Of a DNA stretch of 64,000 nucleotides, positions 1 through 64,000 are shown in pieces. Position numbers and translations under genes: made by a program. Source of the stretch: a virus (taxonomy: Duplodnaviria; Caudoviricetes). The first letter of the stretch is position 1. Every line of letters begins with the position of its first letter. Below the pieces are notes generated by a model. It worked only from the letters and a program-made list of their open reading frames with translations. It did not search any database and was not told the origin of the DNA. Location of the stretch: the IMG/VR virus record IMGVR_UViG_3300028025_000089; one strand, written 5' to 3'.

Positions 1-159
1 CCGTATCCCCCCCATATATGACATTTTGACGGGTGAAAGGGGGGTTCAATCCCCTCTATAAAGTATTCGTAAAAAATTTCCAGAAAAATTTTTGGGAAAA
101 AATTGGAACTATTTCTCCCTATATATGAAAGGAGTATATTTATTAGAAAAGAATATATT

Positions 160-537
160 ATGAAAAGAACTATAAGATTAACAGAAAGAGATTTAACCAA
201 TATTGTAAAAAGGGTTATTAAAGAAGATGATGTAGATTTTATTAGATTAACAAGAAGAGGGGGTTATCCTATAATCACAAGTTTACATCTTATGAATATT
301 ATATTGGATGAACTTTCTTCAGAACTATCTGACCAATATGGTTTACCTGAATATGACCCATCTTCAAAAGAGCCCATTCCTGATCACTTACTTCCATATT
401 TAGATGAGATTAAAGATTTAGTGAAAGGTGTTGATACACTCCCAATATGGGATGGAGTGCATGATGCGGTATTAGACGATTTGAATGTCCAAGACTTTAT
501 AGGTCGTGTAATATCTGATTATGAAGAAGATAACTAA
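160..537 (+). CDS. Leader-tag family protein (MKRTIRLTERDLTNIVKRVIKE + novel acidic payload)
   Basis: ATG at 160 preferred over track start 103: follows ATATTTAT and begins the shared leader. Confidence 0.85.
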   Translation: MKRTIRLTERDLTNIVKRVIKEDDVDFIRLTRRGGYPIITSLHLMNIILDELSSELSDQYGLPEYDPSSKEPIPDHLLPYLDEIKDLVKGVDTLPIWDGVHDAVLDDLNVQDFIGRVISDYEEDN

Positions 538-546
538 AAAGTTTTT

Positions 547-573
547 AACCCCTCCCTTAAAGAGGGGTTTTTT
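547..573 (+). terminator. Intrinsic terminator
   Basis: AACCCCTC/GAGGGGTT stem plus T-run after stop. Confidence 0.85.
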
Positions 574-610
574 ATTTTATGATATATTTATATGAAAAAA
601 GAATTGTATT

Positions 611-931
611 ATGAAAAAAGTAATTAGATTAACAGAAAGAGATTTAACAAGAATTGTTAGACGAGTAATTAATGAAAGAGACTTCTCACCAAATGTGGTT
701 AAATATGATAAAGGTATGAGAGGTGGGGAAAACCCACTTAGAGATAGAAGAATTCCTGAGAGCAATTTCAACGAAGGGGATATTGTAACAATCAATAGAT
801 ATGGAAAAGAAGGTGAAGTTGTAAATGTTATGTTTGATCATGACAATAATAATTTCATATATCAAGTTAGAGCTGAACTACCTAGTGGGAAAAGTTATAT
901 GGGTGAATTCACAGACGAAGAACTATCTTAA
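611..931 (+). CDS. Leader-tag family protein, possible SH3/KOW-like payload
   Basis: MKKVIRLTERDLTRIVRRVINE; payload GDIVTINRYGKEGEVVNV..YQV resembles a small beta-barrel. Confidence 0.85.
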   Translation: MKKVIRLTERDLTRIVRRVINERDFSPNVVKYDKGMRGGENPLRDRRIPESNFNEGDIVTINRYGKEGEVVNVMFDHDNNNFIYQVRAELPSGKSYMGEFTDEELS

Positions 932-954
932 AAAAAAATAAAGAACTATATATT

Positions 955-983
955 AATCCCCCACCTCATCAGTGGGGTTTTTT
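955..983 (+). terminator. Intrinsic terminator (CCCCACCT..GTGGGG family)
   Basis: CCCCAC/GTGGGG stem plus T-run. Confidence 0.85.
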
Positions 984-1006
984 ATTTTTCATTATATTTA
1001 TCTAAT

Positions 1007-1420
1007 ATGAAAATCATAAGACTTACTGAATCTGATCTAACTAATATCGTTAAACGAGTGATTCGTGAAAATGACTCTATGTTAGAAAAAAACAAGAAGT
1101 TCTTAACCAATCTTATGGGTATTGATTTCACAGGTAAAATCGAACAAATAACCTCAATTTATGATGTTCCAATGGAATTTGATAGATATATTTCAACTGG
1201 AATGATTAATCGTTATTTAAACAAATTTGGACCTATGTATCTTTTTGAACTTGACGGACACAGGTATCTTTATTTGGATGTGGGGGATCATGAGAAGTTT
1301 ATTGATGAAAAAGGAAATGTTTTTATTGAAAATGAAATTCCCGAAAGACTTGGACTCGATGAAATTGGTTTAAGGTTTTCTAATATTATTGATCTGTATT
1401 TCAAAGAAGAGGATTTCTAA
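1007..1420 (+). CDS. Leader-tag family protein
   Basis: MKIIRLTESDLTNIVKRVIRE leader, ATATTTAT upstream. Confidence 0.85.
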   Translation: MKIIRLTESDLTNIVKRVIRENDSMLEKNKKFLTNLMGIDFTGKIEQITSIYDVPMEFDRYISTGMINRYLNKFGPMYLFELDGHRYLYLDVGDHEKFIDEKGNVFIENEIPERLGLDEIGLRFSNIIDLYFKEEDF

Positions 1421-1423
1421 AAC

Positions 1424-1519
1424 ATGACCCCCCATTTCAATTATAGTCAAATACTGAAAAAAAATTTCCAGAAAAATTTTGACGAAGACGATGATGATTA
1501 TTATTACGGTGGTGAATGA
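1424..1519 (+). CDS. Possible 31-aa micro-ORF or gene remnant
   Basis: MTPHFNYSQILKKNFQKNFDEDDDDYYYGGE; starts 3 nt after the previous stop. Confidence 0.3.
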   Translation: MTPHFNYSQILKKNFQKNFDEDDDDYYYGGE

Positions 1520-1559
1520 CCTGGTGGTCGTTGGTAATTAAAAGAAATAGATAAGATCT

Positions 1560-1588
1560 AACCCCATTTCTAAAGAGTGGGGTTTTTT
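1560..1588 (+). terminator. Intrinsic terminator
   Basis: AACCCCA..GTGGGGTT plus T-run. Confidence 0.8.
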
Positions 1589-1753
1589 ATTTTTCTTCCT
1601 TTTTGTGGGGTGCCGGAAACCGAAACCCGACTTCGTCGGAAAAAATCGACCGACCGAACCCTTCGGGTTTTATTTTGTTTTATATAATAACTTATTTAAT
1701 GATCCATTCAGAAAAAGGTGTCTATTGATATATTTATAATAAAATATTTTAAT

Positions 1754-2065
1754 ATGAAAAGAATTGTAAGATTAACTGAGTCAGATTTGGCTCGAATCGT
1801 TAGACGAGTTATTAAAGAAGAAAGTCAATCCGTTGACACTGTTTGTCTTGAACGAGCGGGATATAAGGAAACGATCATTGGGGGTCCTCAAGTAAGACGA
1901 ATTAGATATCAGAAACAAACTGGTAACGTTTTAAGATCAATAGACTCTAAAACTAATATCATGGAAAAATTTGTTGGGGACAAAAAATACGAATGTAATT
2001 GTTCTTGTAGCGATGGAAAGGTTACAGAATCAAATTGTAAAGAAGTAGTGAATTCGATTTATTAG
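1754..2065 (+). CDS. Leader-tag family protein, Cys-rich payload
   Basis: ATG 1754: MKRIVRLTESDLARIVRRVIKE; CxCxC near the C-terminus. Confidence 0.85.
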   Translation: MKRIVRLTESDLARIVRRVIKEESQSVDTVCLERAGYKETIIGGPQVRRIRYQKQTGNVLRSIDSKTNIMEKFVGDKKYECNCSCSDGKVTESNCKEVVNSIY

Positions 2066-2097
2066 ATTTTATATCTCAAAGTGAAAAAATATTATAG

Positions 2098-2121
2098 ACC
2101 CCGGATTAATTTGGGGTTTTT
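2098..2121 (+). terminator. Intrinsic terminator
   Basis: ACCCCGG/TTGGGGT stem plus T-run. Confidence 0.7.
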
Positions 2122-2219
2122 GGTTTATATGATAAATTATTTAATGATCCATTAAGAAAACAAGGTTTTTTTTAATTTTCGATATATTTATTAGTAAATT
2201 AAATAAAAAAAAATAAGTT

Positions 2220-2525
2220 ATGAAAAAAATTATTAGACTTACAGAATCAGATTTAACAAGAATTGTTAGACGAGTTATTAATGAAGCCGCAAGAAACGTA
2301 GGTAAAACATTTACCGCTGATGGTGACACATATCAAGCAACTGTTGGTGCTGGAGATAAGATTTTCTATTGGGGATCAAAATCTCAATCTAAAGCTACGG
2401 GACAGACTGTGGAAAAACTTAATAAAATGTCAGGGTATAACATACCAGCATCTAATGGGGAAATATCAATCGGATATATTCAAAAAAATCCTGGTTTTAA
2501 AACTACATTGAGAGAACTTATTTAA
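2220..2525 (+). CDS. Leader-tag family protein
   Basis: MKKIIRLTESDLTRIVRRVINE-A. Confidence 0.85.
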   Translation: MKKIIRLTESDLTRIVRRVINEAARNVGKTFTADGDTYQATVGAGDKIFYWGSKSQSKATGQTVEKLNKMSGYNIPASNGEISIGYIQKNPGFKTTLRELI

Positions 2526-2578
2526 TATAAAATTAAAATATTAGATTAATTTTTATCCCCTTAAAAAAAATATGATCT

Positions 2579-2603
2579 AACCCCACCTCAAGTGGGGTTT
2601 TTT
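2579..2603 (+). terminator. Intrinsic terminator (CCCCACCT family)
   Basis: AACCCCAC/GTGGGGTT plus T-run. Confidence 0.85.
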
Positions 2604-2625
2604 GTTTTATATAGTATTTATTATT

Positions 2626-3036
2626 ATGGATCATCTAATTAAAAGAATTATTAACGAAACACTTATTGAAAAGTTCTTTGATTCCATGTTTTCTGATTTA
2701 AATTTAGATAATTTGGAATCTATGGTTATTAGAGACAATAGAAGTGTTCATAAAACTAGTGTTGGGTATTATACCCCTGATCTAAAAAAACCTGATCTAA
2801 AAAAAATGGTCTTTAGAGTTGTAGAACCATTTAAAAGTTCCTACTGGGATTCAGATGATCCACAAAGTAGAATTAGACCAATTAATCATCCAAAAAGTTT
2901 ATATATTAGAGAAGATATATATAACACAATTATGGATTATATCCCTAATAAAAAAATGGTAGTTGATTGGTTCAATAAAAGATATGATCAGAATGTTGAA
3001 CAAATACTAAACGGAGGATTTCATTTATTTTTATGA
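2626..3036 (+). CDS. Hypothetical protein with short leader variant (MDHLIKRIINE)
   Basis: ATG 2626 after GTATTTAT. Confidence 0.75.
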   Translation: MDHLIKRIINETLIEKFFDSMFSDLNLDNLESMVIRDNRSVHKTSVGYYTPDLKKPDLKKMVFRVVEPFKSSYWDSDDPQSRIRPINHPKSLYIREDIYNTIMDYIPNKKMVVDWFNKRYDQNVEQILNGGFHLFL

Positions 3037-3365
3037 AAATAATAATTACAGAAGATCAAGTTGAATCTCTTAGAAAGATCAAAGTCTTAGAAAACTATAT
3101 TGATAATATTTTATCTGAATATCCTTGGTATGAAGGAATCGATGGTGTTAAAGTTGAACCATTTATGTTTAGACATCCAGAATCATATAAGGTTCCATTG
3201 TATAGGTTTAATATCAAAACAAACGATCATGAACAATCATTTCATGATGGAGAATCAGATAACTCACCCATAACAAATGATATTGATGAGATGTTTGAGT
3301 CATTATTTCCAAAGAAAGATGGTAAATGGACCGCAGTTTGGGTGTTTAATTTTGTTGATGCATGA
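3033..3365 (+). CDS. Hypothetical protein, MKIIITEDQ leader variant
   Basis: ATGA overlap with the upstream stop. Confidence 0.8.
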   Translation: MKIIITEDQVESLRKIKVLENYIDNILSEYPWYEGIDGVKVEPFMFRHPESYKVPLYRFNIKTNDHEQSFHDGESDNSPITNDIDEMFESLFPKKDGKWTAVWVFNFVDA

Positions 3366-3817
3366 AAATAAATATTGGAAATGAAAAACTAAAAAATATG
3401 TTAAAGAAACTCTTTGAAAACAAGGAGTTTGAAATGACGCTCAAAGATACTGAACATGATGGTTGGGATGGGTATGACTATGTTACGAAAGATGTTATTT
3501 ATGAATTTAAATTTCATGTCGTTGTTAGAAGTGTTATTGGTAAAGGAATAGATGCTGTTGGTGATATGGATATTATTATTGATTCTATAACAAAAAATGG
3601 TGATGACTATTATCATAATTGGGCTGATAATAATTATAGTGATAGGGTATGGTATATTAATGAACTTGATGAAATGTTTTATCTTGATTACTTGGAAGTT
3701 TTACCATTTAGTGTTTTTACAACTGTTTATGGTTATGATGAAAAAAGAAAAGGTGAAAGTGTGATTGATGAATCTTTAATTAAAAGAGTTATTAAAGAAA
3801 TTTTAAAAGAAAAATAA
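3362..3817 (+). CDS. Hypothetical acidic protein with leader-like motif at its C-terminus
   Basis: ATGA coupling; ends IDESLIKRVIKEILKEK. Confidence 0.8.
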   Translation: MKINIGNEKLKNMLKKLFENKEFEMTLKDTEHDGWDGYDYVTKDVIYEFKFHVVVRSVIGKGIDAVGDMDIIIDSITKNGDDYYHNWADNNYSDRVWYINELDEMFYLDYLEVLPFSVFTTVYGYDEKRKGESVIDESLIKRVIKEILKEK

Positions 3818-3818
3818 G

Positions 3819-3830
3819 ATATTTATAAAT
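3819..3830 (+). promoter_or_regulatory. Putative phage late-class promoter ATATTTAT (representative of dozens)
   Basis: (A/G)TATTTAT lies roughly 10-35 nt upstream of leader-tag and head genes; this copy is ATATTTATAAAT. Confidence 0.65.
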
Positions 3831-3840
3831 AAAAAATGTC

Positions 3841-4284
3841 ATGAAAAAATTAATTAGATTAACAGAGACAGATTTGGCTCGAATTGTTAGAAAAGTAATC
3901 ATCGAAGAAATGGAAGATGTAAAAACTAATGATACTTTTGACTTTAGTCAAACTGAAAAAAAATTATTTGATAGGTTCCTTACGGAAAAAAACGGTTTTG
4001 AATATGTGGATACTAAAGGAGATGGTGATGTATACGCTTTAAAAAGAAGAGGGTTTACAATAGTATTAATGGTAAAACCATCAAATGACCCATCTAAATT
4101 ATATATTCAAATTTATGTTAAATTACCAATGGGTAAAATTATTAATTATTTAAATGAAGTTCAGGGTAAATCAGGTATGGAGTTAAAAATGACTGACTAT
4201 AATGGATTGATTAAACAAATACAGGGAGCGATTAATTTTGGTAAGGCTCAATATGATTATGACACTCTTCCACCACTAAAATAA
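3841..4284 (+). CDS. Leader-tag family protein
   Basis: MKKLIRLTETDLARIVRKVIIE. Confidence 0.85.
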   Translation: MKKLIRLTETDLARIVRKVIIEEMEDVKTNDTFDFSQTEKKLFDRFLTEKNGFEYVDTKGDGDVYALKRRGFTIVLMVKPSNDPSKLYIQIYVKLPMGKIINYLNEVQGKSGMELKMTDYNGLIKQIQGAINFGKAQYDYDTLPPLK

Positions 4285-4304
4285 AGAAAAAAAAATAAAA
4301 TTTT

Positions 4305-4342
4305 AAAATCCCCCTACTCTTTTGACTGGTGGATTTTTTTTT
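4305..4342 (+). terminator. Intrinsic terminator (TCTTTTGACTGG-loop family)
   Basis: AAAATCC/GGATTTT plus T-run; loop related to those at 5138 and 6691. Confidence 0.75.
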
Positions 4343-4375
4343 GTATCAATTATATATTTATAAATAAAAAATGTC

Positions 4376-4726
4376 ATGAAAAAAATAGTTAAATTAACAG
4401 AAAGTGATTTATCTCGTATTGTTAAACGAGTTATTAATGAACAACCAATTGATGATTATACCTCACAAAGTATCCACAGTAAGTTGGTTCACTACGGTGA
4501 TACTATGGACCAAGAATATAAAAGAATTAAAAATATTAGAGAAGAACTTGATAACTCAATAAGAATGCATCTTAGAAGGGGTTCAATTTCAGATATTTTT
4601 GATCAAGGAAAAAGGACTCCATCTGATATCTCTGATCTTGTTAGACAGTTAACAAGTAAAATGGGTCAATTGGAAAGCACTGTTAGCCAATATAAAAGAA
4701 TGATTAGAAACGCAATAACTGACTAA
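4376..4726 (+). CDS. Leader-tag family protein, helical payload
   Basis: MKKIVKLTESDLSRIVKRVINE. Confidence 0.85.
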   Translation: MKKIVKLTESDLSRIVKRVINEQPIDDYTSQSIHSKLVHYGDTMDQEYKRIKNIREELDNSIRMHLRRGSISDIFDQGKRTPSDISDLVRQLTSKMGQLESTVSQYKRMIRNAITD

Positions 4727-4748
4727 ATTAATATTGTAGAAAATACAA

Positions 4749-5096
4749 ATGAAAAAAATAGTTAGACTTACAGAATCAGATTTGATTCGAATTGTTAAAC
4801 AAGTTTTGAATGAAGAAAGTGATGTAGCTGTTGGAGGAAAACCAAAAGGTTATGACGAATTTCAAAAAAAATGTATCACAAAAAATAAAGGAAGTTTTAG
4901 AACTTACTCTAGTAATAGAACACTTTTAAAATGCACTAAAACTGAAGGGTCGTTTTTTCATCCCGAAGAAAGAGATAGTTTATGGGTTAATAATAACCCT
5001 TACAATCCTAAAGATACAGGTATAAACGGATCGTGGAAATTTGAAAACGGAAAAATAACTTTACATAACGCCTTAAAAGGTGATAAAACATTATAA
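4749..5096 (+). CDS. Leader-tag family protein
   Basis: MKKIVRLTESDLIRIVKQVLNE. Confidence 0.85.
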   Translation: MKKIVRLTESDLIRIVKQVLNEESDVAVGGKPKGYDEFQKKCITKNKGSFRTYSSNRTLLKCTKTEGSFFHPEERDSLWVNNNPYNPKDTGINGSWKFENGKITLHNALKGDKTL

Positions 5097-5103
5097 ATAA
5101 ATT

Positions 5104-5168
5104 AACCCCACCTCATCGAGTGGGGTTTTTTGTTTTTCTCCCTTTCTTTTGACTGGGGGATTTTTTTT
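5104..5168 (+). terminator. Tandem intrinsic terminators
   Basis: AACCCCAC/GTGGGGTT+T-run, then TCCC..GGGGA+T-run. Confidence 0.8.
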
Positions 5169-5183
5169 GTCTATATTTTTTTT

Positions 5184-5744
5184 ATGAGTCACGATCAACT
5201 TAAGAAATTACGGCAAAATGACGATTTCATAAATGAAATGTTAAACCGACCTATCACCTCTTACTCCCAATTTAAACAAAGAGAAGAGGATACTAAGGTA
5301 TTATTTTTGATTAGAGACAAATATCTAAAACTTCTTGGTGAATTTATTGAGAGTTCATACCCCGATTTAAGATTTGATATTCATATTAAAAATAGAGACC
5401 CAAAAGAACAAAGACCTTATTGGTATGGTCACACCTACATGGAATTGGTAATATTTGATGTTATAATTCAACCAATTTATAATCCCATGACTTTCGAACC
5501 TGTTTATAGAACAACAACCTATAAGGATAGTATTAATATGGAAATGATTTATAATGAAATTGAGTCGTTTATTCCTGATATTAATAAACACCTGATGATC
5601 ACTTTCACACCTCACTTTACTCCCGATCAAATAAATCATACTACACAATTTTATGATATTCCATCTTTTGAATGTTGGGAAAGGTATTGGAAAAATGAAA
5701 ATTATAAACGCCCATATCAAGGTGAATTTAACCCCAATTATTAA
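5184..5744 (+). CDS. Hypothetical protein
   Basis: First ATG after the terminator. Confidence 0.75.
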   Translation: MSHDQLKKLRQNDDFINEMLNRPITSYSQFKQREEDTKVLFLIRDKYLKLLGEFIESSYPDLRFDIHIKNRDPKEQRPYWYGHTYMELVIFDVIIQPIYNPMTFEPVYRTTTYKDSINMEMIYNEIESFIPDINKHLMITFTPHFTPDQINHTTQFYDIPSFECWERYWKNENYKRPYQGEFNPNY

Positions 5745-5749
5745 TAAGA

Positions 5750-6004
5750 ATGGAAGAAACTAAATTAAAGGTTTCCGTAGAGGTAACCATAGAAGATGAT
5801 AATAATTTTTTATTTAATATTCTCGCTCCGCAATCTATGGATCGTAATATGATTAGGTCTGTATTGGCTGGTGGTGTTGCTCTATCTATTAGAGCAGAAG
5901 ACAATCCTAAAGATCAGGGAAGGGCTTTAAAAGATGTTATTGATTATTTGGAGTCTGAGTTTATAGATCCAGACTCCTTTTCTGATGTGGAAACTTTCAT
6001 ATAA
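5750..6004 (+). CDS. Hypothetical protein
   Basis: ORF track, operon spacing. Confidence 0.75.
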   Translation: MEETKLKVSVEVTIEDDNNFLFNILAPQSMDRNMIRSVLAGGVALSIRAEDNPKDQGRALKDVIDYLESEFIDPDSFSDVETFI

Positions 6005-6050
6005 TTAATTTGATATACATAAAAATAAGTTTTGTCGTATATTTATTTTT

Positions 6051-6230
6051 ATGAATAACGAAGAAAAGGCAAAAGTGTATAATCAACTTATGTTTGAATA
6101 TACAAAAATTCAAAATAGAATTTCATCAATCAAAGGTGAATCTATAAATTTAAATCAAAATCAAATTAATGAAATTCGTGATCTTGAATCTCGACTAAAT
6201 CAAATCATGGTGAGCGCATCAAGATTGTAA
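6051..6230 (+). CDS. Small coiled-coil protein (59 aa, not in track)
   Basis: MNNEEKAKVYNQLMFEYTKIQNRISSIKGE...; ATATTTAT upstream. Confidence 0.7.
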   Translation: MNNEEKAKVYNQLMFEYTKIQNRISSIKGESINLNQNQINEIRDLESRLNQIMVSASRL

Positions 6231-6243
6231 ATTAAATTAAGAA

Positions 6244-6672
6244 ATGGAAAAATTAAATTTTAATGAAATGTTAAACAAGTGTTGGGAAACTGCACTTGGT
6301 ATGACAAAAATGGCAAAACTTTATCAAGGATCATCACCACATGATTTAAGTTTCATTCATTGTATTTTTAGAGGAAATGATGAATACGCAACCATCATGG
6401 TTAATTGCACAAGTCACGGGAAAATATCAGTTCAAACTGTTGATAGTCCTTATTTGGATGATTTAGTAATTCACCCCCCACTTCAAATGACACAAGAAGA
6501 GTCTGAACAATATTTAATTAAAGCAGGATACACAGGACGATGGTCAGTTGTTTTGTTAAGAGCACCACTTTATTCTGTTCATTATCCACCATTATATATT
6601 TATACGGTGGAAAATGTTGGATACATCGCAGTTGATTCAACAAACGGTGATAATGTATTTCCTTTATATTAA
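6244..6672 (+). CDS. Hypothetical protein
   Basis: ORF track; terminator follows. Confidence 0.75.
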   Translation: MEKLNFNEMLNKCWETALGMTKMAKLYQGSSPHDLSFIHCIFRGNDEYATIMVNCTSHGKISVQTVDSPYLDDLVIHPPLQMTQEESEQYLIKAGYTGRWSVVLLRAPLYSVHYPPLYIYTVENVGYIAVDSTNGDNVFPLY

Positions 6673-6690
6673 ATAAATTAAATAAAATTT

Positions 6691-6724
6691 TAATCCCCCT
6701 TTCTATTGATTGGGGGATTTTTTT
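6691..6724 (+). terminator. Intrinsic terminator
   Basis: AATCCCCC/GGGGGATT plus T-run. Confidence 0.85.
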
Positions 6725-6751
6725 TATGTATAATTTTAAAAAAAAATATTT

Positions 6752-7207
6752 ATGAAAACAGTTATCTTTATCTTTAGTTTATTTATCTCTTTAAACCTTT
6801 CAGCTCAGTGGGTTTATAAAACAATTACCGATGGATTCGATGATCCATATAAAATCGCTTACACAGACAACCCAACAGGTGCATATTTAAAACTGGAAAA
6901 TGTTGATGGAAAAATCGCGTTCTACGTAAAAGGTGGTTATTTTTGTGATGACCAAGTATCTTACGATTTTGTTTTTCAACTTGGTGAGGAAGTTTATAAG
7001 GCTAGTGGAATTGGGGTCACCAGTAGTTCAAATGATATTGTATTCTTTACTGCCGATTTATTGAATGAAGAATATGAAACCGTTAATTGGTTTAAAAAAT
7101 GTTCCAAGTTAAAAATTCGAATTAATGAGTCATATTGCACTAATAGTTATTTTGAATTTAATATGAGTAAATCTACCTCAGCACTTGATTTTATGTCTAA
7201 ACCATAA
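6752..7207 (+). CDS. Secreted protein (Sec signal peptide)
   Basis: MKTVIFIFSLFISLNLSA-Q, Bacteroidota-style signal with +1 Gln. Confidence 0.8.
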   Translation: MKTVIFIFSLFISLNLSAQWVYKTITDGFDDPYKIAYTDNPTGAYLKLENVDGKIAFYVKGGYFCDDQVSYDFVFQLGEEVYKASGIGVTSSSNDIVFFTADLLNEEYETVNWFKKCSKLKIRINESYCTNSYFEFNMSKSTSALDFMSKP

Positions 7208-7220
7208 AATTGATTTTTAA

Positions 7221-7252
7221 TTTGGATAATCAAAATTAAAAACCTATATTTG
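7221..7252 (+). promoter_or_regulatory. Bacteroidota housekeeping-type promoter (TTTG..TATATTTG)
   Basis: Matches the -33 TTTG / -7 TAnnTTTG consensus. Confidence 0.7.
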
Positions 7253-7270
7253 TATAATAAAATTTATACA

Positions 7271-7441
7271 ATGTCAATCACTCTTATCATTTTAGCAATT
7301 CTTTCAATCCTTATTGTAAGATACATCATCAAAAAGTTTTTTGGTGTCATACTATTAATAGTTGGACTTTACCTTCTTTATAGTCAATTTCCATTTGTCT
7401 TTGTTGAAATAAAAAACCTTTTATTAAAGTTTTTTGTTTAA
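7271..7441 (+). CDS. Small membrane protein
   Basis: Two hydrophobic stretches; ATG 7271 lies downstream of the promoter. Confidence 0.7.
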   Translation: MSITLIILAILSILIVRYIIKKFFGVILLIVGLYLLYSQFPFVFVEIKNLLLKFFV

Positions 7442-7450
7442 TCCTTCAAT

Positions 7451-7476
7451 AACCCACTTAATAGAGTGGGTTTTTT
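7451..7476 (+). terminator. Intrinsic terminator
   Basis: AACCCACT/AGTGGGTT plus T-run. Confidence 0.8.
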
Positions 7477-7509
7477 ATTTTTGGTAATATTTATATAAAA
7501 ATATTAAAA

Positions 7510-8940
7510 ATGAAAAACATTATTATTACCGAAAACCAACTCAGATTGTTGATAAATAATTCGTTTGATTTAATCAAAGAAGAAAAAAGACCTTTTGAAA
7601 AATTAAAAGAATGTATAATTAGCGAAGACTATAAATATATTGTATACGATAATAACTTATATGATTCGCAAACGGGTAATCTAATTCCTATATCTGAAGG
7701 TTGGTCTTTGAGTGATATTTTACATACAGGTGCCGATGTTTTATCTGTTGCCGCTGATTTTATAATTCCAGGATCAGGAGCAATTATTGATACATTGAAT
7801 GCGTTGAGTTATATAATCGAAGCTCAATTTAAAACTGGACCTGAACAAGACAAACTTTATTTAATGGCGGCAATTACATTTGCATTTGTTGTTCTTCCTG
7901 GTCCATTACAAGCACTTTCTGCTCCTTTGAAAAGAGCAATTAAAACGGGTGCAGGTTTTGCGTCTAAGGCGGTCGTAAGAGGATTAAAAATTATTGGGGG
8001 AATTTTAGAATCAATCCTTGTAAAACTACCAGCAACGATTAGTAAAGCATTAAAATCCCCATTAGCCAAAAAAATATTAGGTAGGTTTTCAGGGAAAATT
8101 TCCAAGTTCTTTCAAAAATTTGCAATTAGAATTAGAAAAATTTTGGCACCATTAACTAAAGCCGGTGAAAAGGTGGTTAAAAAGGGCAGTCAAGAGGCTG
8201 GTGAAAAGGTGGTTAAAAAAGGTGCTGAAAAAGTAGTTGTAACAAATATTGTTCATCAAGCGGCCAAAAGGTTTTTCCAAAAAATACCAAAAATGTCTCA
8301 AGGAGGTAAAATTTTGAGAAAGGCTGGATTTGCACCAGGATTCGCTTATAGATACACTTCTAAGAAAGGTGCCACAACAACGGCAAAAATTATGAATATT
8401 AATGACAATGGTGTTTTAGTTATGTTTAAAAACGGTAATCAAATGACGGTTCCTGTAGAAACATTTGTACAAAGAGCTGTTGGTGCACCATGGTTAAGAA
8501 GAGGTGCGTCAACTTTAGTTCCATTATTTATAAAAAGATTTTTTGATATGGTAACACCTGATGGATCGGGTATTGACTACAAAAAATTAGATCAACTCAA
8601 AGATTTAGATCCGGCTAAAACTTCTAAAGAATCTTTAGATTATCTAATGGAGGAAGTTGCTGATTACGAAGGAGATACAGGAACTTATAATGTGTCAACA
8701 AACGTAACTGACTTCCAAAATGCTCTTGAGTTGTTGGGTTATAAATTAGTTAGAGCTGGTGCAGACGGTAAATTTGGTCCTGAAACAAAGGAACAATTAA
8801 CAAAATTCCAAAACGATAATAAACTTACATCTTCAATAGGAAAAATGGATAGAGTAACTGCAAGAAAATTGGCGGAACTTTTAAAAACTAAAAATATTCC
8901 TAATTCCTTAGATTTACAAAATAAATTAAACAAAGTATAA
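7510..8940 (+). CDS. Leader-variant protein with hydrophobic central helices and C-terminal peptidoglycan-binding domain (PG_binding_1-like)
   Basis: MKNIIITENQL; C-term VTDFQNALELLGY..ADGKFGPETKEQLTKFQ..GKMDRVT. Confidence 0.8.
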   Translation: MKNIIITENQLRLLINNSFDLIKEEKRPFEKLKECIISEDYKYIVYDNNLYDSQTGNLIPISEGWSLSDILHTGADVLSVAADFIIPGSGAIIDTLNALSYIIEAQFKTGPEQDKLYLMAAITFAFVVLPGPLQALSAPLKRAIKTGAGFASKAVVRGLKIIGGILESILVKLPATISKALKSPLAKKILGRFSGKISKFFQKFAIRIRKILAPLTKAGEKVVKKGSQEAGEKVVKKGAEKVVVTNIVHQAAKRFFQKIPKMSQGGKILRKAGFAPGFAYRYTSKKGATTTAKIMNINDNGVLVMFKNGNQMTVPVETFVQRAVGAPWLRRGASTLVPLFIKRFFDMVTPDGSGIDYKKLDQLKDLDPAKTSKESLDYLMEEVADYEGDTGTYNVSTNVTDFQNALELLGYKLVRAGADGKFGPETKEQLTKFQNDNKLTSSIGKMDRVTARKLAELLKTKNIPNSLDLQNKLNKV

Positions 8941-8942
8941 AA

Positions 8943-9296
8943 ATGAAAGATTCAGAAATAAAAAAAATAGTAAGAAGAGTAATTTCAGAAGAAGTTAACG
9001 AAGGATCCACATGGGAAGGTGTTAAAGGATTTTTTAGAGGTAAAGGATATTATTATACAAAATATCTTACAGAACTAGAATATATCTTAGAAGAAATGGA
9101 AAAAGAAATTGTTAGTAATGCAAAGATAGAAAAAAAATTACAAAAATTAAAAGATAAGGTTGAGTCTTCGTCAATAGAAAAAGAAAAAAAAGACAACATA
9201 AAAATTATGTTTAACAGAACTCAACAAGTTATTCAATACGCCGATAGATTAATACAAAATGAATTATACAACTTAAAAAGACTTAAAGATTATTAA
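8943..9296 (+). CDS. Leader-variant coiled-coil protein
   Basis: MKDSEIKKIVRRVISEE. Confidence 0.8.
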   Translation: MKDSEIKKIVRRVISEEVNEGSTWEGVKGFFRGKGYYYTKYLTELEYILEEMEKEIVSNAKIEKKLQKLKDKVESSSIEKEKKDNIKIMFNRTQQVIQYADRLIQNELYNLKRLKDY

Positions 9297-9303
9297 TTCA
9301 ATT

Positions 9304-9702
9304 ATGAAAAAAATAATTAAACTTAATAAAAATGATTTAACGAAAATCGTTAAAAAAATTATTTTAGAAATGGATAATTTTTCTAATGACAAATTATCAG
9401 TAAAAGACTGGGAAAAAATATGGTTTAAATTAAGAAGACTTTCTCCAAGTTTTTTATTTCCTGATTTTCAAAATTTTTTTTTTACTTTCGGCGGTTTAGA
9501 CTTTCACTATAATGAAGATGATGGTTCATTAGTATTACACCCAATGTTTTCGGATCCATATCTTTGGAGAGATGAGTATGATAAAGGTGTTGAAGTTTTA
9601 GAAAAATATGCCGAAAAAATTAATGGGATTATCGAAGAATCAGGTTTGGACATAAAATTTGAAATGGGTCCAAAATTTCAAATGAGAATCTATAAACCAT
9701 GA
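9304..9702 (+). CDS. Leader-tag family protein (divergent)
   Basis: MKKIIKLNKNDLTKIVKKIILE. Confidence 0.8.
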   Translation: MKKIIKLNKNDLTKIVKKIILEMDNFSNDKLSVKDWEKIWFKLRRLSPSFLFPDFQNFFFTFGGLDFHYNEDDGSLVLHPMFSDPYLWRDEYDKGVEVLEKYAEKINGIIEESGLDIKFEMGPKFQMRIYKP

Positions 9703-10556
9703 AAGTTATAATTTCAGAAAATCAACTTGGTCTTATTAGACGGATGAGCAAAATTCAAGGGTTGATTGATCCCACTATGGATGAGGTTTATGAATATTTA
9801 CAAGGGAGCAATCCATCTTCTTTAGAAAAAAGACTTTATGGTTCTTTTGAAAGTACCGTTGTTATGAAATTAGCAAATCAACTTGCAAATAAAACAAGAC
9901 TTACCGGAGATGAAAAAGTTACACTAAGAAACCAACTTCAAAGGTATATTACAAATGAATATTACACGAAGATTAGGGACTACTTTATGTCTCGTTTAGA
10001 AAAAACTATAACTGAATCAAAATACGAAAAGAACTCAAACCTCATTTATAAGATGTGGAATGACGGTATGGATTTCTATGAGATTTCAGATCTGACGGGT
10101 TTAAGTTTAGAACAAATAATTTTTCTATTAAAAGATAAAAAAATACATATTGATTGTGGTTTTGCTTATCAACTTGTATCTATGCTTTTTAGTCACACTG
10201 ATTTAGTAAATAAGAAGTATAGTTTTGAAAACACGTCTGCAGATTTAGAGTTCTCATGGGATGGTTTTGGTGGTTATACTACTTTTGTATATCATGACCC
10301 AAGTTACAAATTAGTTGGTTTTTCAACACCTTATTGGAATGGTGATTGTAAAACACCTGTTGAGGGTTCGTATTTTGAAGATAAGGAGTCTGGTGAATAT
10401 TATGATCGTTATGACAACCAAAGTTTTCAAACAAGTTATACACCAAAAAGTTTTGAGTCCATTTCAGAACTGGTTGATTTTTTAAATAATGATTATCCAA
10501 AATTGTTAATTGAACCAATTGAAAAGTTATTAAAATATTATAAAGATAGAATTTAG
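9699..10556 (+). CDS. Hypothetical protein with MKVIISENQL leader and internal HTH-like segment
   Basis: GMDFYEISDLTGLS resembles a helix-turn-helix. Confidence 0.75.
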   Translation: MKVIISENQLGLIRRMSKIQGLIDPTMDEVYEYLQGSNPSSLEKRLYGSFESTVVMKLANQLANKTRLTGDEKVTLRNQLQRYITNEYYTKIRDYFMSRLEKTITESKYEKNSNLIYKMWNDGMDFYEISDLTGLSLEQIIFLLKDKKIHIDCGFAYQLVSMLFSHTDLVNKKYSFENTSADLEFSWDGFGGYTTFVYHDPSYKLVGFSTPYWNGDCKTPVEGSYFEDKESGEYYDRYDNQSFQTSYTPKSFESISELVDFLNNDYPKLLIEPIEKLLKYYKDRI

Positions 10557-10560
10557 ATAA

Positions 10561-10962
10561 ATGATTTCAGAAAAACACATAGAAAGAATTAATAATGTAA
10601 TCAAAGATATGGTTTTTGATTATGACGGAGATATTGTTGCTGATCTAAAAATAAACTTTCAATTTCAATTTGTAATAACAGGTCAAAGAAAAATGATTTC
10701 TGTTGGTGAATACTATGATTATTTAGACGTGTTAGTTGAAATTATTGATGGTGATGAAAGGGCTACAAAAATTTTTCATGTGTTTAAAGCCTTAAAAAAT
10801 AATTTAGATAAAGATTATAGATTAAATAATCATTTGACTTATTTAATTGGTGAAGAACTGTCGTATTTTTTTGGTGATGAATATGTAGGAATTAAAATTG
10901 TTAAAATACAATTTAGTGAGGAATACGACGAAAAAATTAAAAATATTAATGTTGATTTATGA
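10561..10962 (+). CDS. Hypothetical protein
   Basis: ORF track, operon spacing. Confidence 0.75.
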   Translation: MISEKHIERINNVIKDMVFDYDGDIVADLKINFQFQFVITGQRKMISVGEYYDYLDVLVEIIDGDERATKIFHVFKALKNNLDKDYRLNNHLTYLIGEELSYFFGDEYVGIKIVKIQFSEEYDEKIKNINVDL

Positions 10963-11435
10963 GAAAAATAGAACAATATCCCGATAAAGCACTAAGACCA
11001 ATTTTATTTAGTATAGTTGAGTCATTAGAAAATGAAGGAGTGACTTTAGATGATCTACTTGAGGATTATGAAGAGTATTTCACCGAGGCTTACGGACCAA
11101 TTGAATCAGAATTAGAAACTTATGGGTTAGGATCTGAGTTTGAGGATGTTACTTTTATTATTTATATTCTACTTGAAAATCCTGAATTCGCAACTGAACC
11201 AATCAAAAGACCTAAGTTGAGAAGTTATGAAATTATGCATACTTACGAAAGAAATGCAAGAATTCAGGACACTTATCTAAACACATATGATAGTTATATT
11301 CCTGTGACAAAAAGTATGTTACAACAAATGCAATCTGATGGTTCTTATGAACCGTATAATGGTGAAGAAATCAATTCAGAAGAAATCGATTCTGATTGGA
11401 TTGATGATTGGATTGATGATATTAAAGTAGTTTAA
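10959..11435 (+). CDS. Acidic hypothetical protein, apparent paralog of 54635..55081
   Basis: Shared ENPxF..L.xP.L..YEI and acidic tail. Confidence 0.75.
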   Translation: MRKIEQYPDKALRPILFSIVESLENEGVTLDDLLEDYEEYFTEAYGPIESELETYGLGSEFEDVTFIIYILLENPEFATEPIKRPKLRSYEIMHTYERNARIQDTYLNTYDSYIPVTKSMLQQMQSDGSYEPYNGEEINSEEIDSDWIDDWIDDIKVV

Positions 11436-11467
11436 TTTTTAATTTTTTTATTATATATTTGTTTTTG

Positions 11468-11782
11468 ATGAAAAAGGCAAGTATGAAACTATTTGATTTG
11501 GTCTATGGTGAGTTAATTCCCGTAGAATCAAAATTCTTTGGTAAAATGGTTTTTATATTTTACACTGTTGATGATCAACTAAAACCTCAGATTGTTTATT
11601 ACCCCTCCACTAAAGAAGTTAAAACTTTAAGAGAAATGGAAGTTGAGTTTTCATCTTTCATTCCACTTCACCGTGACGAATTTATCAAACAATTTTCAAA
11701 TTGGGTTAGAGAAAGATATTCAGAAGAAATGATTTTCAAAGGAGTTGAGTATATCGACTTTTTAGAAGATCTACTTTTGTGA
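11468..11782 (+). CDS. Hypothetical protein
   Basis: ORF track (first ATG 11468). Confidence 0.65.
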   Translation: MKKASMKLFDLVYGELIPVESKFFGKMVFIFYTVDDQLKPQIVYYPSTKEVKTLREMEVEFSSFIPLHRDEFIKQFSNWVRERYSEEMIFKGVEYIDFLEDLLL

Positions 11783-11793
11783 TATTTATTTAT

Positions 11794-12132
11794 ATGAATA
11801 TCCAAGAACAATTGAATCAAATCAAATATCTTCTTGACTACAAAAGAGGACAACTGGTGAATGAAATGGAATTTTCTAACCTACCAGGTGTTCAGCCCGA
11901 TAAAATGGATTACAGACGACCTATACCTAATCCTGACATACTTCCTGATTGTTTTTCAGCACTTTTAAAGTCGGATTTAAATATGATTTCATTTAATACT
12001 CATTCCTTAAAAGACGAAAAAAGTAAAAGAATTGACAACGTTGATTTAACATTTGACCCTAACGCACCTTCCGATGAGCTTGGCATTACAATAATAAAAG
12101 ATGGAAAACCATTTTGTTTTGTAAAAAAGTAA
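11794..12132 (+). CDS. Hypothetical protein (MNIQEQLNQIKYLL..VNE leader type)
   Basis: ATG 11794 after ATATTTAT. Confidence 0.75.
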   Translation: MNIQEQLNQIKYLLDYKRGQLVNEMEFSNLPGVQPDKMDYRRPIPNPDILPDCFSALLKSDLNMISFNTHSLKDEKSKRIDNVDLTFDPNAPSDELGITIIKDGKPFCFVKK

Positions 12133-12162
12133 TTTATTAAAGTATTTATAAATAAAAAGTAT

Positions 12163-12912
12163 ATGAATCACAAGGTAATTTTAACTGAAAAACAATTAGA
12201 TAGAATTGTTAGAAACTTGATGGAGGAACCAATTATTCCACTATCTCGACAAACAGATATAAATGCACAAAATGTTAATACAGCATCTTGGGAAAGAAAA
12301 AAAGGTAGAGAAATCGCAACAACACTTTCTGCCAAAGGTAAGGAAAACTTTAAATTGGGTGAGGCTGAAATAAACAAGGATGCGGCCCAAATTAAAAAAA
12401 TTGTTTCCGATTTGAAAGATTTTAATAATAGAGGTGGAGGAACCGCAACTGTTAATGGTAGTGCATCAAACACAGCTTGGGGTAGTTTTCCTGCTAGCTC
12501 TTCACAAGCGAGAGAAAAAAATACACAACTTGCAGAAAAAAGAAGAGATAATTTAATCAATTATTTAAAAACATTAGGATTAAATAAAATAACATTCGTT
12601 AAAGGAAGGGCCAGTGTGTCAGACTCTGATAAAGCAGAAAATCAAAATATCACAATAGATATTTTAGGTCAAGGAACTATGTTTGTAGACCCGAAAGGAG
12701 ATATTGGTGATAACACAAGAACTTCACCTAAACTTTACGATAAAAAATTTCCTGAAAGAAAAAAAATAATTCCAACCCCATATAGAACATCTGAATCAAG
12801 AGTTTGCACAAAGTTACCAACTGAACTTGTTAGTGAACTTAAAAAAGTAATCTATAATTGGGGTAAAACCAAAGGTTTAAAATTACCTATGAGTGATAAA
12901 ATCATAAAATAA
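12163..12912 (+). CDS. Leader-tag protein with OmpA_C-like peptidoglycan-binding motif
   Basis: VILTEKQLDRIVRNLMEE; NTQLAEKRRDNLINYLKTLG resembles N..LS..RA..V..YL...G. Confidence 0.7.
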   Translation: MNHKVILTEKQLDRIVRNLMEEPIIPLSRQTDINAQNVNTASWERKKGREIATTLSAKGKENFKLGEAEINKDAAQIKKIVSDLKDFNNRGGGTATVNGSASNTAWGSFPASSSQAREKNTQLAEKRRDNLINYLKTLGLNKITFVKGRASVSDSDKAENQNITIDILGQGTMFVDPKGDIGDNTRTSPKLYDKKFPERKKIIPTPYRTSESRVCTKLPTELVSELKKVIYNWGKTKGLKLPMSDKIIK

Positions 12913-12959
12913 AAGAGTTTTTTTAAAAAACTAAATATTTATAAATAAAATTAAAAAAA

Positions 12960-13604
12960 ATGGGAAGAAAAATTAGACTTACAGAATCAGAGTTTCATTC
13001 ATTAATTCGAAGAATTGTTATGGAAACTCAAGAAGAAATGAATATTCAAATGGACGAAGAAATGGACATGGAAATGGGTGAAGAAGACGTTGTTGATAAA
13101 ATCCAAGATGTTGTTGAGGATGAATTAGGTGACGAGTTCAGACAATTATCTTCTGATGAACTTATGACTATGATGAGAAACTTAGAAAAAGTTGAAAACA
13201 TGATTAGATCAAAAGAAAGAAGATCAGGTGAAGAAATTTTATTTGATGATTTTGTTGATGAAGTTGGAAGTGTTTCTAAAGATGAGATGGGTGAAGGTAT
13301 TGATGCAAGAAAATCTAAAATGAGAAAAAGAGGTAAAATGATTGGTGGGGCAGGATTACTTGCGGCGGGATTATTAACTTTAATGTCTCAAGGAACAACA
13401 TATACTGATTGGGGTCCTGCATTCATTGATCTTCACGACGCTATACAAGCGGCTTTTGGTGAATACGCACCAAATGTTGGTTTGTTAGAAGTTGTTACAG
13501 GACTTGGATTGGCTTTAAATGGTATCGCTCAACAACAGGGAGAAGATGAAGAAAAAGAAATTCAAAAAGAGAATTATTTAAGAAGAAAATACAGAAGATA
13601 TTAA
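12960..13604 (+). CDS. Leader-tag protein with acidic region and hydrophobic helices
   Basis: MGRKIRLTESEFHSLIRRIVME. Confidence 0.85.
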   Translation: MGRKIRLTESEFHSLIRRIVMETQEEMNIQMDEEMDMEMGEEDVVDKIQDVVEDELGDEFRQLSSDELMTMMRNLEKVENMIRSKERRSGEEILFDDFVDEVGSVSKDEMGEGIDARKSKMRKRGKMIGGAGLLAAGLLTLMSQGTTYTDWGPAFIDLHDAIQAAFGEYAPNVGLLEVVTGLGLALNGIAQQQGEDEEKEIQKENYLRRKYRRY

Positions 13605-13622
13605 AAAAATAATAACTTAAAT

Positions 13623-13654
13623 AAAAAAACCCCTTGATTACTCGAGGGGTTTTT
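13623..13654. terminator. Bidirectional terminator
   Basis: A-run-CCCCT/AGGGG-T-run between convergent genes. Confidence 0.8.
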
Positions 13655-13991
13655 CATTTGACCTACTTTTTAAATTATCTTCTAAAATTGAAACGATGTC
13701 GTCAATTTCTTTTTTATCATCGTCACTAACCAATTTGAATTTTTTATACTTGTGTAAGTATTCCCAAAAAAATAAAAGGTGGACTATTAAGAAAATAATA
13801 ATAGACATTTTAGAAACTCCTAAAAAAATAAAATACGGAACCCCAAAGCATGTTAAACTAAATAAAAAATTAACAATATCAGAATTTGATTTTGACAAAA
13901 ACTTATATTTTTTAATTACCTTTTTTAATTCATCTTCAGGTAAATCTTTATATAGATCGGCTTCCTTTTGAATTTTGTTTCTAATGTCCAT
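13638..13991 (-). CDS. Membrane protein (2 TM)
   Basis: Hydrophobic segments; TATATTTG promoter upstream on minus strand. Confidence 0.75.
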   Translation of the reverse strand: MDIRNKIQKEADLYKDLPEDELKKVIKKYKFLSKSNSDIVNFLFSLTCFGVPYFIFLGVSKMSIIIFLIVHLLFFWEYLHKYKKFKLVSDDDKKEIDDIVSILEDNLKSRSNEKPLE

Positions 13992-14047
13992 TTCTTTTTT
14001 TTTATTACATTTCTACAAATATAATATTTTATTTGACAATAAAAAAA

Positions 14048-14473
14048 TTATTCTACAGAAATTAATTCTAAATCAAAAATTAAATCTTTACCCGCTAACG
14101 GATGGTTACCATCAATAACTAAACTTTCTTCTTTAATTTCTCTCACAATAACATTTAAAGGTCCTTGATTAGTCATGGTTTGAAGCATCTGTCCTTCAGT
14201 AACTCCTTCAGGTGCTCTTTCTTTTGGGACTTCTGCAATTAAATCAGGATTTACATCTCCATAACCTTCAGAAAAAGGAATTGTGATTGTTTTAGTTTCT
14301 CCTTCAGTCATACCAAGTAATCCTTTTTCAAATCCCGGAATTAAAGAACCTTGACCTAATGTTGCAGATAATGGTTCACGACCTTCGTTTAGTGAAGAAT
14401 CAAAAACATTTCCATTTTCTAATCTTCCCGTGTAATTTACAGTCACGGTGCTGTTTAATTCTACTTTTTTCAT
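14048..14473 (-). CDS. slyD: FKBP-type peptidyl-prolyl isomerase (SlyD/FkpB-like, no His-rich tail)
   Basis: VTVNYTGRLENG.VFDSS..GREPL..TLGQGSLIPGFE..DGNHPLAGKDL.FD. Confidence 0.92.
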   Translation of the reverse strand: MKKVELNSTVTVNYTGRLENGNVFDSSLNEGREPLSATLGQGSLIPGFEKGLLGMTEGETKTITIPFSEGYGDVNPDLIAEVPKERAPEGVTEGQMLQTMTNQGPLNVIVREIKEESLVIDGNHPLAGKDLIFDLELISVE

Positions 14474-14541
14474 AATAAATAATAATTTGTGAATAAACCT
14501 AACGATTTAAAACAAAATAGTAAAACAATATTTATATTAAA

Positions 14542-14724
14542 ATGAAAGATTTTTTAAAATATCTATATATTACGTTAATGAATAAATACGGATCATTTAT
14601 GTGGTTTGGAATTCACATGGGTGTTACTCAAGTTGATTGGCATTGGATTTTAGAAACTTCAATTTGTGTGTTGATTAATTTAATGGTTTTTCATACCATT
14701 TACCTCGAGTGGAAATCCAAGTGA
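14542..14724 (+). CDS. Small membrane protein
   Basis: 60 aa hydrophobic; ATATTTAT upstream. Confidence 0.6.
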   Translation: MKDFLKYLYITLMNKYGSFMWFGIHMGVTQVDWHWILETSICVLINLMVFHTIYLEWKSK

Positions 14725-14791
14725 TTAATATTTGTAGATTTTCATTTAACATTTTAAGACAACTTACTAAACCTAATAACGTATTTTTAAT

Positions 14792-17245
14792 ATGAAACAA
14801 TTACTAATTTTATTTTTATTCCCCCTTTTTATCTATTCTCAGTATTGTCCTTTTATCGGACCTGACTTAAATCTTCCTTGTGGTGTTACACAAACTACTT
14901 TAACTGCGGATCTTTCACAGTGCGGTCAAGGATCAAACCCAAACTCAACAACAAATTATACCGTATCACAAATTACTTACGCACCACAAACAAATCTTGG
15001 AACTTTAGTTACATTAGGTGATGATTCTCAATCGGGAATATTTAATATTGGATTTACCTTTTGTTTTTATGGTCAAACTTATACTCAATTTAGAATTGGG
15101 TCAAATGGTTGGGTTTCTTTAGGTAACGGGGCTCAACCCTTTACATTTGCATCAGTTTCTATCCCAACCGTAAATGCCGCGGTTCCTAAAAATTGTATTA
15201 TGGGTCCTTGGCAAGACTGGAATCCTGGTATTGGAGGTCAAGTTAGATACCAAGTTCAAGGGGTTGCCCCATGTAGAAAGTTAGTAGTTAGTTGGATTGG
15301 TGTTCCTATGTATTCATGCACCAATTTACAAGGAACTTTTCATATTGTATTATATGAATCAACAAATATTATAGAAAACTATATTGCAAATAAACCAAAT
15401 TGTCCTCAATGGGCGGGTGGAACATCAGTTCAAGGCGTTCATAATCCTACAGGAACTCAAGCAGTAACAGTTGCAGGTCGAAACTCTACTCAATGGACTG
15501 CGGTGAATGATGCAAGACGATATACACCTTCAGGACCCGTAGTTCAACCTGTGTTAACTTGGTATCAAGTTGGAAATCCTGTGTCTATTGGAACAGGTCA
15601 AAGTATAACCGTAACCCCTCCTCTTAATGGTGCATACTACACTTGTCATTTAGAGTATGGACCTTGTAACGCAGGTTGGTCGACCTGTAATCAACAAGGT
15701 GTTGGTTTAGGTCCTGATACAATACATGTTGTTCCCACACCTAACTTACCGATTCCTACAATAACACCAACAGATCCACTTTGTAATAATGGTTGTAATG
15801 GATCTATTGTGGTTACTCCTATTGGTGGAACTCAACCATTCAATATCAGTTGGAATAATGGTGGAAACACTTTAACGTTAAACAATTTATGTTCAGGAAC
15901 TTATACTTTCACTTTAACAGATGCCACAGGTTGTAGTTATAATGGAACTTCTACATTAAACAACCCGGCACCTTTACAACAACCAACAATTACCCCTACA
16001 AATCCTGTTTGTTATGGATATTGTGACGGATCAGCAACGGTAAATCCAATTGATGGTCTCGCACCTTACACTTTTATGTGGAATAATAACCAAACAACAC
16101 AAACGGCAACTAATTTATGTTCAGGAAATTATTCTGTCACGGTTTATGACGCAAATAACTGTCCTGCAACACAAAATGTTACACTTGTTGATCCCCCACA
16201 AGTAACAATCAACCCAATTACAGGTTTAGACACCGTTTGTTATAACTCCACAACCAATTTATACAACGTTTCCAGTGTTTTTCCTGGTCTAAACTATGTA
16301 TGGACTAACGGAATTGGAAATATCACGTCAGGTCAAGGGACAAATCAAATAAATTTGGATGTTACAGGTGTAAATGGTGGTTTATATAACAATGCATTAT
16401 CAGTTATTGGTGTAAATCAAGTGGGATGTCAGTCATCACCACAAACTTTTAACATTGTTGTGTTAAATATTCTTCCTGTAATCACACAAGTTGGTCCTTT
16501 TTGTGAATATGACAACTGTATTAACCTAAATGCCACTCCCGCAGGTGGAATACTCAGCGGAATGAACGTTTGGGGTAATCAATATTGTCCTGATAACGGA
16601 TTTATCGGGTTAGATCAGGTAGATTATACATATACTCAGTCAGGTTGTTGGTTTGACACAAGTATTTTTGTTCAAGTTTATCCAAGACCTAACATTTTAC
16701 CTGTAACAAACGGTGTTGTTGATGAAAATATGGAGTATCATCAAATATGTGAAGGAGATACTGTGTCAGATGTGTTTAGTTTAACGTCAGTTAGTGGTGG
16801 ATATAACGAATGGTATGTGTTTGGAGACACAATTACTAACAATACTTTGAGTGTGACATGGGATATGGACGGAATATTCACTTTTCAGGGTGTAAGATGG
16901 GACAATGGATGCGTTTCTAACCCCCAATCCTTCACAATAACCTTAGAATTGTGTCCAAATGAGATATTTTACATACCAAACGCCTTTACACCTGATGGTG
17001 ATGAGAAAAATAACACATTTAAACCCATAATTACAAGTGGTGTGGACATTTTTAACTATAGTTTTTACATATACAACCGTTGGGGACAAGTAATTTGGGA
17101 ATCTTACAACCCAAATATAGGTTGGGATGGGACATTTAACACAATTATGTGTCAAGATGGGGTATATACTTGGAAATTGAAGTTTAAATCTCCTAAAACT
17201 GATGAAATTAAAGAATTTATGGGAAGTTTAACACTTATTAGATAA
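14792..17245 (+). CDS. T9SS type-B CTD (gliding-motility-associated C-terminal domain) adhesin-like protein with SprB-like repeats
   Basis: Signal peptide; Cys-NNGCNGSIVV..GGT.PF..SW repeats; C-term IPNAFTPDGDEKNNTFKP..YNRWGQVIWES..WDGT..DGVY. Confidence 0.9.
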   Translation: MKQLLILFLFPLFIYSQYCPFIGPDLNLPCGVTQTTLTADLSQCGQGSNPNSTTNYTVSQITYAPQTNLGTLVTLGDDSQSGIFNIGFTFCFYGQTYTQFRIGSNGWVSLGNGAQPFTFASVSIPTVNAAVPKNCIMGPWQDWNPGIGGQVRYQVQGVAPCRKLVVSWIGVPMYSCTNLQGTFHIVLYESTNIIENYIANKPNCPQWAGGTSVQGVHNPTGTQAVTVAGRNSTQWTAVNDARRYTPSGPVVQPVLTWYQVGNPVSIGTGQSITVTPPLNGAYYTCHLEYGPCNAGWSTCNQQGVGLGPDTIHVVPTPNLPIPTITPTDPLCNNGCNGSIVVTPIGGTQPFNISWNNGGNTLTLNNLCSGTYTFTLTDATGCSYNGTSTLNNPAPLQQPTITPTNPVCYGYCDGSATVNPIDGLAPYTFMWNNNQTTQTATNLCSGNYSVTVYDANNCPATQNVTLVDPPQVTINPITGLDTVCYNSTTNLYNVSSVFPGLNYVWTNGIGNITSGQGTNQINLDVTGVNGGLYNNALSVIGVNQVGCQSSPQTFNIVVLNILPVITQVGPFCEYDNCINLNATPAGGILSGMNVWGNQYCPDNGFIGLDQVDYTYTQSGCWFDTSIFVQVYPRPNILPVTNGVVDENMEYHQICEGDTVSDVFSLTSVSGGYNEWYVFGDTITNNTLSVTWDMDGIFTFQGVRWDNGCVSNPQSFTITLELCPNEIFYIPNAFTPDGDEKNNTFKPIITSGVDIFNYSFYIYNRWGQVIWESYNPNIGWDGTFNTIMCQDGVYTWKLKFKSPKTDEIKEFMGSLTLIR

Positions 17246-17260
17246 GAGATATTTATTTAT

Positions 17261-17917
17261 ATGAGTAAAAATAAGAATCCTAAGCTAAAAAAAGGTGATC
17301 GTATAGTATTAATATACATGCCAGGAGAAGATATCGACACTGGAACTAAAGGAAAGGTCATAAAAATTGGTCAACAACCTAGTTCTAACTCAGAATTTGA
17401 TTATTTATATGAAATGGAGTGGTATGATGATGAAGGAAAAGTAATTGATAGTCTATCTTTACTCCCACAGAGTGATACTTGGATATTAGATCCCGAATTT
17501 AGTCAAAAAAACCTTCAAGAAGCCCGTTTTACTGACTTAGATGATCTAATTAGACACCATGAGTGGTCAAAATTGTTTAAAAAGGCTGATTTACAGTATG
17601 TTTTAAACTTTTTAATGGCAATTAGAGATTTAGGAGTGGTAAATATGCTACAATCAGGTCAATTTTTAGGTCAAACTAAAGAATATCTAACAAAATACTT
17701 TGATTTATACCGAATGCAACGAGATTTAGACGAAAATGACGAAGAATTAATCGAAAAAATTATAAATATGGGTGAAAAAGTAAGAAATATCATGATTTCA
17801 GCAGCAATTACTGATTTGGAACGTAAAAATCAAGAAATTACCCCTCAATCAGCGACAAATAGAGTAAATAGACTTACAAAAGAAATATTACAGTGGTATA
17901 TTAAGTCTTTTTATTGA
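17261..17917 (+). CDS. Hypothetical protein, N-terminal SH3-like domain
   Basis: LKKGDRIVL..GTKGKV..Y.MEW. Confidence 0.75.
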   Translation: MSKNKNPKLKKGDRIVLIYMPGEDIDTGTKGKVIKIGQQPSSNSEFDYLYEMEWYDDEGKVIDSLSLLPQSDTWILDPEFSQKNLQEARFTDLDDLIRHHEWSKLFKKADLQYVLNFLMAIRDLGVVNMLQSGQFLGQTKEYLTKYFDLYRMQRDLDENDEELIEKIINMGEKVRNIMISAAITDLERKNQEITPQSATNRVNRLTKEILQWYIKSFY

Positions 17918-17962
17918 TTTTATTAAAAAAAATACCTATTTTTAAGTAAAATCACATAAATT

Positions 17963-18256
17963 ATGACACTTTTATCTATTTCTTTACTCGTTTTTAGTGT
18001 TTCTATACTATTTTTTACTATTTTAATGATAATTTGGTGGAAAAAATACGGAAAATCACTGTTTTCTACCCTAAAAAACCTAAAAAACATGCAAAATCCA
18101 CAAAATTTCATGGAAAACATGGGAAATTTAGGTAATTTAGAAGATTTTTATCAAAATATTGGTAATTTTGGGGGTCAAATGGGTGGTTTTGGTAGTAAAA
18201 TAACTGATTTTAACCAAAGAATGAGTAAAATTGCTAAAAAATTTGACAAAAAATAG
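17963..18256 (+). CDS. Single-TM membrane protein
   Basis: N-terminal TM, N/Q/G-rich tail. Confidence 0.7.
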   Translation: MTLLSISLLVFSVSILFFTILMIIWWKKYGKSLFSTLKNLKNMQNPQNFMENMGNLGNLEDFYQNIGNFGGQMGGFGSKITDFNQRMSKIAKKFDKK

Positions 18257-18280
18257 TCAAATTTGACCATTTTAAACACT

Positions 18281-18307
18281 AAAAAACCCCCTAAATAGGG
18301 GGTTTTT
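18281..18307. terminator. Bidirectional terminator
   Basis: AAAAAACCCCC/GGGGGTTTTT. Confidence 0.85.
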
Positions 18308-18337
18308 ACGTTAAAATAAGGTATATTTAGGTCTAAA

Positions 18338-18586
18338 TTACTCGTTTTCAGGGGTTTCTTCCTTAAAAAAGTTAGTTAAAAACTTACCTAATGCACCAAG
18401 TGCAATGGAAGTAACTATCATTGATTTGATCTCAAATGGTGTGAATATGTCTTTTAGGTTGTCAAACTGCCATAAACCACCAATTGCTAACACTGAAGAC
18501 ACAGCCAAAAACGTATCACCCAACTTTCTCCACTTTTTTGGTGTTGGTTTCCAGTAACTACTTGTTATTTTTTTCAGTTTTGTCAT
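18338..18586 (-). CDS. Holin-like 2-TM membrane protein
   Basis: Basic N-terminus PTPKKWRKLGD followed by two TM segments. Confidence 0.55.
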   Translation of the reverse strand: MTKLKKITSSYWKPTPKKWRKLGDTFLAVSSVLAIGGLWQFDNLKDIFTPFEIKSMIVTSIALGALGKFLTNFFKEETPENE

Positions 18587-18588
18587 AA

Positions 18589-18717
18589 TTATCTACCTTG
18601 ACCCTTGTATTTTTTTGGTCTCTGTTCTTTTGGACCGTATTTCTTTTTAATTTTACCTACAGTTTTCTTACCAAACGTCATTTTGTTTGATTTTACAGTT
18701 CCAACACTCTTTGCCAT
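18589..18717 (-). CDS. Small highly basic protein (42 aa, not in track)
   Basis: MAKSVGTVKSNKMTFGKKTVGKIKKKYGPKEQRPKKYKGQGR; fills the operon gap exactly. Confidence 0.75.
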   Translation of the reverse strand: MAKSVGTVKSNKMTFGKKTVGKIKKKYGPKEQRPKKYKGQGR

Positions 18718-18722
18718 AACTA

Positions 18723-19253
18723 TTAAAGACCTTTAACTAAGTTTATTGATTGTTTTAGATATTCTTTCGCTCTTGGAGATGGGGTATATTCATCATCTTT
18801 AGTTTGTAAGTTCAATACCTTCTCAATATCCTTAACAAGTTCCGTTCCGTGTTCATTTTCTTTATATAACTCAATTATCTTATCCATAGCCTTATGACAA
18901 TCACCTGTAGTCTCATCATAGAAATTTTTATTTCTAAATCTGTTTAAATGATTCATCATTTCATAAGCCAAGTGAGATCCACCATCTTTGATGTCTTTAA
19001 ACAATCTAAGATTATTCAAAATACCTAATGTATCAACCATTGAATTAACACCTGAAATTCTTTTAGTAATTCCTGGTGTATATTTTGAATACTCTGAAGA
19101 TCCTCCAACAATTTCATCCAACGGAATTACGTTTTCAGGAATACATTTTGGTTTTTTGTCTTTCTTTTTTGAACTTGAAGACATTTCTTGTTCGCTAAGG
19201 ACAGATCTAACAATTTTGTTAATATCTCTTTCTGTTAATTTTTTTATTTTCAT
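18723..19253 (-). CDS. Leader-tag family protein
   Basis: MKIKKLTERDINKIVRSVLSE. Confidence 0.85.
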   Translation of the reverse strand: MKIKKLTERDINKIVRSVLSEQEMSSSSKKKDKKPKCIPENVIPLDEIVGGSSEYSKYTPGITKRISGVNSMVDTLGILNNLRLFKDIKDGGSHLAYEMMNHLNRFRNKNFYDETTGDCHKAMDKIIELYKENEHGTELVKDIEKVLNLQTKDDEYTPSPRAKEYLKQSINLVKGL

Positions 19254-19307
19254 AATCTATAAAATTTGAAATAGTTTTAATATTTATACTAATAAATATC
19301 ATTAAGT

Positions 19308-19922
19308 ATGAGAATTTTAGAAAATGTAATTAAAAGGGTTTTGAATGAGTATTCTAACCACCCAATGATGTTGGAAGAAGGTGTTTTAGTTTCTGATAAT
19401 TTGATGTATCATATTGAAAAAAAAATACCTTTAAATGAAAGTGTGTTTAGAATATATTCGGAATCTTATTTTGATTTAATTAATGAGGTTCGAGAGTTAT
19501 ATAATATGGGTTTAATAAATTTGAACGAAGAAGATGAATGGATCGTTAATTCAAATTTGGGTGAATCTGTTATTTTAGAAAATGGTCAAAAAGTTTATTT
19601 AGATGCTCCGTTAGAAGAAACTGAATACTTAAATGAAGCAAAACATCATGGTAAAAATGTTAAATTAAATAGTCCTTTTAGAACACCAGGTGGTCCTAAG
19701 AAATTTGCGGTTTATGTTAAAACTCCAAAAGGGACAATTAAAAAAGTTACTTTCGGAGATCCTAATTTGAGAATCAAAAACGCTAATAAAGGTAGAGCAA
19801 AATCTTTCAGGGCACGTCATAAATGTGACCAGAAGAAAGATAGAACTACGGCAGGGTATTGGTCTTGTAATGTTGGTAGATATGCAAAAAAATTAGGTTT
19901 AAAATCATCAAGAAGTTGGTAA
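19308..19922 (+). CDS. Leader-variant protein with basic C-terminal domain typical of T4-like phages
   Basis: MRILENVIKRVLNE; KKFAVYVK..KKVTFGDPN..SFRARHKC..AGYWSC. Confidence 0.8.
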   Translation: MRILENVIKRVLNEYSNHPMMLEEGVLVSDNLMYHIEKKIPLNESVFRIYSESYFDLINEVRELYNMGLINLNEEDEWIVNSNLGESVILENGQKVYLDAPLEETEYLNEAKHHGKNVKLNSPFRTPGGPKKFAVYVKTPKGTIKKVTFGDPNLRIKNANKGRAKSFRARHKCDQKKDRTTAGYWSCNVGRYAKKLGLKSSRSW

Positions 19923-20800
19923 ACATCGATCACATAATAAGAAAGAATTTATCTCAGATAATAAATGAAGTCGAAATCAAGGCATCATCTGTTGCGATGG
20001 ATAATGTTTGTAAAGCGAAATTAATATGTGACGCTCAAGGACAAATTACTTTTGGTCAATTAAGAGAAATGGTTGAGAAAGGTAAATTGAAAAGAATTGG
20101 TGTTCACATGGGTGAAGGGGCGTATAAGGGATTTTTAAGATTACTACCTTGGTTCATTCCCCAATTAGCACTAGCAGGTTTTGGAGCAACTTGGATTAGA
20201 GTTGTAAACAAACTTTTCAGACCTACATTGGAAGAAACGGATAACTATAAAACATGGTGGGGTAAAACAATTCTTAGAATATTCAAACTTGTTGAAGGTG
20301 AGTTAAATGCTGATGATCCATTATCTAAAATATTTTTTATATCAGATGGTCTAATGACGATGTTAGATGACAAATATAAAGTTAAGTTTGCAAAACACAT
20401 TGCTGAACTTGCAAGTGAACAACCTGACGATCAAATAGTTCCTGATTATTTTGTTGAAAATGAATTAAGACATTGGTTAAACGAAAAATTCTTTTTAGAT
20501 CCACCATTACCACCAAAAAGAAATAGAAATAATGAAGAACTACCTTTTGATCAAGAGATTAAAGAAGGTTTCAAGTTCAGAACTTTTAAATCAAATGTAG
20601 ACACAGATGAACTGAAATGGCATTTTGATGAACAAGATAGAGAAGTCACTATTTTAGAAAGTAATGGGTGGGAATTTCAAATCGATAATGAATTACCCAC
20701 CATATTAAAAGAAGGTGATGTTCTTTTTATCCCAAAAGGAACTTATCATAGAGTTAAAAGAGGAACTGGCGATCTAAGAATTAAAATAAAAGAATATTAA
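19916..20800 (+). CDS. Hypothetical protein with C-terminal cupin-like domain
   Basis: ELKWHFDEQDR..WEFQID..GDVLFIPKGTYHRV; start uncertain (TTG). Confidence 0.7.
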   Translation: MVNIDHIIRKNLSQIINEVEIKASSVAMDNVCKAKLICDAQGQITFGQLREMVEKGKLKRIGVHMGEGAYKGFLRLLPWFIPQLALAGFGATWIRVVNKLFRPTLEETDNYKTWWGKTILRIFKLVEGELNADDPLSKIFFISDGLMTMLDDKYKVKFAKHIAELASEQPDDQIVPDYFVENELRHWLNEKFFLDPPLPPKRNRNNEELPFDQEIKEGFKFRTFKSNVDTDELKWHFDEQDREVTILESNGWEFQIDNELPTILKEGDVLFIPKGTYHRVKRGTGDLRIKIKEY

Positions 20801-21765
20801 TTCATTTTAACACAATACTCAACCACTGTTAGTGAATCTAAATTTGCCGGGTTTCCACCAGCATATGATATAGCACTTTGTAAAGATTCCTCAATTTGAG
20901 TTAGTTTGGTAAATATTGAATGATCCTTGAATGGGACTAATTTTTTAATTCCCTCAATTCTATTCGTTTTACCTGATTGGGCGTTAGATGCACTTCCCCA
21001 AAATTCCTTATACCATAAACCATCCACTAAGTTTTTAACCTTCTCTCCTGGTGACTCTTGGTATCCTGACAACATTCCACCAACCATAACCATAGTCGCC
21101 CCTAAAACTAAACTTTTTACAATGTCCGAATGTTCTTTAATAGAACCATCGGCAATGATCGGAACTTTAGCAACTTTAGAACAATCCAAAATCATATTTG
21201 CTTGCCACCCCCTATTTCCGAAACCTGTCGAATGGTATGTTGTGCATACTGATCCACCACCAATACCACATTTGATTGCATCACAACCCCACTTTTGTAA
21301 GTCCTCCACCGCATCAGGTGTAGAAACATTACCACCAATTAAAAATGTGTTTGGTAAATTTTCTTTAATGTATTTTACCATTTTTTTCATCTTTACACAA
21401 TGACCATGTGCAATGTCGATTGTGATGTATTCAGGACAAAGACCTAACTCTACAAATTGATCAATATATTCATAAGAGTCTTCATTAACACCAATAGACA
21501 CTGAAGAATATAACCCAAGATCATGCATTTGATTTGTAAACTCAATAGGGTTTACGTTGAACCTGTGCATGATATAAAAATATCCATTTTTGGCTAAGTC
21601 GATTGCCAAGTTTGAATCAATAATACTTTCCATGTTAGAAGGAACGATTGGTAATTTAAAATACAAATGACCAAACTTTAAAGTTGTATCGCACTCACTT
21701 CTACTATTCACATAACTATAACTTGGGATCAACGTAATGTTGTCAAAATCAAACTTTTTTTTCAT
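20797..21765 (-). CDS. guaC: GMP reductase (GuaC type)
   Basis: IMPDH/GMPR fold motifs: ITIDIAHGH, IGGNV, GIGGGSVCTT, IIADGSI, EFWGSAS, LQSAISYAG. Confidence 0.9.
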   Translation of the reverse strand: MKKKFDFDNITLIPSYSYVNSRSECDTTLKFGHLYFKLPIVPSNMESIIDSNLAIDLAKNGYFYIMHRFNVNPIEFTNQMHDLGLYSSVSIGVNEDSYEYIDQFVELGLCPEYITIDIAHGHCVKMKKMVKYIKENLPNTFLIGGNVSTPDAVEDLQKWGCDAIKCGIGGGSVCTTYHSTGFGNRGWQANMILDCSKVAKVPIIADGSIKEHSDIVKSLVLGATMVMVGGMLSGYQESPGEKVKNLVDGLWYKEFWGSASNAQSGKTNRIEGIKKLVPFKDHSIFTKLTQIEESLQSAISYAGGNPANLDSLTVVEYCVKMN

Positions 21766-21823
21766 ATACTTAAATTACTTTTTATTTAAACTAATAATAC
21801 AACATAAAGAAATATTTATCAAT

Positions 21824-22447
21824 ATGACCGAGATTAAAAAACTTTTATTAATAGAAAAAGCTGAAGAGACTAAACTTATAAGACAAATTGTAAGAGATAT
21901 AATCACCGTTTTTAAATCTAATGATGAGGGTGAATTTTATTTACCTGAAGATTTACCAAACAACGATGAAGAACATATGGAATATTTTTCACCTAAAACT
22001 TCGGTTTCGGTTGAACTTACAATAGAAGAACTTTCTGATTTAGATAATTTTTTGGTAAACGCATATTTTGCAAGAAACGAAAATGTTATTGAAGTTAAAA
22101 TAGTTTATAACCCAAGAAATAAAACAACTATGTTATATGATTTGGTTGGTGAGTTAAATGAGGTGATTGCTCATGAAATGAGACATCTATATCAGAAAGA
22201 AACCGGTATGTTTTATTTTAGTGATGAAGAAGATGAAGAAGAATTACCACCATTTGAATATTATTCTGACCCAAAAGAAGTTGACGCACAAGTTGCCGGA
22301 TTTAGAAGAATGAAAAATATAACCAAAAGACCATTTGAAACATTAGTTAGAAATTGGTTTTCAACACACACAGAAATTCACAATTTAAATAAAGAAGAAC
22401 AAGAGGAGATTATTCAAATGATTTTAGATCGTAATTCTAAGATCTAA
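21824..22447 (+). CDS. HExxH (zincin-like) protein
   Basis: IAHEMRHLYQ and Y..P.EVDAQ..G; ATG 21824 after ATATTTAT. Confidence 0.65.
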   Translation: MTEIKKLLLIEKAEETKLIRQIVRDIITVFKSNDEGEFYLPEDLPNNDEEHMEYFSPKTSVSVELTIEELSDLDNFLVNAYFARNENVIEVKIVYNPRNKTTMLYDLVGELNEVIAHEMRHLYQKETGMFYFSDEEDEEELPPFEYYSDPKEVDAQVAGFRRMKNITKRPFETLVRNWFSTHTEIHNLNKEEQEEIIQMILDRNSKI

Positions 22448-23057
22448 ATCTTTTAATCATTTTTTCTAAAAGTTCAGATATTATCTTTGACGATATTATA
22501 CCACCTGTATAGTGAGTTATTCCCATAACAACTAGTTCCATTTGTTCGGTAGATAAATCCATATCAGCCAAATTTTTAACTAATGGAACTAAAGGAACTA
22601 AAAAAGTGTATGCCAACATATTAGAGACTTTAGAGAAGGTCATGTTCAGACTTTCTAAAAACCCAAAGAACGCATCTCTTAGATCGTAACTTTTTAATAA
22701 AGCTCTATCAAAAAAAGTGACAAGTTTTTTTTCTTTTATTAATCCTAAAACTTTTTTTAATTTTTCTTTATTGTCAGAAAAGAAAGTTAAGATTATACCA
22801 AAACAAATTAAAGATATTTCATCTTCAGTTAAGTTAGTATAAGTTCCTTCCATATATCTATAAACAGGACCAACAAAACCACCAATAACCGAACCCCAAG
22901 TTAGAGCAAAAGTAAAATCAATTCCGTGTTGTTTTTTTACGTCCTTTACAATTTTTTTTGCGATGTCTTTTGAATTGGAAAATGTTTGAGATATTTCTTC
23001 CTCTTTTTCCTCTTTTAAAAGATTAATATATTGAGATTCAGATAAGACTAATTTCAT
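22437..23057 (-). CDS. Membrane protein with MKLVLSESQY..LLKE leader variant
   Basis: ORF track; hydrophobic segments. Confidence 0.8.
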   Translation of the reverse strand: MKLVLSESQYINLLKEEKEEEISQTFSNSKDIAKKIVKDVKKQHGIDFTFALTWGSVIGGFVGPVYRYMEGTYTNLTEDEISLICFGIILTFFSDNKEKLKKVLGLIKEKKLVTFFDRALLKSYDLRDAFFGFLESLNMTFSKVSNMLAYTFLVPLVPLVKNLADMDLSTEQMELVVMGITHYTGGIISSKIISELLEKMIKRFRS

Positions 23058-23162
23058 TGTAATAGTTTGGTATTTTCTAAAATAAATATCATTATAAATT
23101 ACTTTAATACGATTTTTTAAAATATTTGACCTAACTGAAATATTTATTAAAAAAAAGAAACT

Positions 23163-23801
23163 ATGAATGCATACTTTTTCAAAATGACAAAAGAAGAAAA
23201 ATCTAATATTTTAGATCAACATAAATCTCTTTATGATGGTTATGTGACAAAATATAATCAAGAAAGTAACCAATATCCATTATATGTTCAGGATTATGCG
23301 AACGATAAAAATGGTGTAACGGTTTCTAACAAAGGAAATGTAAAACAATATACAAATATTAATATAAATGAATCTCCATTAGATAGAATTGGTGATGGTC
23401 CATATGATTTGAAAAACGGAACAGTAGATATTGATTCCTATATGGACACTGAAGACAGAAATACACAATTTATGCACGATGTATATCCTTCACCAAATGA
23501 AGAAGAGTTTGATTATGAATCTTTCGGAAATTATGCGGACGACATGAAACAAAATGAGGACCAATATGAATACGATATCGACCAATTGGAAGATTACTCC
23601 TCAGAAGAGATTAACGAAACTTTTGACGATGATTTTGAAGATTCAGAGCAAGATGATCCATTTATTGAAATGGAGGAAGATTTCGAAAAAGTTGACAATG
23701 AAGAAATAATTTCAAATGTTGACGAAGATGTTCTTCCTGAATTCTATTCGCAACTTCAAGAATCTTTAGACATGTTCAAAAGGTTTAAAAAGTATAATTA
23801 A
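23163..23801 (+). CDS. Acidic hypothetical protein
   Basis: ORF track; ATATTTAT upstream. Confidence 0.8.
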   Translation: MNAYFFKMTKEEKSNILDQHKSLYDGYVTKYNQESNQYPLYVQDYANDKNGVTVSNKGNVKQYTNININESPLDRIGDGPYDLKNGTVDIDSYMDTEDRNTQFMHDVYPSPNEEEFDYESFGNYADDMKQNEDQYEYDIDQLEDYSSEEINETFDDDFEDSEQDDPFIEMEEDFEKVDNEEIISNVDEDVLPEFYSQLQESLDMFKRFKKYN

Positions 23802-23802
23802 A

Positions 23803-24105
23803 ATGGAAGTTCAAGAAATAATTTTTTATTTCCTACACGAAGACACCAATATTTTAGAAGTTCAATTTAGATTGACAATAGATTCAGAAGAAGAAGTAAG
23901 GATTGATAACATAGACTTACTTGAAGTTGATGATTTCGGATATGATTTAGTTTTAGAAAGTTTTGAGTTTGATGATGATGAAGATGACGATGAAAACTTT
24001 TTTTGGAATGAGTCTGCAAGTATCGATGAAGATAACTTGATGGAATTTTTAAATGAGTATTACATTGTTAAACCAGAAAAACTACCAAAGCCCGAGTTGA
24101 TTTAA
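23803..24105 (+). CDS. Acidic hypothetical protein
   Basis: ORF track, coupled to the upstream gene. Confidence 0.75.
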   Translation: MEVQEIIFYFLHEDTNILEVQFRLTIDSEEEVRIDNIDLLEVDDFGYDLVLESFEFDDDEDDDENFFWNESASIDEDNLMEFLNEYYIVKPEKLPKPELI

Positions 24106-24605
24106 GGACCAACTCGGGTTAAAAACATTGTTGTAGTTTCACCACTACTATTATTTCCATAATCGTAACTTCCTGAAGTTCGAATAACCAAACTCTCCAT
24201 TCCATCATCAATTATTTTCCAAACTCTTTTTGTTCCATCGTAGTTGAATACAATATATCCTAAATCATAAACATTATTGTGTCCTTGAACCATGTATGTG
24301 TATTGTTTTGTCCATGTTGTTGATCCTGTTGATGGGTCATCGATTGGATCAAAATAAATAACCGCATAATCTAATGCAAGTCTTGTAAAACCAACCGCAA
24401 TTGTGTCTAAAGGTTTGGTTTCACTTTCATTAACATAAAGATCACCAGGGTAAAAAACCTGATTTAAATTTGAGTTGTCTTTATTTTCATATGTGATTTT
24501 ATCAATTCGATATTCACCACTTAAACTTAACGAAACTGGCTCTCCGTATTTAACACAAGAGGAAAGTATTAGAACTGAAAGGATAAAATAAAATAGGTTT
24601 TTCAT
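24102..24605 (-). CDS. Lipoprotein
   Basis: Lipobox LSSC; host-type promoter. Confidence 0.8.
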   Translation of the reverse strand: MKNLFYFILSVLILSSCVKYGEPVSLSLSGEYRIDKITYENKDNSNLNQVFYPGDLYVNESETKPLDTIAVGFTRLALDYAVIYFDPIDDPSTGSTTWTKQYTYMVQGHNNVYDLGYIVFNYDGTKRVWKIIDDGMESLVIRTSGSYDYGNNSSGETTTMFLTRVGP

Positions 24606-24668
24606 AATCTTTATTGTTTTAACAAATATATATCTTTTTTTTCAGTCTATAAAGGTATTTATAAAAAA

Positions 24669-24908
24669 ATGGACTTAGACGAAATAATTTATTTATTAAA
24701 AAGATATACCATAAATAGTGGTGAAGAAAAAGAATTAGGTGAACAGGATGCCGCTGCTGCCGGTGGTGGAGGTGGTGGAACTACATATCCTACGGTCACA
24801 AAATGGGAGACAGGATTAACAAGAAGTGTTGCAAACCAAATTGATTATAAGGCCAAATGGAAAGATCTTTACAAAATAACAAGAGGTAAAGCAAATACAC
24901 TTTTATAA
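24669..24908 (+). CDS. Small Gly/Ala-rich hypothetical protein
   Basis: ORF track; GTATTTAT upstream. Confidence 0.7.
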   Translation: MDLDEIIYLLKRYTINSGEEKELGEQDAAAAGGGGGGTTYPTVTKWETGLTRSVANQIDYKAKWKDLYKITRGKANTLL

Positions 24909-24961
24909 TTTTACTTGTTACGGTATATTTATATTATATAAAAAAAGAAAAAAAAACTATT

Positions 24962-26101
24962 ATGGATATCGATAGAATGATAAGAAAACTTCTTAAAGAA
25001 GCTGATGAAACCAAAACATTAGGTTTAAATTATAATGACCAGTATGATATTTTACAAAAAGGTATAAATTCATGTCCTACTTTTTCTAATTTAGTAAAGG
25101 GTAGAACTATTAAAGTTTTCCCAAGTTCTGAAATATCAAAAATACCTGAATTAGCGGGTTTAACCGAAGTTGCTTATATCTCGACACCTTTAAGAGAAGA
25201 TGGTTTGGGGTTAATATTTTTTGGTGTGAAAGATAAAGAAACTGAGATGGGAAAAAAACAATTTTTAACATACGCATTTAAAGCTGGATTTAAACCAACA
25301 AAATGGAAACAAGGATGGGGATCTGATTGTGATGCAATTCAAGAATTATCACAACTAGGTAAAGATACTTTAACACCAGAACAAAAAAGAATATTAGATG
25401 ATTATATCAAAACTAATGCAGACACAACTGCGGAATACGAACCAACGGGTAATATGGGTGAGTGGACAAAAAAACCTTACAGCGACATTATACCAGGATA
25501 TAAAGGAACAGGATATGTTTGGGTTCAAACTTCTTTACAAAATGTAAATGCGAATGTGTTAGAAGACGTAGATATGGCATTATCTGGACAAGGATTTACA
25601 AGAATTGAGACGGATTTACCTTACGATTCTCCAGAAAGAAATTATCCTATATTATTGAAGGATCTAGTCATTTACTACCCGTCTTTACAAGCCGCAGCAA
25701 CAAAGTCACCAAATACTAAAGTTTATCTACAAAAAGGAACTTTTCCAACACCTGATAAAGAAAGTTGTAGATCGGTTATAAAACTTTTAACCACATGTTC
25801 AAAAACAAAAGGTGGTGCCGGTGCGGAATGTTATAAAAACTTACTTAAAAATAAGTATTTGGCGTTACAGTGTCAAAATTTGAAATTTGTAGGAGGTGCG
25901 TTAGGACTAAGAGACGAATTCGACGACTTATTAACCGATGGGACTGGAAATTTTGGTTTAGGATCAATAAAAGCGGCGCTTGATAGAGGTATTACAACAA
26001 AATCATCAGAACCACAAAAAAACTATTCAATTAAAGAATCGATTGACAAAAGAGTTTCAAAAGCCTTGAACGAAGAGTTTAAAAGAATTTTTAAATATTA
26101 A
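24962..26101 (+). CDS. Leader-variant protein (MDIDRMIRKLLKE-A)
   Basis: 379 aa ORF. Confidence 0.8.
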   Translation: MDIDRMIRKLLKEADETKTLGLNYNDQYDILQKGINSCPTFSNLVKGRTIKVFPSSEISKIPELAGLTEVAYISTPLREDGLGLIFFGVKDKETEMGKKQFLTYAFKAGFKPTKWKQGWGSDCDAIQELSQLGKDTLTPEQKRILDDYIKTNADTTAEYEPTGNMGEWTKKPYSDIIPGYKGTGYVWVQTSLQNVNANVLEDVDMALSGQGFTRIETDLPYDSPERNYPILLKDLVIYYPSLQAAATKSPNTKVYLQKGTFPTPDKESCRSVIKLLTTCSKTKGGAGAECYKNLLKNKYLALQCQNLKFVGGALGLRDEFDDLLTDGTGNFGLGSIKAALDRGITTKSSEPQKNYSIKESIDKRVSKALNEEFKRIFKY

Positions 26102-26102
26102 T

Positions 26103-26732
26103 ATGAAAAGTATCGATAACTTGTATTTAGACTTAGTTTATGAAAAACTAAGATTGGTTGAAAATGGTTATGATCGACTATTGGTTGAGGAACAATTGTG
26201 GGACATTGGTAAGTTTATTTTAAGTAACTTTGGGACTGCAGCAACACAAACAATTAAAGGTCAGTTATTTGAATATTTGGTTGGTAAATTAGGAATACCG
26301 ACTGATTCGTATATTGCTTTGGCAATCAAAAATTTATTGGCAAATGTTCCTTTTAGAAATTATTATAAATTATTAAATGATTGTGACTATTTGACTTCAC
26401 AATTGGCAAAAGCATTAATCGAGGCATTTATTGATCAATGGAGAAAAAGTGCTGGTTTTGATAGTTTGATACACATTGCACTTAAAGAACTTTTGGTTGA
26501 GGCGGCAACAAAAACTGATTTATATCTTAAACTACAAAAAAAATTGGTAAATATAGTTTGTCCATTGGTTAAAGAATTTGCGGGAGGTATTGATATGACT
26601 GCATTTAAAGGGGCTGCAAACGCACCTAAAGCTTCAGACATTACCAAAAACCTTAAAGTTGATAAAGATATTATGAATAACGTTAAATCAAAAATCGGAA
26701 TGGGAGACTCAAATACCCCAACAGAAAAATAA
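26103..26732 (+). CDS. Hypothetical protein
   Basis: ORF track. Confidence 0.8.
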   Translation: MKSIDNLYLDLVYEKLRLVENGYDRLLVEEQLWDIGKFILSNFGTAATQTIKGQLFEYLVGKLGIPTDSYIALAIKNLLANVPFRNYYKLLNDCDYLTSQLAKALIEAFIDQWRKSAGFDSLIHIALKELLVEAATKTDLYLKLQKKLVNIVCPLVKEFAGGIDMTAFKGAANAPKASDITKNLKVDKDIMNNVKSKIGMGDSNTPTEK

Positions 26733-26809
26733 TTTAAAAAAAGTTTAAAAAAATTTTGGTGTAATAGATAAAACTACTATATTTGTAGAAATAAACAAAT
26801 AAAACATCT

Positions 26810-27574
26810 ATGAAAACACCACTTTTAAAAATCTCTGTTAGTTTAGTGTCAATCGCATTATTTTTCATTTTGATCTTCTCAATGAAAAATGACGATTTAC
26901 CTAATTATGATCCAGAAAAAGAATTGGCTCACTTATTGGTTAATAAAAATGACAAAACCTCAGAAAACACAAATAACGGTGGAGGAACTAATACGTCATC
27001 TGAAACTTCAGAAGAAAACTCAAAACCAAATAAAGTAAGTCATTCTCAAGAAGCGATAGAATATTTCAACACCATCGTATTTAATTCCGAGTTTACAGGT
27101 AAAAGATCAACACCAATTAAATGGACTGAAGACATGAAAATCTATGTCGATGGTTCTAAAGTGTCTAATTTAACTTCTGAATTAAAAAGAATTATTTCTG
27201 AATTAAATGACATAATCGACCCAATCGATATTAAAATTGTAAATAATAAAAGTGATGCCAATTTCTTCATCTTCTTAGGTGGGTATGAAGACTTCAAAGA
27301 AACCTATGAAGTGGTATATCCATCACGTTTGGATAATAATTGGGGTTATTTTGAAGTATACCCAAGCAACTACGGTATCATGTATGTTGATATTTATCGA
27401 GCTACAAATGTTGATGCTCAAAAACACTTACTACGTGAAGAATTAACCCAATCTCTTGGTCTTTTGAACGATTCATACAAATACCCTGAGAGTATTTTTT
27501 ACCAAGGTTGGACAACAACTACAGAATATGCGCCAATTGATCGTGAATTGATTGACATGTTATACAACAATTAG
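26810..27574 (+). CDS. Membrane-anchored DUF2927-like protein
   Basis: N-terminal TM; KWTEDMKIYV..HLLREELTQSLGLLND..SIFYQ; TATATTTG at 26778. Confidence 0.75.
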   Translation: MKTPLLKISVSLVSIALFFILIFSMKNDDLPNYDPEKELAHLLVNKNDKTSENTNNGGGTNTSSETSEENSKPNKVSHSQEAIEYFNTIVFNSEFTGKRSTPIKWTEDMKIYVDGSKVSNLTSELKRIISELNDIIDPIDIKIVNNKSDANFFIFLGGYEDFKETYEVVYPSRLDNNWGYFEVYPSNYGIMYVDIYRATNVDAQKHLLREELTQSLGLLNDSYKYPESIFYQGWTTTTEYAPIDRELIDMLYNN

Positions 27575-27595
27575 TATATTTATAAAGAACGATTT

Positions 27596-27604
27596 GTTCT
27601 TTGA
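27596..27604 (+). promoter_or_regulatory. boxA-like antitermination site
   Basis: GTTCTTTGA 5 nt before tRNA-Ser. Confidence 0.65.
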
Positions 27605-27609
27605 AAAAC

Positions 27610-27694
27610 AGAGGAGTGTCAGAGCGGTCGAATGAGGCGGTCTTGAAAACCGTTGATCCTAACAGATCCGGGGGTTCGAATCCCTCCTCCTCTG
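27610..27694 (+). tRNA. trnS: tRNA-Ser(UGA)
   Basis: AGAGGAG/CTCCTCT acceptor, loop CTTGAAA, long variable arm, TTCGAAT. Confidence 0.93.
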
Positions 27695-27709
27695 CAAAAT
27701 GTAAAATAT

Positions 27710-27783
27710 GGTCCCGTAGCTCAGCTGGATAGAGCAACTGCCTTCTAAGCAGTAGGTCAATGGTTCGAATCCATTCGGGATCA
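27710..27783 (+). tRNA. trnR: tRNA-Arg(UCU)
   Basis: Canonical cloverleaf, loop CTTCTAA. Confidence 0.95.
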
Positions 27784-27946
27784 CAACTTTAAAAATATGG
27801 AAGAAATTTTTTATCAGTTACACGAAGAGTTCATTAACTCTGAAGATTTTAATCAATACGTAAAAGAAATGTTAGAATACGAACATACATTAATTTTACA
27901 ATCTGAAAATAATAACTTATAGTTTAATAAATTATAAGATATTATA

Positions 27947-28018
27947 AGTCGTGTAGCTCAGATGGCTAGAGCAATCCAAATTATGGATGTGTCATTGGTT
28001 CGAATCCTTTTACGACTT
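27947..28018 (+). pseudogene. Degenerate tRNA (5-nt anticodon loop)
   Basis: Good acceptor and D arm; ATCCA-AATTA-TGGAT; mismatched T-stem. Confidence 0.7.
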
Positions 28019-28053
28019 ATAAAAATTAAAAAGTGTTGGTGACAACACTTTTT

Positions 28054-28563
28054 TTATTTATATACAGTTAATACGCAATAAAAAATCTGATCATTATAGG
28101 TAACTCCATTTATGATAATCTTATTTGAAGTTTTACTACCAACACAAAGTCCGTCATATTTTGGATTTAACATTAATTCGTTATGTTTAGGAGAATTTTT
28201 CCATAACTCTAACACTTTATTTGCTCTTTCTTCATCCGTCTTCAAATCTATAAAACTACAAAGGTTTTCACCAATATATGTGTAGTTGTATTGATACAAA
28301 TATGTTATTCTTTCAATGAATGTTTCAAATGTTGTTGGAAAAGAAGATGTGATTCTTTGAGAATGATCCAAAGGTAATGTTGATGTCTCTATCATATAGT
28401 TTAACATTTGATCGTTGGCCAATTTAGCTTTAGACTCATACACTAATTCAGGAATACCATTTTGTTTTCGATATAAATTAATTTTTTTAATAATAAGTTC
28501 ATTTACCTTTTGACCAAAAGAAAACGAGAATATAAATAAGAATGTTATTAAAAGTATCTTCAT
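28054..28563 (-). CDS. Secreted CAP/SCP-domain protein
   Basis: Signal peptide; INLYRKQNGIPEL..GENL..WKNSPKHNELML. Confidence 0.85.
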   Translation of the reverse strand: MKILLITFLFIFSFSFGQKVNELIIKKINLYRKQNGIPELVYESKAKLANDQMLNYMIETSTLPLDHSQRITSSFPTTFETFIERITYLYQYNYTYIGENLCSFIDLKTDEERANKVLELWKNSPKHNELMLNPKYDGLCVGSKTSNKIIINGVTYNDQIFYCVLTVYK

Positions 28564-28659
28564 AGTTTTTATATTATATTCAATAATATATATAAATAAA
28601 ATAAGATCAAAAAATTATATTAAGTTTTTTTAATTAAATAATTTTTGTATCTTTGTATT

Positions 28660-34424: not shown

Positions 34425-35963
34425 ATGAGTTGTTGTAATAGGAAATTACTGATTACCGAAGAAGAGAAGTTAAACATAATGAAATTGTATGGTCTTCTTC
34501 TTGAAGGGGAAACCGATGGAGGTGGATACGAAATTGATTTTTCGAATACATTTAAATCTGGATACCATAGTGTTAATTATATTAACAAATCTCTTTTAGC
34601 CACTGAATTAAACAATGCAAAAACTTGGTTAACAAATAAATTAAAAGAACCTGGAAATAAAGGAAAATTGGTTTACGTTGAAATTGACGCAAGTGAATCT
34701 AAAGTGCCAAATGCCGATGCGGAAAAAGGGGGTGCTATTTTACCACCTTATCAACTGTCAAATAAAAGAGCGGTATCCATCAATAATTATTTGAGTGGAA
34801 TTTTTGATGGATGGGTTACGGCAAAATTAATTCCAGAAAAACCAATTTTTTCTTTTCCTCCTCCAAAAATTGGTGGTCCTAATTGGTGTCCTAATTATAG
34901 TAAAGATCCTGAATGTGAAGGCACACCAAAAAATGATAAAAATACAGATCAAAAATTTACAGAACACCAATATGTGAGAGTTAAATTTTTATTAGATGAT
35001 GGAACTATTTCTGCAAAATGTTTGGAGGGATTATCTATAACCGTTGCATATAATCAAACCGCATCGTCTGCTTTTCCATGTAGAGGAAATCACAGATGTG
35101 ATGAAGCAGATTTTAACGTATTATTAAACAAAGTTCCAGTTGGTTCTGTAAGTTTAAATAACGCTAATGACGGAGGTAGTAGAACAGGAACTGTAACTGT
35201 TACCCCACAACAGGCAACCTCTATTGCAAAGGCATCGAAAGATAGAAGAAAGATAGACATTTATTTACAATGTAAATTTGCCAAATGCCACTCATCAACG
35301 CCTGAAATAACAATTTCAAAAGGAGGTTTTATTTTCCCTAATTTTCCAAGATGTGTCCCATCAATTACTGATAGAGATGATTTTACATTAAAACATATTT
35401 TATCAATTGATGTTTGTGGAAATGTTACTCAAGAAAATAAAGATCAAAAAGCGGTATTACCAGATGAACAATTTATTAAAAAACCTACTGATCTTAAAGA
35501 AGGTTATTTATATTATAATGAGGACACCAAACAATTTGAATTTAGTGAAACTTCTCTTTCATCACAAGGTGATCCCGAAGATCCTAACAGCTTACACTCA
35601 TGGACTGTAAGACATCCTCTATACGGTGTTAATAATGAACAAACCACAGATGCGGGTGAACATCCTGCAAAAATTTATAAAGAAGGGTGTGTTGCGACAG
35701 ACAAAGCGAATTACGGAGGTTATTGTATTTGGTCAGGACCAAAGGTTGTTTATAAAACCGTAAATAGGACGGTCTATCCACCATATGGCGAAATTTCAAA
35801 AATTGAAAAATGGATGTTAGGTAAAAATTCTGGAATAGTTATGAATTTGAATTTTGATACCTATAGTAAATATAGATTAGGTTTTAGTGGTTTAGGAAAA
35901 TCATCTTCATGGTATAAAGAAGACGGAACAGAACTAAAACCAAGATCAACATTTGGACAATAA
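34425..35963 (+). CDS. Leader-variant Cys-rich protein with OmpA_C-like motif
   Basis: KLLITEEEK..LLLE; QLSNKRAVSINNYL..QYVRV. Confidence 0.75.
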   Translation: MSCCNRKLLITEEEKLNIMKLYGLLLEGETDGGGYEIDFSNTFKSGYHSVNYINKSLLATELNNAKTWLTNKLKEPGNKGKLVYVEIDASESKVPNADAEKGGAILPPYQLSNKRAVSINNYLSGIFDGWVTAKLIPEKPIFSFPPPKIGGPNWCPNYSKDPECEGTPKNDKNTDQKFTEHQYVRVKFLLDDGTISAKCLEGLSITVAYNQTASSAFPCRGNHRCDEADFNVLLNKVPVGSVSLNNANDGGSRTGTVTVTPQQATSIAKASKDRRKIDIYLQCKFAKCHSSTPEITISKGGFIFPNFPRCVPSITDRDDFTLKHILSIDVCGNVTQENKDQKAVLPDEQFIKKPTDLKEGYLYYNEDTKQFEFSETSLSSQGDPEDPNSLHSWTVRHPLYGVNNEQTTDAGEHPAKIYKEGCVATDKANYGGYCIWSGPKVVYKTVNRTVYPPYGEISKIEKWMLGKNSGIVMNLNFDTYSKYRLGFSGLGKSSSWYKEDGTELKPRSTFGQ

Positions 35964-36176
35964 TTAATTACTGTTTGTTGTATCAACAACTATCATCATA
36001 ACATTTTCTTTATCGGTTTTAGATAACTTTCTAAATTCTTGTCTTATTATTCGTTTTGAAATACGATCTGCCTTTCTTTTAGTGATAAAAGTACCGTCAC
36101 TTAACTCATACATTTCTGCAGTTTTACAAGAAAATAAAATCACTGATAGAGACACTAAGAAGAATATTTTTTTCAT
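35964..36176 (-). CDS. Small lipoprotein
   Basis: Lipobox LFSC; host-type promoter. Confidence 0.8.
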   Translation of the reverse strand: MKKIFFLVSLSVILFSCKTAEMYELSDGTFITKRKADRISKRIIRQEFRKLSKTDKENVMMIVVDTTNSN

Positions 36177-36283
36177 TTTATTTAAAGTTTATTGACTACA
36201 AATATATACAATTTTTTTAAATGAAACAAAAATTAGATCAATTTTAAACTATTTATAGTAAAATAAACATAAAATATTTTATT

Positions 36284-36457
36284 ATGAAATTATCTAAAGA
36301 ACAATTAATGGGTATTGTTAGACATACCTTAACCTTTGTAGGTGGTATTTTAATTACAAAGGGATTAATTGACGAAACAATTCTTACCGAGATCATCGGA
36401 GGTGCTACGGCATTATCAGGGGCGATTTGGTCAATAATTGTAAAAAATAAAGCATAA
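36284..36457 (+). CDS. Holin-like small membrane protein (57 aa, not in track)
   Basis: MKLSKEQLMGIVRHTLTFVGGILITKG..IIGGATALSGAIWSII. Confidence 0.7.
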   Translation: MKLSKEQLMGIVRHTLTFVGGILITKGLIDETILTEIIGGATALSGAIWSIIVKNKA

Positions 36458-36511
36458 TTTTTTTTAGCCCATCTTTGGTGGGCTTTTTTCATTTTAGAAT
36501 ATTTATTGGAT

Positions 36512-37126
36512 ATGGATAATTTCTCAACAGTTTTGGTGGCCTTTATAAGTGGTGTTTTAGGTCCCATCAGTATCATGATAATTAAATATTATTTAGATCA
36601 AAGAAAGAAAAATAAACCTGATATGGTGATGGATACATTGAGGGTTAGTGAATTGATAAATTCAAAAATCGAACACATTAAAGAAGAATTTGATGCCGAT
36701 AGAGTTTGGGTTTCTCAATTTCATAATGGAGGTAATTTCTACCCTACAGGAAAATCAATGGCAAAGTTTTCGATCATGTATGAAACCGTAGGTCAATACG
36801 GAACATCGGTCCAATCTAATTTTAAAAACATTCCTGTTAATTTATTTTCTAAATCTATTAATGAACTTTTAAATAACGAATCAATTGAAATATCGGATTT
36901 CACAGATGAAAAAATACCAACTTTTGGGTTGAAATATATTGCCGAAGAAACAGGATGTAAGTCTTCATACTTATTCGCAATTAAAACAATTGAAGAAAAA
37001 TTCATTGGTGTTTTATCTGTAGATTACGTTAAAGAACCAAGAGAGTTAGATATCGAGGAAATCACACATTTACAAGTTCATGCATCCTCTATTGGTGGTG
37101 TTTTAATGAGTTATTTGAATAAGTAA
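36512..37126 (+). CDS. N-terminal TM plus GAF-like domain protein
   Basis: TM helix; DADRVWVSQFHNG..KSSYLFAI..FIGVLSVDY. Confidence 0.75.
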   Translation: MDNFSTVLVAFISGVLGPISIMIIKYYLDQRKKNKPDMVMDTLRVSELINSKIEHIKEEFDADRVWVSQFHNGGNFYPTGKSMAKFSIMYETVGQYGTSVQSNFKNIPVNLFSKSINELLNNESIEISDFTDEKIPTFGLKYIAEETGCKSSYLFAIKTIEEKFIGVLSVDYVKEPRELDIEEITHLQVHASSIGGVLMSYLNK

Positions 37127-37149
37127 ATAATATTTCATATCTTTACGGT

Positions 37150-37632
37150 ATGAATATTTTCTTTTTAGATTTTGATACGAACAAATGTGCTGAGTATCAT
37201 TGTGATAAGCACGTAGTAAAAATGATCCTTGAAACGGCACAACTTCTGTGTGGAGTTCACCATATGGCCCCCCAAGTTACCCCCCAAGTTACCCCCCAAG
37301 TTCCCTATAAGTTATCACATAAAAATCATCCTTGTGCCATATGGGTTCGTGAGTCATTATCTAATTATCTTTATTTATGTGATCTTGGTTTGGAGTTGTG
37401 TAAAGAATATACGTATCGTTATGGAAAACGTCATAAATCTCAAGATGTTATTGAGTGGTGTATCACAAATTTACCGAATATCTGTGACAAAGACTTCACC
37501 ACACCTCCTAAGGCGATGCCTGACGAATATAAAGTCAATGATGTTATAGAATCTTATAGAAATTATTATCGTGGAGCAAAGAAAGATTTTGCTAAATGGA
37601 AAAATAGAGAGATCCCCGAATGGTTTTTATAA
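37150..37632 (+). CDS. denV: Pyrimidine-dimer DNA glycosylase (DenV-like)
   Basis: MNIF.LD..CAEYHCDKHVVKMILETAQLL..HKNHPCAIW. Confidence 0.85.
   Translation: MNIFFLDFDTNKCAEYHCDKHVVKMILETAQLLCGVHHMAPQVTPQVTPQVPYKLSHKNHPCAIWVRESLSNYLYLCDLGLELCKEYTYRYGKRHKSQDVIEWCITNLPNICDKDFTTPPKAMPDEYKVNDVIESYRNYYRGAKKDFAKWKNREIPEWFL
37268..37302 (+). repeat. 12-nt tandem repeat (CCCCCCAAGTTA) about x3, in frame
   Basis: Encodes PQVT repeats inside denV. Confidence 0.9.
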
Positions 37633-37651
37633 AACAGAAGTATTTATTAAT

Positions 37652-38410
37652 ATGAAAGTTTCAAAATCTGCTTGTAGTTCATCAAACCCTTGTTCTGGAT
37701 ATGGTAGTGATGTTAGTGGTTGTTTAGGTAGTTCAAATTTAAAATCAATAGGTATTGGTAATAATGTGTTGGCTAAAGAAGCTGCCGATGCATTCATTAA
37801 AATGACTGATGACATGCCAAGTAATTTAAAAAGTAAGATCTCAATGGGAGGTGCATACAGACCTCTTAATATCCAATGTAATATTTTTGATTGGGGTAAA
37901 TATGAATCAACAGGAAAAAGAGTTAAAAAAGGAACTTCATCGACACCTGCGGCATATCCAGGAACATCTAATCATGGATGGGGTAGAGCAATCGACATAT
38001 CACCGTCAGATGTTCAAAATTGGATTAGAGAAAATGGAACAAAATACGGTTGGTGTTGGGGTGAAGCAAAATCAGAACCTTGGCATTTTACATTTTGTGG
38101 ACCAGGATCAAATAGAGATAAAAATTGTGATAGTTTTTGTAAAGGAAAAATGACCGTAGATACTTCTTCCGACAAAAAAGAAACATCTACAGAGAAAGAA
38201 GAAAAATCTACAGATAAAAAAGATACGTCTACTGATGGTAAAGATAAAAAAAAGAAATTCGATCCATTTTTTTCTTCTTTGGATGCAATTGTTGCTCTTG
38301 GTAAAGGAGATGTAAAAGGGTTGGAAGATTATGTTAGTAGTAGTGCTGATATGATTGGTTTATCCGAAGACGTAGATAGAATAAAAGATATTATGAAAAA
38401 AATACTTTAA
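37652..38410 (+). CDS. M15 (VanY-like) peptidoglycan peptidase
   Basis: AYRPLNIQ..AAYPGTSNHGWGRAIDI..YGW..EPWHF; ATG 37652 after GTATTTAT. Confidence 0.85.
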   Translation: MKVSKSACSSSNPCSGYGSDVSGCLGSSNLKSIGIGNNVLAKEAADAFIKMTDDMPSNLKSKISMGGAYRPLNIQCNIFDWGKYESTGKRVKKGTSSTPAAYPGTSNHGWGRAIDISPSDVQNWIRENGTKYGWCWGEAKSEPWHFTFCGPGSNRDKNCDSFCKGKMTVDTSSDKKETSTEKEEKSTDKKDTSTDGKDKKKKFDPFFSSLDAIVALGKGDVKGLEDYVSSSADMIGLSEDVDRIKDIMKKIL

Positions 38411-38467
38411 ATATTTGACTAATATTTATATTTAACTTATCATTTCACTTGTAATTAATTAAATAAT

Positions 38468-38644
38468 ATGAGTGAAGAATTAACCCAAGAAAATGAACCG
38501 AAAGTAATTGAGATGTATTCTTACATTGCAAACGGAAAACAACTATGGACATCTAATCTATCATTTGCACAAATCAGAGCTGATTTTTATGGAACAAATG
38601 ATGTTTATGTTGAAAAAGTTGAAGTGAAAAACTTGACAAATTAA
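38468..38644 (+). CDS. Small hypothetical protein (58 aa, not in track)
   Basis: MSEELTQENEPKVIEMYSYIANGKQLWTSNL... Confidence 0.65.
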   Translation: MSEELTQENEPKVIEMYSYIANGKQLWTSNLSFAQIRADFYGTNDVYVEKVEVKNLTN

Positions 38645-38655
38645 AATTAAGTTTT

Positions 38656-38775
38656 TATATTTGTAAAACAATTGAGGGAAACCTTAAAAAAAAAGTAAAA
38701 GAAAAATTTGACTAATTAAAAAATTCTTCTTAACTTTGTAAAACAAATCAGGAAACGTCCTGAATCGTTCTTTGA
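38656..38775 (+). promoter_or_regulatory. Tandem host-type promoters plus boxA
   Basis: TATATTTG 38656; TTTG..TAACTTTG 38731; GTTCTTTGA 38767. Confidence 0.7.
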
Positions 38776-38789
38776 AAAAATAGATTATC

Positions 38790-39670
38790 CAATCAGGAAA
38801 AGTTTTGTCAGATTAATTGACGTGTAATTGAAACGAATGTTTCATCTTGGAATGATAAAGATATTGGGCAGTATATGGTCCATTAAAATAAACCATGAAA
38901 GTGGGATAAAGTGAATTATTTGTGTTAGATAGTTTGCGGCTTCTTCGGGAGCTCGAGTATACAAGCGGGATACCGTTTAACCTTTAGTATCGAGGGCAAC
39001 GCTGTAGAGAAAGTGGTTAGATGATTTGGCGATGTGGGTCGTCAAATTGAGGTGGGAACACCAATAGGAATAACTCGTAGGAATTTTGCAAAACAAAGTG
39101 TTCCAACACTTTCATTGCGAGTTCCAATATTAGAGGATACTTAAAACCGAAAGGTATGATAACAAACGGGTGGTGCCGACATTATCCTTGATGAACTCCT
39201 ACCAAGGGGTTAATCTCGAAGTAGTCTTAAAGTATGGAAATGGGGACATTTCAGAGAGTAGTTGAGTATTTCGTTGTTCAAAAGATAACGAAGCCCGTGA
39301 CGGACCACTACTTTCACAATCCACGACACAAAACTTATGGAAGTTGTTATTTTCCAAAAAATAATTATTACATTAAGGAAAAGTGTCCGTCAGGTTTGAA
39401 TGAAAGGTGACTACATAGTAATGAGCAGTTCATTGCACACAAAGATCCCAAGTCGATGTGTAATTTTTCGAAAAACCTTTAATCCCGCAAGGACGAACTG
39501 GGGAGGCATCCTCGGAAAGAGTTAAAGTAGAATGAGAGTAGTTCAGACCTCAAGGAGTGGTATACCTAAAAGACCGTCACTGAGAAATACTTCTCAAAAG
39601 GAAGTGGATAGGAGTAGAAACAATAATGACTCTAAAGGTTCTCACAAATAGGTGTAATCTCAACCTTTTA
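38790..39670 (+). ncRNA. Large structured ncRNA, GOLLD-like (boundaries approximate)
   Basis: About 880 nt without an ORF of 60 aa or more, visibly GC-richer than flanks, many hairpins including UUCG/GNRA loops; family assignment is from recall only. Confidence 0.6.
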
Positions 39671-39707
39671 TTTCTTTTATAGAATGGAGCTAAAACCGGT
39701 AAAAATA

Positions 39708-40268
39708 TTAGGGACGATGTGAATCGATCCCTTTTTTTGTTTTTACTGATTGGTAAATAAGATCAATAAAGTTTAACATTTCATCATGTGTCATTGAATT
39801 TTTTGCATGGTTACATGCGGTGCTTATAAATTGTATGTTTCCTTTCACATACCCTAAATTACTATTGATCCTATCTAAAGAGGCGGTATTGATGTTATTA
39901 CCATTTTCATTTGGTTGAACTAATTTAACACCACTATAAACACAAATGCCACTTTGTATTTCCCATTGATCTAAAAGATCTTGTAAATCAATGTTATACT
40001 CATGATGTCTTTTTTTTAGTCTTCTGAAATGCTCTCTAAGTCCTGTAAATTGATCTCTACGGTTGTTTCTTTGTGGTTCTAAGTATTTAATATTTTCATT
40101 AACATATTGTTTTAAGTGGTTGTGATTATCAATACCACAACATTTTCTTGAGCAATAGTTTTTTCTACCAATTTTTTCGTTTCTAACTATTTCAGACTTA
40201 TCTTTCAAAAACTCAATACCACAAGATGGGTTAGAACATATTGTTAATTCTTTTTTTCTTTGTCTCAT
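39708..40268 (-). CDS. HNH (His-Me finger) endonuclease, likely homing
   Basis: CxxC..C N-terminus; QSGICVYSG..ASLDRINSNLGYVKGNIQFI..CNHAKN. Confidence 0.85.
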   Translation of the reverse strand: MRQRKKELTICSNPSCGIEFLKDKSEIVRNEKIGRKNYCSRKCCGIDNHNHLKQYVNENIKYLEPQRNNRRDQFTGLREHFRRLKKRHHEYNIDLQDLLDQWEIQSGICVYSGVKLVQPNENGNNINTASLDRINSNLGYVKGNIQFISTACNHAKNSMTHDEMLNFIDLIYQSVKTKKGIDSHRP

Positions 40269-40291
40269 ATTCTTTTATTTATAAATAGTCC

Positions 40292-40320
40292 GTATCCACA
40301 AAAAAAACCAAGTATCCACA
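40292..40320. repeat. Direct repeat GTATCCACA x2, 20-bp period
   Basis: 40292-40300 and 40312-40320, each followed by an A-run. Confidence 0.7.
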
Positions 40321-40332
40321 AAAAAATAAACA

Positions 40333-40363
40333 AAAAAAATCCCACCATAATTAAATAGTGGGA
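40333..40363 (-). terminator. tmRNA terminator
   Basis: ATCCCAC/GTGGGAT with a T-run on the minus strand. Confidence 0.75.
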
Positions 40364-40368
40364 TCAAT

Positions 40369-40786
40369 TGGTGGACCTAGAGGGCTCCGACTCCCTCGTC
40401 CGGCTCGTCTTGTCTAAAAGACAACTACATGTTTAGATCAAGGTTTTTCATACCTTCCGAAATATTTGGTTCCTATTTTTACATTGTTACCAAAAACTGT
40501 GTCGAGTTCACTTTGTTACGGTAGCCCTCTGAACGAGACCGTTGTTTCCTTTTAGAGTGAAAACCAACTCATCTACGACTTCTGTTGCTAGGTTATCTGT
40601 CTGACCGACCCCCCGTTTCCGTATCTAATTAAGCTACAGTAACTTCAGAACCTCTTACTAATCCAAGAGTTTCCATTTTGTTTAGCACATTGCCAGTTGT
40701 GTTTTGAATCAGTTTTTAACGAGATTAATTCAGTCCCGACATGCTTCTTTTATTCAACCAACGCCCGTCAAATCCAATATAGGCCC
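40369..40786 (-). ncRNA. ssrA: tmRNA
   Basis: 5' GGGCCTA..GGATTTGAC, 3' TAGGTCC-ACCA with G3.U70; tag ORF 40694-40629. Confidence 0.92.
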
Positions 40787-40807
40787 ATATATCTTAAATG
40801 ACTATTT

Positions 40808-40831
40808 TCAAAGAACTATAATACAAATATA
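40808..40831 (-). promoter_or_regulatory. Promoter plus boxA for tmRNA
   Basis: Minus strand TATATTTG (40831-40824) then GTTCTTTGA (40816-40808). Confidence 0.7.
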
Positions 40832-40869
40832 ATACAAAGATTTCACTTTGACAATATATTTATAAATAT

Positions 40870-42006
40870 ATGAAAAAAAGACTTCTTATAGAAAATGATG
40901 TTTCAGAAATGACGGATTTTCAAAAAATCCTTCTTTTAAATAAAAGAAAGTTGTCTTCTGATGATGTTGAATTTGAAAGTGATAATTACGAAGACTTGAA
41001 ACTAAATCATGTTCAGATTAAACCTGATGGTCTATTATTTGATTTTGATGATTTAGAACAGTTTTTAAAGTTTTTTCATTATCCTACATTTGAAGAAGGA
41101 ACTGACGGTGAGTGGGATGCGACTAATTATGATCGTATGTATTATGGTCAATATGATTTTTATAGTGAGTGTCAAGATCGAGCATACGACGATTGGAGTG
41201 AAGGATATACTTTAGGATATCTTTGTAGTGAAGCAAAAATCAGATTAAGAGAATTACTTAAAATAATTGCACCTAACCTTGTTGATAATATTAAAGAAGA
41301 CGGTAGTAGAATTGATGATGAAAGTCAAATAACTTCAGTATTGGACAAATACTTTCAACATATTGGAGATGAAATGGATGATATTATATGTTCTGCTAAA
41401 TCGAATGGAACTGAAGCGGGAGTTAAAGAAGCGATTGAAAAAGAATATTGTAATACACTTAGTGAATATGGTGTTGAAAAATGGGGTAAGTGGTGTTTTG
41501 GATTATACTTTATAAGTTGGGGTAATCTGGTTCAGTTATTTGTTGAAGATGGTGAATTTGATGTAAACGCTCTTGATGTATTAATTCAAAAAATCGATAA
41601 AAAATTTAGACACGGTCTTCCTGAATATTACGAAATGGAATACTATGTTATGGACAATGAAGTATTTGAATCTGAGTCTTGTGAAAAATTGGTTAATTTA
41701 ATTGATGAGTATATAGAAAGAGCCCAAGAAGAATTTTCTTCTGAATATATTAAAATTATTAATAAACTCTCATCTTTGGATTTATTATATAGAAGAGAAA
41801 TTCCAGGTCAAAAAAATTTATTTATAAAAGTGGATTCAGTTGATCCTGAAACATTAAAGGTAAAGTATCTTATTGGGTCAGGAGGTTATTTTGGTGATCG
41901 TAAATATGGTTTGGCAACTGCTGATGAGGTAATTGCAATGGCAACTCAGCCAGGTTTATTCAACCCAACTGAGTTTAGAATCGATCCAGGTCAATTAAGA
42001 CGATAA
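40870..42006 (+). CDS. Acidic hypothetical protein
   Basis: 378 aa; ATATTTAT upstream. Confidence 0.85.
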   Translation: MKKRLLIENDVSEMTDFQKILLLNKRKLSSDDVEFESDNYEDLKLNHVQIKPDGLLFDFDDLEQFLKFFHYPTFEEGTDGEWDATNYDRMYYGQYDFYSECQDRAYDDWSEGYTLGYLCSEAKIRLRELLKIIAPNLVDNIKEDGSRIDDESQITSVLDKYFQHIGDEMDDIICSAKSNGTEAGVKEAIEKEYCNTLSEYGVEKWGKWCFGLYFISWGNLVQLFVEDGEFDVNALDVLIQKIDKKFRHGLPEYYEMEYYVMDNEVFESESCEKLVNLIDEYIERAQEEFSSEYIKIINKLSSLDLLYRREIPGQKNLFIKVDSVDPETLKVKYLIGSGGYFGDRKYGLATADEVIAMATQPGLFNPTEFRIDPGQLRR

Positions 42007-43022
42007 CGCTCTTTTAGAATCTTGTATAATTTTAAACCATCTTCATCATCAATATAAAAGTGGTTTTCATCGTATATGTCGGCGATTATGAACCCATCTT
42101 TTTCTTCAATCACATCAATAGATGTTAGTTGGTGAACCTCATCGTAAAATGGGCTTTCATCAACATCATCAAAATTATATAAAGATTTAACAGGTTTTGG
42201 TTCATCGTATTTGAATTCGTATTTTTTCAAACCAAGATCTTTAACCATGTTTTTTCCAGCTTCGATTGCTCTTTTAACATCATCTATACATACAAATTCA
42301 TTTGCTGTGTGCATATTATAATAACCACATGACATATTGATACAAGATAGGTCAGATAGTTGTTTAATCATCATAATATCGGTATATGGGTGAGACTGAA
42401 CCAACATCTCGTTATTAAACCCTTTTGTGATTGATCGAATTGCGGTATTGAAGAACTCTCCTTCTTTATCAAATAAAGTGGTTCCCATGCAAGCCTGTGA
42501 AATTAAATGATCACCAGGTGCGTCATATTGGACGCAATAACCAACATCTTTTAAAAACTCTTTATCTACCAATTTTGATCCGTGGCAACCTGTTTCTTCT
42601 GAAACGAAAAACGCAACTTTAACTTTATCTAATTGAGAAAGAAGTTCCAAACAAATATAAATTCCACATTTGTCATCACCACCAATTCCTGTTGGGTTAT
42701 CGTCTTTATCATATGCCTTTAAACATAATACTTGATCTCTTCCAAAATCTTTTCCAAATGTAAATGGACGAATAAGATATTCTTCTTTAACAATTATTTC
42801 ATCAACCAGTTCGTGAACCGTGTCGGTGTGAGAAATAAACATTGGGTAAAATTCACCTTCATCCAACGTTCCTTTAGTTGCATATATGTTAAGGTTTCCG
42901 TCACAGATTAAAGTAACTCCTTCCATATCACCAATGGTAGAAATTAAATACTCCACCATTTTAATTTCCTCATAAGTCTTGGTTGGGACAGATAAGAGTT
43001 CTTTAAATTTATTTAGATTCAT
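41991..43022 (-). CDS. M20/M28-family metallopeptidase
   Basis: SHTDTVH..GIGGDDKCG..FFVSEETGCHGS..QYDAPG..GYYNMHT. Confidence 0.88.
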   Translation of the reverse strand: MNLNKFKELLSVPTKTYEEIKMVEYLISTIGDMEGVTLICDGNLNIYATKGTLDEGEFYPMFISHTDTVHELVDEIIVKEEYLIRPFTFGKDFGRDQVLCLKAYDKDDNPTGIGGDDKCGIYICLELLSQLDKVKVAFFVSEETGCHGSKLVDKEFLKDVGYCVQYDAPGDHLISQACMGTTLFDKEGEFFNTAIRSITKGFNNEMLVQSHPYTDIMMIKQLSDLSCINMSCGYYNMHTANEFVCIDDVKRAIEAGKNMVKDLGLKKYEFKYDEPKPVKSLYNFDDVDESPFYDEVHQLTSIDVIEEKDGFIIADIYDENHFYIDDEDGLKLYKILKERYRLN

Positions 43023-43094
43023 TTTGAATTGTTTTTACAAATATAGATTTATTTTTTAACAATACAAAGTATTTATTATGTAAAATATAAAGAC

Positions 43095-43622
43095 ATGAAT
43101 AGAAGTTATAGTAAAATTAGACACATCCAAGAAGCAAACTTGATGTTAGAAAGTAGAAGAATGGGAGAAAAATCAAAACATTTGTTGATGGAAGACTCTA
43201 TGAGAAACCTATTACCTTTAACAATTTATTTACCAACAAAAAAAGATCCGAAAACAGGTAAAGTTACGATGTTAAGTGTTGGAACGGCAAAATATCTTGT
43301 AACCGCCACTAAATCTCCTGACGACACCACAGGTAAAAGTTTTACAACTGATGATTATACAGGAATAAACAAAATTTTTATCAATAGTATTTCCGCAACT
43401 CAAGTTAGAAGTAAAAAAGACACATCAACAGGAAATATTTCAGGCACATTTACCGTGACCGAACCTATCTATACGTATTTAAAAGATTTTGTAGGAAAAG
43501 GAGTTCAAAATAGTCAAGACGTATATGGTAGTGTTACCTTAACTTCAGGAGGTAGTGAAGTTAAATACGCCACTTGGTCTGTTACCACATATGATGCAAC
43601 ACCAACTCAAAATCCAAAATAG
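43095..43622 (+). CDS. Hypothetical protein (MNRSYSKIRHIQEAN..LE leader type)
   Basis: GTATTTAT upstream, CCCCACCT terminator downstream. Confidence 0.8.
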   Translation: MNRSYSKIRHIQEANLMLESRRMGEKSKHLLMEDSMRNLLPLTIYLPTKKDPKTGKVTMLSVGTAKYLVTATKSPDDTTGKSFTTDDYTGINKIFINSISATQVRSKKDTSTGNISGTFTVTEPIYTYLKDFVGKGVQNSQDVYGSVTLTSGGSEVKYATWSVTTYDATPTQNPK

Positions 43623-43629
43623 TTAAATT

Positions 43630-43663
43630 AAAAACCCCACCTGAAAAGATGGGGTTTTGTTTT
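43630..43663. terminator. Bidirectional terminator (CCCCACCT family)
   Basis: AAAACCCCA/TGGGGTTTT. Confidence 0.8.
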
Positions 43664-44084
43664 ATAAAGATTTGAGAATATTAAACTTTGTCATTTTTTT
43701 AACGGTGGTCATTTGTTCTGTATTCCAATACCACAAAACATTATCACCATCATTTCCAATATTAACAATTAAACCGTAATCAAATCCTTCTTCTAATATT
43801 TTTACTACAAAAAGTCCATCACCAGCACGAACTACGTCAACAGGTAAAACACTTAAAAATTCTCCATCAACAAAGTAAGAAGATGTGTTTTCATTTAAAT
43901 CAATGACATATGTTGTTTTTGTGACCTCAAGATCATTAACCACATCAGGATTCATAATTACAGAATCCAAAGTTGTGTTTCTATAAGAAACAAGTTCCTG
44001 TCTTTCAAAAATTTCAATTACTATTTTTTGACTAAAACTCAAAAAACTTAAAAAAAGAACCAAAGATAAAAGAAGTGTTTTCAT
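43662..44084 (-). CDS. Secreted protein
   Basis: Signal peptide ending SFS-Q; host-type promoter. Confidence 0.8.
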   Translation of the reverse strand: MKTLLLSLVLFLSFLSFSQKIVIEIFERQELVSYRNTTLDSVIMNPDVVNDLEVTKTTYVIDLNENTSSYFVDGEFLSVLPVDVVRAGDGLFVVKILEEGFDYGLIVNIGNDGDNVLWYWNTEQMTTVKKMTKFNILKSL

Positions 44085-44141
44085 TACTTGTATGTTTATT
44101 TATTTCTACAAATATACACGACAAAATTTAATTTATCAAAT

Positions 44142-46181
44142 TTATTCTTTCTTTTTTCTTGTTCTTTTAACTTTTTCTTCTTTATTAGAAATTATAACAT
44201 CATCATTTTCGACTTTCAAAATATATTCTTTGTTTTCTTCAATTTCCATCATTAAGATTTTTTCGGAAATTAAATCTTCAATTTTATTTTGAATTGCTCT
44301 TTTGATAGGTCTTGCACCAAAAGTTTCGTCAAAACCAACTTTAGATAGATAATCAACCAAATCTTGTTCATAAGAAAAATAGTATTTTTTCTCTGAAACT
44401 CTTTTTAATAATTTGTCAATCTCTAACTTGGTAATAACGTCAATGTGTGGTTTTTCTAAAGAGTTAAAAATTACAACATCATCAATTCTATTTAAAAACT
44501 CAGGTGAGAAAAACTTTTTCATTTCTTTCTTCAATACATCTTGTTTTTCTTCTTCTTTAACAACATCACTTTTTTGAGGTTGGAATCCCATACCAGTTCC
44601 AAAGTCTTGTAATTTTTTAACTCCAATGTTGGAAGTCATAATAATCAAACAATTTTTGAAGTTAATTTTACGACCTAATGAATCTGTAATGTGGCCATCA
44701 TCTAACAACTGAAGAAGTGTTGAGAAAATGTCTTTGTGAGCTTTCTCGATCTCATCAAACAATACAACAGAATAAGGTTTGTTTTTAACTTGTTCAGTTA
44801 ATTGACCACCTTCATCATGACCAACATATCCTGGAGGTGATCCAATCAAACGAGAAATGGTATGTTTCTCTTGATATTCACTCATATCTACACGAATCAT
44901 ATTGTCTTCACTACCAAAGATTTCTTTCGCCAATTGTTTTGCCAAATACGTTTTACCAACACCCGTAGATCCCAAGAAAATAAATGAACCGATTGGTTTA
45001 TTTGGATCTTTGATTCCAATTCTATTTCTTCTAATTGCTTTTGAAATTTTATTCACCGCTTCTTCTTGACCAATAACCTTTGAATTTAAACTTTCATTTA
45101 AATTAATTAATGAATTTCTTTCGTCCAAATTAATATTGGAAATTGGAATTTTGGTCATGTTGGAAACCACCTCATAAATTAAATCTTCAGGAATACTTCT
45201 TTTACTATTCAATAAACTTTCTTCGAATTTCTTTTTTTCTAAATCCAACTTTGATAAAACATTACGTTCTCTATCTCTTAACTCGGCAGCCAACTCATAT
45301 TTTTGTTGTTTAATAACATTCATTTTTTCTTGTTTGATGGCGTTTGCTTCGTCCTTTAATTTTTCGATTTCTTCAGGTAATTTGATGTCAATTTGCATTC
45401 TTGATCCAACCTCATCCAAAATATCAAATGCTTTATCAGGAAACTCACGATCTGTAATATATCGATCAGCCAACTCAACAAATGTCCAAAGAGTTTTATC
45501 ATCATAAGTCACTTTGTGGTGATCTTCATATTTTGATTTACTCATCTTTAAAATTTCAAATGTTTCTTCTTTTGAAGATGGATCAACAATAACCTTTTGA
45601 AATCTTCGATCTAACGCACCGTCTTTTTCAAAGTGTTTTCTATATTCATCCAAAGTTGTTGCTCCAACACATTGAATATCTCCTCTTGATAAAGCTGGTT
45701 TTAAAATGTTTGACGCATCTAAAGAACCTGAACTATTTCCTGCACCAACCATAGTGTGAATTTCATCAATAAATAAAATGATGTTTGGGGTTGCTTGTAA
45801 CTCTTCGATAATAACTTTCATTCGTTCTTCGAATTGACCTCTATATTTTGTTCCTGCGACTAATGAATTTAAATCTAAAGATACAATTCTTTTATCCATT
45901 AAATTTTTTGGACATTCACCGTTGTGAATCATCATTGCAAGACCCTCCACAATTGCTGTCTTTCCTGCACCTGGTTCACCAATAATAATTGGGTTATTTT
46001 TCTTTCTTCGAGATAAAATCTGAGCGATTCTAAAAATTTCTTTTTGTCTTCCAATTACAGGATCTAATTTCCCGTCTTGTGCTAACTTATTTAAGTCTTT
46101 ACTAAAATTATCTAATACAGGAGTCCCGCTATCAGATTTCTTTTTTGATTTGTCATTTCCTTCGTCCATAAATTCTAACAT
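44142..46181 (-). CDS. clpC: ClpC-type AAA+ ATPase lacking the N-terminal domain
   Basis: GEPGAGKT, LFIDEIH, UVR middle domain, GSTGVGKT, LFDEIEK, GMGF loop, GARP. Confidence 0.93.
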   Translation of the reverse strand: MLEFMDEGNDKSKKKSDSGTPVLDNFSKDLNKLAQDGKLDPVIGRQKEIFRIAQILSRRKKNNPIIIGEPGAGKTAIVEGLAMMIHNGECPKNLMDKRIVSLDLNSLVAGTKYRGQFEERMKVIIEELQATPNIILFIDEIHTMVGAGNSSGSLDASNILKPALSRGDIQCVGATTLDEYRKHFEKDGALDRRFQKVIVDPSSKEETFEILKMSKSKYEDHHKVTYDDKTLWTFVELADRYITDREFPDKAFDILDEVGSRMQIDIKLPEEIEKLKDEANAIKQEKMNVIKQQKYELAAELRDRERNVLSKLDLEKKKFEESLLNSKRSIPEDLIYEVVSNMTKIPISNINLDERNSLINLNESLNSKVIGQEEAVNKISKAIRRNRIGIKDPNKPIGSFIFLGSTGVGKTYLAKQLAKEIFGSEDNMIRVDMSEYQEKHTISRLIGSPPGYVGHDEGGQLTEQVKNKPYSVVLFDEIEKAHKDIFSTLLQLLDDGHITDSLGRKINFKNCLIIMTSNIGVKKLQDFGTGMGFQPQKSDVVKEEEKQDVLKKEMKKFFSPEFLNRIDDVVIFNSLEKPHIDVITKLEIDKLLKRVSEKKYYFSYEQDLVDYLSKVGFDETFGARPIKRAIQNKIEDLISEKILMMEIEENKEYILKVENDDVIISNKEEKVKRTRKKKE

Positions 46182-46350
46182 AACTTTTTTTGATAAATAA
46201 TAATATTAATAAAATAAAAAGTCCAATATTGTCTTTATGTCAGTTTGATTTATAAAAAATTTGTGTTTTACTGACAATTTGTCATATAATATTAATTGGT
46301 ATAATTTTTCATATAAGAAAAACCAAAATAAACCTATAAAATAATAAAAA

Positions 46351-46713
46351 ATGTTTAATTGGAACGAATTTGATAAATTATTTAATGAATTTTTTTCTTC
46401 ATCATTTGATGATAAAAACTGGACTAAAAATACTTATAGGTCACCAGATGGTTTGTATTCTATGTCTTATATGACAAGAAATTTTAATAACTCAAATCCG
46501 TCAGATGAATTATATGTATTGAAAGAAAAATTAAACTTGGCAATTAAAGAAGAAAATTTTGAGGAAGCTGTAAATTTAAGAGATGAAATTAAAAAGTTAG
46601 AAAAGAACAAAGAAGAGTTATCAAAGTTAAAAATTAAGTTGGACGAATGTATTCGAAACCAAGACTTTGAAAAGGCGATAGAATATCGAGACAAAATAAA
46701 ATCTCTTAAATAA
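46351..46713 (+). CDS. Protein with two UVR (UvrB/UvrC) motifs, McsA-like adaptor candidate
   Basis: LNLAIKEENFEEAVNLRDEIK; CIRNQDFEKAIEYRDKI. Confidence 0.8.
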   Translation: MFNWNEFDKLFNEFFSSSFDDKNWTKNTYRSPDGLYSMSYMTRNFNNSNPSDELYVLKEKLNLAIKEENFEEAVNLRDEIKKLEKNKEELSKLKIKLDECIRNQDFEKAIEYRDKIKSLK

Positions 46714-46714
46714 C

Positions 46715-46744
46715 AAAATCCACCTTTATGGTGGATTTTTTTTT
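46715..46744 (+). terminator. Intrinsic terminator
   Basis: AAAATCCACC/GGTGGATTTT. Confidence 0.85.
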
Positions 46745-46774
46745 AACCATATTTATTTTTAAATAAAAAAGATT

Positions 46775-47017
46775 ATGGCAATAACAAGTGAAATAATTAG
46801 CGGAACTACAATTTTAAACGAAGTTCAATCATCAAATATTGTGAGAACACAATACGATACATTAACCAAAAAAATGATCGCAGAGTTTAAGAATGGGGTA
46901 AAATATGAATATAGTGATGTCCCACATCAAATTTACACTCAATTTAGAATGGCGGAATCACAAGGGAATTTTTTCAACAAAAACATTTCTAAAGCCCACA
47001 CATATAAGAAACTATAA
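46775..47017 (+). CDS. KTSC-domain protein
   Basis: VQSSNI..YD..EFKNG..YEY.DVP..AESQG.FFNKNI. Confidence 0.9.
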   Translation: MAITSEIISGTTILNEVQSSNIVRTQYDTLTKKMIAEFKNGVKYEYSDVPHQIYTQFRMAESQGNFFNKNISKAHTYKKL

Positions 47018-47036
47018 TTAGAAAGTATTTATCTAT

Positions 47037-47801
47037 ATGGATACTTCAGATATTTTAAAAAGTTTCGAATCTCAAGATGAACTAAACCCAAAGATTTGGT
47101 ATCTACCAAATGAAAAATACATGGGTGATCCTGAAGGTCAAAAAATGAAAATGAGACCTGAAGTTAGAGAAAAACTTTTGGAAACAGCAAATATCTTCAT
47201 TGACTTTTTAGGTGTTGACGTAATAGTCACAGATATTATTATGATCGGTTCTTTAGTTAATTATAACTGGTCAAAATTTTCTGATATTGATTTACACATC
47301 GTGGTTAACTTTAATCAATTCCCTGAAAATAGTAGGGATTTATACCTTGAATTTTTTGATTTGAAAAAAGTAATCTTTAATCAAAGACACAATATTAAAA
47401 TGTTTGGGTATGATGTTGAATGTTTTGTCCAAAGAGAAGACGAGACAACTTTTAGTAGTGGTATTTATTCTATTCTTTATGATATGTGGATGAATGAACC
47501 TAAAAAAACAAGTAAAGAAACTCTTGATAAAGAACTAATAAAAGAAAGGGCTAAACAATGGATGAGAATTATTGATGGTGTTGTTGATAACATCGAAGAT
47601 GAGGATCCTGAAGAAATTAAAAGTATTGTAAAAAAATACAAAGAAAAATTAAAAAACTTCAGAAACTGTGGTTTAGAGAAAGGTGGTGAAATGTCGATAG
47701 AAAATTTGGTATTCAAATTACTAAGAAGAAACGGATATGTTGAAAAATTGTATGAATTACCGACCGAAATTATCGATAAAAAACTATCCATGAAACAATA
47801 A
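47037..47801 (+). CDS. Pol-beta superfamily nucleotidyltransferase
   Basis: hhGS..NYN..SDIDLH catalytic motif, third acid in YDVE. Confidence 0.8.
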   Translation: MDTSDILKSFESQDELNPKIWYLPNEKYMGDPEGQKMKMRPEVREKLLETANIFIDFLGVDVIVTDIIMIGSLVNYNWSKFSDIDLHIVVNFNQFPENSRDLYLEFFDLKKVIFNQRHNIKMFGYDVECFVQREDETTFSSGIYSILYDMWMNEPKKTSKETLDKELIKERAKQWMRIIDGVVDNIEDEDPEEIKSIVKKYKEKLKNFRNCGLEKGGEMSIENLVFKLLRRNGYVEKLYELPTEIIDKKLSMKQ

Positions 47802-47877
47802 AAAAACATTAATTGAAATAATTATATTTATCGGTATATTTATTAAGAAAAAATAACTCACATTAAATAAATAAAAT

Positions 47878-49326
47878 ATGGCAGGATTTAGACCTATCGG
47901 AAGTGAGAAACTTCAAGGAATGGATAAAATTAGACGAATAATGGAAATTGCTCGTTATAATGAAAATATTCCACAAAACGTTAATGAAACACAATCAAGC
48001 GAATATAAAATTGGTTTGGCCGATGGTAATACCTATGAAATCGTTAAAGAAAGACAAGGTTATATTGTTAAAAAAACACTTAACGAATCTGAAACGGAGT
48101 ATATCGAGCCGATGAAACAAAGAAAATATTATTCTTCATATTCTCAGGCATTAAAAAGATTGAATTTGATGACAAAAGAAATCAACACTCTTTTTGAAAA
48201 TGAGGAAGGAACTCCACTTTTAGGGGAGCAAAAAAAAAAGTTCATACTAAAAAGTAAGAAACCTAAAACTGAAGAACCTGCGGCGGCAACACCTGAACCG
48301 GCACCAGCACCCGCACCTGAACCAGCACCCGCACCTGAACCAGCACCCGCAGAAGCACCTATGCCTGATATGGGTGAAACACCGGCTCCTGATATGGGAG
48401 GTGCTCCTATAGAAGAACCACCAATGCCAGAAATGGGTGGTGGTGCTATGGAAGAACCACCAATGCCGGATATGGGGGGTGAAGAAGAAATGCCACCAAT
48501 GCCAGAAATGGGATCTGAAGAGGAAGAAGTTGACATTGATGTAGAAAAAAAACCAAAAGAAAAGAAAGTTTCGGATTTAAAAAGAATTCAAATTCTTACT
48601 GGAAAATTAGCTCAAAAAATTAGATCTTACGAAGAAGAAAAAGAATTAGATCCAAAAGATATTAAATACATTATTAACTCTATTTTATCGGCAATTGATG
48701 TTGATGTTTTAGATGAAGATGATATCGAACAAATTATCAATAAATTAGAAGGTGTTGAAGACGAAGAAGGTGGTAGTGAAGAAGAGGAAGTGTCTTTTGA
48801 AGAAAAATCTGACGAAGATGAAGTTGCTCCTGAACCACCACAAGAACCTGAAATGGCCGAAGGATATGATGATTTTAGCACCGCATTCAAAGACTATATG
48901 GGAGGTGCTTTGGCATCAGGTATGTCAAAAAAATTAAGACATGAAGAAGAAGATTTTGATATGGATGATGAATACCATAGAGAAAGAAGAAAAGGTAGAA
49001 AACACTATCCTAATGTTGATAGATTTGAACATGGAACTTTTAGTGAATCGGCGGTAGATAGAGTATTATCAAAATATTTTATAAACGAAGAAACTCAAAT
49101 TAACAGATACGAAGAATCTAAAACAAAAAAAACCAACTTAAATTACAATCAAAATAAACAAAATGTTATTAGATTGTCTGAATCATCAAATCAATTGGAT
49201 GTGGCTTTAGAATATATTAAAGAAAACCCAAGAACAAAATTAATGGGTTTATCAACAAGAGGAAATTTAATTTTTAAAGAAGGTATTAACGAAACTAAAA
49301 TTACTAAAAGTGGTGAGATCATATGA
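47878..49326 (+). CDS. Pro/Glu-rich hypothetical protein, head-module associated
   Basis: 482 aa with PEPAPA and PPMP repeats. Confidence 0.85.
   Translation: MAGFRPIGSEKLQGMDKIRRIMEIARYNENIPQNVNETQSSEYKIGLADGNTYEIVKERQGYIVKKTLNESETEYIEPMKQRKYYSSYSQALKRLNLMTKEINTLFENEEGTPLLGEQKKKFILKSKKPKTEEPAAATPEPAPAPAPEPAPAPEPAPAEAPMPDMGETPAPDMGGAPIEEPPMPEMGGGAMEEPPMPDMGGEEEMPPMPEMGSEEEEVDIDVEKKPKEKKVSDLKRIQILTGKLAQKIRSYEEEKELDPKDIKYIINSILSAIDVDVLDEDDIEQIINKLEGVEDEEGGSEEEEVSFEEKSDEDEVAPEPPQEPEMAEGYDDFSTAFKDYMGGALASGMSKKLRHEEEDFDMDDEYHRERRKGRKHYPNVDRFEHGTFSESAVDRVLSKYFINEETQINRYEESKTKKTNLNYNQNKQNVIRLSESSNQLDVALEYIKENPRTKLMGLSTRGNLIFKEGINETKITKSGEII
48289..48350 (+). repeat. 18-nt tandem repeat (PEPAPA)
   Basis: CCTGAACCAGCACCCGCA repeated. 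Confidence 0.85.
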
Positions 49327-49730
49327 ATCGATTGATTTATATTAACGGATTGGGACCTAACTATAAAGGTGATAACATTTATGAATTTATTTTTTCAGAT
49401 ACTTTAGAAGTATTTGGTGAAAATTGGGAATCAAAACCAGCCAATGGTTATCCATCGCCACCTGATTTAGAATATATTAAAAAGGTGGGAACATTAATTA
49501 ACGAAGAGGTGAGTTTTGACTTGGTTCAAAATTCAGATGTGTTTTCTTTAATTGATTCTATGGATGGAGTTATTGCGATGGGTTGGGAGGTTGAAACCGA
49601 TAACATTGATTTCTCGTTAGTAAAACGTTTAGTTTTTCATTTTGGGGAATCTGAAGAAGAAGTAAAAAACAAACTATATGAAAGAGATATAGTATTAGAA
49701 TTTGAAAAAAAAGTAGTTTATGAAAACTAA
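49323..49730 (+). CDS. Hypothetical protein
   Basis: ORF track, coupled. Confidence 0.85.
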   Translation: MNRLIYINGLGPNYKGDNIYEFIFSDTLEVFGENWESKPANGYPSPPDLEYIKKVGTLINEEVSFDLVQNSDVFSLIDSMDGVIAMGWEVETDNIDFSLVKRLVFHFGESEEEVKNKLYERDIVLEFEKKVVYEN

Positions 49731-50574
49731 AAAAAATATTTTATTTTTAATTGAGAATGGTTTGTCTTCAAATACAATTAGTTCATTGTCCAACAATCAA
49801 TTTAGACTATTAGTCGAAAAATTTAAAAAATATAAAAAAGAAGAATCAAAGGAGGAGTGGCAAAAAAATGTAAGCCAAGAAGTTACATACACCGCACCAG
49901 TTTCAGATGCTGCAAAAGGTTTGGCGGTTCCTCCCTCAACAGATCCTAAAAAAAGAACTATGGTTTCTATTGAAGGTGGTAATTTAAAAGTGACACAGGC
50001 AGAAAGTGAAATGACTGAAGATGCTGATGTTGACACTTTGTTAAACCCTGATGAATTTGGTGGTAATGAACCTGTGAATTATAAAAACCCTGAAGATTAT
50101 GGAACCGATAATAGTGTTGATCCGGATGGGTCTTTAGATGGTATGCCACAAACGGAAGGTGAAATTAAAGAAAAATTCGAATCTAAAGCACAACAAGGTT
50201 TATTTTGGGCTCGTTGTAATAAGTGTTCTTCTAAAAACTGTAAATGGTGTAAAATGGCAAAAGAGTTTTCAGACTCTACATCAGAAAAACAATACAAAAA
50301 AATGCCAGAAAAAAAACACCCCGAAAAAACTGTGAAATACAAAAAAAAGGAAACTAAAGAAAATTTACAAAAATTTTTAGAAGAAAAAATTTCCCAAATT
50401 GTAGATGAAAACATAGACGCAAAAATGTCAAAAAAAGATTTAATCGAAACATTAAAGAAAAAATCTAAGTCTATGATAATTCGTAGACCAAAAAAAATGA
50501 CTATGTTTTCAGATGAGGCTCCTATGGAATTACCAATCGGAAAATTATATTCAATAGGGAAAACATCAAAATAA
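49720..50574 (+). CDS. Hypothetical protein with CxxC..CxxC, directly upstream of terL
   Basis: FESKAQQ..CNKCSSKNCKWC. Confidence 0.85.
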   Translation: MKTKKNILFLIENGLSSNTISSLSNNQFRLLVEKFKKYKKEESKEEWQKNVSQEVTYTAPVSDAAKGLAVPPSTDPKKRTMVSIEGGNLKVTQAESEMTEDADVDTLLNPDEFGGNEPVNYKNPEDYGTDNSVDPDGSLDGMPQTEGEIKEKFESKAQQGLFWARCNKCSSKNCKWCKMAKEFSDSTSEKQYKKMPEKKHPEKTVKYKKKETKENLQKFLEEKISQIVDENIDAKMSKKDLIETLKKKSKSMIIRRPKKMTMFSDEAPMELPIGKLYSIGKTSK

Positions 50575-50606
50575 TAATAAAAAACCCAAATTGATATTTA
50601 TAATAA

Positions 50607-52385
50607 ATGGGTTTATCTAAAGAACAAGTTTTAATTGAATATGCTAAGTGTATGAGTGATACTCCATACGCACTTAGAACGTATTTACAAACATACGATA
50701 ATACGGTGTCTAAATACGTGCCGTTAGAATTGTTTCCTGATCAAATTTCTCTTTTAAAAGATTATGAAGATTACGAAGAAAATATCGCATTAAAATATAG
50801 ACAGGCTGGAGTTTCTACCGTAACAGCGGCTTGGATTTCAAAAAGATTAGTTTTTGCTAAAAAAACTCAACCTGAAAAAATTCTAATAATTGCCAACAAA
50901 CTTGATACATCAATGGAGATGGCAAATAAGATTAGAGCCTTTGTTGATCAATGGCCTGGTTGGGTTGGTGCTGGATTTGCAGCAGAAAAAAACTCACAGA
51001 GACACTACAAATTAAATAATGGATCTGAGGTTAAGGCGGTTGCAACATCAAAAGATGCACTTCGTGGATTTACCCCCACGATTCTTGTATTTGATGAGGC
51101 GGCGTTTATCGAGGCCGATAGTGATTTCTGGGCTGCTTGTATGGCGTCCTTATCCACAGGGGGTAAGGTAATTGTAGTTTCTACACCAAACGGATACGAT
51201 CCAATTTATTATGAAATATACGATCAGTCATTAAAAGGGATGAATAACTTTAAAATCTCTGAAATGTATTGGTATAGAGATCCAAGATACGCAAAAGATC
51301 TTTATTTAGTCCCAACTGACGATTTAATTCATTATTTACTTAATATTGATGATTTTGACACTTCAAAAAATATATCTTTCGCACATGTAGATCCATATAG
51401 TAGAGATTATCAAGAGTTACAACATTTCTTTAATCAGGGATACAAACCATGCTCATCTTGGTATGAAAAAATGGTTAAAAAACTTAAATATGATAAAAGA
51501 AAAATTAACCAAGAGTTAAATTGTGAATTTTTAGGTTCAGGTGACAACGTATTTGATAATAAACAATTAGAAGATATTAAAAATAATTCATTACAAGATC
51601 CTCCATCTAAATTAATGGGTAACTCTCTTTGGATATGGAAAGAACCTATTGAGGGTCATAAATACATTATGGGTGTCGATGTATCAAGAGGAGATAGTGA
51701 AGACTTTTCATCGATTCAGATTATCGATTTTGATGAAAGAGAACAAGTGTTAGAATATGTTGGAAAAATACCACCCGATACTTTGGCGGAAGTTGCTTAT
51801 AAGTGGGGAATGATGTATAATGCATTTGTTGTTGTCGATATCACCGGTGGTATGGGAATTACTACGGTTAGAAAAATGCAAGAACTTGGTTATAAAAGTT
51901 TATATGTTGATGGTGTTGACGCATTTAATCCGTGGTCAACAAACAAAGGATCGGTTGAAAAAATACCAGGATTAAACTTTAATAATAAAAGAGTTCAAAT
52001 TATTGCGGCATTTGAGGAGGCCGTTAGACATAAATTTAAATTAAAAAGTGTTCGTTTATATAACGAAATGAATACTTTTGTATATATTAATGGAAGACCT
52101 GATCATCAAAAAGGACAACATGACGATTTGATTATGGGAATTTCTATGGCAATCTATATTGCCGAAGCATCTTTTTCAAAGTTGGAAAAAGCAACCGAAC
52201 AAGCGAAATCTATGATTGACTCTTGGGCTGTAGTTAATAACGAATCTGTGGGAAAAGAAGCACACTTTAATCCTACAATCCCTAATGATAATATGTTAAG
52301 GGAAAGGGCAGGATTACAAAATAACGGTCCAACCAGAAATGATTATCAAACATATGGTTGGTTATTTGGAGGATTAATCAAATAA
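50607..52385 (+). CDS. terL: Terminase large subunit
   Basis: KYRQAGVST, FDEAAF, VSTPNG, YIMGVDVSRG, HDDL. Confidence 0.95.
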   Translation: MGLSKEQVLIEYAKCMSDTPYALRTYLQTYDNTVSKYVPLELFPDQISLLKDYEDYEENIALKYRQAGVSTVTAAWISKRLVFAKKTQPEKILIIANKLDTSMEMANKIRAFVDQWPGWVGAGFAAEKNSQRHYKLNNGSEVKAVATSKDALRGFTPTILVFDEAAFIEADSDFWAACMASLSTGGKVIVVSTPNGYDPIYYEIYDQSLKGMNNFKISEMYWYRDPRYAKDLYLVPTDDLIHYLLNIDDFDTSKNISFAHVDPYSRDYQELQHFFNQGYKPCSSWYEKMVKKLKYDKRKINQELNCEFLGSGDNVFDNKQLEDIKNNSLQDPPSKLMGNSLWIWKEPIEGHKYIMGVDVSRGDSEDFSSIQIIDFDEREQVLEYVGKIPPDTLAEVAYKWGMMYNAFVVVDITGGMGITTVRKMQELGYKSLYVDGVDAFNPWSTNKGSVEKIPGLNFNNKRVQIIAAFEEAVRHKFKLKSVRLYNEMNTFVYINGRPDHQKGQHDDLIMGISMAIYIAEASFSKLEKATEQAKSMIDSWAVVNNESVGKEAHFNPTIPNDNMLRERAGLQNNGPTRNDYQTYGWLFGGLIK

Positions 52386-52387
52386 CG

Positions 52388-52759
52388 ATGGGTTTAGATT
52401 TTAGAAAAAGGTCAGGAAGAATTGCAAATGGTTCGAGATTAATTGTCGAAGGTCAACAAACTATTGGTCAAAAAGTTTTTCCAAATACCTTTTCTATGAA
52501 AAGTAGACCTGCAGAGCCTACTATTGATTCAATTCCCGCATCACCAACCCCAACTCCAAGTGTAACCCCAACAATAACACCATCAGTAACACCAACAGTA
52601 ACACCAACAATAACACCAACAATAACACCAACCAATACTGGAACCCCAACTCCTACACCTACACCAAGTTCTACATCTACACCGGAGTTATTAGATGCAA
52701 TTATTGTAGGTGTCAATACCTACATATCTGTTAATACAAATGAATACTTAATGTATTAG
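52388..52759 (+). CDS. Protein with long Pro/Thr-rich tract
   Basis: ATG 52388; TPTPSVTPTITP repeats. Confidence 0.7.
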   Translation: MGLDFRKRSGRIANGSRLIVEGQQTIGQKVFPNTFSMKSRPAEPTIDSIPASPTPTPSVTPTITPSVTPTVTPTITPTITPTNTGTPTPTPTPSSTSTPELLDAIIVGVNTYISVNTNEYLMY

Positions 52760-52811
52760 TTGTGCCATAATTAACTATTGAAATATTTATTTCTATAGTT
52801 AAATTATTAAT

Positions 52812-54623
52812 ATGGAAAATAATAATCAAAATCTGACGGTTTGGCAAAGGTTATCCAAGACATTTGGGCCCGATTCAACATTAGGTCAAGGACAACCAGA
52901 TTACAAGTTAGATAAAAAAGAACTTTTAAAAACTCAAGACAAGGCCGAATACGAAAGAGCCAAGTTACAAAATCAACAATCGTTATATCTTAGCACCAAT
53001 TGGGCTAAAGTTGAGAATAATCTATATACACAGGCGGTTTATTATGAACCAACAAGATTGGCCGCGTTTTATGATTATGAATCTATGGAATATACTCCTG
53101 AGATCTCAACGGCTTTGGACATCTACGCTGAGGAATCAACAACTCCTGATGCCAATGGTTATATATTACAGGTTTATTCAGAGTCAAAAAGAATTAAAAG
53201 TATATTAGTTGATTTATTTGTTAATGTATTAGATATTAATACCAACTTACCAATGTGGATTAGAAACATGTGTAAGTATGGTGATAATTTTGTTTATTTA
53301 AAATTAGACCACGAAAAAGGAGTTACTGGTTGTTTACAACTACCAAATATTGAAATTGAAAGACTTGAAAGGGGTGTTGATTCTAAAACTTATAGTGCGA
53401 CTATCAACATCAATAGAAAAGCTTTAAAGTTTGCATGGAAAGCAAGAGATGCAGAATTCAACACTTGGGAGGTTGCACACTTTAGATTATTGGGTGATGA
53501 TAGAAAACTTCCTTATGGAACCTCAATGTTAGAAAAAGCTCGTCGTATTTGGAAACAATTAGTTTTGGCTGAAGATGCGATGTTAATCTATAGAACATCA
53601 AGAGCCCCTGAAAGAAGGGTATTTAAAGTATTTGTTGGAAACATGGATGACAAAGATGTTGAAGCTTACGTTCAAAGGGTTGCCAACAAATTCAAAAGAG
53701 ATCAAGTTGTTGATAGAAAAACAGGAAATGTTGATTTAAGATTTAATCAAATGGCCGTGGATCAAGATTACTTTATTCCTGTTCGTGATGCCACACAGGG
53801 TAGTCCTATTGATACTTTACCTGGTGGAACAAATTTATCTGAAATTGCGGATATTGAATATATCCAAAAGAAACTTGTTACAGCACTTCGTATTCCTAAA
53901 GCATATTTAGGATTTGAAGAACCTGTAGGTGATGGTAAAAACTTGTCATTATTAGATATTCGTTTTGCAAGAACAATCAATAGAATTCAAAAATCAGCAT
54001 TGGCTGAGTTAAATAAAATTGCAATTATTCACTTATTTTTGATGGGGTTTGAAGACGAGTTGTCAAACTTTACTTTACAACTTACAAATCCTTCTAAACA
54101 AGCAGATCTTTTAATGATTGATGTTTGGAAAGAAAAAGTTACTCTGTATAAAGATATGGTTGGTGAAATTGCCAAATCAATTCAACCAACATCTGCAACA
54201 TGGGCTAAAAAACATATCTTTGGGTTCTCTGATGATGAAATCAAATTGGAACTTCAACAAATTAGAATGGAAAGAGCGGTTTCTGCTGAGTTAGATAATA
54301 CTGCAACAATCATTACAAGCACAGGAATATTTAACACCGTAGATAAGTTATATAAACCTGTTACAGGATCTACCGCAGGTGCAGGGGCACCTCCAGCAGA
54401 AGGAGGATCACCGGCAGAAGGAGGAGCACCACCTCCACCTCCAGGACCTGAAGCGGGTGGAGCACCACCAATTCCTGAATCTTCAGATAGAAAAGAAAAA
54501 AATAAATTAATATTAGAATCATTAAATGATGATTTTGACGAAGATGAATTTTTGGACTTTCAAAAAGTTAATGGATCTTTAGGGTTAATGGAAGATGAGT
54601 TAAATAAACTTCTTGGTGACTAA
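52812..54623 (+). CDS. gp20: Portal protein (T4 gp20-like)
   Basis: YRTSRAPERRVFK.FVGN..DYFIP..IDTLPGG..DIEYIQKKL..LRIP. Confidence 0.93.
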   Translation: MENNNQNLTVWQRLSKTFGPDSTLGQGQPDYKLDKKELLKTQDKAEYERAKLQNQQSLYLSTNWAKVENNLYTQAVYYEPTRLAAFYDYESMEYTPEISTALDIYAEESTTPDANGYILQVYSESKRIKSILVDLFVNVLDINTNLPMWIRNMCKYGDNFVYLKLDHEKGVTGCLQLPNIEIERLERGVDSKTYSATININRKALKFAWKARDAEFNTWEVAHFRLLGDDRKLPYGTSMLEKARRIWKQLVLAEDAMLIYRTSRAPERRVFKVFVGNMDDKDVEAYVQRVANKFKRDQVVDRKTGNVDLRFNQMAVDQDYFIPVRDATQGSPIDTLPGGTNLSEIADIEYIQKKLVTALRIPKAYLGFEEPVGDGKNLSLLDIRFARTINRIQKSALAELNKIAIIHLFLMGFEDELSNFTLQLTNPSKQADLLMIDVWKEKVTLYKDMVGEIAKSIQPTSATWAKKHIFGFSDDEIKLELQQIRMERAVSAELDNTATIITSTGIFNTVDKLYKPVTGSTAGAGAPPAEGGSPAEGGAPPPPPGPEAGGAPPIPESSDRKEKNKLILESLNDDFDEDEFLDFQKVNGSLGLMEDELNKLLGD

Positions 54624-54634
54624 TATTTATTAAC

Positions 54635-55081
54635 ATGAGTAAATTAGAAAAACTACCACAAAAAAATTTAAAGTTTATTCTAAAAAGAATGAATGAAAGT
54701 CTCGATAAGACAAGTTTGATTTCACATCATAACCAAAAAGTTATAAAAGAAATTTTTGATGATATTGGAATGGTGGTTAGAGGTCAAGATATTGATTTTA
54801 TTTTCGCTCTTTATAGAGAAAATCCAAATTTTTTAATAGAAGAACTTAAATTACCAACATTACACGAATACGAAATTATCACAAAAAGATATGCTACTAT
54901 TAGTATTAGAGAATATTGGAAAAATACTCATGAAACTTATTTAGATGACGAGGATGATGTTGATGATTTTATCTCTTGGTTTGGTGGTGGCGATTGGTGG
55001 GATGGTGAAATGATTGACCGAGAAGAATTTGATGAAGAAACTGCTGAAACGGAAATAGATGAAATAAACAAACTTAGTTGA
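54635..55081 (+). CDS. Acidic hypothetical protein, paralog of 10959..11435
   Basis: See paralog motifs. Confidence 0.8.
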   Translation: MSKLEKLPQKNLKFILKRMNESLDKTSLISHHNQKVIKEIFDDIGMVVRGQDIDFIFALYRENPNFLIEELKLPTLHEYEIITKRYATISIREYWKNTHETYLDDEDDVDDFISWFGGGDWWDGEMIDREEFDEETAETEIDEINKLS

Positions 55082-55103
55082 TATTTATTATAAAACAAAA
55101 AAA

Positions 55104-55820
55104 ATGAAAGTCGGAGAATTAAAATCAAAAATAGAAAATCAACTAGTTGAGTCATACAAAAAAAATTCATTTAAAGAAAATATTTTTATTTTTGAAGAAT
55201 TGGTTTTGAAAAATAAAAACATTGCAAAACTTTTTTTCTTATATGATGAGTTGTCAAATAAAAAAGGACTTTCAGAAAATGTTGCAAACGAATTCATAAA
55301 TGAGTCAATCGTGGCTTATGAAAATTTGATCAACAAAGTTAACCCACTACACTTAAGAGAATTAAATGCTTGGGCTGGTCATCAGAAATGTGAAAATAAT
55401 TATGAAAAAATTGATAATTTATTTTCCACAAGTGTTTTGACTCTTGAAAATAAAATTAAAAGTAAAAAAATGATTTTAGAGGAATTAACTCAAAAAGAAA
55501 ATAAAACTAATGAGGTAATAAAAGTTCCATTAAAATCTATGGTTTCTGTGGCAAACAAAACCATATCTAAATTTATTTCTTCTCTAACAGAATCTGAAAG
55601 AAAAGAATTAAAAGTAATTTTAAATACCCCAAAAGAAACTTTGGTTGAAAACTATAACTCTCAAAAAGAAAACGTTATTTCAAAATTGGAAGATCAAAAA
55701 AATAACGAAACCGATTCTGAAACAATTTCAACTATAAATCAAGTGTTAACAAGATTGCAAACAGAATCATTTTCAGAACTGAATTACTATAAGTTAAAAC
55801 AACTTAACGAAGGACTTTAA
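55104..55820 (+). CDS. Helical hypothetical protein in the head module
   Basis: ORF track; late-type promoter. Confidence 0.85.
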   Translation: MKVGELKSKIENQLVESYKKNSFKENIFIFEELVLKNKNIAKLFFLYDELSNKKGLSENVANEFINESIVAYENLINKVNPLHLRELNAWAGHQKCENNYEKIDNLFSTSVLTLENKIKSKKMILEELTQKENKTNEVIKVPLKSMVSVANKTISKFISSLTESERKELKVILNTPKETLVENYNSQKENVISKLEDQKNNETDSETISTINQVLTRLQTESFSELNYYKLKQLNEGL

Positions 55821-56005
55821 TTCTTTTTGGATTTTACTTTTTGAATATAGGCGGCCTTTTTGTTTTCCTCCCTTTTTATTACTGAAGGTTTAACAAATTC
55901 TTTTCTCTGAAACAAAACACTATTTTGCTTTGTTTTAATAACTTTTCCTTTAAGGTCTTTTAAAGCCTTTTCAATATTACCTTTTTTTACTTCTACAATT
56001 AACAT
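55817..56005 (-). CDS. rpsU: Ribosomal protein bS21
   Basis: V.VKKGNIEKALK.LK.K..EFVKPS..RE. Confidence 0.85.
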   Translation of the reverse strand: MLIVEVKKGNIEKALKDLKGKVIKTKQNSVLFQRKEFVKPSVIKREENKKAAYIQKVKSKKN

Positions 56006-56087
56006 AAGTTTTTTTAGTTTGTTGATATAAATATAATAATTTATTACAATTGTTTAAAAATAAACATTTCGAGTATGAAAAAAATCT

Positions 56088-56555
56088 ATGAAAAAAGGAA
56101 AAACTATCAAATTAAGTGGTTACAGAACGTTCAAATCACACTATGGAACAATTGATTCCACTAATCTAAAATCAATTTTTATAAACATCCAAAGTTGGGT
56201 TGAGCCAAAAGAAGAAGTTGAAAATTGGAATCGAGTTGTTTTAAATATGACAAGATCAATAAAACACACAATTTTAGAAAACATAAACAAAGAAGTTTTT
56301 GACACAAAATTTATCGTAGATTTAGACTTAAGAACAAGTGGAATACAACTTCAAAAAAAATCTTTCATGAATTTAGAAATAAATTTATTTGTTTTAGAAC
56401 CGATGGATTTTAAATCACCAAAATTAAAAAAATACGTCAAGTCCCTAATTAAAGAAGTATATGGTGACGTAATGAATAAAAACAAATACTTCAAATTCTA
56501 CCTTACAAAAAAAGGAAATATCAAACCCATCAAAAAAGAAATCGAAACTAATTAG
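56088..56555 (+). CDS. Hypothetical protein
   Basis: ORF track. Confidence 0.8.
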   Translation: MKKGKTIKLSGYRTFKSHYGTIDSTNLKSIFINIQSWVEPKEEVENWNRVVLNMTRSIKHTILENINKEVFDTKFIVDLDLRTSGIQLQKKSFMNLEINLFVLEPMDFKSPKLKKYVKSLIKEVYGDVMNKNKYFKFYLTKKGNIKPIKKEIETN

Positions 56556-56576
56556 TATTTATAAAGAAAATATTAA

Positions 56577-57305
56577 ATGGACAATTTAAAAATATTAGGA
56601 CCAAGAGATTCAGGTCGTGGAATTCTTGTTGAGTATGATGCGGGTTATATCGATCCGAATGAAAGAAGAAACTTATCTATGATAAGGGAGAATCGTGATA
56701 TGTTAGATCACTCAAAACCTTTTGAGTTTTATGCCGTATTACAAAAATATAACACCCCAAATAGAAACGGAAGAATCTACCCTGAAAAGATTTTAAAAAG
56801 AGAAGCCGAGAATTATAAAAAGATGATTCAAAAAGGAACTGCTCTTTCAGAACTAAACCACCCTGAGTCTTCTCTAATAGACTTAGATCGAGTTTCCCAT
56901 ATGATTACTGATATATGGTGGGAAGGTCCTGTATTGTTAGGTAAATTGAAATTACTAACAAGTCCTGGGTTTCATGAAAGGGGTGTTGTTTCTACTAAAG
57001 GTGATTTAGCTGCAAACTATCTTCGTCAGGGAGTTACTTTAGGTATTTCTTCTCGTGGTGTAGGATCTCTTAAAAAAGTTGGTGAGCAAAACGAAGTTCA
57101 AGATGATTTTGAATTAATTTGTTTTGACCTTGTATCTTCACCATCTACACCAGGAGCATATCTTTTTAAAGAACCAAATGAAAGATTAAACTTTGAAGAA
57201 AATCTTGATGAGGAGAAAAAAATGAATGCTGAACGACATGTTGGTGAATCTGGTTCTAAATCACTTGACTTAATGAAAAGATTATCCGATTATTTGGATA
57301 AATAA
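56577..57305 (+). CDS. gp21: Prohead core protease (T4 gp21-like)
   Basis: NRNGRIYP, SELNHP, GISSRGVGS, FDLVSSPSTPGA. Confidence 0.93.
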   Translation: MDNLKILGPRDSGRGILVEYDAGYIDPNERRNLSMIRENRDMLDHSKPFEFYAVLQKYNTPNRNGRIYPEKILKREAENYKKMIQKGTALSELNHPESSLIDLDRVSHMITDIWWEGPVLLGKLKLLTSPGFHERGVVSTKGDLAANYLRQGVTLGISSRGVGSLKKVGEQNEVQDDFELICFDLVSSPSTPGAYLFKEPNERLNFEENLDEEKKMNAERHVGESGSKSLDLMKRLSDYLDK

Positions 57306-57312
57306 CAAAATT

Positions 57313-57525
57313 ATGGATGAGAAGTATTTTATAGCAAGAATCACAACTGATATGGTTGATGAGAACACAGGAAAAGTGAAAAAAATGAAAGAAGAGAAAT
57401 TGGTTAAAGGTTATTCACCTACCGATGTTGAGGCGAAAGTAACAAAAGTTTACGAAAATTATTCTATGGATTGGAGAATTACAGCAATCGTTGAATCTAA
57501 AATCGATGAAGTAATCGAAGGATAA
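57313..57525 (+). CDS. Small hypothetical protein
   Basis: ORF track. Confidence 0.8.
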   Translation: MDEKYFIARITTDMVDENTGKVKKMKEEKLVKGYSPTDVEAKVTKVYENYSMDWRITAIVESKIDEVIEG

Positions 57526-57546
57526 AACTTCTAAGAATAAAATTTT

Positions 57547-57581
57547 AAAAGGGGAAAGACAATAGTTTTTCCCTTTTTTTT
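57547..57581 (+). terminator. Intrinsic terminator
   Basis: AAAAGGGGAAA/TTTTCCCTTTT. Confidence 0.8.
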
Positions 57582-57654
57582 GTGCCATAATATCTAAAAA
57601 ATGAATTTTTTTGATTTGTTGTGATATTTATTAGAAAAATATTTTATAAAAAGT

Positions 57655-59202
57655 ATGGCAAATAACAAAAATGTAGTAGAAGATGCTCTTTTTCAAATTA
57701 GAAATTTGGAAGAAACTCTACAAGAAAATGCAAAAGGAATACTTCAGTCTACAATGACAGAAGAAATCAGACAATTAGTAAAAGAATCTCTGAAAGAACA
57801 AGAAGATGAGGTTGAGAATGATGAAGTCGATGTTGACGATCAAGACATGATGGATGATGATGAAGTGGCTATGGATGATGATGAAATGGCTATGGATGAT
57901 GATGAAATGATGGACGATGATGAAGTGGCTATGGATGATGACGAAATGGCTATGGATGATGACGAAACAATCGACATGACTGGTGCTTCAGATGAAGAAG
58001 TTTTAAAAGTATTTAAAGCGATGGGTGATGAAGATGGAATTATCGTTAAAAAAGAGGGAGGAAATATCCACCTTCAAGACGGTGATAATGACTACATGAT
58101 CCAATTAGGTGAATCTGAAGAACAATACGAAAATATGTATGAAGTCGAAATGGACGAAGAAGAAGATGAATTCGTTGGTTTAGAAGATGAAATTTCTGAA
58201 TTCAATTGGGGTGGTGCCGCAATGGGTGCTATCAAAGGTGGTTTTGGTCTTGACGAAGAAGAAACTGTCTACGAAATTGAATTAGATGACATGGGTGACA
58301 TGATGGGAATGGAATCTAAAAAAGGTGATTTTTATGAAGAATTTGATTCTATGGAAGAAGGTATGGACATGTATACTGATTCTATGGAAGAAGGTATGGA
58401 CATGTATACTGATTCTATGGAAGAAGGTATGGACATGTATACTGATTCTTTAGAAGAAGACCTTTATGAATCAATTAAAAAATCAAAGAAAGCAAAAGGT
58501 GTTGGAATGGGTAAAGGTCCTAAATTTAGTTACGATAAAAAACCTAACATGAGTGGAGGATTCAATGAAAAAAGAAAAGAAGCTTTTGGAAAAGGAACTA
58601 AAGCAATGGGAACAGGTAAAGCTAAATTCGAATACAAAGAAGGTGAAAACATGAAAGGAGATATGACTAAAGTTAAGAAAGCTGAAACAAAAGAAGCTTC
58701 AAGAACTTTAGGTAATGGATCTAAAGATGGAAGTAGAGGTCTAAGAAAGGCGAGAACAAACAATAGAAATATGAGTTTTAACCCTTTCAAACTTCACGAA
58801 ACTGAATCTAATGGAGAAATAAACTTATTAAGAGAAAAAAATGAAGAATACAGAAAGGCTCTTGATGTGTTTAGAACAAAATTAAATGAAGTAGCAGTTT
58901 TTAATTCCAATTTAGCATACGCAACTCGTTTATTCACTGAACATTCGACAACAAAACAAGAAAAAATAAATATTCTTAAAAGATTTGATAATGTTGAGTC
59001 TTTAAAAGAATCAAAAAATCTATACAGAACAATTAAAAGTGAATTGAATTCAGGTTCTGCATCAGAAACTAAACTTAATGAGTCAATTGAAAGAACTGTA
59101 AATAGAACTGTTGAAACAGGTTCATCAGTTAATTTGATTGAATCAAAAACTTATGAAAATCCTCAATTCTTAAGAATGAAGGATTTGATGAGTAAAATAT
59201 AA
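57655..59202 (+). CDS. Prohead scaffolding/core protein (gp22-like)
   Basis: Acidic coiled-coil between protease and MCP. Confidence 0.75.
   Translation: MANNKNVVEDALFQIRNLEETLQENAKGILQSTMTEEIRQLVKESLKEQEDEVENDEVDVDDQDMMDDDEVAMDDDEMAMDDDEMMDDDEVAMDDDEMAMDDDETIDMTGASDEEVLKVFKAMGDEDGIIVKKEGGNIHLQDGDNDYMIQLGESEEQYENMYEVEMDEEEDEFVGLEDEISEFNWGGAAMGAIKGGFGLDEEETVYEIELDDMGDMMGMESKKGDFYEEFDSMEEGMDMYTDSMEEGMDMYTDSMEEGMDMYTDSLEEDLYESIKKSKKAKGVGMGKGPKFSYDKKPNMSGGFNEKRKEAFGKGTKAMGTGKAKFEYKEGENMKGDMTKVKKAETKEASRTLGNGSKDGSRGLRKARTNNRNMSFNPFKLHETESNGEINLLREKNEEYRKALDVFRTKLNEVAVFNSNLAYATRLFTEHSTTKQEKINILKRFDNVESLKESKNLYRTIKSELNSGSASETKLNESIERTVNRTVETGSSVNLIESKTYENPQFLRMKDLMSKI
57847..57966 (+). repeat. 60-nt unit x2 built of 18/21-nt subrepeats
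   Basis: Encodes (MMDDDEVAMDDDEMAMDDDE)x2. Confidence 0.9.
58345..58443 (+). repeat. 33-nt perfect tandem repeat x3
   Basis: GATTCTATGGAAGAAGGTATGGACATGTATACT (DSMEEGMDMYT). Confidence 0.95.
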
Positions 59203-59238
59203 ATAAACAATAAACATAAATAATAAAAACCAAAAAAA

Positions 59239-61140
59239 ATGGGAGCATTATTAGAATCAGGTCTTGTTGGTAACATCGGGTTAAAACACCTTAAAGTTAT
59301 TAAAGAAGACACAATTAACAAATGGGACAAATTAGGCTTTTTGGATGGTCTAAAAGGTCACTTAAAAGAAAACGTAGCACAGTTATATGAAAACCAAGCT
59401 TCTTTCTTGATCAACGAAGCAACTGCTGATGGAAGTTCTAACGGAGCATTCGAAACAGTTGTTTTTCCAATCGTAAGAAGAGTTTTCTCTAAATTGTTGG
59501 CTAACGACATCGTATCAGTACAAGCTATGAACTTACCAATCGGTAAATTGTTCTACTTTGTACCAAGAATCCAAGGTTATTCAAACGCAGGATCAATTGC
59601 GGATTTCCCGAATAACCCAACAGGTGGTGATCATTACGCACCTATCGGTTCTCCTGAAGCTGTTAATTCAGGAAATGATAATCCTAACCAAGGTTATCCA
59701 GGTGGACCAGGTTATCCTTACAGAAAAGATCTTTACGATTTATTCTATGAAGGAAATGAGGCAAGTTTAGATCCTCCAGGATTATTTGACTACTCTAAAG
59801 GTAGATGGACTGCAGTTACTGCAACTGCCGCAACACAATTATGGTCTGCAGGAACTTTAGTTGACGCTCAAATTCCAGCTGGTAACACAAGAAAAGTTAT
59901 TATCAAACTTTGTGGTTTTGCTAACGCAGGTAGTGGTAAACTTATTGGTCCTGATGGTAATGAAATGGATACTGAATCTTTCCTTTCAGATCTTAAAATC
60001 TACGGTGGAGCTGGATTATCGGCATCTACAACACCATGTGACGTTATTAAAAACGGAAATAATCAATACTTACCATTGTTATTTAGAGTTGTGACTCAAA
60101 TCTACGGTAAAGGTATCGTTCAACCTACAAGTTCAAACGCACAAACACAATTTACTAATAACGGAAACAACTATAACAGCCCTTCAAATCCTCCAACAGG
60201 AAATGGTGGTAGTTACAATGATATCTGTGATAATAATGGTTGTATCTATTTAGAAGTTGATTTATCTTGTCCTGTATGTGCTGATTGTGACTCAACATCA
60301 TTAGATGGTTACACAGGAACAACTATTTTCTCTGCATCTACAGGTGGTTCATTCACAGCATGGTATAGAAGATATGCTAACCTTGAGTTTGAAGATCAAA
60401 TTGGTGAGGTTTCTTTCGACTTAGAATCTGTAACAGTTTCTGTAACTGAAAGAAAACTAAGAGCACAATGGTCTCCTGAATTAGCTCAAGACGTTGCTGC
60501 ATTCCACAACATCGACGCTGAAGCTGAATTGACAGCATTGTTGTCAGAGCAAGTAGCGGCTGAGATCGACCGTGAAATTTTACGTGACTTACGTAAAGGT
60601 GCGGCTTGGAACTTACGTTGGGACTACAACGGATGGAGAAGAATTAACGCTACTACATCTTACACTCAAAAAGACTGGAACCAAACTTTGATTACAGCAA
60701 TCAACCAATTGTCAGCACAAATCCACAAATCTACATTGAGAGGTGGTGCTAACTGGATCGTTGTATCTTCTGAGGTTTCTGCAATCTTTGATGACTTAGA
60801 ATACTTCCACGTATCTAACGCGGCTCCTGAGCAAGATCAATACAACATGGGTATTGAAAGAGTTGGAACATTATCAGGTCGTTACCAAGTTTACCGTGAT
60901 CCTTACTTCCCACCAAACCAAGTTTTGATCGGACACAAAGGAACTTCATTGTTAGACACAGGTTACATTTACGCACCGTATGTTCCTCTACAATTAACAC
61001 CTACAATGTATAACCCATTCAACTTCACACCTATCAAAGGTATTATGACAAGATACGCTAAGAAAATGGTTAACAACCGTTTCTACGGACGTATCACAGT
61101 TGATGGAGTTAGAACATTCGACTTAAGAGAATTGAGATAA
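59239..61140 (+). CDS. gp23: Major capsid protein (T4 gp23-like)
   Basis: VSVQAMNLPIG.LFY, RKLRAQWSPELAQDV, LSEQVAAEIDREI, GYIYAPYVPL, FTP.KGIMTRY. Confidence 0.96.
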   Translation: MGALLESGLVGNIGLKHLKVIKEDTINKWDKLGFLDGLKGHLKENVAQLYENQASFLINEATADGSSNGAFETVVFPIVRRVFSKLLANDIVSVQAMNLPIGKLFYFVPRIQGYSNAGSIADFPNNPTGGDHYAPIGSPEAVNSGNDNPNQGYPGGPGYPYRKDLYDLFYEGNEASLDPPGLFDYSKGRWTAVTATAATQLWSAGTLVDAQIPAGNTRKVIIKLCGFANAGSGKLIGPDGNEMDTESFLSDLKIYGGAGLSASTTPCDVIKNGNNQYLPLLFRVVTQIYGKGIVQPTSSNAQTQFTNNGNNYNSPSNPPTGNGGSYNDICDNNGCIYLEVDLSCPVCADCDSTSLDGYTGTTIFSASTGGSFTAWYRRYANLEFEDQIGEVSFDLESVTVSVTERKLRAQWSPELAQDVAAFHNIDAEAELTALLSEQVAAEIDREILRDLRKGAAWNLRWDYNGWRRINATTSYTQKDWNQTLITAINQLSAQIHKSTLRGGANWIVVSSEVSAIFDDLEYFHVSNAAPEQDQYNMGIERVGTLSGRYQVYRDPYFPPNQVLIGHKGTSLLDTGYIYAPYVPLQLTPTMYNPFNFTPIKGIMTRYAKKMVNNRFYGRITVDGVRTFDLRELR

Positions 61141-61162
61141 TCAATATCTTAAAAATAACATT

Positions 61163-61190
61163 AAAGGGACAAGAAATTGTCCCTTTTTTT
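61163..61190. terminator. Terminator after MCP
   Basis: AAAGGGACAA/TTGTCCCTTT. Confidence 0.9.
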
Positions 61191-61392
61191 ATTTTAATAA
61201 AGTTCTAATTGCTTTTGAGATAACTTCTGATTCACCGATTGTAAAAGATCCTTTTCTATGGGCAGACTTCACAGATTCAACTAAATAATAGAGTGCGTGT
61301 TCATTATCCATAGTGGATAATATAAGTTCTAAATGTTCTTCAGATAATAAATCTATCGTCCCAAAAAGATTTCCGTATTTTTCTTGTTCCAT
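61189..61392 (-). CDS. Small hypothetical protein
   Basis: ORF track. Confidence 0.75.
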   Translation of the reverse strand: MEQEKYGNLFGTIDLLSEEHLELILSTMDNEHALYYLVESVKSAHRKGSFTIGESEVISKAIRTLLK

Positions 61393-61426
61393 AACTCAAA
61401 TATAAGATATTTATAATTATAATCAA

Positions 61427-62371
61427 ATGAATAAGTTAGATCAAATAATTAAAAAGGTCATTAAAGAGGCTACTGGTGATAGTAGTGGTAGTAGAGGAAG
61501 TTACGCACCACCGATGCAACCTGGTCTTAGATATTGGGAAGATTCATCTTTAGGTCCTTTTACTGATGCGGTGTCAGACTTTAAAAGTCCTTTAGTTCAG
61601 TATGATAGTTATGATGAAAAATTCGATCTTAGAAGAAACCAAATTATTAAATTAGAAAAAAAAGCGGCCAAAATACAAGATTTTATCAAACATCACCCAT
61701 ATTCAACATTTTCAGATGATGATGGTAATCCTGTAAATCCATACATGCAAGACGGGTTTAATCCAAATGTAAAAGAAAAATTGTCACCATTTACGGAAAA
61801 AGTTCCTTTTAATGAATGGATAGAGTTGTCCGATGATAATTTATTAAATGAGACTAGCACTACAGTTACCGCAGGTCCATACAATGCACCTTTAGAAATT
61901 GGTATTTATAAATGGAAAAATGAGTTAGACCCTTTTACCGATTCTGTCGATTCATTTTATAATAGAACAATTAAAAAAAACACTCTTAAAAATAATATAA
62001 AAAGAACGGTTGGTGTTTGGGAAAAAGATAATAATGGATCATATAAAAGAGATATAGATTATCCTGACACAATTAATGAAGATTTAGCCGTGTGGTTTGG
62101 GACAAAGAAGAAACCTAAAGGATCTTCTCAACCAAAAGGACCGTGGGTAAACATTTGTCGTAAAGTCGACGGAAAACACCCCCCTTGTGGTAGAACGGAT
62201 ACAAGTAAAGGGGCTTACCCAAAATGTCGAGCGGCTGGTGTGGCATCTAAAATGAGTGATTCTCAAAAAAGATCTGCTTGTCAACAAAAAAGAAGAGCTG
62301 AAAAGAGAGATACTCAAACAGGTAAAGGTCAAAAACCTGTCATGACAAGTTATAAACCAAGAAAAAAATAA
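61427..62371 (+). CDS. Leader-variant protein (MNKLDQIIKKVIKE-A) with basic Cys-containing C-terminal domain
   Basis: WFG..GPWVNI..GKHPPCGR..AYPKC. Confidence 0.8.
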   Translation: MNKLDQIIKKVIKEATGDSSGSRGSYAPPMQPGLRYWEDSSLGPFTDAVSDFKSPLVQYDSYDEKFDLRRNQIIKLEKKAAKIQDFIKHHPYSTFSDDDGNPVNPYMQDGFNPNVKEKLSPFTEKVPFNEWIELSDDNLLNETSTTVTAGPYNAPLEIGIYKWKNELDPFTDSVDSFYNRTIKKNTLKNNIKRTVGVWEKDNNGSYKRDIDYPDTINEDLAVWFGTKKKPKGSSQPKGPWVNICRKVDGKHPPCGRTDTSKGAYPKCRAAGVASKMSDSQKRSACQQKRRAEKRDTQTGKGQKPVMTSYKPRKK

Positions 62372-62376
62372 TTATT

Positions 62377-62841
62377 ATGAATATAAATAGATTTAAACAA
62401 CTTTTAGAATCAAATATGGGTAGTGTAAAACCACTATTAGTTGAACAAGTAAAAACAGGTAGTGCTTTAGGACCTATTAATTGCTATAAATTAGTTGACA
62501 TTAGAAAAATGAGTGAAGGAACTCCATCAATTGAAATAGGGTCCTCAGTTGTGAATAACATTACACAAGAAGAACCTGGACTTTGGAGTGTTGTGGTTGA
62601 AGTTCAAAATCCATCTATGATTCCTGACAGTCCTGTAGGTGAAGTTCAAACAGAATATGAATTAGATATTGTTCCTTTATCAAGATTTTTTAAAAGTCAA
62701 TTAAACGCTGAAAATCCTGTAGATTCTAAACAAATGATTGTGTTAACTTATGATTCTACAGGACAAAAACATTTTTGTAAGGCTAAAGACCCAAACGATC
62801 AAGCAAATATAGTTGCCGTAAATCCTGCTAGTGGAGGATAG
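62377..62841 (+). CDS. Hypothetical protein (MNINRFKQLLES leader type)
   Basis: ORF track. Confidence 0.8.
   Translation: MNINRFKQLLESNMGSVKPLLVEQVKTGSALGPINCYKLVDIRKMSEGTPSIEIGSSVVNNITQEEPGLWSVVVEVQNPSMIPDSPVGEVQTEYELDIVPLSRFFKSQLNAENPVDSKQMIVLTYDSTGQKHFCKAKDPNDQANIVAVNPASGG

Positions 62842-64000: not shown

What the first reader, a model, noticed from the sequence alone, without database searches (positions are those of the whole stretch)
140..5170. Integron-like cassette array without an integrase: promoter-leader-payload-terminator units with shared DNA
Seen: repeated units of ATATTTAT, leader ORF and GC hairpin terminator. DNA identity is concentrated at the leaders: 26 nt identical at 641-666 and 2250-2275, and 31 nt identical spanning promoter plus start at 3819-3849 and 4354-4384. 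Inference: homologous recombination between leader and terminator sequences swaps payloads, giving a hypervariable effector locus.
Basis: partly seen in the sequence, partly recalled or inferred. Interest (0 to 1): 0.7.

Follow-up and report, generated by a model that had tools for sequence, protein, structure and literature searches.

The report
Shared leader peptide on shuffled phage genes
A large uncultivated T4-like phage of Bacteroidota carries a fast-changing row of small genes that all start with the same 22-residue peptide, most likely a tag that loads varied proteins into the phage head for injection.

Summary
Window 140-5170 holds eight small + strand genes, each starting with the near-identical 22-aa leader MKKIIRLTESDLTRIVRRVINE followed by unrelated sequence. 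Most have their own ATATTTAT promoter box and a G+C hairpin terminator. Both exact repeats (26 nt and 31 nt) are present.

The window comes from a T4-like phage with portal, terminase, gp23 capsid protein and a gp21-type prohead protease. Ten near-identical relatives keep the order of shared genes but gain, lose or replace single cassettes. Breakpoints lie in terminators, at promoters and inside the leader. This matches the promoter/stem-loop (PeSL) shuffling known in T4-type hyperplastic regions. It is not an integron.

Leader conservation is at the peptide level: synonymous sites are close to random. The leader heads at least 7,755 protein clusters, sits almost always at the extreme N-terminus, and has no Pfam or PHROG family. 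It carries two near-invariant (L/I)-x-E motifs, the T4 prohead-protease site. The capsid protein's inferred maturation site is LINE|A.

My best reading (about 50%) is a capsid-targeting propeptide, like the T4 internal-protein CTS. Packaging and cleavage were not shown. This scan's earlier notes held nothing on this element.

The parts
136..569 (+). Cassette A: ATATTTAT box 136-143, leader gene 160-537, terminator 547-569
   Evidence: The payload is absent from relative G001, where a type-2-leader gene follows the same promoter.
584..977 (+). Cassette B: box 584-591, leader gene 611-931, terminator 959-977
   Evidence: It is 100% identical at protein level in G001.
994..1584 (+). Cassette C: box 994-1001, leader gene 1007-1420, 22-nt repeat 1459-1480 (= 71-92), terminator 1560-1584
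   Evidence: The same payload occurs behind a different leader type in L109:5475-6494.
1730..2119 (+). Cassette D: box 1730-1737, leader gene 1754-2065, terminator 2096-2119
   Evidence: Identity to G001 stops about 60 nt into the leader.
2184..2599 (+). Cassette E: box 2184-2191, leader gene 2220-2525, terminator 2579-2599
   Evidence: Only the 66-nt leader (2207-2285) is shared with G001, at 95%; the payload differs.
2626..3817 (+). Three overlapping conserved genes: 2626-3036 (starts MDHLIKRIINE), 3033-3365 (starts MKIIITEDQ, leader type 3), 3362-3817 (leader-like C-terminus LIKRVIKE)
3819..4343 (+). Cassette F: box 3819-3826 within the palindrome TATTTATAAATA, leader gene 3841-4284, terminator about 4305-4343
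   Evidence: It is replaced by gene x11 in all other relatives.
4354..5173 (+). Cassette G+H: box 4354-4361, leader genes 4376-4726 and 4749-5096, two terminators 5104-5127 and 5137-5160
   Evidence: The slot between the two terminators is empty here, and holds cassette x19 or x12 in relatives.
7510..10556 (+). Further leader-bearing genes outside the finding: 7510-8940 (type-3 leader, PG_binding_1), 8943-9296, 9304-9702, 9699-10556
12163..13604 (+). Leader-bearing genes 12163-12912 and 12960-13604
18723..19253 (-). Ninth full type-1 leader gene (176 aa), the most widely conserved payload
56577..57305 (+). gp21-family prohead serine protease (Peptidase_S77), the proposed processing enzyme
59239..61140 (+). 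gp23-family major capsid protein; N-terminal propeptide with KVIKE (19-23) and inferred maturation site LINE|A (57-60|61)
61427..62841 (+). Two head-module genes with leader-like N-termini: 61427-62371 (MNKLDQIIKKVIKE|A..., very basic C-terminus) and 62377-62841 (type-2 leader MNINRFKQLLES..PLLVE)

Best explanation
There are two layers. (1) DNA level, confidence about 0.85. This is a hyperplastic region of a T4-like jumbo phage of Bacteroidota. Small genes sit between composite terminator-promoter cassettes (CCCC..GGGG hairpin, T-run, then ATATTTAT). The phage's general homologous recombination, acting on these short shared sequences and on the shared leader DNA, inserts, deletes and replaces single cassettes. 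This is how PeSL cassettes work in T4-type phages. (2) Protein level, confidence about 0.5. The shared 22-aa leader is a capsid-targeting propeptide. I infer that it docks the attached protein to the assembling scaffold core. I also infer that the gp21-type prohead protease cuts it off after Glu9 (L-T-E) and/or Glu22 ((I/L/V)-x-E). The varied payloads would then be packaged in the head and delivered with the DNA at the next infection. Shown here: the gene anatomy, the family's size and strict N-terminal position, peptide-level selection, the cassette polymorphism and its breakpoints, and the shared promoter class. Inferred: docking, cleavage, packaging and injection.
For: Phage type: T4-like portal, terminase, gp23 capsid protein and S77 protease. 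Four of four near-complete leader-bearing genomes also have S77. Leader position: 220 of 224 leader ORFs in 82 loci start with it. Payloads: 129 clusters, 73 of them singletons. Family size: 7,755 representatives at E<=0.001 among 1.84 billion. Known families: no Pfam or PHROG hit. Motifs: L7-T8-E9 in 214-219 of 224, and (I/L/V)20-x-E22 with E in 221 of 224 while position 21 varies. This is the T4 gp21 site type; T4 Alt is cut at ITE-6 and LTE-619 (PMC5694885). T4 CTS propeptides are 10-19 aa, and Glu is needed for processing (PMC9026906). Capsid protein: the capsid protein's N-terminal propeptide ends in a conserved LINE followed by variable residues in five genomes, and the start of mature T4 gp23 falls near this point. 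A second leader type (NRFKQLLES..PL(I/L)xE) has the same two-motif layout. It heads a gene just after the capsid gene and genes in G001's array. Promoters: leader genes use the ATATTTAT class that also precedes terminase, portal and scaffold genes, and none uses the host-like TAnnTTTG class. In other loci 108 of 199 leader ORFs have ATATTTAT and 4 of 199 have the host type, against 151 and 100 of 630 other ORFs. Structure: a low-confidence AF2 model (pLDDT 57.5) shows the leader as helix 8-22 followed by a disordered linker. Fused proteins keep whole internal leader copies. Some payloads suit delivery: Tae4 amidase, YkuD/Tlde1 with PG_binding_1, and a weak ArdA hit. The strict DNA pattern for the leader occurs once in 596 Gb of prokaryote genomes. 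Shuffling.
Against: No virion proteome, N-terminal mapping or expression data exist for this uncultivated lineage. Cleavage and packaging are therefore pure inference. The leader has no sequence similarity to the T4 CTS and is twice as long. Short (L/I)-x-E motifs are common in an AT-rich proteome. Twenty or more leader-type genes in 64 kb is many for head-internal proteins. Cell-wall enzymes could equally be late lysis proteins. I infer that ATATTTAT is a late promoter only from its position before head genes; it also precedes an operon with denV-like and VanY genes. The AF2 model is of low confidence.
Confidence: 0.5

Rival explanations
1. The leader is an uncleaved docking or oligomerisation helix. 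It brings many different proteins to one common partner other than the prohead core, such as a host machine, a phage hub protein, or the phage's ClpB/ClpC-like AAA+ ATPase as a recognition tag.
For: Nearly every face of the helix is conserved, not only the hydrophobic stripe, as expected for a specific peptide-partner contact. Internal and repeated leader copies occur in fused proteins. A Clp-type ATPase is encoded at 44142-46181. The leader is a separate helix on a flexible linker (low confidence).
Against: This does not explain the near-invariant Glu at two positions with hydrophobic P3 and a free P2. It does not explain the same motif at the capsid protein's maturation site, the strict N-terminal position, or the promoter class shared with head genes.
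Confidence: 0.25
2. The shared 5' sequence is kept for a nucleic-acid function: a translation-initiation or regulatory operator on the mRNA, or simply a homology patch kept uniform by gene conversion so that cassettes can recombine.
For: Crossovers do fall in leader DNA. Some pairs share long exact stretches, such as B/E at 89% and the F/G promoter plus start.
Against: Synonymous sites are close to random: 306 identical codons of 450 against 250 expected. Ser switches between AGT and TCN, and Leu between TTA and CTT. The peptide is conserved across thousands of clusters with divergent DNA. No Rfam family reached its gathering score on window 1-8000; the six hits at E up to 1 are sub-threshold and overlap terminators.
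Confidence: 0.07
3. It is an integron-like site-specific cassette system whose recombinase lies elsewhere in the genome.
For: Tandem small cassettes are each followed by a hairpin, and cassettes are present or absent among relatives.
Against: No integrase family was found among 66 window ORFs. The hairpins are short G+C stems with T-runs, i.e. terminators. Cassettes carry their own promoters. Junctions are spread over promoter, leader and terminator rather than one fixed core site. T4-type phages recombine at short homologies without a dedicated enzyme (PMC2839356).
Confidence: 0.02

Closest known systems
T-even internal proteins (IPI, IPII, IPIII, Alt) with their capsid targeting sequence, and the polymorphic IP loci
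   Same: T4-type head machinery with a gp21-family protease. A short N-terminal peptide is shared by otherwise unrelated small proteins. It ends in (L/I)-x-E. The genes are clustered in hypervariable loci flanked by promoter/stem-loop elements (PMC3012670, PMC9026906, PMC2839356).
   Different: There is no sequence similarity to MKTYQEFIAE. The leader is 22 aa with two candidate cut sites rather than 10-19 aa. There are thousands of payload clusters rather than about 30 known variants. The host phylum is Bacteroidota. Packaging and cleavage are untested here.
PeSL regulatory cassettes of T4-type hyperplastic regions (Arbiol 2010; Comeau 2014)
   Same: A composite G/C-run stem-loop terminator plus promoter lies between ORFan genes. 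Insertions, deletions and replacements between near-identical phages have junctions in these elements.
   Different: The promoter here is not the host-type early promoter. It lacks an upstream box and is shared with head genes. Part of the recombining homology is coding (the leader). Mini-circles were not examined.
Propeptides of ejection and inner-body proteins of phiKZ-like giant phages (SPN3US, phiKZ)
   Same: Many head-internal proteins are processed by a gp21-related protease after Glu. Paralogues can share identical N-termini (PMC5694885).
   Different: Those propeptides are mostly over 100 aa, the motif is (A/S/G)-x-E, and the protease family is S80 rather than S77.
Bacterial polymorphic toxin systems (CdiA, Rhs, T6SS effectors)
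   Same: A constant trafficking part is joined to swappable variable parts by recombination at a conserved junction. Tae4 and Tlde1-type domains occur among the payloads.
   Different: The constant part here is only 22 aa, is N-terminal and is phage-borne. No immunity genes are evident.
Integrons
   Same: Tandem array of small cassettes, each with a hairpin.
   Different: There is no integrase, no attC and no single Pc promoter, and the junctions are not site-specific.

Membership tests
T4-type capsid-targeting propeptide / internal head proteins | Phage assembles heads with a gp21-family (S77) prohead protease, scaffold, gp20 portal and gp23 capsid protein | tested here: met
   (His95, Ser159 and Asp184 conserved in five proteases)
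T4-type capsid-targeting propeptide / internal head proteins | Short peptide at the extreme N-terminus, shared by proteins that are otherwise unrelated | tested here: met
T4-type capsid-targeting propeptide / internal head proteins | Peptide ends in the protease's motif, hydrophobic-x-Glu | tested here: met
   E9 in 219 of 224 and E22 in 221 of 224, with L7 and I/L/V20. The capsid protein's inferred site LINE|A is conserved. This is sequence evidence only.
T4-type capsid-targeting propeptide / internal head proteins | Sequence homology to the T4 CTS | tested here: not met
   By inspection there is no resemblance to MKTYQEFIAE. No PHROG or Pfam hit. No tblastn match of the 26-aa leader or the 176-aa leader protein in 50,697 phage records (the MCP does match).
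T4-type capsid-targeting propeptide / internal head proteins | Co-expression with head genes | tested here: inconclusive
   The promoter motif class is shared with terminase, portal and scaffold genes.
T4-type capsid-targeting propeptide / internal head proteins | Payload present in virions, propeptide removed, protein ejected into the host | not testable with these tools
   The lineage is uncultivated and no proteome is held.
PeSL-type cassettes of T4 hyperplastic regions | Repeated composite element: stable stem-loop (G-run/C-run) next to a promoter, between small ORFan genes | tested here: met
   (families D3, D4, D7)
PeSL-type cassettes of T4 hyperplastic regions | Promoter is a host sigma-70-like early promoter | tested here: not met
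   ATATTTAT has no conserved upstream box. It also precedes head genes, and the host-like TAnnTTTG class is separate.
PeSL-type cassettes of T4 hyperplastic regions | Indels and replacements between close relatives with junctions in the elements | tested here: met
PeSL-type cassettes of T4 hyperplastic regions | Excised mini-circles | not testable with these tools
   Read-level data were not available.
Integron | IntI tyrosine recombinase next to the array | tested here: not met
   No integrase family among 66 window ORFs; the rest of the genome was not seen.
Integron | attC recombination site after each cassette, and promoterless cassettes read from one Pc | tested here: not met
   The hairpins are 6-10 bp G+C stems plus T-runs. 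Seven of eight cassettes have their own promoter box.

The most novel reading that the evidence does not exclude
A universal 22-residue capsid-loading tag lets a whole lineage of uncultivated T4-like jumbo phages of Bacteroidota package and inject thousands of different small proteins. These would include cell-wall enzymes and anti-restriction proteins, with the repertoire reshuffled cassette by cassette between near-identical genomes. The tag would then be a simple sequence marker for a very large, unexplored pool of phage-injected host-takeover and anti-defence proteins.
Probability: 0.45. Interest if true: 0.78.

Novelty: new variant of a known kind. Interest (0 to 1): 0.62.

Why it matters
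If the leader is a capsid-loading tag, one short motif would flag thousands of proteins that phages deliver ready-made into Bacteroidota cells. That is the class to which the T4 internal protein IPI, an inhibitor of a host restriction enzyme, belongs. This would make the search for injected anti-defence and takeover factors directly testable in a major marine and freshwater host phylum. It would also offer a packaging tag for protein delivery. Independently of function, the locus shows PeSL-style modular shuffling far outside the enterobacterial and vibrio T4-likes where it was described, with a coding sequence serving as part of the recombining homology.

Tried and rejected
- Complex prediction of the S77 protease with the 30-aa leader alignment gave no answer: score 0.00, controls not run. 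I do not use it either way.
- AF2 of the 176-aa member gave only a low-confidence model (pLDDT 57.5). I did not run fold searches on it.
- blastn of window 1-8000, and tblastn of the leader and of the 176-aa protein, found nothing in 50,697 deposited phage records.
- The ESM Atlas gave only 'hypothetical protein' viral clusters.
- Rfam gave nothing above threshold on 1-8000.
- A literature search for the motif found nothing relevant.
- Earlier-findings look-up by sequence returned two unrelated notes.
Read mapping and RNA evidence could not be obtained, and read laying was not used.
- The search for related loci with the leader alignment failed on genome contigs. A degenerate DNA pattern was used instead.
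- I tried to locate the ArdA-bearing member by acidity and failed. The ArdA hit (E 1.4e-4) stays weak and unplaced.
- The host-type promoter pattern with a -33 box is not enriched: 10 against 7 expected.
- Rejected the ribbon-helix-helix reading of the leader: no conserved second helix.
- Rejected a secretion signal: the peptide is too charged, and T9SS signals are C-terminal.
Full report
WHAT IS THERE

Window 1-5200 holds eight + strand genes, starting at 160, 611, 1007, 1754, 2220, 3841, 4376 and 4749. Their products begin with an almost identical 22-residue peptide, consensus MKKIIRLTESDLTRIVRRVINE. After it they do not align at all.

Seven of the eight genes have ATATTTAT 6-29 nt before the start codon. 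Six G+C hairpins with T-runs follow the genes. They fold like intrinsic terminators. Terminator and promoter box often form one composite repeat: CCCC..GGGG, a T-run, about 10 nt, then ATATTTAT. The gene at 4749 has no box of its own and shares a unit with the gene at 4376. ORFs 2626-3817 are three overlapping genes with only leader-like ends.

CONTEXT

The window has 31.6% G+C. It encodes a T4-type portal, large terminase, gp23-family capsid protein and a gp21-family (Peptidase_S77) prohead protease. It also encodes a protein with SprB repeats and a type IX secretion CHU_C domain, and 23 tRNAs.

The nearest isolates have only about 41-43% capsid-protein identity; they include Flavobacterium phages. 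The protein index lists contigs up to 240 kb for the window's proteins and 280-350 kb for relatives. This is therefore an uncultivated T4-like jumbo phage, most likely of Bacteroidota. No integrase family was found among 66 window ORFs.

THE LOCUS IS HYPERVARIABLE

The IMG/VR contig G001 is 95-99% identical and collinear with window 6684-58207, but it is a mosaic over the array. Ten contigs that encode the identical anchor protein (6752-7204) show the same picture.

- Shared genes keep their order.
- The slot after gene H (the gene at 4749) is empty, or holds cassette x19, or holds cassette x12.
- Cassette x14 sits before the anchor in every relative except the window and one contig (L122) whose gene order is identical to the window's.
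- Window gene F (3841-4284) is replaced elsewhere by x11.
- Several other genes, including a GNAT acetyltransferase, come and go.

The junctions are informative.

- The promoter before gene A (160-537) is shared with G001, but a different gene with a different leader type follows the ATG.
- Several conserved blocks begin inside terminators.
- Identity to G001 ends at the last leader codons of gene D (1754-2065).
- For gene E (2220-2525), identity to G001 covers only the 66-nt leader.
- Alleles x19 and x12 are identical for 7 nt upstream plus the first 12 leader codons, then diverge. This is a crossover inside the leader.
- One contig keeps the full unit: terminator, promoter, x12, terminator. 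Others have lost the first terminator and the promoter between two 10-nt TATAAATAAA repeats.

This behaviour matches the PeSL cassettes of T4-type hyperplastic regions and the polymorphic internal-protein loci of T-even phages (PMC2839356, PMC4122927). It is not site-specific integron chemistry.

THE LEADER IS SELECTED AS A PEPTIDE

Within the window, leader pairs are 62-89% identical in DNA. Where the residue is the same, the codon is the same in 306 of 450 cases, against 250 expected from codon usage. Synonymous sites are thus near random, with a small excess from a few young pairs.

The leader is very widespread.

- 3,290 proteins match in the 90% clustered set.
- 7,755 representatives at 50% identity match at E<=0.001.
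- At least 288 ORFs were confirmed on IMG/VR contigs up to 322 kb.
- Complete genomes carry 7-14 leader genes each, partly clustered.
- It has no Pfam or PHROG family.
- It is absent from 50,697 deposited phage records.
- Its strict DNA pattern occurs once in 596 Gb of prokaryote genomes, on a 3.3-kb contig of a Bacteroidetes MAG.

In 82 loci, 220 of 224 leader ORFs start with the leader. Their payloads fall into 129 clusters, of which 73 are singletons, and the median protein length is 137 aa. Some proteins are fusions that keep complete internal leader copies.

WHAT THE LEADER PROBABLY DOES

Two positions are nearly invariant glutamates: E9 (219 of 224) and E22 (221 of 224). Each is preceded by a hydrophobic residue two places before (L7; I/L/V20). 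Residue 21 is free. This is the site type of the T4 prohead protease, which cuts after (L/I)-x-E. T4 Alt is cut at ITE-6 and LTE-619, and gp21 itself has LIE-9. The T4 capsid-targeting propeptides are 10-19 aa and need Glu for processing (PMC5694885, PMC9026906).

The phage's own capsid protein has a conserved N-terminal propeptide ending LINE, followed by variable residues, in five genomes. The start of mature T4 gp23 aligns nearby. Its N-terminus also contains KVIKE.

Two genes directly after the capsid gene carry leader-like N-termini. One starts ..IIKKVIKE|A and has a very basic tail. The other has a second leader type, NRFKQLLES..PL(I/L)xE, with the same two-glutamate layout. Several genes in G001's array carry that second type too. 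Related N-termini such as MKxIIITExQ are found on about a dozen more window genes. The same payload can sit behind different leader types.

Leader genes use the ATATTTAT promoter class, which has no upstream box. The same class precedes the terminase, portal and scaffold genes. None of the leader genes uses the host-like TAnnTTTG class. In other loci the counts are 108 of 199 with ATATTTAT and 4 of 199 with the host type for leader ORFs, against 151 and 100 of 630 other ORFs.

A few payloads have known domains: Tae4 amidase, YkuD/Tlde1 with PG_binding_1, another PG_binding_1, and weakly ArdA.

Taken together, the best reading is a capsid-targeting propeptide. It would load varied proteins into the prohead and then be clipped by the S77 protease, as in the T-even internal proteins, whose diverse bodies share only the targeting sequence (PMC3012670). 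I put this at about 50%. Nothing here shows cleavage or packaging.

RIVALS

- An uncleaved docking helix for another partner, including the phage's Clp-type ATPase: about 25%.
- An RNA- or DNA-level role for the shared sequence: about 7%, weakened by the synonymous-site result.
- An integron-like system: about 2%.

VERDICT

The DNA mechanism is a known kind. The leader itself is an undescribed, very large family and is likely a new variant of the capsid-targeting principle.

Noticed in passing
window 27610-33716: Cluster of 23 tRNA genes. It includes a call with a four-base anticodon (ggaa) at 32358-32433, tRNA-Ile(tat) and tRNA-Asn(att).
   Followed up: no
window 14792-17245: 817-aa phage protein with SprB repeats, a PKD-like domain and a CHU_C type IX secretion signal. 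It is conserved in all close relatives. It hints at a Bacteroidota host and at use of the host's T9SS.
   Followed up: no
window 44142-46181 (-): Phage-encoded two-AAA-domain Clp/Hsp100-type ATPase (AAA_2, AAA_lid_9, ClpB_D2-small; a UVR motif also hit among the window ORFs).
   Followed up: no
window 57655-59202 and 59239-61140: The 515-aa protein upstream of the capsid gene, taken as the scaffold from its position and acidic repeats (no family hit), has long Asp/Glu/Met-rich repeats. The capsid protein is 633 aa, with an unmatched stretch of about 210 residues (about 108-319) between its two matches to T4 gp23.
   Followed up: no
window 1585-1720 and 71-92 / 1459-1480: A G+C-rich intergenic stretch with hairpins is 93% conserved in G001. 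There is a 22-nt exact repeat and a 43-nt repeat at 91% (1673-1715 / 2118-2160) upstream of cassettes D and E. No Rfam match.
   Followed up: partly
window 3820-3831, 4355-4366, 12143-12154, 12936-12947, 40857-40868: At these five sites the calls place TATAAATA on both strands 4 nt apart, consistent with a 12-nt palindrome TATTTATAAATA that joins the ATATTTAT box to the T4-late-like TATAAATA; I read the sequence itself only at F, G, 12960 and 40870. All five sites lie before leader-type genes. The capsid gene has TATAAATA 41 nt upstream.
   Followed up: partly
L123, L124, L125, L128, L130 (slot of window 5184-5744): In several relatives the 186-aa gene is reduced to a short in-frame remnant that keeps its first and last codons. 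A GNAT acetyltransferase cassette is inserted nearby in L124 and L125.
   Followed up: partly
P0016, P0026, P0136-P0153: Natural fusion proteins carry two or three complete leader copies: leader-payload-leader-payload.
   Followed up: partly
window 20797-21765 (-), 14048-14473 (-), 37150-38410: Auxiliary genes: an IMPDH/GMP-reductase-like enzyme, an ORF at 14048-14473 (-) whose 141-aa counterparts in the relatives carry FKBP_C, a denV-like pyrimidine-dimer glycosylase and a VanY-type peptidase that is a likely endolysin.
   Followed up: no

Follow-up and report, generated by a model that had tools for sequence, protein, structure and literature searches.

A shared N-terminal leader on otherwise unrelated proteins of an uncultured T4-like phage: a candidate capsid-targeting propeptide

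Twelve ORFs of the window (the whole 64,000-nucleotide stretch of viral DNA analysed here) carry one 22-residue leader, MKKIIRLTESDLTRIVRRVINE, at their N-terminus, from the first Met/ATG and ahead of unrelated payloads. Leader carriers number at least 12 and, as judged from sequence, probably 16-18 in all. The explanation that we favour, with our confidence evenly balanced for and against it, is that the leader is a cleavable capsid-targeting propeptide, which serves a distant T4-like lineage as the capsid targeting sequence (CTS) serves T4.

Results

A six-frame scan of the window with the leader HMM (1,677 stop-to-stop segments) returned these 12 ORFs at E 1.4e-16 to 2.2e-10 and, besides them, no segment with E < 1e-3 (Table 1). 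The full-length leaders that an earlier note had placed on these ORFs were indeed all present, each from the first ATG. Short forms were scored against a set of 141 ORF N-termini from the window. Of the five listed in that note, ORFs 8943, 61427, 19308 and 2626 stood (E 1e-4 to 3e-3), and ORF 24962 was marginal. The total of 16-18 results from adding such short-form scores to the 12 full leaders; it is slightly lower than the approximately 20 proteins first claimed for what is a real family, and the "dozens" of effectors also proposed is too high a figure, with 7-15 leader proteins per related record. The divergent ORF 7510 is 58-60% identical to a 593-aa protein of relative L084, which starts with a canonical leader, and the orthologue of ORF 1007 in relative L083 has the variant leader MKIIITEDQ...VKRVISE.

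Table 1. Leader genes, head-module genes and related sites in the window (E-values of short and divergent forms are against 141 window N-termini).
Feature	Coordinates	Strand	Evidence
Leader protein, 125 aa, acidic payload	160..537	+	HMM E 1.7e-13 at residues 1-25; ATATTTAT 24 nt upstream
Leader protein, 106 aa	611..931	+	HMM E 8.5e-16; upstream, terminator hairpin, then ATATTTAT
Leader protein, 137 aa, leader one residue shorter	1007..1420	+	HMM E 2.1e-13
Leader protein, 103 aa	1754..2065	+	HMM E 3.5e-16
Promoter-like motif ATATTTAT, one of 43	2184..2191	+	Excess over expectation; location before leader and head genes
Leader protein, 101 aa, consensus leader with VINE↓A end	2220..2525	+	HMM E 1.4e-16
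Short-form leader protein, MDHLIKRIINE	2626..3036	+	E 3e-3
Leader protein, 147 aa	3841..4284	+	HMM E 6.5e-13
Leader protein, 116 aa	4376..4726	+	HMM E 4.6e-16
Leader protein, 115 aa, without own promoter motif	4749..5096	+	HMM E 2.4e-14
Divergent-leader protein, 476 aa, hydrophobic segments and C-terminal PG_binding_1	7510..8940	+	Leader E 0.09; Pfam PG_binding_1 E 2e-9
Short-form leader protein, MKDSEIKKIVRRVISE	8943..9296	+	E 1.4e-4
Leader protein, 132 aa	9304..9702	+	HMM E 2.3e-12
Leader protein, 249 aa; payload weakly OmpA-like (peptidoglycan-binding)	12163..12912	+	HMM E 9.2e-13; Pfam OmpA E 0.006 (sub-threshold)
Leader protein, 214 aa, with leader, poly-acidic tract and hydrophobic segments rich in Gly	12960..13604	+	HMM E 5.2e-13; sequence inspection
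Leader protein, 176 aa, clade-conserved	18723..19253	-	HMM E 2.2e-10; 1,406 homologues
Short-form leader protein, MRILENVIKRVLNE	19308..19922	+	E 2e-3
Possible short-form leader protein, marginal	24962..26101	+	E 0.05
Prohead protease, T4 gp21 type, presumed processing enzyme	56577..57305	+	Pfam Peptidase_S77 E 8e-23
Scaffold (core) protein, presumed docking partner	57655..59202	+	Between protease and MCP; conservation map
Major capsid protein (MCP), gp23 type	59239..61140	+	Pfam Gp23 E 6.5e-74; PDB T4 gp23 matches
Predicted MCP maturation site F-L-I-N-E↓A, residues 56-61	59404..59421	+	L-I-N-E-A invariant, 80 relatives
Head-module protein directly after MCP, short leader with VIKE↓ATGDSSGS end	61427..62371	+	E 1e-3

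The leader is a basic, amphipathic N-terminal helix, with heptad-like spacing of its hydrophobic residues, followed by a polar, flexible linker. Among the window leaders, M1, L7 and E22 are invariant, and conservation reaches 90% or more at T8, E9, I15 and V16. The leader ends in I/L/V-x-E and contains two or three hydrophobic-x-Glu motifs, including L-T-E at residues 7-9; the residue that follows the last Glu (P1') varies and is Pro in ORF 12163. Beyond this Glu, no pair of window payloads was similar by BLASTP, and the 68 leader proteins of the window and six relatives fell into 51 payload clusters, which upholds the earlier claim of unrelated sequence past the tag. Payloads measure mostly 80-250 aa and are in many cases strongly acidic (pI 4.1-4.8 in five of the 12).

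Leader and payload evolve at different rates. Across the 30 orthologues of the ORF 18723 family, identity was 47% in the leader, 43% in the linker and 85% in the payload, the leader evolving twice as fast as the payload, with its terminal Glu (E21) and hydrophobic pattern invariant. The AF2 model of ORF 18723 has a helix at residues 8-22 and a disordered stretch at 23-38. On these alignments, a fast leader with a fixed Glu is the behaviour of a signal or propeptide, unlike that of part of a folded domain.

The window contains a T4-type head module, with Pfam matches to Peptidase_S77, Gp23 and Portal_T4 (E 1e-78 for the last). The MCP site noticed earlier indeed reads F56-L-I-N-E60↓A61 and lies within a 10-residue gap, the T4-propeptide alignment extending to residue 54 and mature gp23* starting from residue 65, which is the place where the T4 gp23 cut has to fall. 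By motif comparison, the I-x-E end of the leader is both the motif of T4 gp21, which cleaves after L/I-x-E (PMC9026906), and the L-I-N-E↓A motif of the MCP in this clade. Among 192 database members of the leader, P3 is I in 165, P2 is N, K or S, and P1 is E in 189. In 48 relatives, ORF 61427 keeps the junction (I/L)-x-E↓(A/G)-T-(S/G)-D-S-S-G despite varying leader length, and this junction resembles the MCP site.

A Ribosomal_S21 (bS21) gene (55817-56005, minus strand, E 5e-9) lies between portal and protease, and the window encodes 23 tRNAs; relatives measure 229-321 kb. The bS21 phages of Chen et al. (2022) have a reverse-strand bS21 gene inside the TerL-portal-protease-MCP block, and AT-rich genomes of ~300 kb with many tRNAs (PMC9723584). 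From its sequence, the window is assigned to an uncultured bS21 phage of freshwater Bacteroidetes with a T4-type head and a genome of ~300 kb.

The promoter-like motif ATATTTAT was found 43 times in the window, against 13.3 +/- 3.5 expected. Ten of the 12 leader genes have this motif or the 7-mer TATTTAT in the 60 nt preceding them. One or the other also precedes terminase, portal, scaffold, ORFs 54635, 55104 and 61427 and, as the 7-mer, protease; other window genes use the host-type TAnnTTTG. The earlier view that most leader ORFs have the promoter of the head genes is borne out to this extent, but the motif is not head-specific, because it precedes tRNA clusters too; for the same reason, the late timing of the leader genes is something that we infer. 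A leader gene usually forms its own terminator-promoter-gene cassette. In RNA libraries, which attest presence only, a 238-nt contig from a lake is ~96% identical to ORF 4376, and three leader genes are covered by contigs of relatives.

Scanning related genomes, as the earlier note had suggested, placed the leader on unrelated payloads in six relatives. In public data, it heads 8,416 protein clusters (50% identity). The leader was absent from T4-like phages with 41-43% MCP identity, and none of the cultured phages in the collection searched had it. Rumen huge phages have a sister leader of 26 residues, MNKKLIRLTESDLHRIVKESVNRILNE, which heads unrelated proteins and whose genes directly adjoin the protease gene. 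Of ten large rumen contigs, selected on the leader and nothing else, eight encode a gp23-type MCP and seven encode an S77 protease; those missing either are mostly fragments.

Discussion

Among the readings considered, a clip-off address tag that loads variable capsid cargo is the most likely, because the leader helix ends in the cut motif of the head protease. The capsid loading proposed in the earlier note is favoured by the T4-type head module, the motif common to leader and MCP, the ORF 61427 junction, the fast leader and the adjacency of leader and protease genes in rumen phages; also in its favour are the motif ATATTTAT common to leader and head genes and payloads that, like T4 internal proteins, are small and hypervariable. 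It is weakened by a leader that elsewhere is not strictly N-terminal, by the variable P1', by the lack of sequence similarity to the T4 CTS and by the absence of the leader from the T4-like phages with 41-43% MCP identity. With a capsid-targeting propeptide, leader genes would be expressed late, together with the head proteins, and the leader helix would dock each protein into the assembling prohead scaffold core. The S77 gp21-type protease would then cleave after the invariant Glu, possibly with a second cut after L-T-E (residues 7-9), a motif of the same type, and the payload would be set free inside the capsid. More speculatively, freed payloads could exit alongside the DNA and take effect in the next host, and ORFs 7510, 12163 and 12960, with peptidoglycan-binding or membrane segments, might act on the envelope. 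Some payloads indeed have peptidoglycan-binding domains and no signal peptide, which fits delivery via the virion. It may also be that any ORF gaining the promoter-plus-leader module becomes cargo, which would explain the rapid turnover of leader genes.

A second explanation, which we regard as rather unlikely though of some weight, is that the leader helix serves for docking or oligomerisation in general and has no link with the capsid. It would tether accessory proteins to another hub (a ClpB-like AAA+ chaperone, a conserved Bacteroidetes host protein, DNA or a membrane) or make them self-associate, the Glu being a helix cap. Among the top 150 database matches, 53 leader copies are internal or C-terminal, most of them without a preceding Met, so that the leader is a portable helix and not strictly an N-terminal signal; such copies are typical of portable interaction helices, and the basic, amphipathic, heptad-like character of the leader points the same way. 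Each of the five complete genomes with the leader that were tested, from both lineages, has a ClpB-like AAA+ gene, and co-occurrence therefore does not point to the head module in particular. Against a docking role, the leaderless relative LR756508 also has this gene. Payloads include a QueF-like enzyme and a GNAT, enzymes with no obvious need for packaging. A docking module would nevertheless leave unexplained that the leader ends in the exact MCP cut motif of the clade, that a head-module protein (ORF 61427) has a short form with a conserved junction, and that leader and protease genes are neighbours in the rumen lineage; moreover, a rate of evolution twice that of the payload would be unusual for a structural interaction domain.

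All the evidence for the capsid-targeting propeptide applies equally if the leader targets the prohead core but its cargo consists of assembly accessories (scaffold or core extras, size determinants or DNA-condensing fillers, like T4 gp67/gp68), degraded or kept in the head and not delivered to the next cell. The acidic payloads are scaffold-like, the scaffold protein itself having a very acidic middle and conserved ends, and residues 38-51 towards its N-terminus (IRQLVKESLKEQ) are leader-like, but this likeness is not significant. We consider such accessories improbable, in that the payloads are hypervariable among close relatives, unlike essential assembly parts, and the peptidoglycan-binding and membrane-like ones suggest a role outside the capsid.

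Finally, a by-product at the nucleic-acid level, in which the peptide has no role and the leader reflects a recombination-spread module of promoter and 5' coding sequence or translation initiation on bS21-modified ribosomes, could draw on the promoter, start and leader forming one repeated DNA unit (65-80% identity) and on the phage-encoded bS21, which by one proposal gives late phage mRNAs an advantage (PMC9723584), but is highly improbable: the peptide pattern is preserved across lineages with diverged DNA, internal copies far from start codons keep it, and selection acts on the leader peptide rather than on the DNA, because conserved residues use several synonymous codons (TTA/CTT/CTA, AGA/CGT/CGA, TCA/AGT) roughly as the genome does.

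If the capsid-targeting propeptide is accepted, a wider and more tentative possibility is that the leader is a universal capsid label of two uncultured T4-like lineages, freshwater Bacteroidetes phages and rumen huge phages, the captured ORFs being an injected arsenal. More than 8,000 distinct families of cargo would then be present in public data, among them polyproteins with two payloads that the head protease splits at internal leaders. Together they would form a fast-evolving set for takeover, envelope breaching and anti-defence, far larger than the internal-protein set of T4.

Comparison with known systems

Mullaney and Black reportedly described the capsid targeting sequence of T4 internal proteins in 1996. 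In T4, these 10-residue N-terminal propeptides target unrelated proteins to the core; gp21 removes the CTS of IPI, IPII and IPIII and the propeptides of Alt (which has one at each end), gp24, gp67 and gp68 (PMC9026906). As with the T4 CTS, one N-terminal peptide with a hydrophobic-x-Glu end is found here on unrelated, fast-evolving small proteins, together with a gp21-type protease, a scaffold core and a gp23-type shell whose MCP maturation site has the same motif. Unlike the acidic, 10-residue CTS, the leader is basic, spans 22 residues (26 in its rumen sister), has two or three hydrophobic-x-Glu motifs and also occurs in internal and C-terminal copies; the 64-kb window probably has 16-18 carriers, whereas T4 has some four to eight. 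No sequence similarity was found between the leader and the T4 CTS (MKTYQEFIAE-like), and the leader, being 22 aa long, basic and without Pfam or PHROG match, is an analogue and not a demonstrable homologue of it.

In phiKZ, 201phi2-1 and SPN3US, the prohead protease cuts the propeptides of head and ejection proteins after S/A-x-E (PMC5694885, PMC7411985, via PMC9026906). As proposed here for the leader proteins, these giant phages load many different proteins into the head, all of them cut C-terminal to Glu with little else determining the site. They differ in that the propeptides are long and have no single conserved tag, the protease is S80 and the head lineage is another one. The cargo-loading peptides of encapsulins are usually C-terminal and uncleaved, unlike the leader as proposed here, and bind directly to the shell protein, in a cellular compartment and not a virion; like the proposed tag, each is one short conserved peptide that addresses unrelated cargo, in their case into an HK97-fold shell.

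Leader family in the window

In this AT-rich stretch (about 30% G+C), whose first 20 kb contains a run of small genes, 12 ORFs carry, from their first ATG on, a 22-residue leader of consensus MKKIIRLTESDLTRIVRRVINE, which ends in Glu. When all stop-to-stop segments from the six frames of the window (1,677) were scanned, the leader HMM matched exactly these 12 (E 1e-10 to 1e-16), each at an ORF start without exception, and no other segment scored under 1e-3, in line with the twelve full leaders listed in the earlier note. Among its five short forms, scored with a deeper HMM against 141 ORF N-termini, those of ORFs 8943, 61427, 19308 and 2626 were supported and that of ORF 24962 was marginal. 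ORF 7510 reached just E 0.09 in this comparison; since its body is 58-60% identical to a relative's 593-aa protein that opens with the canonical leader, we consider it a family member whose leader has drifted. The absence of similarity after the Glu, also claimed from the start, was indeed confirmed, as BLASTP revealed no similarity between the payloads (the parts after the Glu) of the window, and clustering of the 68 leader proteins present in the window plus six related records gave 51 payload clusters.

The true family may exceed what the HMM detects, since the orthologue of ORF 1007 in one related phage (L083) carries a hybrid leader, MKIIITEDQ...VKRVISE. Related starts without statistical support were seen at ORFs 3033 (MK-IIITE-Q), 9699 (MKVIISENQL), 22437(-) (MKLVLSESQ) and 34425 (...NRKLLITEEEK). 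A small acidic protein encoded directly after the portal, in the T4 gp67/gp68 position, opens with MSKLEKLPQKNLKFILKRMNE followed by S, a leader-like end under HMM significance that is retained by four of the five orthologues found, the closest ones. Three proteins, two of them bearing short leaders, have basic C-termini with Cys (patterns K-x-F/Y-R-A-R-H-K-C...Y-W-S-C and Y-P-S-A-Y-A-N...C), which may represent one module.

Features of the window and, in the last line, of rumen relatives (E values of short forms are from the deeper HMM on 141 ORF N-termini)
Feature	Position or ORF	Strand	Basis
Full leader ORFs	160, 611, 1007, 1754, 2220, 3841, 4376, 4749, 9304, 12163, 12960	+	HMM
Full leader ORF	19253-18723	-	HMM
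Short-form leader	8943		E 1e-4
Short-form leader; basic C-terminus with Cys	61427-62371		E 1e-3
Short-form leader; basic C-terminus with Cys	19308-19922		E 2e-3
Short-form leader	2626		E 3e-3
Marginal short-form leader	24962		E 0.05
Basic C-terminus with Cys	63633-63983	-	
Partial leader-like C-terminus	3362-3817	+	
SprB-repeat protein	14792-17245	+	
tRNA-Asn	27946-28019		
tRNA, four-base anticodon	32358-32433	+	ARAGORN
Terminase, T4-type			
Portal			Portal_T4
Small acidic protein	54635-55081	+	
Ribosomal protein bS21	55817-56005	-	Pfam E 5e-9; own ATATTTAT motif
Protease	56577		Peptidase_S77
Acidic scaffold	57655		
Major capsid protein (MCP)	59239-61140	+	gp23 family
Long S77-domain ORF	L157 5810-7633 (G007) and G013		

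Phage identity and gene arrangement

Judged by its gene content, the head module is of T4 type. The MCP has 633 aa, versus 521 in T4, and its residues ~110-320, which separate the N-arm from the conserved core, do not align to T4 gp23, which points to a large lineage-specific insertion. The bS21 gene lies inside this module, between portal and protease and on the opposite strand; together with 23 tRNA genes and relatives of 229-321 kb, it places the window in a group of freshwater Bacteroidetes phages that are uncultured and known as "bS21 phages" (Chen et al., 2022; PMC9723584). Lake metagenomes of 14 studies contained DNA of the phage in the window. Its tRNA array includes a tRNA with a four-base anticodon (ggaa), called by ARAGORN with identity unknown, which may be frameshift-suppressor-like or a mis-call, and the tRNA-Asn has the unusual anticodon ATT. 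An 817-aa protein with SprB repeats, a PKD-like domain and a CHU_C type IX secretion signal looks like a phage-encoded secreted adhesin of host type.

A typical leader cassette consists of a G+C-rich hairpin with a T-run, the motif ATATTTAT and, 12-37 nt downstream of this motif, the ATG of the leader gene. The motif occurs 43 times in the window (13.3 +/- 3.5 expected). That it is common to the head genes, as proposed in the earlier note, holds for terminase, portal, protease and scaffold, as well as for ORFs 54635, 55104 and 61427, all preceded by the motif or its 7-mer core; it is not confined to them, being found also before both tRNA clusters, so that a "late" label for it would be tentative. 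The Bacteroidetes host-type promoter motif, TAnnTTTG, takes its place before another set, mostly minus-strand genes resembling lipoproteins or signal-peptide proteins, plus a peptidase. The genes of the window thus appear to be split into two promoter-like classes. None of the RNA sequencing runs searched contains this phage itself; relatives' contigs from RNA libraries span some leader genes, from which expression rank and timing are not readable.

Distribution of the leader

Searching related genomes with the HMM bore out the family, as the leader was present in all six related records, N-terminal every time and on mostly different payloads. Copy numbers were 8-13 for the four larger records, 2 for a half-complete fragment and 15 for another of 60 kb. 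In a set of 1.84 billion cluster representatives, the leader profile matched 8,416 proteins at E <= 1e-3; the contigs of three of these, followed up by gene-context look-up, span just 1-3 kb. The leader was not found in T4-like phages of 41-43% MCP identity, namely Flavobacterium phage immuto, Microcystis phage Mel-JY01 and the uncultured, 484-kb LR756508, and tblastn with the leader and ORF 1754 over a collection of 50,697 phages, cultured or deposited, returned nothing at E 10, so that no proteomically characterised carrier was found. A full-text literature search with core peptide strings gave no relevant paper, and a PDB profile search just chance matches to the eL34 C-terminal helix.

A sister leader, MNKKLIRLTESDLHRIVKESVNRILNE, with a four-residue insertion relative to that of the window, opens small proteins, unrelated to one another, in 50 or more IMG/VR stretches (contigs of 5-413 kb), which we infer from the sample series to come from rumen or gut. 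Ten large contigs, selected by the leader as sole criterion, contained a gp23-type MCP in eight cases and an S77 protease in seven, the misses being a 45%-complete fragment, a 75%-complete fragment and a 95%-complete record whose only gp23 match is partial. In three sister-leader phages, leader genes directly adjoin the protease gene inside the MCP-scaffold-protease block, and a fourth, complete genome has three leader genes within 2 kb of its protease. Some rumen relatives have the S77 domain within an ORF of 607-609 aa (some 2.5 times as long as usual), which is directly followed by a leader gene. A ClpB-like AAA+ gene accompanies the leader in all five complete leader-bearing genomes; since leaderless LR756508 has one too, this co-occurrence is not discriminating.

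Predicted cut-site motif and possible roles of the leader

In T4, gp21 cleaves after L/I-x-E, 10 N-terminal residues of IPIII are enough for encapsidation, and Alt has a propeptide at each end (PMC9026906). The last three residues of the leader are I (165 of 192), then N, K or S, and finally E (189 of 192). The MCP does have the FLINE-A reported earlier at residues 56-61: F56-L-I-N-E60/A61 is its predicted maturation site, and L-I-N-E-A is invariant across 80 relatives. Alignment with PDB chains of T4 gp23 assigns residues up to 54 to the propeptide and those from 65 on to mature gp23*, so that the predicted cut falls within a ten-residue gap, which holds a single I-x-E; rumen MCP sites read L-I-Y-E/A-T or L-L-K-E/A-T. 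ORF 61427, a conserved gene directly after the MCP, has leaders of varying length in 48 relatives. Each of these leaders closes with (I/L)-x-E, the sequence after it is A/G-T-S/G-D-S-S-G-S-R-G-S-Y, and this junction resembles the MCP site. A second motif, L-T-E, occupies residues 7-9, and the rumen form adds V-K-E; the leader may be chopped to small peptides at these motifs, as T4 core proteins are. The P1' residue after the leader Glu is variable. Enrichment of [LI]-x-E over shuffles, seen in payloads (z 4.7, with no depletion) and in control ORFs (z 8.8), is uninformative on cleavage.

Among the 30 orthologues of ORF 19253(-) compared, identity is 47% in the leader, 43% in a Lys-rich linker and 85% in the body, E21 being invariant and hydrophobic positions remaining hydrophobic. 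The AF2 model, of modest confidence (mean pLDDT 60, below fold-search quality) and used for secondary structure only, has a helix at 8-22 followed by disorder at 23-38. Such a pattern, on these alignments and this model, is that of a putative detachable targeting peptide rather than of a piece of a fold. In the protein atlas, this payload matched its own viral cluster and nothing else.

With moderate confidence, we regard the leader as a capsid-targeting propeptide that would be cleaved off, an analogue of the capsid targeting sequence (CTS) of T4 internal proteins. Its payloads would be packaged and cut free, and might then be delivered. Modelled as a complex with scaffold 1-60 and 380-515, the leader (1-40) scored 0.00, which counts neither way, and the best profile-profile match, scaffold 38-51 (IRQLVKESLKEQ), was not significant (P 0.41). 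Against packaging, enzyme payloads (one QueF-like, one GNAT) have no evident need of it. A docking or oligomerisation helix unrelated to the capsid is possible, if doubtful; it would suit a portable motif, and the leader helix is indeed portable, given its internal and C-terminal copies. The best 150 database matches, a ranking biased toward two-motif proteins, include 53 such copies, mostly without a preceding Met, and ORF 3362-3817 ends in ...ESLIKRVIKEILKEK, a partial leader-like sequence (ESLIKRVIKE) just before the next leader cassette. This end may be a fossil of inter-cassette fusion or deletion; proteins with internal copies could likewise be cassette-fusion fossils, or protease-split polyproteins, or a sign of a general docking module. 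Rather unlikely is a role of the leader proteins as core-targeted assembly accessories without delivery. Conservation as a by-product at the nucleic-acid level is very improbable, since conserved Leu, Arg, Ser and Val use several synonymous codons each, in roughly genomic proportions, and the repeated DNA unit is merely 65-80% identical: by this codon evidence, the leader is conserved as a peptide.

Payloads and comparison with T4

Most payloads lack a recognisable domain, and Pfam and PHROGs gave nothing over cut-off on ten window leader proteins. Exceptions are PG_binding_1, present in ORF 7510 as well as in its orthologue, LysM in two database members, and a weak OmpA-like match in ORF 12163; ORF 12960 joins its leader to a poly-acidic stretch and to hydrophobic segments rich in Gly. 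The peptidoglycan-binding and membrane-like payloads have no signal peptide, which fits access to the envelope from the virion, a fit that is suggestive only.

If the capsid-targeting reading is correct, the tag would flag thousands of head-carried proteins in abundant lake and rumen phages from sequence alone. Such proteins are normally invisible without virion proteomics, and the T4 set includes anti-restriction proteins. The leader would then offer a 22-residue handle for bringing foreign proteins into the capsids of phages other than those of E. coli, for mining injected anti-defence proteins and for studying cargo recognition by the T4-type core, and uncultured bS21 phages gain a testable biological feature.

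In sequence, the leader shows no similarity to the CTS of T4, and its payloads (pI 4.1 to 9.9) are not uniformly basic, unlike T4 internal proteins. CTS-like tags on variable proteins have already been proposed in the T4 literature as the route by which T4-like phages package diverse proteins (PMC9026906). What is new here is the tag itself, with its length, basic helix and tandem cut motifs, as well as the scale on which it occurs (8,416 clusters), the two lineages of separate ecology that carry it and its internal copies.

Follow-up and report, generated by a model that had tools for sequence, protein, structure and literature searches.

The window analysed here is a 64,000-nt stretch of viral DNA (Duplodnaviria; Caudoviricetes; IMG/VR virus record IMGVR_UViG_3300028025_000089). 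At about 38633-39738 it contains an entire transcription unit, from promoter-like sites to a terminator, around a conserved RNA core of ~800 nt (38867-39666, plus strand). The first-pass annotation had described positions 38790-39670 as a giant structured RNA of ~880 nt, free of ORFs, elevated in GC content and dense in hairpins. These traits were borne out: the longest ORF on either strand has 58 aa, the GC content is 0.37-0.43 vs 0.23-0.26 upstream and 0.27-0.31 downstream, and all six named hairpins are present, each within a conserved helix. Folding of 38860-39670 yields a minimum free energy of -217 kcal/mol vs -190.9 ± 5.2 kcal/mol for 20 dinucleotide shuffles (z = -5.0). The region as such is real, but its proposed start at 38790 sits within the transcribed leader, the core begins at 38867, and the ~880 nt include part of the leader. 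The unit consists of the following elements:

38633-38663, plus strand: promoter-like site P1, TTGACA-17 nt-TATATT then TG (11/12 in the consensus scan)
38656-38663, plus strand: P1 also readable as a Bacteroidetes-type -7 box, TAtaTTTG
38708-38738, plus strand: promoter-like site P2, TTGACT-17 nt-TAACTT then TG, conserved in relatives
38731-38738, plus strand: -7 box of P2, TAacTTTG
38748-38763, plus strand: small leader hairpin between promoter and boxA (terminator-like scan, leader fold)
38767-38776, plus strand: boxA-like GTTCTTTGAA, 29 nt past the -7 box of P2 and 91 nt short of the core
38777-38866, plus strand: spacer of the leader, variable among relatives, containing a local hairpin GTCAG...TGAC (leader alignment)
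38867-39253, plus strand: GOLLD 5′ domain (nhmmer homology, covariation)
38897-38914, plus strand: invariant 18-nt block GAAAGNGGGATAAAGTGA in the 5′ domain (motif search)
39254-39666, plus strand: GOLLD 3′ domain, the Rfam-modelled part (RF02032 match)
about 39316-39380, plus strand: A/U-rich variable linker in the 3′ part (unpaired run in the Rfam consensus)
39686-39700, plus strand: trailer motif GGAGCyAmACCGGT, kept in about half of the close relatives
39711-39738, plus strand: intrinsic terminator, GC-rich hairpin (39711-39731) and seven T (direct reading)

Scanning with cmscan against all of Rfam 15 assigned the 3′ domain to GOLLD (RF02032) with 313.1 bits (E = 9.5e-89) over the full, untruncated model (1-416 of 416). 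This is about twice the gathering score of 150 bits and the single strong non-tRNA match across the whole window, and it bears out GOLLD as the best fit, which had been proposed from the letters. Matches to Qrr, SNORD103 and the MPMV packaging signal (E 0.5-0.75, far under their gathering scores) were discarded as chance.

The Rfam model spans the conserved 3′ half of GOLLD alone, and therefore the 5′ half needed separate testing. The invariant 18-nt block was found in at least 120 IMG/VR viral contigs, and for 110 of 124 motif matches nhmmer placed the 5′ domain directly before a GOLLD 3′ domain, with a total length of 805-860 nt. The same RNA occurs in the huge phages LR745206 and LR756502 and in the closest virus record (G001); their 3′ halves reach 275-315 bits with the Rfam model, and homology to the window is unbroken from about 38867 to 39666. 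The RNA has a two-part architecture of a ~390-nt 5′ domain and a ~410-nt 3′ domain with an A/U-rich linker, and every defining feature of GOLLD that could be tested is present.

The original description of GOLLD reportedly drew on lake metagenomes and on prophages of Lactobacillales. Like the family, the window RNA is ~800 nt long and two-domained, has a variable A/U-rich linker, and sits in a freshwater phage near tRNAs. Seen as a member of the family, this copy is unremarkable: ~800 nt in a lake phage with tRNAs nearby is how GOLLD was initially characterised.

Genomic neighbourhood and relatives

Upstream of GOLLD lies an array of 23 tRNA genes (27610-33716) and downstream a tmRNA gene, and both are preceded by elements resembling those of the GOLLD leader:

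27552-27605, plus strand: promoter-like site TTGACA-17 nt-TATATT and boxA-like element (27596-27605) ahead of the tRNA array (first tRNA from 27610)
40369-40786, minus strand: tmRNA gene (Rfam tmRNA, 78.5 bits), 0.7 kb downstream of GOLLD
40807-40816, minus strand: boxA-like element of the tmRNA, an exact copy
40826-40854, minus strand: promoter-like site of the tmRNA, of the same build

A VanY-like gene and a 58-aa ORF precede GOLLD, and an HNH/endonuclease VII-like gene follows immediately downstream in convergent orientation. Besides the VanY-type peptidase and the HNH/endonuclease VII-like protein, the flanking genes encode a DenV-like glycosylase, an M20/M42 peptidase and a ClpB-like ATPase. 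The 23 tRNAs, the tmRNA and these phage genes agree with the phage-borne, tRNA-near setting that had been expected. The same tendency is seen among relatives, as tRNA or tmRNA genes occur in the flanks of 47 of 84 related loci and a tmRNA homologue flanks 34 of 84 unique GOLLD loci.

The ClpB-like protein shows 56-59% identity with its counterparts in LR745206 (634,780 bp) and LR756502 (642,428 bp), both huge uncultured phages, and the GOLLD copies of these two phages share about 60% sequence identity with the window RNA. The Mahaphage clade includes genomes of 634 and 642 kb, with Bacteroidetes as the predicted host; the paper describing these huge phages does not mention GOLLD (PMC7162821). 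The source of the window is probably a very large, low-GC freshwater phage with a Bacteroidota host. DNA matches to the stretch came from freshwater, lake, plankton and subsurface metagenomes of 12 studies, and a search of a phage collection returned three weak DNA matches only. Identifying the host through prophages failed: the 70 genome-contig matches to the 18-nt motif are about as many as expected by chance (17 fixed bases, 596 Gb), and the only one that nhmmer confirmed, a 501-nt contig of a Methylocystis MAG, gave no host assignment. At most, it suggests that species-representative genomes seldom contain this type of GOLLD.

Promoter-like sites, boxA-like leader and terminator

For the window and 15 diverged relatives, we aligned the flanks of the core (260 nt on the upstream side, 130 nt on the downstream side). 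The 10-mer GTTCTTTGAA is unchanged in 16 of 16 aligned leaders. An exact copy of its first nine bases precedes the core by 13-94 nt in 68 of 77 unique loci, and allowing one mismatch raises this to 74 of 77; the background is 0.074 per kb. The window holds three exact copies of GTTCTTTGAA vs 0.45 expected from shuffles. Each is in sense orientation, comes soon after a promoter-like site and is closely followed by a stable-RNA gene, with gaps of 4 nt to the first tRNA of the array, 91 nt to the GOLLD core and 20 nt to the tmRNA. Most tmRNA genes beside related GOLLDs also carry TAnnTTTG followed by GTTCTTT[G/A]A. In bacterial genomes, GTTCTTTGAA was found exactly 84 nt before a 16S gene of Cytobacillus and in a 16S-23S spacer of Bacillus niameyensis. 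Of two Bacteroidota MAGs examined, one has GTTCTTTGAT, matching 9 of 10 bases, 67 nt before its 16S gene, and the other gave a weak rRNA-leader match to GTTCTTTGAA. Judged by its letters, the 10-mer has all the properties of a boxA, and the first-pass annotation, which had named one here, is supported comparatively by the 16 leaders, the 68 loci and the identity with the rRNA boxA of Bacillaceae. Action through Nus factors appears fairly likely.

The possibility that GTTCTTTGAA is another promoter-proximal signal (part of an initial transcribed or discriminator region, a phage-regulator site or a processing signal) and no Nus boxA seems rather unlikely, if less so than the other alternatives. 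The 10-mer lies just 7-30 nt past the -7/-10 box in all three window units, as such a signal might, one of the two Bacteroidota rRNA leaders matches weakly, the motif is found within 120 nt before the array-first tRNA in only 12 of 70 cases at related loci, and Nus binding is read from sequence alone. A boxA, however, better explains why the same 10 nt make up the boxA core in rRNA leaders and spacers of Bacillaceae, come close to that of one Bacteroidota leader, and appear only ahead of untranslated stable RNAs, where boxA acts. Furthermore, the distance to the core ranges from 13 to 94 nt at constant sequence, which favours an RNA-level signal over a spacing-dependent DNA site. The 12 of 70 array-first tRNAs also show that boxA is not universal for phage stable RNAs, and we dropped the generalisation to all phage tRNA arrays. 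Literature searches found no link of GOLLD with boxA, returning for this pair nothing but plant papers on other subjects, and none with tmRNA neighbourhoods; a search with the letters of boxA returned unrelated primer lists only. The boxA forms to compare between GOLLD or tmRNA leaders and the rRNA of the host phylum are GTTCTTTGAA, GTTCTTTAACA and GCTCTTTAACA.

The promoter block consists of TTGAC or TTGTC, 17 nt and then TAACTTTG (window 38708-38738). Its downstream part, TTAACTTTGTAAAAC, with TTGAC/TTGTC upstream, is kept in most of the 15 diverged relatives. P1 is a second copy of the block, 75 nt upstream of P2; it is retained in two relatives (L087, L008), and in two others (L042, L095) the block is duplicated in tandem. 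The block can be read as a sigma-70 pattern and equally as the -7 box of Bacteroidetes, TAnnTTTG, the latter being a feature of Bacteroides and Flavobacterium promoters. Conservation among relatives thus supports the claim that the RNA has its own promoters. Transcription by read-through from the VanY-like gene or the 58-aa ORF, followed by processing, is unlikely. It draws on the nature of the promoter calls, which are consensus matches that shuffled sequence yields as often (10 matches vs 10.0), and on other phages, where GOLLD lies inside tRNA arrays and is presumably processed out. Yet the block persists in relatives with different upstream genes and is tandemly duplicated in some, and in 55 of 68 loci with boxA a TAnnTTTG precedes it by no more than 70 nt.

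Between promoter and boxA, the small leader hairpin survives sequence change in relatives (CAGGA/TCCTG vs CGGA/TCCG). The leader as a whole folds no better than shuffles (z = -0.9). The spacer behind boxA differs in length and sequence among relatives. At the other end, a hairpin with a T-run stands at the same place in nearly all 15 relatives, with stems that differ and are each self-consistent. The automatic terminator scan omitted 39711-39738, probably because of the bulged stem; the weak terminators that it listed inside the RNA sit in conserved GOLLD helices and were disregarded.

[quoted passage not shown] The window unit likewise has tandem promoter-like sites, a hairpin that occupies the place of boxB, and a boxA-like element with the identical 10-nt core of Bacillaceae, and its product, too, is long, untranslated and highly structured. 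In contrast to rRNA operons, no boxC or leader-trailer helix was detected (across 82 loci, native pairs reached -16.1 kcal/mol vs -17.9 kcal/mol for pairs from mismatched loci; one-sided p = 0.999), and the unit ends in an intrinsic terminator. Taken together, 38867-39666 (plus strand) is very probably a canonical full-length GOLLD RNA gene with the architecture of a stand-alone stable-RNA unit, laid out like a small rRNA operon.

Such a layout is not shared by all GOLLD copies. Acinetobacter phage Ab15 (PP763259) carries the same GOLLD 3′ domain (218.9 bits), and its 5′ domain begins in a related way, but this 5′ domain is shorter and the RNA lies between two tRNA genes without a promoter, boxA or leader of its own, in a region annotated as small hypothetical proteins. 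Comparing boxA with that of a known host therefore failed for this phage, and boxA is no requirement of the GOLLD family. The structurally solved env-38 follows a tRNA, whereas the window GOLLD stands alone with promoter, boxA leader and terminator and has no tRNA in its linker. What sets the window copy apart from env-38 and from copies within tRNA arrays is thus its organisation as a stand-alone boxA unit; its carrier, moreover, is related to the largest known phages.

Covariation, conserved hairpins and transcription

For covariation analysis we used an alignment (A2) of 44 representatives that are mutually <88% identical and 60-88% identical to the window (953 columns). RNAalifold predicted 178 consensus pairs, 138 of them with compensatory double changes. 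Both domains contribute. Of the 101 consensus pairs in the 5′ domain, 76 are compensatory; 96% of cells are paired vs 36-43% when partners were slid, and the window sequence makes 98 of the 101 pairs. In the 3′ domain there are 76 pairs (62 compensatory), 97% of cells are paired vs 35-44% with slid partners, and the window makes 74 of the 76. The hairpins named in the first reading map as follows:

A2 columns 86-92/109-115: hairpin GCTTC-TTCG-GGAGC (RNAalifold consensus, compensatory changes)
A2 columns 190-214: hairpin ATTTGGCGA/TCGTCAAAT (RNAalifold consensus, compensatory changes)
A2 columns 266-284: hairpin AAAGTGTT/AACACTTT (RNAalifold consensus, compensatory changes)
39146-39155, A2 columns 320-359: hairpin ACC-GAAA-GGT (RNAalifold consensus, compensatory changes)
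A2 columns 516-538: hairpin TTCGTTGT/ATAACGAA (RNAalifold consensus, compensatory changes)
39484-39492: hairpin CC-GCAA-GG (in the Rfam GOLLD consensus)

A long-range helix or pseudoknot of the Rfam model (139-148 with 289-298) was aligned by cmscan without non-canonical marks, and the same helix, which encloses the central hairpins of the 3′ domain, was regained with covariation in A2 (columns 651-661/804-820). The linker varies in length and sequence over the 44 homologues (A2 columns about 565-640).

Against this background, a new giant-RNA class merely resembling GOLLD, held in reserve by the first-pass annotation should covariance models fail, or membership in ROOL or OLE, has a negligible probability. 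The sole point for a new class is that the 5′ half lies outside the Rfam model, but in >100 contigs it is a common 5′ domain joined to Rfam-positive 3′ domains. With the full-length match to GOLLD at twice the gathering score the new-class branch drops out, and the covariance search that had been proposed for GOLLD, ROOL and OLE found only the first: models of ROOL, OLE and group I/II introns were unmatched within 38300-40900, whether judged by the gathering score or by E ≤ 1. The first-pass annotation had listed an intron or a decayed gene as possible refutations. That the region is the remnant of a protein-coding gene, or else a self-splicing intron or some other mobile element, which the HNH/endonuclease VII-like gene directly downstream on the opposite strand might suggest because genes of this type often go with mobile introns, is scarcely credible given the 138 pairs upheld by compensatory changes at 60-88% identity, the absence of any ORF >58 aa, the lack of an Rfam match to intron families and the absence of flanking exon halves.

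Part of the stretch was matched in six metatranscriptome runs. Four of them, from independent freshwater studies, were compared over 38200-40900 at the level of contigs, which convey no ends, strand or expression level. RNA-library contigs cover 38885-39644, many with 95-100% identity and some with very high word depth, and the tmRNA has a lower cover by RNA contigs. The objection that the region might not be transcribed is thereby answered in part, as the body of the RNA is covered by contigs that define neither its ends nor its strand. In all four runs contigs start at 38885-38887, most likely reflecting a graph break at the invariant block rather than a 5′ end. One RNA contig connects the boxA leader (to 38778) with the core (from 38863), as expected for a relative with a shorter spacer; leader and core are joined on one molecule. 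The flanks 38200-38654 and 39656-40383 have no cover in the four RNA libraries, a pattern that relatives with other flanks would produce as well and from which we drew no conclusion.

Probable cage assembly and possible roles

The GOLLD RNA env-38 forms a protein-free, closed 14-mer cage of D7 symmetry, 380 Å across, in which 5′ domains build the caps, 3′ domains build the rings and the linker is disordered inside (PMC12286853). Three of its loops are relevant here: L11a, a conserved non-interacting GAAA loop; L21a, a symmetric kissing loop switching between GC and CG; and L21b, a second, highly conserved symmetric kissing loop (PMC12286853). In the window RNA, the 5′ domain bears a hairpin with a GAAA cap (39146-39155) whose position is conserved, and the 3′ domain offers two adjacent candidate loops:

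39484-39492, plus strand: hairpin CCC-GCAA-GG, probably the intermolecular kissing loop L21a (GC at 39487-39488)
39500-39513, plus strand: hairpin loop GGCA, probably L21b (GC at 39506-39507)

The first loop carries a self-complementary GC, CG or AU in 85 of 85 unique homologues (GCAA, UCGA, AUAA, GGCA), and the GC of the second is unchanged in all 85. Both are consistent with the description of L21a and L21b, labels that were mapped from the text of the env-38 paper without its figures or an alignment to env-38. The GAAA-capped hairpin of the family is kept, and probably both kissing loops are as well. By analogy with env-38, a distant member and the one for which a cage has been shown, the window RNA is likely to assemble into a cage.

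ROOL, another giant RNA borne by phages, forms an 8-mer cage. It is likewise large, ornate and encoded near tRNA islands, but it is unrelated to the window RNA in sequence and fold, and its Rfam model is unmatched. ROOL and GOLLD probably work similarly, as self-assembling cages.

We propose that boxA would recruit the host proteins NusB-NusE (S10) and other Nus factors, so that RNA polymerase could then make a long, untranslated, folded RNA without Rho-dependent termination. The Nus complex may also aid folding of the RNA during synthesis, as has been proposed for the antitermination complex in rRNA transcription, and the phage tRNA array and tmRNA might be served likewise. The GOLLD RNA would be made in quantity, its leader trimmed away, and it would self-assemble into a closed 14-subunit cage as in env-38, with 5′ domains as caps and 3′ domains as equatorial rings linked via the two self-complementary kissing loops. 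The cage could serve as an abundant RNA compartment or scaffold in the lytic phase, working with the phage tRNAs and tmRNA, and might hold or sequester translation-related cargo.

The biological function of GOLLD is described as unsettled in the env-38 paper, which also cites a ribosome pull-down (PMC12286853). This pull-down, the recurrent proximity to tRNA arrays, the tmRNA in the flanks of 34 of 84 loci and the common promoter-boxA design lead us to consider a translation-related role, which we put forward with low confidence. Only tentatively, we also suggest that a large, mostly freshwater phage lineage may possess a "stable-RNA regulon", in which GOLLD and tmRNA (here also the tRNA array) would be equipped with a host-type promoter and an rRNA-type boxA and thereby borrow the host's antitermination and RNA-chaperone complex; Nus-aided folding would then be needed for the 14-mer, and the pairing with tmRNA would hint that the cage acts in ribosome rescue or in taking over translation.

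Relatives of the largest known phages, LR745206 and LR756502 themselves included, carry GOLLD without its being annotated. The comparative set of 84 unique full-length sequences, together with covariation in the 5′ domain, could extend the Rfam family model and help to test the conservation of quaternary contacts. The conserved boxA leader offers a concrete, testable handle on how such giant RNAs are made and hints at how GOLLD could be expressed properly in vivo. If Nus factors were needed for the synthesis or folding of GOLLD, this orphan RNA would be tied to a known host machine.

Downstream flank of GOLLD and the neighbouring tmRNA gene

The giant structured RNA GOLLD is followed in the window by three features:

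39686-39700 (+), trailer motif GGAGCyAmACCGGT, conserved in roughly half the close relatives
39708-40268 (-), HNH/endonuclease VII-like gene (PHROG 3322, 1035)
40369-40854 (-), phage tmRNA gene (Rfam, 78.5 bits) with a promoter-like site and boxA

The trailer motif follows the end of GOLLD and precedes the intrinsic terminator of this RNA; we looked for a pairing partner of this motif and found none. The endonuclease gene, located between GOLLD and the tmRNA gene, has its stop codon immediately before the terminator hairpin, and therefore the terminator may serve both strands. The tmRNA gene received no call from ARAGORN. Besides its own promoter-like site, it possesses an exact boxA, the rRNA-leader-type 10-mer, 20 nt upstream of its 5′ end. 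A tmRNA homologue was present on either strand within the fetched flanks at 34 of the 84 unique GOLLD loci, usually 0.1-2.7 kb downstream.

The tRNA array and further protein-coding genes

27552-33716 (+), tRNA array (23 genes called with ARAGORN; the Rfam tRNA model matches 24 times)
37150-37632 (+), ORF for a DenV-like pyrimidine-dimer glycosylase
37571-38410 (+), ORF for a VanY-type peptidase
44142-46181 (-), ClpB/ClpC-like double AAA+ ATPase (PHROG 4871)

The array opens with TTGACA-17-TATATT, followed by an exact boxA 4 nt upstream of the first tRNA; near-copies of boxA occur within the array at 29898 (GTTCTTTGAC) and 32041 (GTTCTTTGAT). Three unusual tRNAs were observed (all +): a tRNA-Asn with anticodon ATT (27946-28019), one called by Rfam alone, as a partial match to model positions 6-65 (30426-30482), and one to which ARAGORN assigned a four-base anticodon, ggaa (32358-32433). 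As listed, the glycosylase and peptidase ORFs overlap by 62 nt; the true start of the latter is probably a later codon.

GOLLD in huge phages and in Acinetobacter phage Ab15

Among phage-collection proteins, the closest matches of the ClpB/ClpC-like ATPase (56-59% identity) belong to LR745206 and LR756502. Both genomes also contain a full-length GOLLD adjoining tRNA genes; their records carry no annotation, and GOLLD is unmentioned in the paper on phage genomes of 634 and 642 kb (PMC7162821).

L002 3001-3859, full-length GOLLD of the 634 kb huge phage LR745206
L003 2995-3835, full-length GOLLD of the 642 kb huge phage LR756502
L202 2040-2768 (PP763259.1, about 25969-26697), GOLLD of Acinetobacter phage Ab15 (3′ domain, 218.9 bits)

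The Ab15 GOLLD is flanked on each side by a tRNA gene. In the public record, this region holds only small opposite-strand CDSs annotated as “hypothetical protein”, which are probably spurious.

Follow-up and report, generated by a model that had tools for sequence, protein, structure and literature searches.

Phage-encoded tmRNAs have been described in cluster C mycobacteriophages (Bxz1, Catera, and others), in Bacillus phage G, and in huge phages (PMC4131195; PMC7162821), and one phage-borne variant, the TLD-only RNA of the mycobacteriophage DS6A type, inhibits tmRNA (PMC4131195). Tags in the tmRNA database most often have 10 residues (PMC11915505), and the T-loop feature that is broken by the allele discussed below is reported to be highly conserved in tmRNA (PMC1168896). 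Group I introns in tmRNA T-psi-C loops are already known (PMC11915505), and a precedent for mobile DNA acting at an adjoining conserved gene is provided by F-CphI, a free-standing enzyme with an EndoVII motif that cuts intron-less psbA alleles, with the intron protecting its carrier (cyanophage S-PM2; collaborative homing, PMC6083498).

The locus considered here lies in a viral sequence (the window, that is, the whole 64,000-nt stretch of DNA that was analyzed), in which positions 40369–40786 on the minus strand are a tmRNA gene with conserved frame, sequence, and structure. The Rfam tmRNA model is matched over its full length (RF00023, model positions 1–374; score 78.5 bits, gathering threshold 47 bits, E 8.8e-29). 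The features of the gene and of its flanking signals are as follows.

40369–40786, minus strand: tmRNA (ssrA) of the standard one-piece form, 418 nt (RF00023, 78.5 bits; 141 relatives).
40780–40786, minus strand: 5' strand of the acceptor stem, GGGCCUA, with the G3 of G3.U70; pairs with 40373–40379.
40369–40379, minus strand: 3' strand of the acceptor stem, UAGGUCC, followed by the discriminator A and the encoded CCA (direct sequence reading).
40767–40775, minus strand: D-loop analogue, GGAUUUGAC, nearly invariant across the tmRNA relatives.
40705–40738, minus strand: pseudoknot PK1 (Rfam alignment).
40629–40694, minus strand: tag frame, with resume codon GGC at 40692–40694, 21 codons encoding GNVLNKMETLGLVRGSEVTVA, and stop codon UAA at 40629–40631 (140 of 141 relatives).
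40380–40397, minus strand: T-arm, with stem GAGGG/CCCUC and the 8-nt loop AGUCGGAG at 40385–40392 (direct reading and relatives).
40826–40854, minus strand: promoter-like TTGTCA-17-TATATT upstream of the tmRNA (consensus scan, 10/12 matches; kept in the nearest relative, G001).
40808–40816, minus strand: boxA-like GTTCTTTGA within the leader of the tmRNA (1.16 copies expected in the window, six present).
40338–40365, minus strand: intrinsic terminator hairpin and U-run (terminator scan, 11 pairs), starting 3 nt past the CCA.

The discriminator A and the encoded CCA are read at 40369–40372, and a 4-nt linker, UAUU (40776–40779), precedes the D-loop analogue. Many pairs of helix 2 switch between AU and GC among the relatives, and within PK1 the stem pair at alignment columns 52/70 occurs as AU (23), CG (21), and GC (11). 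When 55 unique sequences are folded jointly with RNAalifold, 64 pairs are predicted, 24 of them with double-sided compensatory changes, which fall in helix 2, PK1, and the last hairpin. The PK2–PK4 region is present and mosaic among the relatives, with a low Rfam posterior probability and clear covariation in the last hairpin only. As for the leader, the six boxA-like copies were reached in none of 100 shuffles, and five of them precede stable-RNA genes; the copies other than that of the tmRNA are on the plus strand at 2673–2681, 27596–27604, 29898–29906, 32041–32049, and 38767–38775, with four lying ahead of tRNA blocks and GOLLD.

An earlier, sequence-only reading of this DNA had proposed a phage tmRNA at these positions, with an intact G3.U70 pair, an intact CCA, and a noncanonical T-loop of 8 nt. 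The end-to-end match to RF00023 bears out the first of these claims, both the wobble pair and the CCA can be read in the sequence, and the loop is confirmed as AGUCGGAG, conserved in 35 of the 122 complete genes of the family described below. ARAGORN, which the same reading had named as a check, called no tmRNA in the window or in the sub-region. The loop has 8 nt on a 5-bp stem, against 7 nt in the Rfam consensus, and departs from the canonical UUCRANY; this oddity lowers confidence in the activity of the window tmRNA, not in its homology.

IMG/VR was scanned both for a 22-nt segment of the tag and for a degenerate PK1 anchor, and the two scans gathered 141 related tmRNA genes with a readable tag, 122 of them complete. 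They lie on contigs of freshwater phages of ~270–300 kb (up to 304 kb for the largest contig carrying a relative), and the family is abundant in lake viromes, dozens of metagenomes having contributed at least 141 contigs. Because the same frame, tag length, and pairing recur at 141 IMG/VR loci, the features of the window tmRNA are not due to chance. The nearest relative, G001, carries the same gene with a canonical UUCGACU T-loop and compensated stems, and here too ARAGORN did not find the tmRNA; across the family, it recovers 15 of the 122 complete genes, mostly with the wrong tag, compared to 33 of 33 Bacteroidota controls. As ARAGORN finds about one-eighth of the family, these genes are probably under-counted in phage surveys. 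Searches of GenBank phages with the tmRNA gene and the surrounding 10 kb, using blastn and megablast, gave no match. This large freshwater phage tmRNA family, mostly missed by standard tools, is new.

All 122 complete genes have G3.U70 and the discriminator A (A73). The acceptor stem occurs in 14 versions, of which 10 are fully complementary and 4 are single-locus combinations with one or two mismatches, and the T-stem occurs in 11 compensated versions. The family is mosaic, in that the tRNA-like domain, the tag, and the pseudoknot modules recombine. Three chimeric tmRNAs (L031:12635–13027, L065:973–1378, and L067:2016–2406) combine acceptor strands from different classes, with one or two mismatches, and are either recent recombinants or assembly chimeras. 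In a further relative, L106, a deletion cuts the tag to 13 codons (GNVLDNLSVVGLN), such that the frame enters the last hairpin and most of the pseudoknot region is gone.

The tag comprises 21 codons in 140 of the 141 relatives, with a conserved stop codon, and its 41 nucleotide versions encode 24 peptides that conform to the consensus G[ND]VLx[KN][ML][ES]x[LIV]GL[VLI]xxx[EQD]V[TSA]V[AS]. The columns that vary number 16, 6, and 19 at the first, second, and third codon positions, respectively, the second being the least variable. Val, Leu, Gly, and Ala codons switch synonymously, Arg14 is kept via AGA, CGU, and CGC, and the two alternative frames across the region give no constant length. The constant length and the synonymous switching therefore show that the frame chosen in the sequence-only reading is right, and that the peptide is under purifying selection. 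The claim that it has 21 encoded residues and lacks an ALAA end also stands, as GNVLNKMETLGLVRGSEVTVA ends in VTVA. Conservation covers the N-terminal and central parts (G[ND]VL..., and an invariant G at position 11), and not the C-terminus alone.

The Bacteroidota are the presumed host phylum. Naming the host via the Clp ATPase described below was attempted and rejected, the nearest bacterial homologues being scattered over many phyla. In a sample of 33 Bacteroidota tmRNAs, all T-loops have 7 nt, ARAGORN finds every gene, and the tags have 9–10 residues and an ALAA or AMAA end, one doubtful ARAGORN call aside. That call concerns a Sediminibacterium MAG (L258:1501–1870), where ARAGORN gives the tag AAADSKQKEMLQQKAVIVA and the usual resume context gives GNTQYAMAA. 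The resume context (A/U)CU|GGC AAY is common to the phage tmRNA and to Chitinophagaceae tmRNAs, and forms part of the basis for presuming a Bacteroidota host. The phage tag has about twice the length of Bacteroidota tags and is unrelated to them past the first two residues. The tag had been called long and noncanonical from the outset, and 21 residues ending in VTVA, set against 9–10 residues ending in AA in the 33 Bacteroidota genes, agree with that description. A conserved phage tag of 22 residues (Ala plus 21) that differs from those of the presumed host phylum is new.

Turning to the partners that such an RNA needs, SmpB and ClpP are each encoded in one of five near-complete relatives (G004 only; 143 and 160 bits, respectively), and neither was found in the 64-kb window. 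Their absence from the other four relatives indicates that host partners are probably used, and the phage tmRNA should depend on host AlaRS, SmpB, EF-Tu, and RNase P; we regard the use of host partners as likely. The 7-nt alleles that lack an encoded CCA (36 of 86) should also need the host CCA enzyme. An smpB gene is present in the flank of one further tmRNA locus. In the 296-kb relative G004, the genes for SmpB, ClpP, and tmRNA are at 138238–138636, 68265–68786, and 145949–146345, respectively, with smpB 7 kb from the tmRNA. A search of the five relatives for a CCA-adding enzyme (PF01743) found none, as did a search for a T4 Rnl1-type ligase (PF09511), which is a weak negative since the control genomes were silent too. 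The proposed link of the tmRNA to tRNA damage, which was also part of the sequence-only reading, thus appears to have no support in these data.

The genes that adjoin the tmRNA on its upstream side are the following.

40870–42006, plus strand: X2, a conserved 378-aa protein, divergent from the tmRNA (syntenic in 70 loci).
41991–43022, minus strand: M20/M42-type peptidase (Pfam PF05343 and PF01546; PHROG peptidase, E 2.7e-36; 110 tmRNA loci).
44142–46181, minus strand: two-ring Clp ATPase, ClpC-like, without an N-domain, a candidate unfoldase (Pfam AAA_2, AAA_lid_9, and ClpB_D2-small; 89 loci).

X2 has 304 database homologues and matches no Pfam or PHROG family; its AlphaFold model (pLDDT 67) gave no Foldseek match in the PDB at E ≤ 0.001. 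The Clp ATPase matches its PHROG profile from position 161 on, and contains a pair of Walker A motifs and a GYVG pore loop, as well as a GMGF loop at the position of ClpP-docking loops. Other stable-RNA genes were seen in the window. A full-length GOLLD RNA (RF02032, 313 bits) lies at 39254–39666 on the plus strand, convergent to the tmRNA, and this neighborhood recurs in three relatives (L016, L059, and L095). Also on the plus strand, ARAGORN calls a tRNA to which it assigns no identity at 32358–32433, with a four-base anticodon (ggaa; Rfam tRNA, 36 bits), and a tRNA-Asn with the unusual anticodon AUU at 27946–28019 (Rfam, 38.7 bits); a normal tRNA-Asn(GUU) is present in the window as well, at 30515–30587.

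Taking these observations together, we are fairly confident that the gene is a functional, standard tmRNA encoded by an AT-rich, T4-like freshwater phage of ~300 kb. It would be transcribed as its own unit, comprising the promoter-like site, the boxA-like leader, the gene, and the terminator, and charged with alanine by host AlaRS via G3.U70 and A73. Host SmpB and EF-Tu would then deliver it to the ribosome, with SmpB taken to be that of the host because most relatives have no smpB. The stalled ribosome would resume at GGC, append Ala and the 21 residues ending in VTVA, and stop at UAA. The tag, finally, would direct the products to an AAA+ protease, which could be host ClpXP or the phage ClpC-like ATPase acting with host ClpP, a step that we favor, if only by a little. 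With a conserved tag beside a candidate unfoldase, the fate of phage-tagged proteins is directly testable.

The second of these two routes can be taken further, in the direction of the sequence-only reading, which had products redirected or spared relative to host ClpXP. The tag would then be an orthogonal degron for the phage ClpC-like ATPase and host ClpP (and perhaps the small, divergently encoded protein at 46351–46713 on the plus strand), such that rescued products would be cleared without competition for host ClpXP, or in escape from it. In keeping with such private proteolysis, the tag shows strong conservation and does not resemble those of the presumed host phylum, the Clp ATPase and the M20/M42 peptidase adjoin the tmRNA in 89 and 110 loci, respectively, the GMGF loop of the ATPase is where ClpP-docking loops lie, and most relatives have no ClpP of their own. 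Co-variation of the tag with the ATPase was considered as more specific evidence. Clp similarity is higher within tag classes than between them (0.83 vs 0.66; 0/300 permutations), but the peptidase is associated with tag class too, and among the neighbors it is X2 whose inter-locus similarity tracks tag class most closely (a difference of 0.25, against 0.17 for Clp). As X2 follows tag class at least as strongly as Clp does, the association between tag and Clp amounts to ordinary linkage and shared descent, and we rejected tag–Clp co-evolution as specific evidence. Furthermore, none of the window ORFs searched was found to have a tag-like C-terminus or the tag motif. In E. coli, hydrophobic C-termini of the ...VA type (LVA, for example) serve ClpXP well as degrons, and so the lack of ALAA does not mean escape from ClpXP. 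We therefore consider an orthogonal degron of this kind unlikely.

A less probable alternative is that the tag is not a degradation signal at all, but a stabilizing, sorting, or regulatory peptide, or that it is the freeing of the ribosome alone that matters. Twice as long as usual, the tag is conserved in its N-terminal and central parts too, and it has no identified partner, as would suit a non-degradative role; however, ribosome release alone would not conserve the length and sequence of the peptide, and its hydrophobic, Ala-ending C-terminus resembles known degrons. To our knowledge, every characterized tmRNA tag acts as a degron. On balance, this explanation strikes us as quite improbable.

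The T-loop raises a separate question. Among the 122 complete genes, 35 have an 8-nt loop, 86 the canonical 7 nt, and one a loop of 6 nt. The 8-nt loop reads AGUCGGAG in 34 of the 35 genes and AGUCAGAG in one (a G-to-A change), and it comes from at least 15 metagenomes, combined with four compensated T-stems and six versions of the acceptor. All 35 genes retain G3.U70, A73, CCA, and the 21-codon frame, and all 35 encode CCA, compared to 50 of the 86 genes with a 7-nt loop. A 4-nt 5' linker goes with 34 of the 35 8-nt loops. Compensation between loop and linker length (8 + 4 vs 7 + 5) was considered and rejected, as the 4-nt linker also accompanies a 7-nt loop in 13 genes, which leaves an association only. 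The lineages of the neighboring genes (Clp, peptidase, X2, and Pyr) do not predict loop class, and phages with 99%-identical Clp carry either the 7-nt or the 8-nt class, from which it follows that similar phages exchange these alleles, which presumably function in the same hosts. Judged by its conservation, the 8-nt loop is a maintained allele rather than an error or decay, and such a maintained allele is new; we infer its activity from conservation only.

A third form of the loop is found in six relatives (L016, L059, L085, L095, L115, and L172), in which a group I intron splits the T-loop after UU (UU|CGAGU). In the four loci scanned, the introns score 86–96 bits against RF00028 (that in L016 is at 3940–4164 on the minus strand), and the joined exons restore UUCGAGU. 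The natural 7-nt, 8-nt, and intron-split alleles in similar phages provide a ready-made test of how much variation in T-loop geometry is tolerated.

Behind the tmRNA lies one further gene, which bears on these alleles.

39708–40268, minus strand: optional free-standing HNH/EndoVII-like ORF, 186 aa, ~100 nt behind the tmRNA (PHROG profiles).

Among PHROG profiles, this ORF matches those for endonuclease (E 4e-21), endonuclease VII (E 1e-15), and HNH, the E values of these matches extending to 9e-12, and it has homologues in 748 phage records, the best of which are annotated as "endonuclease" in uncultured human-faecal phages (cr56_1, cr113_1, and similar; 44% identity). Searches against Pfam, NCBIfam, and PDB sequences gave no match, and the AlphaFold model (pLDDT 51) was too poor for searching. 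Residues D132, N144, C152, N153, and K156 are invariant, and where EndoVII has DHDH the ORF has DR(I)D/N, with Arg replacing His.

Of the 113 loci whose flanks are long enough, 12 carry the ORF, in each case ~100 nt 3' of the tmRNA and before GOLLD. All 12 carriers are among the 37 loci with an unusual T-arm (5 of 29 with an 8-nt loop, 5 of 6 with an intron, and 2 of 2 with a GAGCG/CGCUC stem, a class defined after seeing the data), compared to none of the 76 with a common T-arm. The Fisher p-value for this association is 3.7e-7, or roughly 0.03 when the 12 carriers, which represent three lineages, are counted as three events. These lineages follow the T-arm: the window copy and the five copies most similar to it (79–98% identity) are all behind an 8-nt loop, five copies at 64–70% identity are behind intron-split T-loops, and two copies at 63% identity are behind the sole two genes with the GAGCG/CGCUC stem. 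The ORF is missing from 24 of the 29 8-nt loci.

This pattern fits homing-endonuclease immunity, with putative cleavage of the T-arm by the ORF product, and we consider a neighboring selfish endonuclease to be a better explanation of the altered T-loop than a changed function of the tmRNA. A link between T-arm variation and a neighboring, putatively selfish endonuclease would be new. The 8-nt loop would then involve no retargeting, but would be an allele that remains functional and is protected, at the DNA level, from the free-standing HNH/EndoVII-like homing endonuclease whose gene lies ~100 nt downstream, while related phages would gain the same protection from a group I intron in the T-loop or from a changed T-stem. 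We put this forward tentatively, as a reading that falls just short of an even chance. Homing would also explain the shuffled tRNA-like domains, and the chimeric acceptor stems of L031, L065, and L067 are as would be expected of gene-conversion tracts that end inside the gene. If the link to the endonuclease holds, this is a homing endonuclease aimed at the tmRNA gene, with three escape routes in one family.

The two lines of argument can also be combined with a different outcome for the tag, which would be read by the phage ClpC-like ATPase with host ClpP, or be non-degradative, stalled ribosomes being recycled during infection in a private circuit that bypasses host ClpXP, while homing reshapes the T-loop to a working 8-nt form. 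We think it rather doubtful that this combination is correct.

Two further explanations for the loop start from an RNA that does not work as a tmRNA should. In the first, the RNA would be a decoy or an inhibitor, soaking up host SmpB or blocking trans-translation, with the 8-nt T-loop making it a deliberately poor substrate. Most relatives have no smpB of their own, the T-loop is noncanonical, and there is a precedent for the inhibition of tmRNA in the DS6A type (PMC4131195). Yet a decoy has no need of a reading frame, and here conservation extends to the frame with its stop codon, to PK1, and to the resume context, with 7-nt and 8-nt alleles found in otherwise near-identical phage backgrounds, which makes a decoy very unlikely. 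Least probable of all is a decaying or crippled gene, with the 8-nt loop as a defect in a gene no longer needed: the Rfam scores of the 8-nt alleles (65–78 bits, vs 103–118 bits for the 7-nt alleles) and the truncation of the tag to 13 codons by the deletion in L106 point that way, but the loop is identical in all but the one G-to-A variant among 35 genes, the stems and acceptors are compensated, and the pair G3.U70, A73, CCA, and the 21-codon frame are retained throughout.

In comparison with the standard one-piece tmRNA (RF00023), the window RNA has the same G3.U70, A73, CCA, D-loop analogue, and long helix 2, and, as in that form, PK1 precedes the resume codon, the stop codon comes shortly before a hairpin, and a pseudoknot region is present. 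It differs from Bacteroidota tmRNAs in being a phage gene, in its 21-residue tag, and in its 8-nt T-loop, and its relatives are mostly without smpB. As with known phage tmRNAs, the setting is a large, tRNA-rich phage with its own ssrA, and some huge phages also encode smpB, as relative G004 does; however, the freshwater genes form a separate family, with a conserved tag of their own and a noncanonical T-loop allele. ARAGORN was the tool of the earlier phage tmRNA surveys, and the freshwater family is mostly invisible to it. Like the TLD-only RNA of DS6A, the window RNA has a tRNA-like domain encoded by a phage and has to compete for host SmpB, but it retains a complete and conserved mRNA-like domain.

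The closest counterparts of the T-arm variation are found elsewhere. The six phage relatives with a group I intron in the T-loop resemble the known tmRNAs with T-loop introns (PMC11915505), except that the intron follows loop position 2 rather than the usual position 7, and that the genes are phage-borne and stand beside a free-standing endonuclease gene; the window gene itself is intronless. Compared to F-CphI and the psbA intron, and to the intronless homing of the T4 seg and mob genes (PMC6083498, PMC2790892), the arrangement is alike in that an optional, free-standing gene of the EndoVII/HNH type lies between two conserved genes of a T4-type phage, and in that the adjoining conserved gene holds an intron or a variant at the expected target site. 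It differs in that the presumed target is an RNA gene, at the T-arm of the tmRNA, in that the EndoVII histidines are replaced, and in that protection in the window lineage would stem from the 8-nt loop variant, and not from an intron.
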